The position numbers were made by a program, and so were the translations under genes. Of a stretch of 28,891 bases of DNA, positions 1 to 28,891 are shown in pieces. The number at the start of each line of letters is the position of its first letter. Within the stretch, counting starts at the first letter, position 1. Source of the stretch: Promethearchaeota archaeon. Its GTDB lineage: Archaea; Asgardarchaeota; Lokiarchaeia; Sigyniarchaeales; SOKP01. The notes under the pieces are model-generated. The model did no database searches. It saw only the letters and a program-made list of their open reading frames with translations, and was not told the DNA's origin. Where the stretch lies: contig JAHLWP010000043.1 in NCBI GenBank assembly GCA_019057865.1, positions 1 through 28,891 of the forward strand. The letters are read 5' to 3'.

Positions 1-109
1 TAAAGATTTAACTATAGATGAGGATAATTTTAACAAAAAATTACTAGTTCAAATTCCAATTATATTTAATAAAATGATTATCGGTAATTTTCAATCTAGT
101 AAAATCAAT

Positions 110-796
110 CTAAATATCTTGAAAATCCTTAAAATTATTGCCTATTGGAGCCTCTCCATCTCCATATATTTGATATAATCCTGTTCTTCTAGCACATTCT
201 GAAAAACTACGATATATATTTTTCCTTTGGTCATATAATGCACATGATTTATAAATGATGGGATTCCAAATATATAGCTCATGATTAGGTTCATACCAGA
301 GTTTTTCATCTTTCAATACTTGCTTAAAATCTTCTTCTCCAATCACTTCTTTAAGATCTTGCTTATTTAACATGATTATAATAGGAATCTCTTTAATTAA
401 CTTTCCTCTTGTTACATTTTTTAACTCTTTCAATGATTCTATATTATCTTCGAAAAAGTGGGTTTGTGAATCAACAGCAAATATAACTCCATCAGTACCT
501 TTAAATATTTTTTTTCTTAATGGGGAAAATCTTCTTTGACCTGCCACAGTATATACGTGATAAAATACTTTTCCTTTGCTTTTTTGTTTTGTAGATTGAA
601 AAATCCCTCTATCAAAATAAAGTGTGGATCCACTTGCCATAGAAATTTTAGTTAAATGACCAGTTGGTTCAATATCTTTTTCATTTTCTTTTGTTAATCT
701 GTAAAGCGTATCTACAATTGTTGTCTTTCCTGAGCCAGCCATTCCCCAATAGAGTATCTTTATATATACTTTATGATCTGCTGTAAATCGAACCAT
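110..796 (-). CDS. Small GTPase, MglA/Arf-like family
   Basis: G1 GMAGSGKTT, TLYFD (MglA-type TLFFD), G3 YTVAGQ (MglA-type TVPGQ instead of DxxGQ), G4 NKQD, G5 SCAL. Confidence 0.88.
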   Translation of the reverse strand: MVRFTADHKVYIKILYWGMAGSGKTTIVDTLYRLTKENEKDIEPTGHLTKISMASGSTLYFDRGIFQSTKQKSKGKVFYHVYTVAGQRRFSPLRKKIFKGTDGVIFAVDSQTHFFEDNIESLKELKNVTRGKLIKEIPIIIMLNKQDLKEVIGEEDFKQVLKDEKLWYEPNHELYIWNPIIYKSCALYDQRKNIYRSFSECARRTGLYQIYGDGEAPIGNNFKDFQDI

Positions 797-1023
797 TGAA
801 AATCTCCTTTAGAAATTTAAATTTAAAGGAATTTAACCGTTCATTTGAATAATAGTTAAGGAAATTATGTGATTTATGAAACGTTCTTTAAATTTATATT
901 AAATTATATTATTTAGTATTATAATAATTTAAGTATTTATAATTCCTTTTTGATATTTTAATTTTTTGTTTAAATCAAATATTCATATTTTAAGAGTAAT
1001 TTTATCAACACAAATAAGATGCT

Positions 1024-1260
1024 TTAAATTTTTACAGTAATCTCACCCAACCTCATCTTATAATTACACCATAATAATAATTGATTAAATTTTTCTTCAG
1101 TATCTCCTTTTCTTATAATTAAATTAATGATGTCAGAATACATAATTTCTCTCTTCTCCTTTAAATTCTGTTTTAAACGATTAAGAATTTCGTTCAATAA
1201 AGCAAAATTTTCTTTAGGGAAATTCTTTATTTCTTCAATATTCTTTTGAATTAAAGTCAT
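1024..1260 (-). CDS. Small hypothetical helical protein (78 aa)
   Basis: ATG-started ORF with K/E-rich amphipathic composition typical of this genome; no recognised motif. Confidence 0.55.
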   Translation of the reverse strand: MTLIQKNIEEIKNFPKENFALLNEILNRLKQNLKEKREIMYSDIINLIIRKGDTEEKFNQLLLWCNYKMRLGEITVKI

Positions 1261-1367
1261 TTTATTTATTCCTTATATAATTTTTATCAAAAATAGCATT
1301 TTTTCTTTTTAATTATTATATCTCTAAATAAAATTTTATAAATTACCCATTTTTTATTTCTTATCAT

Positions 1368-1406
1368 CTCTCCCTCTCCCTCCAGAGTATTATTTTTCAC
1401 TGTAAA
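1368..1406 (-). promoter_or_regulatory. ORB-like element with G-rich tail
   Basis: Minus strand reads TTTACAGTGAAAAATAATACTCTGGAGGGAGAGGGAGAG, resembling the archaeal ORB pattern (TTCCAGTGGAAA...G-string); perfect palindrome ATTTCAATTGAAAT adjacent at 1415-1428. Confidence 0.3.
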
Positions 1407-1503
1407 GTAAAACCATTTCAATTGAAATAATAATTGTTTCAAAAAATCAAGTTAAATTACTTTTAAATTTGTTATATTAAAAATAAGATCTTTCAGTCTT
1501 AAA

Positions 1504-2517
1504 ATGAAAGAATTAAAAAATCAATTTATTAATTATGAAGAATGTCCAGAATGTGGGGGAGGTATAGTCCTTAATAGCTTTGAACAAATTTGCAATGAGT
1601 GTGGGTTGGTAATTAATAGATTTTTTAGAGAGTCTTCTTACATTTTTGATGATATAAAAAAACTCAATAATTTAAGCAAACAATACGTAGCTTTAGGAGA
1701 ACGAACAGATTTTATAGGGGGTTTAGGGTCATTTATAGATTATGAAAATTCTAAATATTTAAAGGATAAAACAGGTAAACTTTTACCTCCAAATGAACAA
1801 AAATTATTTAGAAGATTAAAAAAAAATTATTCTCAATTTTTAAGGATTAAAAACCATGAAACTGAATATAGAGTTTTTAATATTTTAAACAAAATTTCGC
1901 TATATCTAAATTTTAATAAAAATATTCGTAATAGTGCTGCTTATTATTACAAAAAAATCTTAAAGCAAGAAGAAAAAGTTATTAATAATATTTCTTTAAT
2001 AGCTTTTTGTATTTTTTATGCTGCAAGAAAAGAAAACCAAAACGCTCCAATTACTATTAAGGAAATATCGGAAGCTTTTCAAAATTTTGGACATAGAGTC
2101 AACCCAAGATTAATTCTGAGGGATGGTTTAAAATATAAAAAACATTTGAATACCGACTCTGCACCTCATCGGAGCGAAGATTATCTTATTAGGTTAATAG
2201 ATGGAGTGATTAATCACAATGATTTAGAGAATAGAATGGTTAAAAAGGGAGTTTCATGGTTTAAGAAAGAATATCAAAATATATTAACGATAAAATGTCG
2301 CGAAATATTGAAACATTTATCCTATTGGACACGTGGGGGTAGGAATCCATTTATTTTAACTGGGGCGGTAATATATTTAGCAGATAAATTAATAGCTAAA
2401 GAAAAGAATCAGAAATCAATTTTAACACAAAAAATGATATCAGAAGCCACCAAAATTGCTGAATATTCTATTCGAGACCATTATGTAAATTTATTGAAAC
2501 CTCAATTTATTAAATGA
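1504..2517 (+). CDS. tfb: Transcription factor IIB (TFB) family protein, divergent paralog
   Basis: N-terminal Zn ribbon CPECGG...CNECGLVI; two cyclin-like repeats (IFYAARK..APITIKEI; GRNP...GAVIYLA...TQKMISEATKIAEYSIRDHY). Confidence 0.88.
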   Translation: MKELKNQFINYEECPECGGGIVLNSFEQICNECGLVINRFFRESSYIFDDIKKLNNLSKQYVALGERTDFIGGLGSFIDYENSKYLKDKTGKLLPPNEQKLFRRLKKNYSQFLRIKNHETEYRVFNILNKISLYLNFNKNIRNSAAYYYKKILKQEEKVINNISLIAFCIFYAARKENQNAPITIKEISEAFQNFGHRVNPRLILRDGLKYKKHLNTDSAPHRSEDYLIRLIDGVINHNDLENRMVKKGVSWFKKEYQNILTIKCREILKHLSYWTRGGRNPFILTGAVIYLADKLIAKEKNQKSILTQKMISEATKIAEYSIRDHYVNLLKPQFIK

Positions 2518-2849
2518 TCCATATATCTTATTCTTCATTTCGCAACTATTAAATCTCTAAAAGAGATTAGTACCTTATAAAAAAAGTATTAAAGATTTTG
2601 AAATTAAAATGGTTTAATCAATATATTTTTCATCTTTTCAAATGAAATGATTATAAATTTAATTCAAATTAACTTTAGATTATTCGATAAATTATAATTA
2701 TATTTTTTAGGATTCTTTTTATGAATAGTATATAAAATAATTAACTACAAAGATAGATTTATTTCCAGGCAAATTATAGTCGTATAATATCATAAAGATC
2801 AAATTGCATTAAATTTTTTAAATAATTAGATTTTATTACAATTAGAAGA

Positions 2850-2857
2850 TTTAAAAA
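2850..2857 (+). promoter_or_regulatory. Possible TATA box for the tRNA gene
   Basis: TTTAAAAA preceded by purine-rich AGAAGA, about 30 nt upstream of the tRNA 5' end; weak in so AT-rich a background. Confidence 0.3.
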
Positions 2858-2883
2858 TATGAATAAAAATATCATAATTTTAT

Positions 2884-2995
2884 GCTTCTGTAGTGTAGTC
2901 CGGTCAATCTTATCTTTCTTTTTGAAAAAGTGGATTAGGATCAGGCATGTGAGGCTCTCACCCTCACGACCCGGGTTCGAATCCCGGCAGAAGCA
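2884..2995 (+). tRNA. trnE: tRNA-Glu (anticodon CTC) with a non-canonical D-arm intron; CCA not encoded
   Basis: Acceptor GCTTCTG/CAGAAGC, D stem GTGT/GCAT, anticodon arm TGAGG-CTCTCAC-CCTCA, T arm CCGGG-TTCGAAT-CCCGG, discriminator A2995. Confidence 0.93.
2908..2944 (+). other. 37-nt tRNA intron at position 21/22 (relaxed bulge-helix-bulge motif)
   Basis: Central 4-bp helix GGTC(2902-2905)/GATC(2939-2942), 3-nt bulges AA^T and AG^G, inner stem CTTATC/GATTAG; removal restores the D loop AGTCCGGTCAA. Confidence 0.85.
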
Positions 2996-3126
2996 ATTTA
3001 AATATTTAATATTAAAGTATCCTCTATTCTAATTTAATGTAAGCAGCGAATCAAAGAAATAAATCAATAATCATTGAGATTTAAAGTGCTTTTCATTACA
3101 GATAAATCGAAAAATAATATTAGAGA

Positions 3127-3534
3127 TTAGATATCTAAATTAGAAAATTTATTCAAAATATCATAAAAATCCAATAATAGTTTTGCATATCTTTCAATCA
3201 TATCAATTTGAGTTTCTTTTTTTAATTTTTTAGAAAATAAATCGATTTTTTCTATAATTACTTGTTTTAAAAAAATTACGGCATCGTTATGTTCTCGAAC
3301 GGCATTTTTTTCTTTGATAATATTCTTGTCAATACTTGCTTTAGTTTTTGAATTTATTTGATTAGATTTACTTTCTATGATTAAAACTTCTCTATTGCAA
3401 GTGGGACAAAAAGTTTCCCCGTTTCTTCTTTGAAATATTGGATTATTACAAATTGGACATGCCATATTTAACATTTTATGCCCAGATCTAAGAAGATCTG
3501 CCATTTTTGAAATGTTTTTTTGAATTTTTATCAC
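3127..3534 (-). CDS. UPF0148 / Sjogren-scleroderma autoantigen p27-like Zn-ribbon protein
   Basis: MADLLRSGHKMLNMACPICNNPIF...GETFCPTC signature followed by a helical C-terminus; GTG start, alternative ATG at 3504. Confidence 0.85.
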   Translation of the reverse strand: MIKIQKNISKMADLLRSGHKMLNMACPICNNPIFQRRNGETFCPTCNREVLIIESKSNQINSKTKASIDKNIIKEKNAVREHNDAVIFLKQVIIEKIDLFSKKLKKETQIDMIERYAKLLLDFYDILNKFSNLDI

Positions 3535-3588
3535 TAATAATTTTTAATTAATTTTTTAGATATTAGAAAATAATTTTGATTGAACGAA

Positions 3589-3783
3589 TTATTCTTTATT
3601 TCTGAACTTTAACAATTTTACAATATATCCAGAGATTCTGTTTCTTAAATGCTTGGAATCTATTTCAAGATATTTATCTAATAATTTCTTATTTTCTTCA
3701 AAATCGGTAGTAAATACATTTGGATATTTGCCTATCAATTCCTTTGATACATTTTTTATTAAAATTGTTCTAACTTTTCCCAT
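3589..3783 (-). CDS. rps17e: 30S ribosomal protein S17e
   Basis: MGKVRT...FTTDFEENKK...SKHLRNRISGYI; ATG at 3783 preferred over GTG at 3789. Confidence 0.96.
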   Translation of the reverse strand: MGKVRTILIKNVSKELIGKYPNVFTTDFEENKKLLDKYLEIDSKHLRNRISGYIVKLLKFRNKE

Positions 3784-3888
3784 ATACACACTTAAGTATT
3801 ATTTTTCTTATTTTAATATAAAATATTCATTAAAATAAATTTATTTCTAAATGTTTGTCTTTTTATATCTCTAATTGGATTTAAATTT

Positions 3889-5112
3889 GTGAAGAAAATA
3901 AAATTATTAATAATTTTAATAATAATTCCTATTGGCCTTTTTATGATGCCTAATTTTGCTAAAGCCTCTAATTGTAGTCTAAATCTTTTGAAAACTGATA
4001 AAGATATTTACTATATTAATGAAAATATTAGAATTAATGCCTCTTGGGATTTAAATTATAATAGTGATATTGAATATGCATATGTGCAAATTCAAATTTT
4101 TGATATTTTCGACATTATCCTTTGGAATTCCTCAAAATATGATAAGGCTGGTACTTATGAAGAAAATTGGACAATTATTATTGAGAAATTGAATTTGGAT
4201 TTTTCAAATTATTCTAATTTAATATTTATAAAATTATTTTATTATTATTTTCAAGAGGATATTGGAATTCCTCAAGTGGAATTTTTAGAAACGATAGAAA
4301 TTACAATTATTAAAAGAGAAGCATCATGTGAATTAATTGGATTTAGAGATCATATGAGAATAGGTGAAAATCTTTCATTTAATGTAAGGTTTTTTGATTC
4401 CTCATCAGATAATAGCTCAAATTTAATTAATCAAGAAATTTTATTCAAAATAATTTCAAATAATTCGTTATTATATCAGAGAAATTTTACTGCAAACCAA
4501 ACAGGGATGATTGAAATTTTTATCTCAACTATAAGCCATTTAAGATTTGGGCATAATATACTAATTTTTAAAATATTAAATACCAAAATTTATAATAATA
4601 CAGAGTTTATGTATGAAATTTTACTAGAGAAGAAGTTATTGTTTATAGATGTTATTGAATTTAAAGAGATTTTAAACAGCAAGGAGAATCTAGAGATAAA
4701 ACTATTGTTTTATTATTTTTCAAATAATACCATTGAGCCTCTTAATGATACCAATATAATTATGACAATTTTTTGCAACAACAACTTAACCTTCATGAAT
4801 GAATATAAAACGGATAAAAATGGAATCCTTTCTATAAATGCCACTCAAGAATCTTTTAATTCTGAAAAAAAAAGTGAAGATTTGATAATTAAAATAATTT
4901 TCAATGGAAATTATTTTTTAGAAAATAAAAGCATGTCTTTAAACTTAAAAATAAATAGTAGTGTTAATTCGAAGAGGGGGATTTATTCTCAGTTAAGTGT
5001 TTATTCCCTTTCAATAATATTAGTCATTATTTCTATAATTATATCTCTAATTTTTAAAAATATTAAGAAGAATAGAGAAAGTCTTTTAACAGAAATTACT
5101 TTTAGGTATTGA
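3889..5112 (+). CDS. Secreted, C-terminally membrane-anchored beta-rich surface glycoprotein
   Basis: N-terminal signal peptide (KKIK + hydrophobic + AKA), beta-strand-like repeats (two TxxxG turns: TANQTG, TDKNG), more than 15 N-x-S/T sequons, C-terminal TM helix and basic tail. Confidence 0.75.
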   Translation: MKKIKLLIILIIIPIGLFMMPNFAKASNCSLNLLKTDKDIYYINENIRINASWDLNYNSDIEYAYVQIQIFDIFDIILWNSSKYDKAGTYEENWTIIIEKLNLDFSNYSNLIFIKLFYYYFQEDIGIPQVEFLETIEITIIKREASCELIGFRDHMRIGENLSFNVRFFDSSSDNSSNLINQEILFKIISNNSLLYQRNFTANQTGMIEIFISTISHLRFGHNILIFKILNTKIYNNTEFMYEILLEKKLLFIDVIEFKEILNSKENLEIKLLFYYFSNNTIEPLNDTNIIMTIFCNNNLTFMNEYKTDKNGILSINATQESFNSEKKSEDLIIKIIFNGNYFLENKSMSLNLKINSSVNSKRGIYSQLSVYSLSIILVIISIIISLIFKNIKKNRESLLTEITFRY

Positions 5113-5180
5113 AATTAAATTATTATATAGTTTTTAGAGGTTAATCTTAAAGTAATGAAAGTTACAATTTAACATTTTGA

Positions 5181-5196
5181 TTGTCGGAGTCGACAA
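5181..5196. promoter_or_regulatory. Inverted repeat TTGTCG-GAGT-CGACAA upstream of cdc6 (possible operator)
   Basis: Perfect 6-bp CG-containing arms in an AT-rich intergenic region about 190 nt before cdc6. Confidence 0.3.
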
Positions 5197-5382
5197 AAAA
5201 CACTAAATCTTCATATTGCCATTTCTTGATAATAAGAACTTTTCTGAAGGGGCGGATGATTCACGAGAAATAATTAAGTGGAACTCTCAACAAATAAATA
5301 ATTAAATTTTTATTATGAAAAACTATTACTCTGTATTTTATTATAAGCAACAGTTATCTTAAATTTATATAATTTTTATTGA

Positions 5383-6597
5383 TTGTATTTTGTGACAATG
5401 GATTATTTTGAAGAATTATTGAAAAAACCTTCAATCTTTAAGGATGAAAGTAAACTAGATATTAATTTTATACCAGATGAATTACCACATAGAGAAAAAG
5501 AGTTATCTTTATTATCTCAACTTTTTTTAACTTTAATTACTAATCCAAATTCAATATCAAGAAAAATCTTAATAACAGGGAAAACAGGGATAGGAAAAAC
5601 AGTAACGGTAAAATTATTTGGAGATATTTTAAAAAAAGCATCAAAAAAAAGGAATATTTCTATTAAATATGTTCATATTAATTGTAGAAAAGAAAGAAGC
5701 AGTTATAAAGTCTTAATTAAGATCATTCGTTCAATCCATAAAAACTTTCCACAAAGAGGATATTCACCACAGGATTTATTAGAAATCATTATTGAGTACT
5801 TAAATAAATACAATTTACATCTTTTAATTGTATTAGATGAATTAAGCTATATTATAAATAAAGGCGAAGATTTAGTTTATTCTTTAACTCGGATAAATGA
5901 TGATTCTATGAATTCTCAACAAAGATTATCTATAATTGGAATAATAAGAGATATCTCATGTTTAAATAATCTAGATTCCAGTACATTGAGCACACTGCAA
6001 AGAAATATCATAAATTTTGATGAATATTCTAGGGAGCAAATTTTTAACATTATAAAATTCAGAGCAGATTTAAGTTTAAACCAAAATGCTCTTTCAGACG
6101 ATTTGATCGAGATGATATCAGAGATTCTTTTTAAGAATGGTGATATTAGATATGGATTAAATATTTTATGGAGAGCTGCTAAAATCGCAGAGAGCCAAAG
6201 TCTAAAATATATTACTGCCGAATGTATTAGAGCAGGAAACCAAAATCTAGTTCCTTACTCAACCCAAGATATTTTAAAATATATGGCTTCACAAAAATTA
6301 ATTTTTTTATTGGCAATAATTAAAAGTTTAAAAGTGAGTGAGAAGACCCAGATCTCTTTTTTGGATATTTTAAAATTATATAATATAGTTTGTGAAAATA
6401 CAAGATTAAAGCCGCGTTCATATTCACAATTATGGAATTACCTCCAAGAATTTCATAGAGAGAATCTCATTTTAATAAAAGTAAAGAGTGAGAATATAAA
6501 AGGGAGAAAGACATTTATTAAAATTCCTAATATTGAATTATCGAAATTTGAAAAGATTATTTTAAATATATTAAGTCATAGAGGCTTGAAAATTTGA
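5383..6597 (+). CDS. cdc6: Orc1/Cdc6 replication initiator (AAA+ ATPase plus winged helix)
   Basis: FIPDELPHRE, Walker A GKTGIGKT, HINC, Walker B IVLDEL, GDIR sensor 2, C-terminal wHTH; TTG start, alternative ATG at 5398. Confidence 0.96.
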   Translation: MYFVTMDYFEELLKKPSIFKDESKLDINFIPDELPHREKELSLLSQLFLTLITNPNSISRKILITGKTGIGKTVTVKLFGDILKKASKKRNISIKYVHINCRKERSSYKVLIKIIRSIHKNFPQRGYSPQDLLEIIIEYLNKYNLHLLIVLDELSYIINKGEDLVYSLTRINDDSMNSQQRLSIIGIIRDISCLNNLDSSTLSTLQRNIINFDEYSREQIFNIIKFRADLSLNQNALSDDLIEMISEILFKNGDIRYGLNILWRAAKIAESQSLKYITAECIRAGNQNLVPYSTQDILKYMASQKLIFLLAIIKSLKVSEKTQISFLDILKLYNIVCENTRLKPRSYSQLWNYLQEFHRENLILIKVKSENIKGRKTFIKIPNIELSKFEKIILNILSHRGLKI

Positions 6598-6887
6598 TAG
6601 ATAATAAATCAAAAGAAAAGTATCTTATTGAGGAGCTTTTAGGTTCAAAAGCTAGAGTCAAGATTTTAAAAGTATTAGCCGTACATAAAGAATTGACTAT
6701 ATCCTTAATTATTAATAAGACCAAATTAAATTATAATAATGTTTTAAAACATCTTACTTATCTTAAAGCAGTAAATTTAATTGATGAAAAAAAGTTTGGA
6801 CGAATAAAAATATTTAGATACAAAATTGAAAATATTAAGGCTAGAAGTTTAAAAAAATTAATAGAAATTTGGGAAGGAAATTTCTGA
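6594..6887 (+). CDS. Winged-helix (ArsR-like) DNA-binding protein
   Basis: LLGSKARVKILKVL...LTIS...HLTYL...LIDEKKFGRIKIF; 4-nt TTGA overlap with cdc6. Confidence 0.85.
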   Translation: MIDNKSKEKYLIEELLGSKARVKILKVLAVHKELTISLIINKTKLNYNNVLKHLTYLKAVNLIDEKKFGRIKIFRYKIENIKARSLKKLIEIWEGNF

Positions 6888-6891
6888 TCCT

Positions 6892-7560
6892 ATGAATTTC
6901 TTAATATTGATTTTTAATTTTTGGTTTATAAGTGTAATACTATTTTTTTTTGTTTATCTTGATTTGAAATCCAGAAAAATTCCTAATAGTTTGTTTAAAT
7001 ATCTCTTTATTATTTGTATAATATTAAATTTTATTGAATTTGTTTTTTGTTTTGAAGATATTATAAGAGTAATTGTTTTGAAATTTCTTTTTCTATTTAT
7101 CATTCTTTCTTTATCATTTTTATTATTCGTTTTACACATTATTGGAGGAGCCGATGGGAAACTTTTTATGTTAATATTTTTTGTACATCCTGTCAAATTT
7201 TTAACTTTTTATTTCATAACTTCTTTCCTTTTATTATTCTCCTTATTAGTTCTTTTAATTTTTATGATAAACTTCGCAAACAATATTAACTTCAGAAATA
7301 ATGATTCATTTGAAATTTTTTTTAATACAAATTACAAATTCTCAAGTTTTAAGAGAAGTTTTATTAAAACATTCTTTAAATTTTTGAATTTTTCAGAATT
7401 AGAGTATTATAATGAAGATAAACATCTTGTTAAAGCACTTATCTTAATTTACAATAGTGCAAGAAGAAGAATACAAATTCTAGTTCAGTATAGACCTCCT
7501 CTTATTTTTATCAGCTTAATATCTTATTTTACTGTTTTATTTATATGGGTTTATTTTTAA
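6892..7560 (+). CDS. Prepilin peptidase, A24 family (PibD/FlaK/TadV-like)
   Basis: Catalytic Asp motifs YLDLKSRKIPN and IGGADGK in a polytopic membrane protein; C-terminal PPLIF. Confidence 0.9.
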   Translation: MNFLILIFNFWFISVILFFFVYLDLKSRKIPNSLFKYLFIICIILNFIEFVFCFEDIIRVIVLKFLFLFIILSLSFLLFVLHIIGGADGKLFMLIFFVHPVKFLTFYFITSFLLLFSLLVLLIFMINFANNINFRNNDSFEIFFNTNYKFSSFKRSFIKTFFKFLNFSELEYYNEDKHLVKALILIYNSARRRIQILVQYRPPLIFISLISYFTVLFIWVYF

Positions 7561-7715
7561 AATTACTATAATAAGATTTAAAAAAATCTCGTAATTTGAT
7601 TTATATTTAATTTATAATATTTAAAATTTAAGTGCTTTAAGAAATAAAATTTTATATTTGAGAATTTTTATTAAATTAATGAAGCTTAATTATTTTATAA
7701 TGTGAAAAATACGAG

Positions 7716-8108
7716 ATGGAGATTGAAAAAATAAGAGAAACTTCTTGGAAAATTCAGTTAAAAAACAAGGATCAAAACATAGAAATAACTTCAGTAGAAA
7801 TTAGTGGCGAAGTTAGGATTATTAGGCTTGCTCTTCTAAATAAAGATAAATCAATAAGAGTTGAAATGAAGAAAGAAGAGTTTTTTAATTTACTCTCTTT
7901 AATATCTGCCTTTAAAGATGTTGTAATTGGAGAAGATTCATTTGTTATGGGAGAGGAATTAAATTTAATTGAGAGTAGAACACAACAAACTCATGATCTT
8001 TCTACTGAAAACGAAGATATTTATCTAATTAATTCTGAAACTTCGGAGAAAAATCTTGAGAAAGAGGATACAGAAGAGTTAAACCCTGAAGAATGGGATC
8101 CTTGGTAA
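7716..8108 (+). CDS. Hypothetical protein with beta4-alpha core and acidic Trp-ended tail
   Basis: Alternating beta pattern, then helix KEEFFNLLSLI; tail EKEDTEELNPEEWDPW. Confidence 0.7.
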   Translation: MEIEKIRETSWKIQLKNKDQNIEITSVEISGEVRIIRLALLNKDKSIRVEMKKEEFFNLLSLISAFKDVVIGEDSFVMGEELNLIESRTQQTHDLSTENEDIYLINSETSEKNLEKEDTEELNPEEWDPW

Positions 8109-8117
8109 ATACCTTAC

Positions 8118-8606
8118 TCATTGGATTCTTTCAATCTTATATTCACAATAATCTAAATTCAAATTTTCAAGACAACATTCATTTTCAGAAACAATTACCC
8201 TATATAGAGCAAATTCTCCAAAACCAGTTAATAAACCTGTTATAAAATAACAAAAGTATTTAGATTTATTTTCTAACTCTGATGATATATTATGATAAAG
8301 ACGTATAATGATCAAATCTTCAGAAACAAGTTTAGCACTCAATCGCCCCCACCCATGATTACTAAAAATGTTACAAAAATGATTTACTAAATCTTCTAAA
8401 GATTTTGGTTTTAGATTTTCATCCCAATTTTGTATAAATGTCCAACCTGCTTTTTTACCAAGCCAAACTAATAAAGATTTTACACCCTCACCATAAATTG
8501 ATGAAAGAATGTCAATTATTTGTGGAGGAAAAAAAACAAAACGATTATTAAATAATTCGTATTTGCCCTTATTATATTTTAAGCCTTTCAATTTCAAAGT
8601 TCTCAT
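8118..8606 (-). CDS. Stand-alone V4R (4-vinyl reductase / Bet3-like fold) domain protein
   Basis: LGKKAG, HGWGRL, CYFITGLLTG, ENEC...DYCEY pattern. Confidence 0.85.
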   Translation of the reverse strand: MRTLKLKGLKYNKGKYELFNNRFVFFPPQIIDILSSIYGEGVKSLLVWLGKKAGWTFIQNWDENLKPKSLEDLVNHFCNIFSNHGWGRLSAKLVSEDLIIIRLYHNISSELENKSKYFCYFITGLLTGFGEFALYRVIVSENECCLENLNLDYCEYKIERIQ

Positions 8607-8735
8607 AATAATTATCAGCTTTTTCTCTTATTTAATATTTTCTAACTTAATCTAATGAATATTAAGATTCAATATTTCTAGTGATTATATAAACCTAAGA
8701 TCTTTAAATAATTCTTTATAGAATTAATAAAGAAT

Positions 8736-9035
8736 ATGCTAGAATTCAATTTAACATTATTTGAGATTTTACTATTCTTAAGTATTTTTTTTTTAATGTT
8801 CATATATTCTGTGATATCAGCTGATTTATTAATTACGTTATTATCTTTTCTATTATATTTAATTCTTCTAATTCCATTATACTTTTTACTAGAAAAGCTA
8901 GAGAATTTAACATATATAAGCAACTTAAATAATATCTTTTTTGTTAGATTTGTTTTCTTTTGTTCGACATTAATAAATATCTTTATTGGAATATGCTTAT
9001 TTGTAGAGTTAGTATATCTCTTTTTTTTTGCTTAG
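8736..9035 (+). CDS. Small polytopic membrane protein (about 3 TM)
   Basis: Three hydrophobic segments; fits the gap between the V4R and TadC-like genes. Confidence 0.6.
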   Translation: MLEFNLTLFEILLFLSIFFLMFIYSVISADLLITLLSFLLYLILLIPLYFLLEKLENLTYISNLNNIFFVRFVFFCSTLINIFIGICLFVELVYLFFFA

Positions 9036-9057
9036 CAAAAACAACTTTAAGTTTTCT

Positions 9058-10584
9058 CTATACAAAATTCAATACATTCAATAATGAGATTAAAAAAGTT
9101 AAAATGAATATTATGTTCGCAACAATCACAATAAGAGGTTTCTTATTGTGATTAATAATTTTTAAAAAGTAATAAGAAGTAATTGAAATTATTGATAACA
9201 ATGATAGGAATATAATTATTATATCTTTGAAATATACTATATTAAAAAGAATATCTAATGAAAAATTATTACTTAATTGAATATTTTTATTTAACAAAAC
9301 AAAAAGAGGGAACATACCCCCTATAACCCCGGTGACGAGTGGTAGGAGAAATAAGAAAAAAAACACTTTAAATTTTTCTCCTTTTATTATTATTTCTAAT
9401 TTTGTTTCAAGTTTTTGATGTTTTGATAAAATAGCCAAGATGTCAAATATTTTTTCAGAAGAAAAAAAAGCATTTTGTTCAACAAATTTTTCAATAGCCT
9501 CTAAAATTATTTTGAAACGTATTGAATTTAATTCAAATTTTAAATTATTTATCATTTCTCGGAATGAACAAGAAATATTTAGAAGCAATGAAACTTGATT
9601 CTTTAAAGGGGCTTCTATCAAATCATAAAGTTTTCTATTTTGGGAATAAGATTTAAGAAAAGCACATTCAGGTGATATATTCCTTCTTAAATTATTAGCA
9701 AAGCTTTTTAAAAATAGAAGAAATTCATGAAATTTTTTTTTTTCTATTTTTGAATATTCGCCTATCAAACCTATTAAGTAATTATTTTGTTTTATAAACT
9801 TTTTAAATAATGAATTTAATATGAATAAGAAGAGAGGTATAGAAAGGATTGTAAAAATTAGATTAATCAGTTGGAATGAAAAAAGAAAACATAATCCTAT
9901 TGGAAAAAATAATCCTATAAAAAAGATTATACTTAATTTTGATTCGATATCTCTTAAATATATCTTAAATTTTCTTTCTAATGTATTGTCTTTAAAATCC
10001 ACAAATCCAGATTCATTATTAAAATTGGAGGTTAATAAATCTTTTAAATATCTATTAAAATCTTCAGAAGGTGTTAGAATGTTCATAAGCACTTTTTCTG
10101 GGAGTTCACCTTCATGAGTTCTTCTTAAAATTTCTTTAAAATTATCTGAAATTGGAAGATTATAATTTTTTATTAATTTTATGAAATTTATACAATAATC
10201 AGAATTTTTCTTTAATGATTTTTGGATCAGTGAAAAGTCTATTTTAATTAGAGAAAGCATTGCATTAATTATTGATTCATTTTTTTGTATTTCATTCAAG
10301 AGATAAACATTAAACTTATAAGATAAAATTAAAGAGAAAAGAAATGAATAAAATAAAATGATTAAAATATGAAAAAATGAGAAGATTGCAGAGAAAATAA
10401 CGAAAAAACTAAGTGAAATTAAAAATATTATAAAACTAGCTTTATAAATATCATCTTCACTAATATCATAAATATTATTATATATACTTTTATACCTGCC
10501 ATTTAATTCCTTAAATTTTAATTTGGGAATATGAGATTTATGAAATCTCCTACAAAAATAAAGATAACTCTCCATGAAATTCAT
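9058..10584 (-). CDS. Type IV filament platform protein (T2SS-F / TadB-TadC / ArlJ-like, two repeats)
   Basis: TM hairpins alternating with two soluble helical domains (HEGELPEKVL; RRNISPECAF); in an operon with a secretion ATPase. Confidence 0.75.
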   Translation of the reverse strand: MNFMESYLYFCRRFHKSHIPKLKFKELNGRYKSIYNNIYDISEDDIYKASFIIFLISLSFFVIFSAIFSFFHILIILFYSFLFSLILSYKFNVYLLNEIQKNESIINAMLSLIKIDFSLIQKSLKKNSDYCINFIKLIKNYNLPISDNFKEILRRTHEGELPEKVLMNILTPSEDFNRYLKDLLTSNFNNESGFVDFKDNTLERKFKIYLRDIESKLSIIFFIGLFFPIGLCFLFSFQLINLIFTILSIPLFLFILNSLFKKFIKQNNYLIGLIGEYSKIEKKKFHEFLLFLKSFANNLRRNISPECAFLKSYSQNRKLYDLIEAPLKNQVSLLLNISCSFREMINNLKFELNSIRFKIILEAIEKFVEQNAFFSSEKIFDILAILSKHQKLETKLEIIIKGEKFKVFFFLFLLPLVTGVIGGMFPLFVLLNKNIQLSNNFSLDILFNIVYFKDIIIIFLSLLSIISITSYYFLKIINHNKKPLIVIVANIIFILTFLISLLNVLNFV

Positions 10585-10596
10585 ATTAGAAATACC

Positions 10597-11019
10597 TTAA
10601 TAGCAATCAATAAATTGGACCTTTATTAGATGTAATATGAAAGAAACATTCAAGAGGTATGTTTTAGGCAAAATATCATGAAAAACATTGTAGATAAAAC
10701 TTTCATTGTAGAATATAATTATATATTGCGGTTCATCTCCAATAATAAAATCATATTTAGCATATTGATTATATAATGTTATATTCAGATTGGATGGATA
10801 TTCGATGGATTTAAGAAAGTCTTCTTCTGGGTTATCAATAACATGAAGAATGGCTTGATCCATCTCATCAATAAAGGATATATAATTTTCTATGTCATTT
10901 TTTTCATTATTATTAAATTCGGATATTGCTTCTAAAAATGGGCTAATTAGAGAAAAGAAAATTAATAAAATTAAAATTCCAAAACCTATAATTAATCCCT
11001 TTTCCAATAAGTTTGTCAT
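10597..11019 (-). CDS. Pilin-like protein (single N-terminal hydrophobic helix plus globular domain)
   Basis: N-terminus TNLLEKGLIIGFGILIL aligns with the mature Flp pilin encoded at 22998-23201; lies between the ATPase and platform genes. Confidence 0.7.
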   Translation of the reverse strand: MTNLLEKGLIIGFGILILLIFFSLISPFLEAISEFNNNEKNDIENYISFIDEMDQAILHVIDNPEEDFLKSIEYPSNLNITLYNQYAKYDFIIGDEPQYIIIFYNESFIYNVFHDILPKTYLLNVSFILHLIKVQFIDCY

Positions 11020-11035
11020 GTAATTTAATTTAAAT

Positions 11036-13219
11036 TTAAAAATTTAAACCTCGATTCTTTTTCCAGTTATTCCAAAAATTCTCAAGTATGTCATATGATT
11101 GAAAAGAATTATAAGAGATTCTATGGAAGAAGTTGATTAATTTATAATTATCAACCTTATTAATTTTGGAGATAAATGTGAAAATATCATTATATATTTT
11201 GATTATAAATGAGAAATTTTCTCTACTTAAATCTTCATATCTTCTCAATTCATTAACTATTTTGGTTTCGAAAAGAGGATTTAATAAAATCCATTTTTTT
11301 GATTCCGGATTATATTGAAATATATTGTTGTATAGCTTTTCTATCTTTAGGTTATCTCCAATTTCAGAAATCGAGATGATTTTTCTTTGATTGCCATCTT
11401 TTTTCATTAAAATAATAAGATCTAAATCATTTAAACATGATTTATTAATTTTAAAATGATGTACAAATCGGTTAATTAAAGAATCTATATTATTAGAATG
11501 GATTGTTTGAAAACCCCTTAATCCAGCGGCAAGACAATGAAACATCGCCTCTGCCTCTTCTTTAGTCAATATTTCACCTAAGTATATCATATCTGGTGAT
11601 CGGTGTAAGAGTGTTTTTATCTGACTACTTTTGGAATAATTCTCTTTTAATGAAGAATCATAAGAATCAACTTTATATTTTAACTGATGTTTTCCGAAAT
11701 TAAATTGATTTAAAGATTCCACTATATTTTCAACATAGATCTTTCTAAATTCTTTAGGAGTTAATAAATCTAATGCATTAATCAATGTTGTTTTTCCAGT
11801 ATCAGTTTCACCGGTAACAGTTATGTTTCTTCTTCGTAAAATATTAAAATATAAGAAAGTAGCCATTAATGGGTTTAGAGTTCCATTTTTTAATAAATCT
11901 TGAATATTAAGAATATTTTTATTCAATTTTCTTATGTCTAACGCAAAGTTATTCAATTGAATAGGTTCAATATCTAACGCAAATCTACAATAGAAAAATT
12001 TGTTTTTTAAAACAAGTTTTATACTAGGTTTCATAAAATCTAGTCTTTGACCACTATAGAGTCTTAATAATGTTTTTATCCTTTCTATCTCTCTTATATT
12101 AAATTTTATATTTGTTCGACATCGCCCATATTTTTGATGATTAATATAAATTTCATCGTGAGGAGAATCTAAGAATATTTCTTCAATAAAATCATCTATT
12201 AATAAAGGAAAGATTTTTTCTAAATTTAATCGTTTTAGAGCTGAAATAAAGGCAATCTTATTATTATCAATTTTAGAAAATCGATACTTTTCATTAAGAA
12301 TTTTTAAAGATTCTCGTTTATATATATTTATTAAATTTTCTAAGGGGATAATTTGATCAAAGTTAACAATATTTAAGCTATTTGATATATCTTGAATAAT
12401 TTTTTTAATATAATCCTCTTCTGATCTTGAATGGTAATTATAATGGACTAAATATTTATTTTCAGCCTCAAATGAAATATTAGAAATGTAAACCTGATAA
12501 AGATTATTTTTTCCAATCATATAAGTTTTAATTATTTCCTCCTGTTTTAACAGAGTGGGGTGCCTAAATTCTTGATCTTTTGCATGTAGTTGGAAGGATT
12601 TAGAAAATAAATTCTTATAAAAATTGAAACTGTCTTGAGATTTATCGCTTTCATATTTAAACTTATTGAGCAATTTAATAATTTTTAAGTGATTTAAGAT
12701 TTCAGCAATAGATTTTTCTAAGCTTTTTAAATAATTAACACAATTTAAGCAAAAATTATTAAAAATTTTATTTTCTTCTAAAAAAGAAATTCTTTTCAAG
12801 TGGGTATTATATACTAGAACTGGGTCATAGAACTCGAAATCATGTATTTTAACTAATGAAAAATAATCTGGAAAATTTTTACATTTAAATTCTTGATAAA
12901 CACATCTCTTTTTCCTAACATTTTCAATTTTTTGATTTATTCTTTTAATCTTATTTAATTTTTTGAAATAATCCAGAATTAAATCATATTGTTCAGGTTC
13001 AATTAAGATTTCATTTTTCGAAATTAAAATACAATTAAACTTGTTATTTTTGTTGATAAAGAGATTAAGTAATAAACAGTAAATACATGTTTTATTCTTA
13101 TAGAACTTTTTTTCTTTTTCAGAACATTTTTTGCAATCAATAATTAAGAAATTCTCTTTTTTACCTGCTAAATTTTCTTTTTCTTGAAAAATGACTCTTT
13201 TTTTTAGATTTATTACCAT
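11036..13219 (-). CDS. Type II/IV secretion ATPase (TadA/CpaF/ArlI/VirB11 family) with a Cys-rich N-terminal extension
   Basis: PLLIDDFIEEI, LDIRK, Walker A GETDTGKTT, RSPDMIYLGE, QTIHS, LDLII. Confidence 0.92.
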   Translation of the reverse strand: MVINLKKRVIFQEKENLAGKKENFLIIDCKKCSEKEKKFYKNKTCIYCLLLNLFINKNNKFNCILISKNEILIEPEQYDLILDYFKKLNKIKRINQKIENVRKKRCVYQEFKCKNFPDYFSLVKIHDFEFYDPVLVYNTHLKRISFLEENKIFNNFCLNCVNYLKSLEKSIAEILNHLKIIKLLNKFKYESDKSQDSFNFYKNLFSKSFQLHAKDQEFRHPTLLKQEEIIKTYMIGKNNLYQVYISNISFEAENKYLVHYNYHSRSEEDYIKKIIQDISNSLNIVNFDQIIPLENLINIYKRESLKILNEKYRFSKIDNNKIAFISALKRLNLEKIFPLLIDDFIEEIFLDSPHDEIYINHQKYGRCRTNIKFNIREIERIKTLLRLYSGQRLDFMKPSIKLVLKNKFFYCRFALDIEPIQLNNFALDIRKLNKNILNIQDLLKNGTLNPLMATFLYFNILRRRNITVTGETDTGKTTLINALDLLTPKEFRKIYVENIVESLNQFNFGKHQLKYKVDSYDSSLKENYSKSSQIKTLLHRSPDMIYLGEILTKEEAEAMFHCLAAGLRGFQTIHSNNIDSLINRFVHHFKINKSCLNDLDLIILMKKDGNQRKIISISEIGDNLKIEKLYNNIFQYNPESKKWILLNPLFETKIVNELRRYEDLSRENFSFIIKIYNDIFTFISKINKVDNYKLINFFHRISYNSFQSYDILENFWNNWKKNRGLNF

Positions 13220-13351
13220 TTAAAATTCTTTTAAAATGAAAAAATTTAAATAACACTATTTTAGTTATTCGCAGAAGTTTCTTGAGTAGTTCTTAAATGA
13301 AAAAATTTATTTATTTTAAAAAATTCATATCCAAAAGTTAAGTGATTATTT

Positions 13352-14371
13352 ATGGGTCATCGTAAAAAGCACGCCCCCAGACATGGGTCATTAGCATACC
13401 TTCCTAGAAAAAGGGCCATGCAAATAAAGGGTAGAGTAAGACATTGGTTAGATAATTCAGAAAATATTAATTTCCTTGGATTTGCTGGTTTCAAAGCAGG
13501 AATGACTCATATAACATATATTCAAGATCAAAGAAATAGTCCTTACTATGGAAAGGAATTAATGAAACCTGTAACAGCTATAGAGGTTCCACCTCTAATC
13601 CTAATAGGGATTAGAATATATAATAAAGATGAATATGGAAGATATATTAGTGGTGAAATATTCACTAATGATTTTAATAATTTCTTAACGAGAAAAATTA
13701 ATATCCCAAACACTGAAGGATATAATTTGAAGAAGATCCAAAAAGAGATATTAGCAAACTTAAATGAAACTAGTGAAATCAGAGGTATCTTTCAAACGCA
13801 ACCTTATAAAACTTCTTTACCGAGGAAGAAACCAGATATTATTGAAATCAAAGTAAACTCACTAAAAAAACCGGAAGAGGAGTTTAATTTCGCTTTACAA
13901 AATCTAGGTAAAGAAATTAGAGCTCGAGAAGTTTTGGAAGAAGGAGAATTGGTTGATGTAATTAGTGTAACTAAAGGAAAAGGTTTTCAGGGTCCTGTAA
14001 AGAGATTTGGAGTTAAAATCTTAACAAGGAAAAATAGTAAAGTAAGAAGAGCTGTAGCTTGTATCGGTCCTTGGCACCCAAGTAGAGTACTTTATACTGT
14101 ACCTCGTGCCGGACAATTAGGATTTCATCAGAGGACTGAATATCATAAAAGAATTATGCTGATAGGTGAAAATGAGGAGGAAATTAATCCAAAGGGAGGG
14201 TTTATCCGATATGGAAAGATACAAGGAGATTATTTATTAATGTTAGGATCCATTCCTGGATCAAAGAAAAGGTTAATCAGAATAAGAAAAACAATCAGAC
14301 CATTAAGATCATTCATCCTTCAACCTCCAGAAATTACTTTTATTAGCCGTGAAAGTCACCAAAGGAAGTAA
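13352..14371 (+). CDS. rpl3: 50S ribosomal protein L3 (uL3)
   Basis: APRHGSLAYLPRKRA, GFKAGMTH, TKGKGFQGPVKRFG, GPWHP, GQLGFHQRTE. Confidence 0.99.
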   Translation: MGHRKKHAPRHGSLAYLPRKRAMQIKGRVRHWLDNSENINFLGFAGFKAGMTHITYIQDQRNSPYYGKELMKPVTAIEVPPLILIGIRIYNKDEYGRYISGEIFTNDFNNFLTRKINIPNTEGYNLKKIQKEILANLNETSEIRGIFQTQPYKTSLPRKKPDIIEIKVNSLKKPEEEFNFALQNLGKEIRAREVLEEGELVDVISVTKGKGFQGPVKRFGVKILTRKNSKVRRAVACIGPWHPSRVLYTVPRAGQLGFHQRTEYHKRIMLIGENEEEINPKGGFIRYGKIQGDYLLMLGSIPGSKKRLIRIRKTIRPLRSFILQPPEITFISRESHQRK

Positions 14372-14393
14372 AATCTAAATATAATGTGATTTT

Positions 14394-15182
14394 ATGGACA
14401 AAATTAATATATATAATTTAGATGGAAAAAAAAAAGGACTGGTTGATAAACCACAAATATTTAATATTAAACCAAGAAAAGATCTTATTCAAAAAGCAAT
14501 AGAAATCTCTCAAAGTAGAAAAAAACAAATTCAAGGAAGAAATAAAAAAGCAGGATTAAAAAATACTGCAGAAAGTTGGGGGACTGGCCATGGGCTATCT
14601 AGAGCTCCAAGAATAAAAGGATCTGGATTTACTACTGCTAGACATGTAGGAAGAGTTCCATTTGCTGTAGGTGGCAGACGTACACATCCGATTAAAACCG
14701 AGAAAAATTTAAAAAAAAAGATAAACAAAAAGACAAATAAATTATCTATAATGTCTGCTATTTCTGCTTCTGGATATAAATCATGGGTTAAAGAAAGAGG
14801 TCATATAATAAATAATGTCCCTGAAATTCCATTGGTTATTGATGACAAAATACAATCAATTAAAAAAACAGCCAAAGCTTACTCAATTTTATGCAGTTTG
14901 GGATTAGAAGAAGAACTGGTTAAGAATAAAAATAGTAAAAAGATTCGAGCAGGAAAAGGAAAAAGAAGAGGACGCAAGTACAAAAAGAAAAGAGGAATAT
15001 TATTCGTCATTAAGGATGATTTTGGAATAATTAAAGCTTCAAAAAATATTCCCGGGATAGAGATAATAAAAATTGAAAACATATCAATCGATGATCTGGC
15101 ACCCGGAGGTTCATCAGGACGATTGGTATTATGGACTCAATCTGCTTTTTCTGAATTGAATCACTATGAGGTGCCAATTTAA
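14394..15182 (+). CDS. rpl4: 50S ribosomal protein L4 (uL4)
   Basis: AESWGTGHGLSRAPR, RAGKGKRRGR, LAPGG...GRLVLWT. Confidence 0.99.
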   Translation: MDKINIYNLDGKKKGLVDKPQIFNIKPRKDLIQKAIEISQSRKKQIQGRNKKAGLKNTAESWGTGHGLSRAPRIKGSGFTTARHVGRVPFAVGGRRTHPIKTEKNLKKKINKKTNKLSIMSAISASGYKSWVKERGHIINNVPEIPLVIDDKIQSIKKTAKAYSILCSLGLEEELVKNKNSKKIRAGKGKRRGRKYKKKRGILFVIKDDFGIIKASKNIPGIEIIKIENISIDDLAPGGSSGRLVLWTQSAFSELNHYEVPI

Positions 15183-15183
15183 T

Positions 15184-15447
15184 ATGGAGCGATTTTATAA
15201 AATTATTAAAAGACCTTTAATTACAGAAAAAACATTTGATTTAATTGAAAAAGAAAATAAGTTAGTTTTTATTGTTGACCGATTATCGAATAAAAACCAG
15301 ATAAAAAAAGCTTTTGAAAAAATTCATAATGTAAATGTAATTAAAGTTAATACAATGATCACTACTCAAGGAGAAAAAAAAGCGTTTATTAAACTTCATC
15401 CTGATAACTCTGCTCAAGATATTGCAATTGACTTAGGAATTTTCTAG
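15184..15447 (+). CDS. rpl23: 50S ribosomal protein L23 (uL23)
   Basis: PLITEK, ENKLVFIVD, VIKVNT, GEKKAFIKL; ATG at 15184 directly after the rpl4 stop preferred. Confidence 0.97.
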   Translation: MERFYKIIKRPLITEKTFDLIEKENKLVFIVDRLSNKNQIKKAFEKIHNVNVIKVNTMITTQGEKKAFIKLHPDNSAQDIAIDLGIF

Positions 15448-16566
15448 ATAAGAACTATTTTTAAGTGTTTTAAAATTAAAGGTTGAGAATTCATCGGGAT
15501 GCATTATCTTAATTTTCTTTAATAGTTTAAGCTCTTTAATTTCAAATAATTTATCATATTCTTTCTCATTTAATATTAAAATGTAGATAAAGTATTTAGA
15601 ATGATAGTGTTCAATTATTTTCCTTATTAAATTAGAATCCAACAGAGTTAATACTAAAAATATACACCATTGTTCGATAAATATTAAATGTTTACTTAAT
15701 CTTTTAAATTCAATTTGATTATTTAATAAGTTCAGTTCAAATTTGCTATTAAATGACATAAGTTCTGAAAGGGTATTTTGATCTTCAGACAAAAATAGAT
15801 CTTTTAAATCTTCTAATAAGTAAAAATTATCAGAGATTCCCAATCTCCATAAAAACTTGAAAAGATCTTTTATATTTATTTTTAACTTTTCCAATAAGGC
15901 TATATTAAAAAAAAGATTTACATTTTTTTCAATGCTATTTACATCTTCGTATAATTTATTCTCTTCTACAAAATAGGACAGAATTTTTATATTATCACTA
16001 AAATCTACTTTAATATGAAAAATCAAAAAACCGCTTCGATTATAATTATTAATTATATTTAGAAAACAATAGATAAAAGAAGTTTTCTCGTCAATTCTTT
16101 CCAAATTTATTCTATAGAAATCCAACCTTCTAGGATTCTTATTATCCTTAATTAGAATCGAGTCTGAATTTTTCGATATATGTATATTAGATTCAAAACC
16201 ATTTAGAAGTATAGCTAAAAATTCTTTTTCTAAATCGTTATTTCTTAAAAATTTAATTAAAATCCCATCTTTATTTAATGTTTCATAAACAATATTAAAC
16301 GATTTTGTAATCCTATCTTTTTCAATATCCTCAAAATTTATTACCACTATCTTTTTATTTTTATCTCTAGTATTCAATTGTATTGAGAAATATTTTATAT
16401 ACTTCTCAATTAGAAATTTACTCAAAATTGAAATTAATGGATAAAACTTTTTCACTTCAATGAAAGTAAACGCTATAAATTTATTAGGATTGATTAAATT
16501 CTTATAAAAAATTAAATGTTCATCAACTAAATATGATAATAATCCATATTTACCTTTTTTACCCAT
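15433..16566 (-). CDS. Hypothetical alpha/beta protein (377 aa)
   Basis: Long ORF with no recognised motif; 3' end overlaps rpl23 by 15 nt. Confidence 0.75.
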   Translation of the reverse strand: MGKKGKYGLLSYLVDEHLIFYKNLINPNKFIAFTFIEVKKFYPLISILSKFLIEKYIKYFSIQLNTRDKNKKIVVINFEDIEKDRITKSFNIVYETLNKDGILIKFLRNNDLEKEFLAILLNGFESNIHISKNSDSILIKDNKNPRRLDFYRINLERIDEKTSFIYCFLNIINNYNRSGFLIFHIKVDFSDNIKILSYFVEENKLYEDVNSIEKNVNLFFNIALLEKLKINIKDLFKFLWRLGISDNFYLLEDLKDLFLSEDQNTLSELMSFNSKFELNLLNNQIEFKRLSKHLIFIEQWCIFLVLTLLDSNLIRKIIEHYHSKYFIYILILNEKEYDKLFEIKELKLLKKIKIMHPDEFSTFNFKTLKNSSYLENS

Positions 16567-16657
16567 TTCGTAAATTATTTTAGCATAAATTATATAAACA
16601 TAGACATTTTGTTAAAATCAATATCAATTTTACTATAAATTAAATTATAATCTATTT

Positions 16658-17932
16658 ATGGTTATAAAATTGCTAGAATCTATTCGAGCATTTTTAACTA
16701 GTTTAAATCCAGATATCATAGTTCAAGCACCATCCAGAATTAATTTAATTAATCCATTAGATGCTGTAGAGGGAGATTTCTGGATGCCTTCTGTAGCAAT
16801 TAATGGAGAAAACGATCCTTTATCTGCTTTTCTTTATATCAAGAAAATTAACAATGAAAGTAGAGTAAAGTTGTTTAATATTAGAAAAAAACATCAAAAT
16901 TATGATTTTGAGATAATAAAAGAAGAAATCCTTCCTAAGAATAGGAATGATATTAAAAAAAAGAGCTCTGGAGAACTTAAATTAATATATGCAAGTATTA
17001 ATAAATTTCTTGAAATGAATTCATGTTTTAACTATAAGTTTTTAAATTCCAATATTGAAATTGGTTTTTTTACAACTATACCTAAACAAAGTGGATTGGG
17101 AGGGAGTACAGCAATAATAATAGCAATAATTTATGGTCTCGCTAAATATTTCAATTTATATAATAATTTAACAAAGTTAAGAGAGAATGAATTTCCTATC
17201 AATAAAGATACGATTGCTGAAATGGCCACAAAAATAGAAGATGAAGATTTGCAGATCACAGCTGGTTATTCTGATAGATATGTAATAAGCAGGGGAGGTT
17301 TATGTTTTTGTTCCTATTATGGTAAGTTAAATCATAAAAAACTTTCAATGGAACCTTTAGCAGTTTATGATAGAATCGATAAGGTATATAAGATAAATGA
17401 TTTGCCCATAATTGTTTGCTTCTCTGGTGTATTTCACAAAAGCGGCGATGTCCATGCAAGATTAAGGAAACTTTATCTAAAAAAAGATCCTAGAATCATA
17501 AATGGATATTTTAAATTAGCGGAAATATCTTGGAAATCGCGATTTGCTATAATGAAACAAGATTGGAAATTATTAGGCAAATATTTCAAAGAAAATACTG
17601 AAATAATGAATCAAATAATGAAAAATGCGGGTTTTGAATATGGTATTGGATTAGCAAATAATATTTTAATAAGAGTTATTGAAGAACACCCAGAAGTGTA
17701 TGCTGCTAAATTAACTGGAGCAGGAGGTGGTGGCTCAGTTTTTGCCTTAGTTAATCCTGATAAAAAGCAAGAAATTTTAAACTATTGGGAAAAAAAAGTA
17801 TATGAAATCATTGAAAATAATGATATTTTTTCTTCTGTTTTTCCAAATTTCCCATCTAATATTAGATTTAAGCTTAAAAATGCGAAGTTCTATAAAATCA
17901 TAATTGATAGAGATGGTGTGAAAAGATTATAA
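16658..17932 (+). CDS. GHMP-family sugar kinase (glucuronokinase / heptose-7-phosphate kinase-like)
   Basis: APSRINL, IPKQSGLGGSTA, GYSD, AAKLTGAGGGG. Confidence 0.9.
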   Translation: MVIKLLESIRAFLTSLNPDIIVQAPSRINLINPLDAVEGDFWMPSVAINGENDPLSAFLYIKKINNESRVKLFNIRKKHQNYDFEIIKEEILPKNRNDIKKKSSGELKLIYASINKFLEMNSCFNYKFLNSNIEIGFFTTIPKQSGLGGSTAIIIAIIYGLAKYFNLYNNLTKLRENEFPINKDTIAEMATKIEDEDLQITAGYSDRYVISRGGLCFCSYYGKLNHKKLSMEPLAVYDRIDKVYKINDLPIIVCFSGVFHKSGDVHARLRKLYLKKDPRIINGYFKLAEISWKSRFAIMKQDWKLLGKYFKENTEIMNQIMKNAGFEYGIGLANNILIRVIEEHPEVYAAKLTGAGGGGSVFALVNPDKKQEILNYWEKKVYEIIENNDIFSSVFPNFPSNIRFKLKNAKFYKIIIDRDGVKRL

Positions 17933-17977
17933 TCTATTAAAAATAAAATATATATAGATAAATACTGCAGACTTATT

Positions 17978-18157
17978 ATGAGCAAATTCGATAGATACCA
18001 AAAAAAAGCGGAAGTATATGTTTATCCACATAAACATTGTAAAAAATGTGATCAAATGATAAATGAGGGTATTTCCTATTGTCCTGAATGTTATCAAGAG
18101 ATGAAGAATAAGAAAAGGAAGAAAAGATTTTGGAGGAAAAAAACCCCTAAAGTGTAA
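17978..18157 (+). CDS. Small Zn-ribbon protein, DUF2116-like (59 aa; absent from the ORF track)
   Basis: Translated by hand: MSKFDRYQKKAEVYVYPHKHCKKCDQMINEGISYCPECYQEMKNKKRKKRFWRKKTPKV; PHKHCxxC...YCxxC. Confidence 0.85.
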   Translation: MSKFDRYQKKAEVYVYPHKHCKKCDQMINEGISYCPECYQEMKNKKRKKRFWRKKTPKV

Positions 18158-18179
18158 AATCATTAAATGTTTATCAGGA

Positions 18180-19886
18180 TTAGGCTCTTAATCTCTCTAA
18201 GACCCAATCTTTATCGAGTAATGTTAAAAAGGGCCCTAATCGAGGTCCAAAGTTTTTTCCTAAAATAATTTGATATATTGCTTCAAACATCTTTCTTGGA
18301 AGAATATTTAAGTTATCCTTTGCTATACTAAAAATTTTATTTTGTACCAAATCTTCTTTCAAGTCTTTAGTGTCTTCTATATATTTTCTTAATAATTTTA
18401 TTCCTTGAAATTGTTTATCATCTAATTTCTCTATTATTTTTTTATCTACATTTTCTGGGATTTCAAAGATATCAATCTTATTTGTTAGTTCTTTGCGTTT
18501 TCTTGCATCTTTTTCATTTTTAATAATTTTTTTTGCTTCTCTAACCCAATTTTCAGTTCTGTTCAATAGAAATTCAAACTCCTCAATCGAAATCATTTTT
18601 TTCAAACCCTTCTTTTCCATAATAGATTTAGCTTTATTGTATAATTTCTGTGTATCTAAAATGTTCTGTAGCTGTGATAAAAAGATTAATAGCTTCAACG
18701 GGATTTTAAAAGATTTAACCTCAGGAATATTGTTTGTCTTAGTTAAAGGATATAAATATTGCAAAAATTTTTGCTCCTCCTCATTATCAGCATCCTCCAA
18801 AGAAAAATAAATGTTTTCCATTTTATCATAATAATCAAAATACTGAGGATATTCCTCAATTCTTAGAGATATATGTTTCATTGGGTTAGTTCTTAAGATC
18901 AACGCTCGATATAGCTCAGGATCAGCAACTTCTAAATAATTTTTAGGTGTAAATACTATTCCCTTTGAAGTTTTCATGTCTTGATCCCCTAATCTTAACC
19001 ATTCATAAGGCACTTTTACAGGACCTACATACTCGAATATTTCTTGGCATAATTCTAAACCTGTATCATATGCACCTCCTTTTACGCTATGATCTTTGCC
19101 TGCTGGTTCACATGTTGTTTTATAAATAGACCATTTTGCAGGCCAATCTACACGCCAATTTAACTTTAACCTACCACTATAAATTGATAAATTGCTTTCA
19201 TATCCACAAGCTGAGCAAATATATGAAACTTTCTGCTCATTTTTAAAATATTCCAATATTCTATTAGGTTTAATAGAACCATCTTTTTTTAGATGTTGGA
19301 TCTTGTCACATTTTTCACAAATTGCCATAACTGGCATCCAATTTTTTTGCATTTCAATAAAATTTGCCTTTTTCTCTTCATCTAAGGTTGGTAAAATGTA
19401 TTTCTTCAAGATTTTTTTAATCTTGTCCGTATTTTCTAAGGAAATTTTAATTTTTTCTTGCATTTCTTTAGTTTTATACAGATTATGAGACCAAATTATC
19501 TCTGTTCTTATCCCAAAATCGTCAAATGTAGAAATTAATTCATTTCCGAAATGGTGAGCATAACTTTCGCATCCACAATCTTTAAATGGACATGGTATCA
19601 AAGAAAAAGGTTTTCCTTTATGTTTCTCTTGAAATTCTTGGTTAATATAGGCAGGAAACCTTTTTGCAGCATCTAAACTGTCTAAAAATAGGAAAAACCT
19701 TACAATTTTACCTTTCTTTTCAAAAATCCTTCTTAAAGCATCACAAATTATAATCTCCCTTAAAATTCCAATATGAGTTTGTCCAGAAGGGGTTTTTCCA
19801 GTAGCTAATGTTATTAAAGATTCATTTCTTACCAAAATTTTATCAACAATTTCTTCTAACCAATGAACATAAATTCTTTCACTCAA
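18180..19886 (-). CDS. lysS: Lysine--tRNA ligase, class I
   Basis: HW, TPSGQTHIG, KLNWRVDWPAKW, EPAGKDH, MKTSKG, GPRLG; TTG start. Confidence 0.97.
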   Translation of the reverse strand: MSERIYVHWLEEIVDKILVRNESLITLATGKTPSGQTHIGILREIIICDALRRIFEKKGKIVRFFLFLDSLDAAKRFPAYINQEFQEKHKGKPFSLIPCPFKDCGCESYAHHFGNELISTFDDFGIRTEIIWSHNLYKTKEMQEKIKISLENTDKIKKILKKYILPTLDEEKKANFIEMQKNWMPVMAICEKCDKIQHLKKDGSIKPNRILEYFKNEQKVSYICSACGYESNLSIYSGRLKLNWRVDWPAKWSIYKTTCEPAGKDHSVKGGAYDTGLELCQEIFEYVGPVKVPYEWLRLGDQDMKTSKGIVFTPKNYLEVADPELYRALILRTNPMKHISLRIEEYPQYFDYYDKMENIYFSLEDADNEEEQKFLQYLYPLTKTNNIPEVKSFKIPLKLLIFLSQLQNILDTQKLYNKAKSIMEKKGLKKMISIEEFEFLLNRTENWVREAKKIIKNEKDARKRKELTNKIDIFEIPENVDKKIIEKLDDKQFQGIKLLRKYIEDTKDLKEDLVQNKIFSIAKDNLNILPRKMFEAIYQIILGKNFGPRLGPFLTLLDKDWVLERLRA

Positions 19887-19973
19887 AACCTTTTCACTCC
19901 ATAGCGAATTCTTTATTTAATTAATGATCACATTTATTTATCATTTTTTATTTTAGATCTTAGTGATTACTTT

Positions 19974-21785
19974 ATGAGAATTGCTGTTCTTAATAAAGAC
20001 CAATGTAAGCCAGGTAAATGTAGTCCTTTTGGAGAAAAACCTTGTATAAAATATTGTCCGAAAGTAAGAACAGGAGATAAAACCATTGTTTTAAGTCAAG
20101 ATAGTAAAAGAGTTATAATTACAGAAAGCCTTTGTACTGGGTGTGGAATTTGTATTAAAAAATGTCCTTTTAACGCAATTAGTATTGTTAATCTTCCCGA
20201 TCAATTGAAAAATCAAATAACCTATCGATATGGTCCAGATCAATTCTCTCTATTTAGAATGGCTATTCCTAAAAAAGGAAAAGTATTAGGTTTAATTGGA
20301 GAAAATGGGATAGGTAAAAGTACAATGTTAAAGATCTTATCTGGAGATTTAAAGTTAAACCTTGGAAGATTTGAAGAGAATGCTCCTGATGATAATGAAA
20401 TAATTAGTTTTTTTAAAGGATCTGAATTACAGCAGTACTTTATTGATCTTAAAAAAAATAAATCTAAAATTGTACTCAAGCCTCAGGATATTACAATAAT
20501 ACCTAAGTTTGTTTCGGGTAAGGTTTTTGATTTATTGATAAAAAACGATGTAGAAGATAAACTTGATGAGATAACAGATCAATTAAATTTATCTGAAATT
20601 ATAGATCGTGATATTTCAGTATTATCTGGTGGTGAATTACAAAGAGTAGCAATTGCTGCTGGCTACCTGAAAGATGGAGATATTTACCTTATAGATGAGC
20701 CGAGCTCTTATTTAGACGTTAGTGAAAGGATTAATATGGCTAAATTAATCAGATCACTAACTAAGAGAAATAAAATAATCATTGTTGTTGAACATGATTT
20801 AGCAATTTTGGATTATTTAAGCGATTATATTTCTTTATTTTATGGGGTTCCAAGTGTATATGGAATAATTTCTCATCCTCAAGGAGTAAGAGTCGGTATA
20901 AACATATATCTTAATGGATATATTAAAGATGAGAATCTTAGAATAAGAGATACACCTATTCAATTTCATGAACGCCCACCTCAAGATTCTTTATTTGATT
21001 TAGGAGAAGTAGTTTTTTCGTATGATGATCTAGAGAAGTCTTTAGGAGATTTTCATTTAACTGTTTCTGGAAGTGAAATTCATGCAGGTGAAATTATCGG
21101 AATATTAGGAGCAAATGGGATCGGGAAATCAACTTTTATAGATTTAATTGCTAATAAAATTAAAGCTGATGATGAAACTAGTAATAATAAAAATAAAGAG
21201 TTAAAAGTGTCTGTTAAACCTCAATATATTAAAATGGATAAGTCTATTTTAGTTGCTGATTTAATAAAAAAAATTAAATTAGCTCCTCATCTGAGTGAAT
21301 CCTTTAAAAAACGTATAATTAATAAACTAAATCTAACAGATATTGGCGAGAGAATTATTTCTGAATTAAGTGGCGGTGAATTACAAAGAGTTGCAATAGC
21401 AACTTGTCTGACCAATGATGCTGATATCTATTTATTTGATGAACCTTCCGCTTTTTTAGATGTAGAAATGAGACTACAAGTAGCCCAGTTATTAAGAAAA
21501 TCAATTGAAGAGATAAAGAAGGCTGCGTTTGTGGTAGAGCATGATATTATTACTCAAGATTTTATTGCTGATTCAATCTTAGTTTTCGAAGGAACACCTG
21601 GATTAGAAGGAATAGCAATGGTACCTCAAAATTTAAGAGATGGTTTTAATTTATTTTTAAAAATGATGGGTATTACTTTTAGGAGAGACTCAATTACCAA
21701 AAGACCCAGAGTCAATAAAACTGGAAGTAACAAAGATGTTTATCAGAAGAAGATAAATGAATATTATTACATACCAAAAGGTTGA
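19974..21785 (+). CDS. abce1: Ribosome recycling ATPase ABCE1/RLI
   Basis: N-terminal Fe-S domain (CKPGKC...CP; CTGCGICIKKCPF), two NBDs (GENGIGKST and GANGIGKST; LSGGELQR twice), TFRRD...RPRVNK. Confidence 0.98.
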   Translation: MRIAVLNKDQCKPGKCSPFGEKPCIKYCPKVRTGDKTIVLSQDSKRVIITESLCTGCGICIKKCPFNAISIVNLPDQLKNQITYRYGPDQFSLFRMAIPKKGKVLGLIGENGIGKSTMLKILSGDLKLNLGRFEENAPDDNEIISFFKGSELQQYFIDLKKNKSKIVLKPQDITIIPKFVSGKVFDLLIKNDVEDKLDEITDQLNLSEIIDRDISVLSGGELQRVAIAAGYLKDGDIYLIDEPSSYLDVSERINMAKLIRSLTKRNKIIIVVEHDLAILDYLSDYISLFYGVPSVYGIISHPQGVRVGINIYLNGYIKDENLRIRDTPIQFHERPPQDSLFDLGEVVFSYDDLEKSLGDFHLTVSGSEIHAGEIIGILGANGIGKSTFIDLIANKIKADDETSNNKNKELKVSVKPQYIKMDKSILVADLIKKIKLAPHLSESFKKRIINKLNLTDIGERIISELSGGELQRVAIATCLTNDADIYLFDEPSAFLDVEMRLQVAQLLRKSIEEIKKAAFVVEHDIITQDFIADSILVFEGTPGLEGIAMVPQNLRDGFNLFLKMMGITFRRDSITKRPRVNKTGSNKDVYQKKINEYYYIPKG

Positions 21786-21848
21786 AACCTTGCCTTAATT
21801 AAAAACCTGAATATTTTAGATAGATTAAATAACCTTGCCTTAATTAAA
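21786..21848 (+). repeat. Two exact 18-bp direct repeats AACCTTGCCTTAATTAAA
   Basis: Copies at 21786-21803 and 21831-21848 (period 45). Confidence 0.9.
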
Positions 21849-21858
21849 TAACTATTAC

Positions 21859-22041
21859 ACTCCTTGATTTCCATTGGAAATATGATACAAAAACAATTTT
21901 CAAAAATTAGTATAATTAGTAGTTTAATAAAATAATTTATATATGATTAATTAATTTTTTCTTGGGGCCATTTCAAAATATATACTTAATTTTTTCTAAA
22001 AACTTATTTAAAATAATAACTTCCAGTAGAAATTGATGAGT
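21859..22041. other. Candidate replication origin: inverted ORB-like pair flanking an AT-rich spacer
   Basis: Minus strand 21859-21879 TTCCAATGGAAATCAAGGAGT and plus strand 22021-22041 TTCCAGTAGAAATTGATGAGT (16/21 identical), 141-bp AT-rich spacer, between convergent genes. Confidence 0.55.
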
Positions 22042-22127
22042 ATATAATAATATTATTAATTAATTATTAACTTACTATAAATATTTGTGCATAAGCTTCA
22101 ATTAAAATTAAAAAAAAATATTATTTA

Positions 22128-22382
22128 TTAATCTTTTATTTTCCAAAGAATTAATGGCCTACCACGTCTCCCATCATTTCTAGTAAATTTTTCAACCATT
22201 CTTCTTTTTTGAAGTTTAATTAAATTATCATAAATAGTTGTTCTAGGTGTTCTTAATTGATTAACTAAATCCCTACGTGTTAATGGACCAGTTTTAGCTA
22301 ATATTTTCATTAAATTATATTGAATAGGTGATAAATATTCTTTAGAATCAAGCATTCCTTTTATAAAACCCTCATTTGCCAT
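22128..22382 (-). CDS. Small winged-helix DNA-binding protein (TrmB-like HTH)
   Basis: GPLTRRDLV...PRTTIYDNLIKL...VEK...GRP..W. Confidence 0.85.
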   Translation of the reverse strand: MANEGFIKGMLDSKEYLSPIQYNLMKILAKTGPLTRRDLVNQLRTPRTTIYDNLIKLQKRRMVEKFTRNDGRRGRPLILWKIKD

Positions 22383-22582
22383 AATCTATTCCTCTACATA
22401 TTTCGAATTTTTAGTTCGACAATTTTTCGACTTTTTAATTTTTGAAAAGAGAATTGAGATCTTAATATAATATGTAATTTTGTTATATATAAGTATGCTT
22501 ATTTATGCATTATTATCATCAATCAGCACTAAAATTTATAAAGGAATGTTATTAATTTGTTATTGTTATATATGATTTTTTT

Positions 22583-22969
22583 ATGAAAATTGAAAAAATG
22601 ACTGAAACTACAAGAACTACTGTTACACTAAATAAAAGCTATATGAAATTAATTGAAGAACTGGTAGATGTTTTTGGAGCTTCCAAAGCACAAGTAATTA
22701 GTAATATAGTAGAACATTTTTTTAATGATAGTAAAAATGACGCTCTATTAGAAAAATTAAGAGAAAGAAAAAGAAAAGAAAAGCATCCTGAAAAACGTGA
22801 TCTTGATAATCGTATTAAAAAATACTTAAAAAGAGCGAATAAAATACCATTTGAAATATTTATTAAACATTTGAAATTGGATACTGATTTTGTTATTAAT
22901 AATTTAGATGAATGGGGAGAATTTTATAATTTTGTTCTAATTGATAATAAGATTACGAAGATTGAATAA
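22583..22969 (+). CDS. Ribbon-helix-helix (CopG-like) regulator with an extra C-terminal domain
   Basis: RTTVTL (ribbon), KLIEELV, SKAQVISNIVEHF; the C-terminal ~55 aa may be winged-helix-like. Confidence 0.7.
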   Translation: MKIEKMTETTRTTVTLNKSYMKLIEELVDVFGASKAQVISNIVEHFFNDSKNDALLEKLRERKRKEKHPEKRDLDNRIKKYLKRANKIPFEIFIKHLKLDTDFVINNLDEWGEFYNFVLIDNKITKIE

Positions 22970-22997
22970 TATTCTAATAAATTGTGAGGAATTAAAT

Positions 22998-23201
22998 TTA
23001 CCCTTTAAACAAGTCTGAAAAATCATCTGCCAGACCTTGAACCCAATCTAGCATTCCCGTTATTATCCCGACTATAATGAAAAATATAAATAAAGCAAAA
23101 CCAATTAATAAAGCATATTCTACTAAATTTCCACCCGACTCATCAGAGAAGAATTCTTTAATTTTTTTACCAAATTTTTTTAGAAATTTATATTGATACA
23201 T
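22998..23201 (-). CDS. flp: Flp/Fap-type (type IVc) pilin
   Basis: Basic leader ending FFSDESG, then GNLVEYALLIGF with Glu+5 and Tyr+6 (Flp motif), 44-aa mature peptide. Confidence 0.88.
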   Translation of the reverse strand: MYQYKFLKKFGKKIKEFFSDESGGNLVEYALLIGFALFIFFIIVGIITGMLDWVQGLADDFSDLFKG

Positions 23202-23275
23202 AACTGTTTTTAATTAAAATTCAGTCTTTTAAACTAAACCAATTCTTTAATAAAATCAAAAGCAAATTGGATAGA

Positions 23276-23689
23276 TTAAGATTTTAGTATTGCTAAGATT
23301 GAATTAAGTTCATCCTCAGTAGCTTGATTTCTTGGTATTTTAACTATAAATCTATTATCATCCAAATTTCTTGGGATAATATGAACGTGGAAATGGTTTA
23401 TATCTTGACCAGCGGCTTTATAATTATTTTGTAGAATATTATATCCATCAATTTTTAATTTTTTATGAACTATAGTAGCAATTTGTTTAACAGATTTGTA
23501 TAATTCAAAAAGTTTATCATCAGGAATATCTTCTAAATTAGTATAGTGGTTTTTTGGTATAACTATAGTGTGTCCTCTCGAAATAGGAAAGATATCTAAA
23601 AAAGCTAAATTTAGATTATTTTCAAATATAATTTTAGATGGAATTTTTCTATCAATTATCTTACAGAAGATACAGTCTTTATCTTTCAT
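23276..23689 (-). CDS. HIT-family nucleotide hydrolase (Hint-like)
   Basis: DCIFCKII, AFLDIFP..GHTIVIPK.H, AGQ...HFHVHIIPR. Confidence 0.96.
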   Translation of the reverse strand: MKDKDCIFCKIIDRKIPSKIIFENNLNLAFLDIFPISRGHTIVIPKNHYTNLEDIPDDKLFELYKSVKQIATIVHKKLKIDGYNILQNNYKAAGQDINHFHVHIIPRNLDDNRFIVKIPRNQATEDELNSILAILKS

Positions 23690-23829
23690 ATTTTCATAAC
23701 ATCTCTAAAGCATATATTTTATGGTTCTAATTAAAATGATTTAAATTAAAATTTACAAATTCTATACTCAGTTTTATCATAATAAATTATAAAGATTTTG
23801 TATTTTATTATTCTTAACTTTTGAAAAGC

Positions 23830-24645
23830 ATGTTTCTCGTAGAAATTAAAGCTATTTTTGAAAAAGAATTAGCCCCAAGACAGTATAAAATAAATTCTGA
23901 GATATATGGACTGCAATACGGGAAAAAAAATAGCAATAAAACAATCAAGAAAATAATGCTTACAATAGATCTAAGTTTAGAAGCTATCCATTTTGCTTTA
24001 AAGAAAAAGGTCAATTTAATAATATCTCACCATGGTTTAATTCATAAACCAGTTGGTTATTTTAATCAAAACCTAATAAACAAGTTATCATTACTTTCCA
24101 AGTTTCCAATTTCAATATTTGTATTAAATTCACCATTTATAGCAGCAGAAGGAGGGATAACAGATACAATCCTGGAAGCGCTTTATTTAAAATTAGATAA
24201 AACTTTTAATATTAAAAATAAACATGGAGTAAAAGTTCCAATAGGACGTATTTGCTTACCTAAAGATTATCCTAATCAAAATCAACCATTAAAGGTGGAA
24301 GACTTAATTAAAAGAATAAAAACTAACTTAAATTTAGAATATGTCTCCTATGTAGGTGATTTGAAAAAAGAAATAAAAAAAATTTGTATAGTTGGAGGTG
24401 ACTCACCAAACAAGGATTTACTAAAAAGAGTAATAAACAAAGGTTGTGATTGTTATATTTCTGGAAGAGTTAGCTATTTTGATGCAGTCTTCGCTAGAGA
24501 TATTGGTTTAACTTTAATAGAAACATCTCATTACAAGAATGAAATTTTAGCATTAAAAAAAATATGTAATTTATTAAGTTTAGAATTTCCATATGTTGAA
24601 TTTATTTTATTTGATTCCAAGGATCCATATAGAACGTATTTCTAA
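23830..24645 (+). CDS. Nif3/YbgI-like dinuclear metal-centre protein
   Basis: GLQ, LIISHHG, IGRI, ICIVGG, CYISG, SHYKNE; ATG at 23830 (TTG at 23821 is an alternative). Confidence 0.9.
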   Translation: MFLVEIKAIFEKELAPRQYKINSEIYGLQYGKKNSNKTIKKIMLTIDLSLEAIHFALKKKVNLIISHHGLIHKPVGYFNQNLINKLSLLSKFPISIFVLNSPFIAAEGGITDTILEALYLKLDKTFNIKNKHGVKVPIGRICLPKDYPNQNQPLKVEDLIKRIKTNLNLEYVSYVGDLKKEIKKICIVGGDSPNKDLLKRVINKGCDCYISGRVSYFDAVFARDIGLTLIETSHYKNEILALKKICNLLSLEFPYVEFILFDSKDPYRTYF

Positions 24646-24690
24646 AAAATACTTTAAGATATATTAAAAAAATTTAAAAATAAAATTTAA

Positions 24691-25391
24691 ATGAAAAAAA
24701 GGTTTAAAAATATGAAAAACAAAAAAATTCTATTTGGAATTATAATATCTTTATTTGTAATTACAGGATTTTGTAATATACCAAGTGTGTCTTCTGCAGA
24801 AACAATTGAAATACCACCTTTATCATATGTATATTATAGTATAGGTTATTTAGAAAACAAAGATGAGATTTTGATTAATGAAATTTATTGTCTTGCTGGA
24901 ATTAATGTATATATTATGAATGAGATACAATTTGAAACACTTCAAAATTCAGGTGGATTAATTTGGAATTCTTTGGTGAATTGGAAAGATGTTTATTGGA
25001 TGACTGATTGGTCAATTGATATTACAGAAGATGGATATTATTATGTTGTACTATATAATAAACATACATTTTCTTGGAGAACTGTATATGTTGATATAAA
25101 TGTTTGTTATTATTCTCCTCCTGTTAAATCTGATAATTTCTTTTTAGGATGGTTGGTATTTATTATATCATTTATAATCATTGCTATTGTTGGTGTGGTT
25201 ATTACTATAGTTTTTGTTAGCAGACATAAAAGAAAAATTCCAAAAGAAGATATAAAACAAGAGAAAACATCTGAAATTCAAGAAAAGAAAAAACCTATAA
25301 AGATATATTGCTCAGAATGTGGAACTGAAATTTTAGGTAAATCAAGAAGTTCTGCTCAGTATGTGGTACTAAAATAATTAATTTAAACTAA
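24691..25391 (+). pseudogene. Single-pass membrane protein with a cytoplasmic double zinc ribbon, frameshifted near 25345
   Basis: Signal peptide, beta-sandwich (DGYYYVVLYN), TM, then YCSECGTEI; the second knuckle KFCSVCGTKIINLN* is in the -1 frame (25347-25391); the unshifted ORF stops at 25377. Confidence 0.75.
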
Positions 25392-25759
25392 AACTTTAGG
25401 TAGAGCGAGTATTAGTTTTTATTAAGTTTAAATATTTAACTTAATTGTTTTAATAAGTTTGATCGGTTAAATTTTAATATTTCTACTCACAACCTTTATT
25501 CCATTAGCACTTTAAATGGTATTGACCAAGAGAAACTTGTTGCTCAATTACCCACTGTTATAACACCAAGTAATTTAAAGAGTTTAATTTTTGAGAAGTT
25601 TTTGTTGGTGTTTGTGTTTTTTAAAAAATTAGGTAATTTAATTGATTACCTTAAAAAATCAGCAAAAATAAGAAATATTCATTAAAGATAAGCTAAAATT
25701 CATTTAAATAAGTTTTTCTTTTCATTAAATCTCATATATCGTTATTTAAATAGTTTTGT

Positions 25760-25772
25760 CGAAAATTATATA
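25760..25772 (+). promoter_or_regulatory. BRE plus TATA-like element CGAAAA-TTATATA
   Basis: Matches the archaeal BRE/TATA arrangement, about 165 nt upstream of the TA cassette. Confidence 0.35.
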
Positions 25773-25936
25773 TTGTAATAAAAATTTTTAAATATGAATT
25801 CTTACATTATAGATCTTGAAGAAAAAAAAATAATTCCTAACTTCCTAAAAAGGTGCGAATTAGCTGAAAATATAAACTTATTCTTTTAAATACTATGTCT
25901 TATAGTATAATATATCAATTTTTTTAGACAAAGATC

Positions 25937-26230
25937 ATGAAATTTGATCCTAAAAAGATAATTTTTAAGCCAAGTATTATAGGTTCATCTGGTCTTAATC
26001 TTGCTGAATTTCAGAGAATAATAAGAGAGATTTACACTTCTGGAATAGGAATTGATGAAAAGTATAATACTAAGATTACAAAGACAATAGCAGAACCAAA
26101 AAGTAAATATATGGTACATGTAAAACAAATATGGCGAAAAGATCCAGATGGAGATGTATTTTTAAATATACGATATGTAAAAAAAATGAGAAGTAAAAAA
26201 AAGGTTTCCAAATGGGGTAAAGTAGTATGA
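25937..26230 (+). CDS. Small basic protein, putative toxin (RelE/MqsR/DUF4258-like position)
   Basis: 97 aa, basic, helix followed by beta meander; ATGA overlap with the downstream antitoxin-like gene; the toxin call rests on context. Confidence 0.5.
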   Translation: MKFDPKKIIFKPSIIGSSGLNLAEFQRIIREIYTSGIGIDEKYNTKITKTIAEPKSKYMVHVKQIWRKDPDGDVFLNIRYVKKMRSKKKVSKWGKVV

Positions 26231-27228
26231 TTTTAATATCAACAGAAAATAAGACTGTTATTAGATCAAGAGATAATAATAATGAAATAGTGATTTTAAG
26301 AGATATCCCAATCTACAGAGATATAGAAACAGGAAGAGATTTAATTACTTTAAATGATGTTATTAAAGCTGAACAGTTGAGGGTAGCAAAAAAATTTAAT
26401 ATTGATGTTTTTAATATATACGAATTATCATTACTATACGCTGATGTAAGGCAACGAGGGAAAATAATAAAGGAGAAATATAGATTCAATAAAATGTTGT
26501 TTTATCTCTGGAAGGAACTTGAAGATTTATATGGGGAAAATGTTTTAATTTTTGATAATATGGTTTCAGCAGATCAAGGACCAATACCTGCACACCTTGA
26601 AAATGATCTAATATCTCTTCAAAATCAAGACTTAATTGATGTTTTTTTACTTGAAAAAGCAAAAAAAATCCCTGAGAGTAAAAGCAAATGGAAACAATTA
26701 AAAAAGAAAAAAGAAAGTAAAGGAATCCGTCCAGCACTTGCATGTGGTTTTACAAATAAAGGAGAAGAATTGGCTAAAGCTATATGGGTTGATTTAGATT
26801 CAGAAATAAGAGAGACAATATTGAAAGTAAAGGAAAAATTTTATTTCATGAAAACAAAAGATATCAAAAAAAAAGTTCATAAAGAATTTCCTGAATACAG
26901 AAATACTTATTCAAAAGAAGATCGAGAAACCTTTAAATTTTTAATGAAGAAAAAAATAAATAATTTTGAAGTTAAGAAATTAAATAGTTTTCATTTATCT
27001 AAACCATTAAATTTTCAGGTTGATTGGGTAGAAGATGGTCTAATTATTAGTGAATCAACCATACCATTGAATATTGCTTTAAATGATATTTCTGAAGTGA
27101 AATTCGAAATAGATGAATATTTTAAGTTTTTAAAAGAAACATATTACGATGTAGATCCTAAGATATTAGCTCCAGAAGCATTGGAACTAAGAAAAAAACT
27201 AATAAACCTATTAAACTTAGGTGATTGA
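26227..27228 (+). CDS. Multi-domain antitoxin-like protein: zinc-less YgiT/MqsA ribbon, Panacea/SocA (DUF4065-like), HicB-like
   Basis: IVILRDIPIYRDIETG (YgiT-like, no Cys); FNKMLFYL...QGPIP...DLISL...FTNKG (SocA-like); from M240 PLNFQVDWVEDG...FKFLKETY...ALELRKKL (HicB-like). Confidence 0.68.
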   Translation: MILISTENKTVIRSRDNNNEIVILRDIPIYRDIETGRDLITLNDVIKAEQLRVAKKFNIDVFNIYELSLLYADVRQRGKIIKEKYRFNKMLFYLWKELEDLYGENVLIFDNMVSADQGPIPAHLENDLISLQNQDLIDVFLLEKAKKIPESKSKWKQLKKKKESKGIRPALACGFTNKGEELAKAIWVDLDSEIRETILKVKEKFYFMKTKDIKKKVHKEFPEYRNTYSKEDRETFKFLMKKKINNFEVKKLNSFHLSKPLNFQVDWVEDGLIISESTIPLNIALNDISEVKFEIDEYFKFLKETYYDVDPKILAPEALELRKKLINLLNLGD

Positions 27229-27536
27229 CTATAGCATTCAGATCTTTTAAACCAGAACAATGCAGAAAAGCTTTTAGAAATAAAGGTTTTAAAGAAAAAA
27301 AGAAGTCACATCATTATTATTATTATTTAACAGAAGATGGTTTAATTAGAGGGATCTTTACAAAAATTAGCCATACAAATAGAAAATCGATAGGTAAAAC
27401 ATTATTCTCACAAATTGCTAAGGATTTAGGTGTTTCATTTTCATTTCTCCAAGATTTTATAGGTTGTCCCGCAACCTATGAAGATCTATTAAATATTCTA
27501 AGAAAAGATGGTAGATTACAAGACAAACAGAATTAA
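27225..27536 (+). CDS. HicA-like toxin (dsRBD-fold mRNA interferase family)
   Basis: KGF...SHHYYYY...G..TKISH....IG..LFSQIAKDLGVS; TTGA overlap with the upstream gene. Confidence 0.75.
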   Translation: MTIAFRSFKPEQCRKAFRNKGFKEKKKSHHYYYYLTEDGLIRGIFTKISHTNRKSIGKTLFSQIAKDLGVSFSFLQDFIGCPATYEDLLNILRKDGRLQDKQN

Positions 27537-27990
27537 CTAATACTTTTTATATTTTTACAAGAAAAAACACACACTATTTAATGCTTATTTCTAAAAAAAT
27601 TTATGAAAAAACCTGATTATTCTGATTATTATTAACCATTTTATTCTATTCTAAGTTTTTATTCAAATTTGAAATAATAATTATCTTATTTCTTTTTGTT
27701 GACATATATATAGATATAGTTTAAAATGGAGCTATTTTGCTTAGTTTAATTGATTTTTTCTGAAAAAAATAGGTAAAAGTATATAGAAAAAATTTAAGGA
27801 GCTTAAAACAGCTATTTTTTAAAAATTAAATTTAAAAAAATAAGATAAATAGGGAAAAAAATTAGACTTGTTCTTGTTTTTCATTTAAATATATTGGATT
27901 TATTCTATTTTAAAAATTTTTAAAAAATAAAAATCAAAAATTTTGAGGTGAACTAAGATATTTGAGGAAGTCCCTTTCATAGTAGGATTT

Positions 27991-28722
27991 ATGTTTTTTT
28001 CATTTGTTATTTCTTATATCTTATTTAAATATGCCGGTCCACCATTTACTAAGATTGTTCAAGCATTTGCGATTGTTGGTATTATTTTTCATGAATTATG
28101 CCATTTATTTATGTGCTTCATTACTCATACTCCTGTAAGAAAGGTTTCTTTAATAAGAAAAATAGATTCTGAAAATGATAGAACCCATAAATATTATGGA
28201 GAAGTAAAGATTGGCGATACAAGAATATCCTTTCTACAAGCGTTAATAGTAGGATTTGCTCCATTATATATTTCATTTTGGTTGTTTTTCTTTTTGCTAG
28301 ATCAACTTTGCAACACACAAGTTATTCCATGGGTATTTGTTCTTTATATTTTCATTATGGTTTCAATCTCACTGTCAGCTGCTCCTTCCTTTGCAGATCT
28401 AAGGTTAATTCCAACAGCGTTTCAAAATGATATTTCTCATTCATTATATCAAATAATGCTCATAATTCTCGCAATTTCAGCAACTTGGCTTGTCCTTTTC
28501 AGCTATAAAGTCCACACAATTCACGAGCTTTTGACATATTTAATAATAGCAGCATTCTATTTTACCTTTAAATATGGGTTTATCGGGATTGGTATTATTA
28601 AGCACCAGATTAAATTAAGCCATAAACCATATGGAAGTAAGATTAAGTATAGGAAATTTAATCGTCGCAAATATAAACCTCAAAAACCACATAAAATAGG
28701 AATTGAAGAAGCACCTTGGTAG
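27991..28722 (+). CDS. Membrane zinc metalloprotease, M50B/DUF3267-like
   Basis: HELCH (HExxH) in a TM context, GFAPL, APSFADL; several TM helices. Confidence 0.85.
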   Translation: MFFSFVISYILFKYAGPPFTKIVQAFAIVGIIFHELCHLFMCFITHTPVRKVSLIRKIDSENDRTHKYYGEVKIGDTRISFLQALIVGFAPLYISFWLFFFLLDQLCNTQVIPWVFVLYIFIMVSISLSAAPSFADLRLIPTAFQNDISHSLYQIMLIILAISATWLVLFSYKVHTIHELLTYLIIAAFYFTFKYGFIGIGIIKHQIKLSHKPYGSKIKYRKFNRRKYKPQKPHKIGIEEAPW

Positions 28723-28858
28723 ATATCATAGGAATGGAGTGAATAAATATATGGAAGCAGATTTTTGGCAGACAAGAGTAAAAATTACGCAAATTTCATC
28801 TACTTTAGATAAGCAAACAATCCTTAATCCCAGAACAATTAGGAGGAGATAATGTAAG

Positions 28859-28891
28859 ATGGACTTAATAGGATATCATGCTAGAATCAAG
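28859..28891 (+). CDS. Possible 5' end of a gene running off the window (MDLIGYHARIK...)
   Basis: ATG about 10 nt after AGGAGGAG; open to the window end; too short to verify. Confidence 0.3.
   Translation, partial: MDLIGYHARIK

Follow-up and report, generated by a model that had tools for sequence, protein, structure and literature searches.

A putative Epd/Flp-type type IV filament locus conserved in Lokiarchaeia-type Asgard archaea

Five genes on a single contig of a Promethearchaeota archaeon probably encode one archaeal type IV filament (T4F) machine of the Epd/Flp kind: a secretion ATPase, a polytopic membrane platform, a prepilin peptidase, a very short prepilin and a leaderless pilin-like protein (Table 1). 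The window, that is, the whole stretch of 28,891 nucleotides that was analysed, is an entire contig of a metagenome-assembled genome (MAG) that is 99.7% complete, with 4.26 Mb and a GC content of 24%. All five open reading frames (ORFs) are intact and keep their catalytic residues. Three of them form a minus-strand trio (ATPase, small pilin-like protein and platform, separated by gaps of 16 and 12 nt), and in this genus the five are spread over 16 kb amid housekeeping genes. A preliminary description of this DNA had proposed that such scattered genes constitute one vertically inherited Asgard pilus system. We recovered every ORF that it named in its place, and the proposal is strongly supported, because the homologues are confined to Asgard archaea, the genes are present or absent jointly, they are contiguous elsewhere, and there is no second system in the genome, whose sole A24 peptidase and sole true secretion ATPase both lie in the window. 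The assignment draws on gene content, catalytic motifs, predicted folds, co-occurrence and conserved clustering, all computed here.

Table 1. Genes of the proposed filament system and their neighbours in the window, with the basis of each assignment
Feature	Position	Strand	Basis
Orc1/Cdc6 paralogue, candidate regulator	5383..6597	+	Cdc6 domains; conserved locus member
Winged-helix protein, 97 aa, ArsR/HVO_A0114-like	6594..6887	+	Weak HTH_5/HVO_A0114 matches and synteny
Class III signal (prepilin) peptidase, family A24, 222 aa	6892..7560	+	PF01478 match, Asp motifs
Conserved acidic protein, 130 aa	7716..8108	+	Between peptidase and platform
V4R/MsvR-C-terminal-like protein, 162 aa	8118..8606	-	NCBIfam MsvR C-terminal part, 4.8e-7
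Polytopic inner-membrane platform, GspF/PilC/TadBC fold (predicted), 508 aa	9058..10584	-	Predicted structure
Leaderless pilin-like protein, 140 aa	10597..11019	-	AF2 fold, N-terminus
Secretion (VirB11/FlaI-type) ATPase, the motor, 727 aa	11036..13219	-	T2SSE match, Walker/His motifs
Flp/Epd-like prepilin, candidate major pilin, 67 aa	22998..23201	-	Translation, motif, family alignment

The T2SSE profile (PF00437) recognises the ATPase at 56.2 bits (2.9e-15; cut-off 24.9), which bears out its initial identification, and this is the only true T2SSE gene of the genome. A second T2SSE match, on C69, was rejected because it is a PIN-domain PilT-like ATPase surrounded by tRNA and housekeeping genes. 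In 12 sequences from several Asgard classes, the Walker A, Walker B and His box residues (G470, G475-K-T-T, E549 and H574) do not vary. The ATPase also contains a ∼300-aa N-terminal extension with conserved CxxC...CxxC motifs. Its best NCBIfam match is FlaI, at 89.6 bits far under the equivalog cut-off of 550. Among PDB sequences it matches afGspE at 3e-26 (95 bits), FlaI at 1e-21 (80 bits) and CpaF at 7e-8 (34.6 bits), scores that appear to place it nearer to the archaeal afGspE/FlaI proteins than to CpaF.

The candidate major pilin is a 67-aa precursor with a basic leader of 23 aa, followed by G|GNLVEY and a single hydrophobic helix; it lacks a globular domain. Cleavage is predicted at G23|G24, which would place Glu at +5 and Tyr at +6 and leave a helical mature pilin of ∼44 residues. 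Its sequence and family alignment display the features of T4F pilins: a charged leader, a small residue at -1, Glu+5 and a hydrophobic helix. Across Asgard classes, Glu+5 and a Trp are invariant in this alignment, and the junction is kept as [GA]|[GS]. Genome-wide, four ORFs combine a G|xxxxE[aromatic/aliphatic] motif with an uncharged hydrophobic stretch near the ORF start, and this prepilin is the only one of them that is short and pilin-like. The Flp-type G|xxxxEY signature reported earlier for this ORF is present; its match to Flp_Fap (PF04964), at 18.4 bits, falls below the gathering cut-off of 32.2. Flp_Fap is the sole Pfam pilin model that the prepilin touches. Six of the 21 members of the pilin family touch it, every one below threshold, and the tail of matches to the family's own profile includes bona fide Flp_Fap members. 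Class_IIIsignal, Pilin_N and archaellin (PF01917) models gave no match anywhere in the genome.

Processing of this precursor would fall to the peptidase, which matches Peptidase_A24 (PF01478) at 34.4 bits (cut-off 26.5) and is the single such match in the genome. Both catalytic aspartate motifs are present (Asp24 in D-L-K-S-R-K-I-P and the Asp in G-G-A-D-G-K) and conserved in relatives, in keeping with the A24 assignment made at the outset; a search against PDB sequences gave no match even at an E value of 10. Peptidase orthologues are encoded either in one frame or split: in about half of the relatives, the gene reads through only if the frame moves by -1 at a T10–17 run that lies between the two catalytic aspartates. 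In the split genes the C-terminal frame is open for 158–173 codons, which would arise by chance with a probability of ∼4e-7 per genome at 24% GC, as estimated from composition. If the frame split reflects decay and not recoding, processing by this peptidase would not be universal.

The platform is recognisable by its predicted structure. Its sequence has no match in Pfam or NCBIfam, and the T2SSF profile (PF00482) finds nothing genome-wide. Residues 275–406 of the AF2 model (pLDDT 83.9) match PilC-N (2whn, Z 9.6), EpsF (2vma, Z 9.0), TcpE (4hhx, Z 7.9) and SpoIIIAB (Z 10.4), with the caveat that helical bundles can reach middling Z scores by chance. Four independent GspF-family cytoplasmic domains align to this segment over almost their full length, and the whole model matches archaeal GspF-domain clusters with TM scores of 0.74 and 0.60/0.68; Foldseek against the PDB returned no match. 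As modelled, the 508-aa protein is a GspF/PilC-type platform by fold, not by sequence. The preliminary description had called it a two-repeat TadC-like platform. The platform part of that claim stands in the predicted model; as for the repeat, hhalign pairs the N- and C-terminal halves with a probability below 1%, so two repeats are not supported at the sequence level. The two halves are fused in the window and are encoded by two genes at orthologous loci of two other Asgard classes (L058 and L060).

The gene between the ATPase and the platform, always found in that position, encodes a 140-aa protein with one N-terminal transmembrane helix and no cleavable leader. Once the initiator Met is set aside, the protein begins like the mature pilin, Glu+5 included, both in this genus and in one further genome (G030), which suggests entry into the filament and not a stator role. 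The AF2 model (pLDDT 90) has a long helix (residues 2–62) and a beta head (strands within 68–138). Thus, the pilin-like protein previously placed in the ATPase operon does have a pilin-type topology and a pilin-like N-terminus, while full-length structural matches to type IV pilins are weak (VIA-align, Z 4–5) and Foldseek found no match. The archaellum accessory proteins ArlF/ArlG and minor pilins share with it a pilin-like N-terminal helix, a beta domain and the absence of a cleavable leader; it gave, however, no sequence match and no significant fold match to ArlF/ArlG. We consider it a candidate minor pilin, primer or anchor. Having no leader, it would need no processing by the peptidase.

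Across 40 relatives, the five genes occur or are missing as a set, which bears out the proposed association of the pilin with the ATPase and platform. Within the genus, the ATPase, platform and peptidase each occur in 21 of 24 genomes, the pilin in 22/24 and the small protein in 19/24, with 45–75% identity; three genomes (G006, G007 and G023) contain none of the five. The genes form a compact locus in a second genus of the family, in the sister family and in two further Asgard classes, with the order cdc6 paralogue, winged-helix gene, peptidase, platform, small protein, ATPase and pilin. For example, the peptidase gene lies inside the pilus cluster in the sister family. The pilin is 0.1–2.7 kb from the ATPase, with the peptidase within the cluster, in ten genomes, and it lies beside the ATPase in six. 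The compact locus is ancestral, and the dispersed layout arose by a rearrangement particular to this genus. The system had been described as dispersed; this is correct for the genus, but not as a general state, given its contiguity in other genera, families and classes. Every homologue recovered belongs to a Promethearchaeota/Promethearchaeia (Loki-type) MAG; for the ATPase, a scan of genome contigs found only Asgard MAGs among the best 80 matches listed. Ancient inheritance within Lokiarchaeia-type Asgard archaea is strongly supported.

Several neighbouring genes belong to the same conserved arrangement. The genome has three Orc1/Cdc6 paralogues; the one in the window overlaps the winged-helix gene by 4 nt, and the latter ends 4 nt upstream of the peptidase; the two are conserved together, and the pair adjoins pilus genes at eight of the loci compared (L030–L033, L036, L037, L060 and L063). 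The genes had been described as embedded among core replication and translation genes. Their scatter is real in this genus, but cdc6 and the winged-helix gene are members of the conserved locus and not mere background. The 130-aa acidic protein has no family match in Pfam or NCBIfam; it is 69% identical in one relative and occupies the same place in two others. Orthologues of the 162-aa protein, from two families, adjoin the platform gene at three loci (L030, L063 and L032, the last with two copies), and this protein may be a ligand-binding accessory or a regulator.

The closest known kind of system is the archaeal Epd pilus, or ‘T4F System 1’ (e.g., EpdJ/K/L, EppA and the short major pilin of Methanococcus maripaludis). 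In both, the major pilin is very short and has no globular domain (here a 67-aa precursor and a predicted ∼44-aa mature helix), and there is a dedicated in-locus class III signal peptidase and a FlaI/GspE-type ATPase. System 1 is defined by a platform made from two genes, and most known headless pilins belong to adhesive Flp/Epd pili. Two platform genes, as in EpdJ/K and TadB/C, are likewise found in Asgard archaea, in classes outside Lokiarchaeia; in the window the platform is one fused 508-aa gene that T2SSF profiles do not see. The window also differs from System 1 in the 300-aa Cys-rich extension of its ATPase, in a Flp-like G|xxxxEY junction in place of the Q/E-type Class_IIIsignal motif, and in the leaderless pilin-like gene, cdc6 paralogue and winged-helix gene of its locus.

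With bacterial Tad/Flp (type IVc) pili, the system shares the G|xxxxEY signature, a mature pilin of ∼45 residues and the smallest set of core parts (peptidase, ATPase and platform). Unlike bacterial Tad, its pilin is sub-threshold for Flp_Fap, its ATPase scores 34.6 bits to CpaF versus 95 to afGspE, and its host is an archaeon with a single membrane. No secretin (RcpA), TadZ or TadD/E/F/G was found among the Pfam matches of the window ORFs or the annotated neighbours. Judged from these sequence comparisons, the system is probably not bacterial Tad, and the original label ‘Tad/Flp-like’ is apt only on its archaeal, Epd/System 1 side.

By analogy with characterised filaments, we infer that the 67-aa prepilin would insert in the membrane, where the A24 aspartyl peptidase would cut off the 23-residue basic leader after Gly23. 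The FlaI/GspE-type ATPase, as a hexamer seated on the GspF-fold platform, would then use ATP to lift the ∼44-residue helical subunits from the membrane into a thin pilus. Like Flp/Tad and Methanococcus Epd pili, this pilus would consist of little more than packed N-terminal helices. The 140-aa protein may enter the same assembly site unprocessed, as a priming or tip subunit or as an anchor that stays in the membrane. Such a filament would most likely serve to attach the cell to surfaces or to its partners, and DNA uptake is a possible role.

Competence pili and type II secretion are driven by the same core parts. The genes could build only a short pseudopilus, or a fibre of the competence type, that serves to take up DNA or export proteins, in place of a long adhesive pilus. 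Methanococcus Epd-type pilus genes are reported to be needed for natural transformation (PMC10133366). Moreover, a Cdc6 paralogue accompanies the locus, and in Sulfolobales the pili that exchange DNA are under the control of an Orc1/Cdc6 paralogue (PMC6061795). However, the conserved locus showed no gene of the DNA-binding, ComEC-like or secreted-substrate kind, and the headless pilin is of the chiefly adhesive kind; we regard this alternative as unlikely.

The two remaining alternatives are less probable still. The 16-kb spread among housekeeping genes and the frame-split peptidase of many relatives could mark the remnants of an old system, or genes that now act independently of one another, and a 2026 survey was cautious in this respect, reporting T4F genes in Asgard genomes as rare, scattered, of uncertain function and possibly not acting together. 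Such decay is very hard to reconcile with five intact ORFs that retain their catalytic residues, the identity maintained across the genus, joint loss, and a C-terminal peptidase frame kept open far beyond chance expectation. A degenerate archaellum, the rotary motility filament, would account for FlaI being the top NCBIfam match of the ATPase, and FlaF/FlaG-type proteins, too, have unprocessed archaellin-like N-termini. But the FlaI score lies far under its cut-off, the genome contains no archaellin (PF01917), and the predicted filament subunit is a 44-residue helix without an archaellin domain, which makes an archaellum origin highly improbable.

An Epd/Flp-type filament remains our preferred reading, and these analyses show the scattered Asgard T4F parts to be one old, conserved locus. 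The preliminary description knew of no characterisation of such a filament in Asgard archaea. This needs qualifying: public annotation pipelines already apply the label ‘Flp’ to some of these pilins, and the 2026 survey lists the scattered parts, although it leaves them unresolved. The locus escapes notice because sequence profiles do not see its platform and its pilin scores below threshold.

We further conjecture, as a tentative and rather doubtful extension, that one Epd/Flp-type locus is ancestral to Asgard archaea and is coupled physically, and perhaps regulatorily, to the Orc1/Cdc6 paralogue and winged-helix protein. Across much of Lokiarchaeia, pilin maturation might be gated at the T10–17 tract, by a -1 slip or by slippage during transcription, so that frameshift efficiency would set piliation, and the pilus might be the filament on cultured Asgard cells, making contact with syntrophic partners. 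The frame-split peptidase is in itself a candidate conserved recoding event in archaea.

Contact structures of Asgard archaea matter because no known group is more closely related to eukaryotes and because these archaea depend on obligate partnerships. The predicted 44-residue subunit is a concrete target to seek in filaments. Cryo-ET has revealed pili on a cultured Asgard archaeon without assigning them to genes, and the locus is a genetic candidate for these structures. Finally, the occurrence of a Flp-like headless pilin and a split platform within the Asgard lineage is relevant to the proposal that bacterial Tad pili originated in archaea.

Five genes, which encode the pilin, its peptidase, the ATPase, the platform and a small protein, occur together across 40 relatives, and three members of the window's own genus (G006, G007 and G023) lack the whole group. 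The preliminary description proposed a single vertically inherited system and asked whether the pilin co-occurs with the ATPase and platform; this joint presence and absence, together with contiguity in relatives, bears out both points. Compared across genomes, co-occurrence and clustering strongly support the view that the genes work as one unit and were inherited vertically. The same description called the system dispersed. The genes are indeed scattered here, the pilin lying 10 kb from the ATPase operon on the same contig, a distance conserved within the genus, but scattering is not the original state. In G183, from another genus of the same family, one contiguous block runs from cdc6 and wHTH through the peptidase, the genes for the 130-aa and 162-aa proteins, the platform and the small protein to the ATPase, with the pilin in divergent orientation. 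Six sister-family genomes (G028, G030, G032, G034, G036 and G038) carry the peptidase and pilin beside the ATPase. G077 and G057, from other families, keep pilin, platform and ATPase side by side, and so does G041, a closed, Odin-sized genome of 1.4 Mb, where the three again lie next to cdc6-wHTH; a TFB gene is close by, as it is in the window. It follows that the ancestral locus was compact and sat among conserved housekeeping genes, and the dispersed layout is a rearrangement specific to the window's genus.

Genes of the pilus system and other features of the window
Feature	Position	Strand	Description
Arf-family small GTPase	110-796		Asgard eukaryote-signature protein
Orc1/Cdc6 paralogue and small winged-helix gene (wHTH)	5383-6887
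A24 peptidase	6892-7560	+	above Pfam threshold for Peptidase_A24; two aspartate motifs
Acidic protein	7716-8108		130 aa, conserved
V4R/MsvR-C-terminal-like protein	8118-8606		162 aa
Platform	9058-10584	-	508-aa membrane protein; identity by predicted fold
Small protein	10597-11019	-	140 aa
Secretion ATPase	11036-13219	-	T2SSE match
Prepilin	22998-23201	-	67 aa; basic 23-aa leader, then G|GNLVEY, single hydrophobic helix
SocA/Panacea-like gene overlapping HicA-like gene	26227-27536		possible toxin-antitoxin pair

Profile searches confirmed the A24 prepilin peptidase and the secretion ATPase that had been claimed from the sequence, and the peptidase is the sole such gene in the MAG. The genome's only other T2SSE match, a PilT-like protein with a PIN domain that lies among housekeeping genes, was set aside. 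The Walker A, Walker B and His boxes of the ATPase do not vary in 12 sequences drawn from several Asgard classes, and conserved CxxC pairs lie in its N-terminal extension of ∼300 aa. Its nearest sequence matches are archaeal afGspE (3e-26) and FlaI (1e-21), with the Tad motor CpaF far behind (7e-8).

The pilin was described as bearing an Flp signature. Its ORF, leader and predicted cleavage junction hold up, but Flp_Fap, the sole pilin model that the family touches, scores below threshold in every case. Among 21 aligned sequences from several classes, Glu+5 and one Trp are invariant, the junction is [GA]|[GS], and there is no globular domain. An exhaustive search of the family profile against 1.84 billion representatives returned 204 proteins at E <= 0.001, so the pilin forms a small family of its own; the weak matches in the tail of this search include genuine Flp_Fap members, one TadE and a handful of Pilin_N proteins from archaea. 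Some family members are already named ‘Flp’ by IMG and PGAP. We infer that the prepilin is cleaved and polymerises into a functional filament.

The small protein of the ATPase/platform operon, previously termed pilin-like, has a predicted pilin topology (a helix of 60 residues leading into a beta head; pLDDT 90), though it matches solved pilins weakly (Z 4–5). Once the initiator Met is discounted, its N-terminus and that of the predicted mature pilin align position by position, Glu+5 included, and the corresponding pair in G030 shows the same agreement. Because it has no leader, it would not need the peptidase.

The platform has no family match by sequence (Pfam, NCBIfam and a genome-wide PF00482 search), and its 245 homologues are all Asgard proteins annotated ‘hypothetical’. 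A confident model built from a 21-sequence alignment (pLDDT 83.9, pTM 0.77) places residues 275–406 on PilC 2whn (Z 9.6, 103/103 residues, 2.8 Å), EpsF 2vma (Z 9.0), TcpE 4hhx (Z 7.9) and the PilC model 3jc8, covering these four independent GspF-family cytoplasmic domains over almost their full length. The platform also matches the GspF-like SpoIIIAB (Z 10.4). The whole chain aligns with an archaeal ‘GspF domain’ cluster of the ESM Atlas (TM 0.74 over 477 residues) and with a second such cluster (TM 0.60/0.68), part of whose members carry PF00482. Foldseek of the model against the PDB gave no match. On this predicted fold we accept the protein as the platform; the proposed two-repeat structure is not upheld at the sequence level, where a half-versus-half test for internal repeats was negative.

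The peptidase is a single ORF in the window and five relatives and lies in two frames in 15 of 21 same-genus genomes. Of 39 named loci with both motifs, 20 keep the gene in one frame and 19 show a −1 shift; no +1 shift occurs, and the T tracts measure 10–17 nt. In the split same-genus genes the N-terminal part contains the first Asp and stops at, or shortly beyond, a run of 10–16 T, the last T of which forms a 0-frame TAA stop in 7 of the 15 genomes; the C-terminal part, always in the −1 frame, carries the G-G-S-D-G-K motif. In about half of the relatives (L030, L042–L056 and 19 of L064–L143), the −1 split falls between the two catalytic aspartates. The C-terminal part is open for 158–173 codons (random-frame probability ∼4e-7, inferred from genome composition), and in G020 lacks a canonical start codon ahead of the catalytic motif. 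Both halves stay conserved and open in split relatives. From sequence, this looks like conserved recoding, through a −1 slip of the ribosome, as in programmed frameshifting, or through slippage of RNA polymerase; the oligo-T run may also act as a terminator. Alternatively, one lesion in an ancestor may have been passed down to these genomes. The window's intact gene is unaffected.

The Orc1/Cdc6 paralogue, one of three in the MAG, and wHTH are joined to the pilus locus across Asgard classes (L031, L032, L033, L036, L037, L060 and L063), with TFB also nearby in several relatives. In Sulfolobales an Orc1/Cdc6 paralogue regulates Ups pili (PMC6061795), a parallel that serves as a lead only. The locus-linked Cdc6 and wHTH may be regulators rather than replication initiators. 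The acidic and V4R/MsvR-like genes accompany the platform and peptidase in two families. Directly upstream of the pilin in G038 (L031, 2408–4171) lies a 587-aa protein with a C-terminal membrane anchor and what look, on inspection by eye, like PKD-like repeats; it is a possible pilus-associated adhesin. Some same-genus genomes hold a second paralogous set (L034 in G012:C16, L035 in G024:C7, G008:C116 and G018:C69), with ∼47% (ATPase) and ∼41% (platform) identity, its own A24 peptidase and a longer pilin-like gene (127–150 aa) directly upstream of the platform; G024 has apparently lost the primary ATPase operon and kept the primary pilin and peptidase.

The window is the entire contig C26 of a 4.26-Mb MAG (87 contigs, 99.67% complete, ∼24% GC) and carries archaeal, Asgard-like markers (Cdc6, TFB, class I LysRS, ABCE1, ribosomal proteins L3/L4/L23 and an Arf-family GTPase). 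Organism-labelled homologues of the studied genes all come from Promethearchaeota/Promethearchaeia MAGs bearing several submitters' Asgard labels, including Loki_b31/b32 and the original Loki's Castle contigs. A full-length, 46% identical copy of the Asgard-type ATPase also sits on a contig that bears the label ‘Patescibacteria group bacterium’ (L125, JANBVM010000002.1) and is probably mis-binned Asgard DNA.

A cultured Heimdallarchaeon bears pili ‘of one type’ to which no genes have been assigned, and our literature search found no paper tying Flp-like pilins to Asgard archaea. A 2026 survey describes Asgard T4F loci as rare and scattered; it attributes some of them to Aap-like pili, archaella or subsystem 4D, leaves their function open and, in the parts consulted, does not mention System 1 for Asgard. 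According to this survey, the Epd pilus of System 1 combines a platform encoded by two genes with a pilin that has no globular domain and a peptidase of its own. The present system resembles this in its head-less pilin, its own peptidase and, in Asgard archaea outside Lokiarchaeia, a platform of two genes. The earlier Tad (type IVc) assignment finds no support in the sub-threshold pilin, and the ATPase scores favour afGspE and FlaI over CpaF; the system is probably not a member of bacterial Tad. Judged by features and scores, it is best placed with the archaeal Epd/Flp pili, of which it would be an Asgard variant in its own right.
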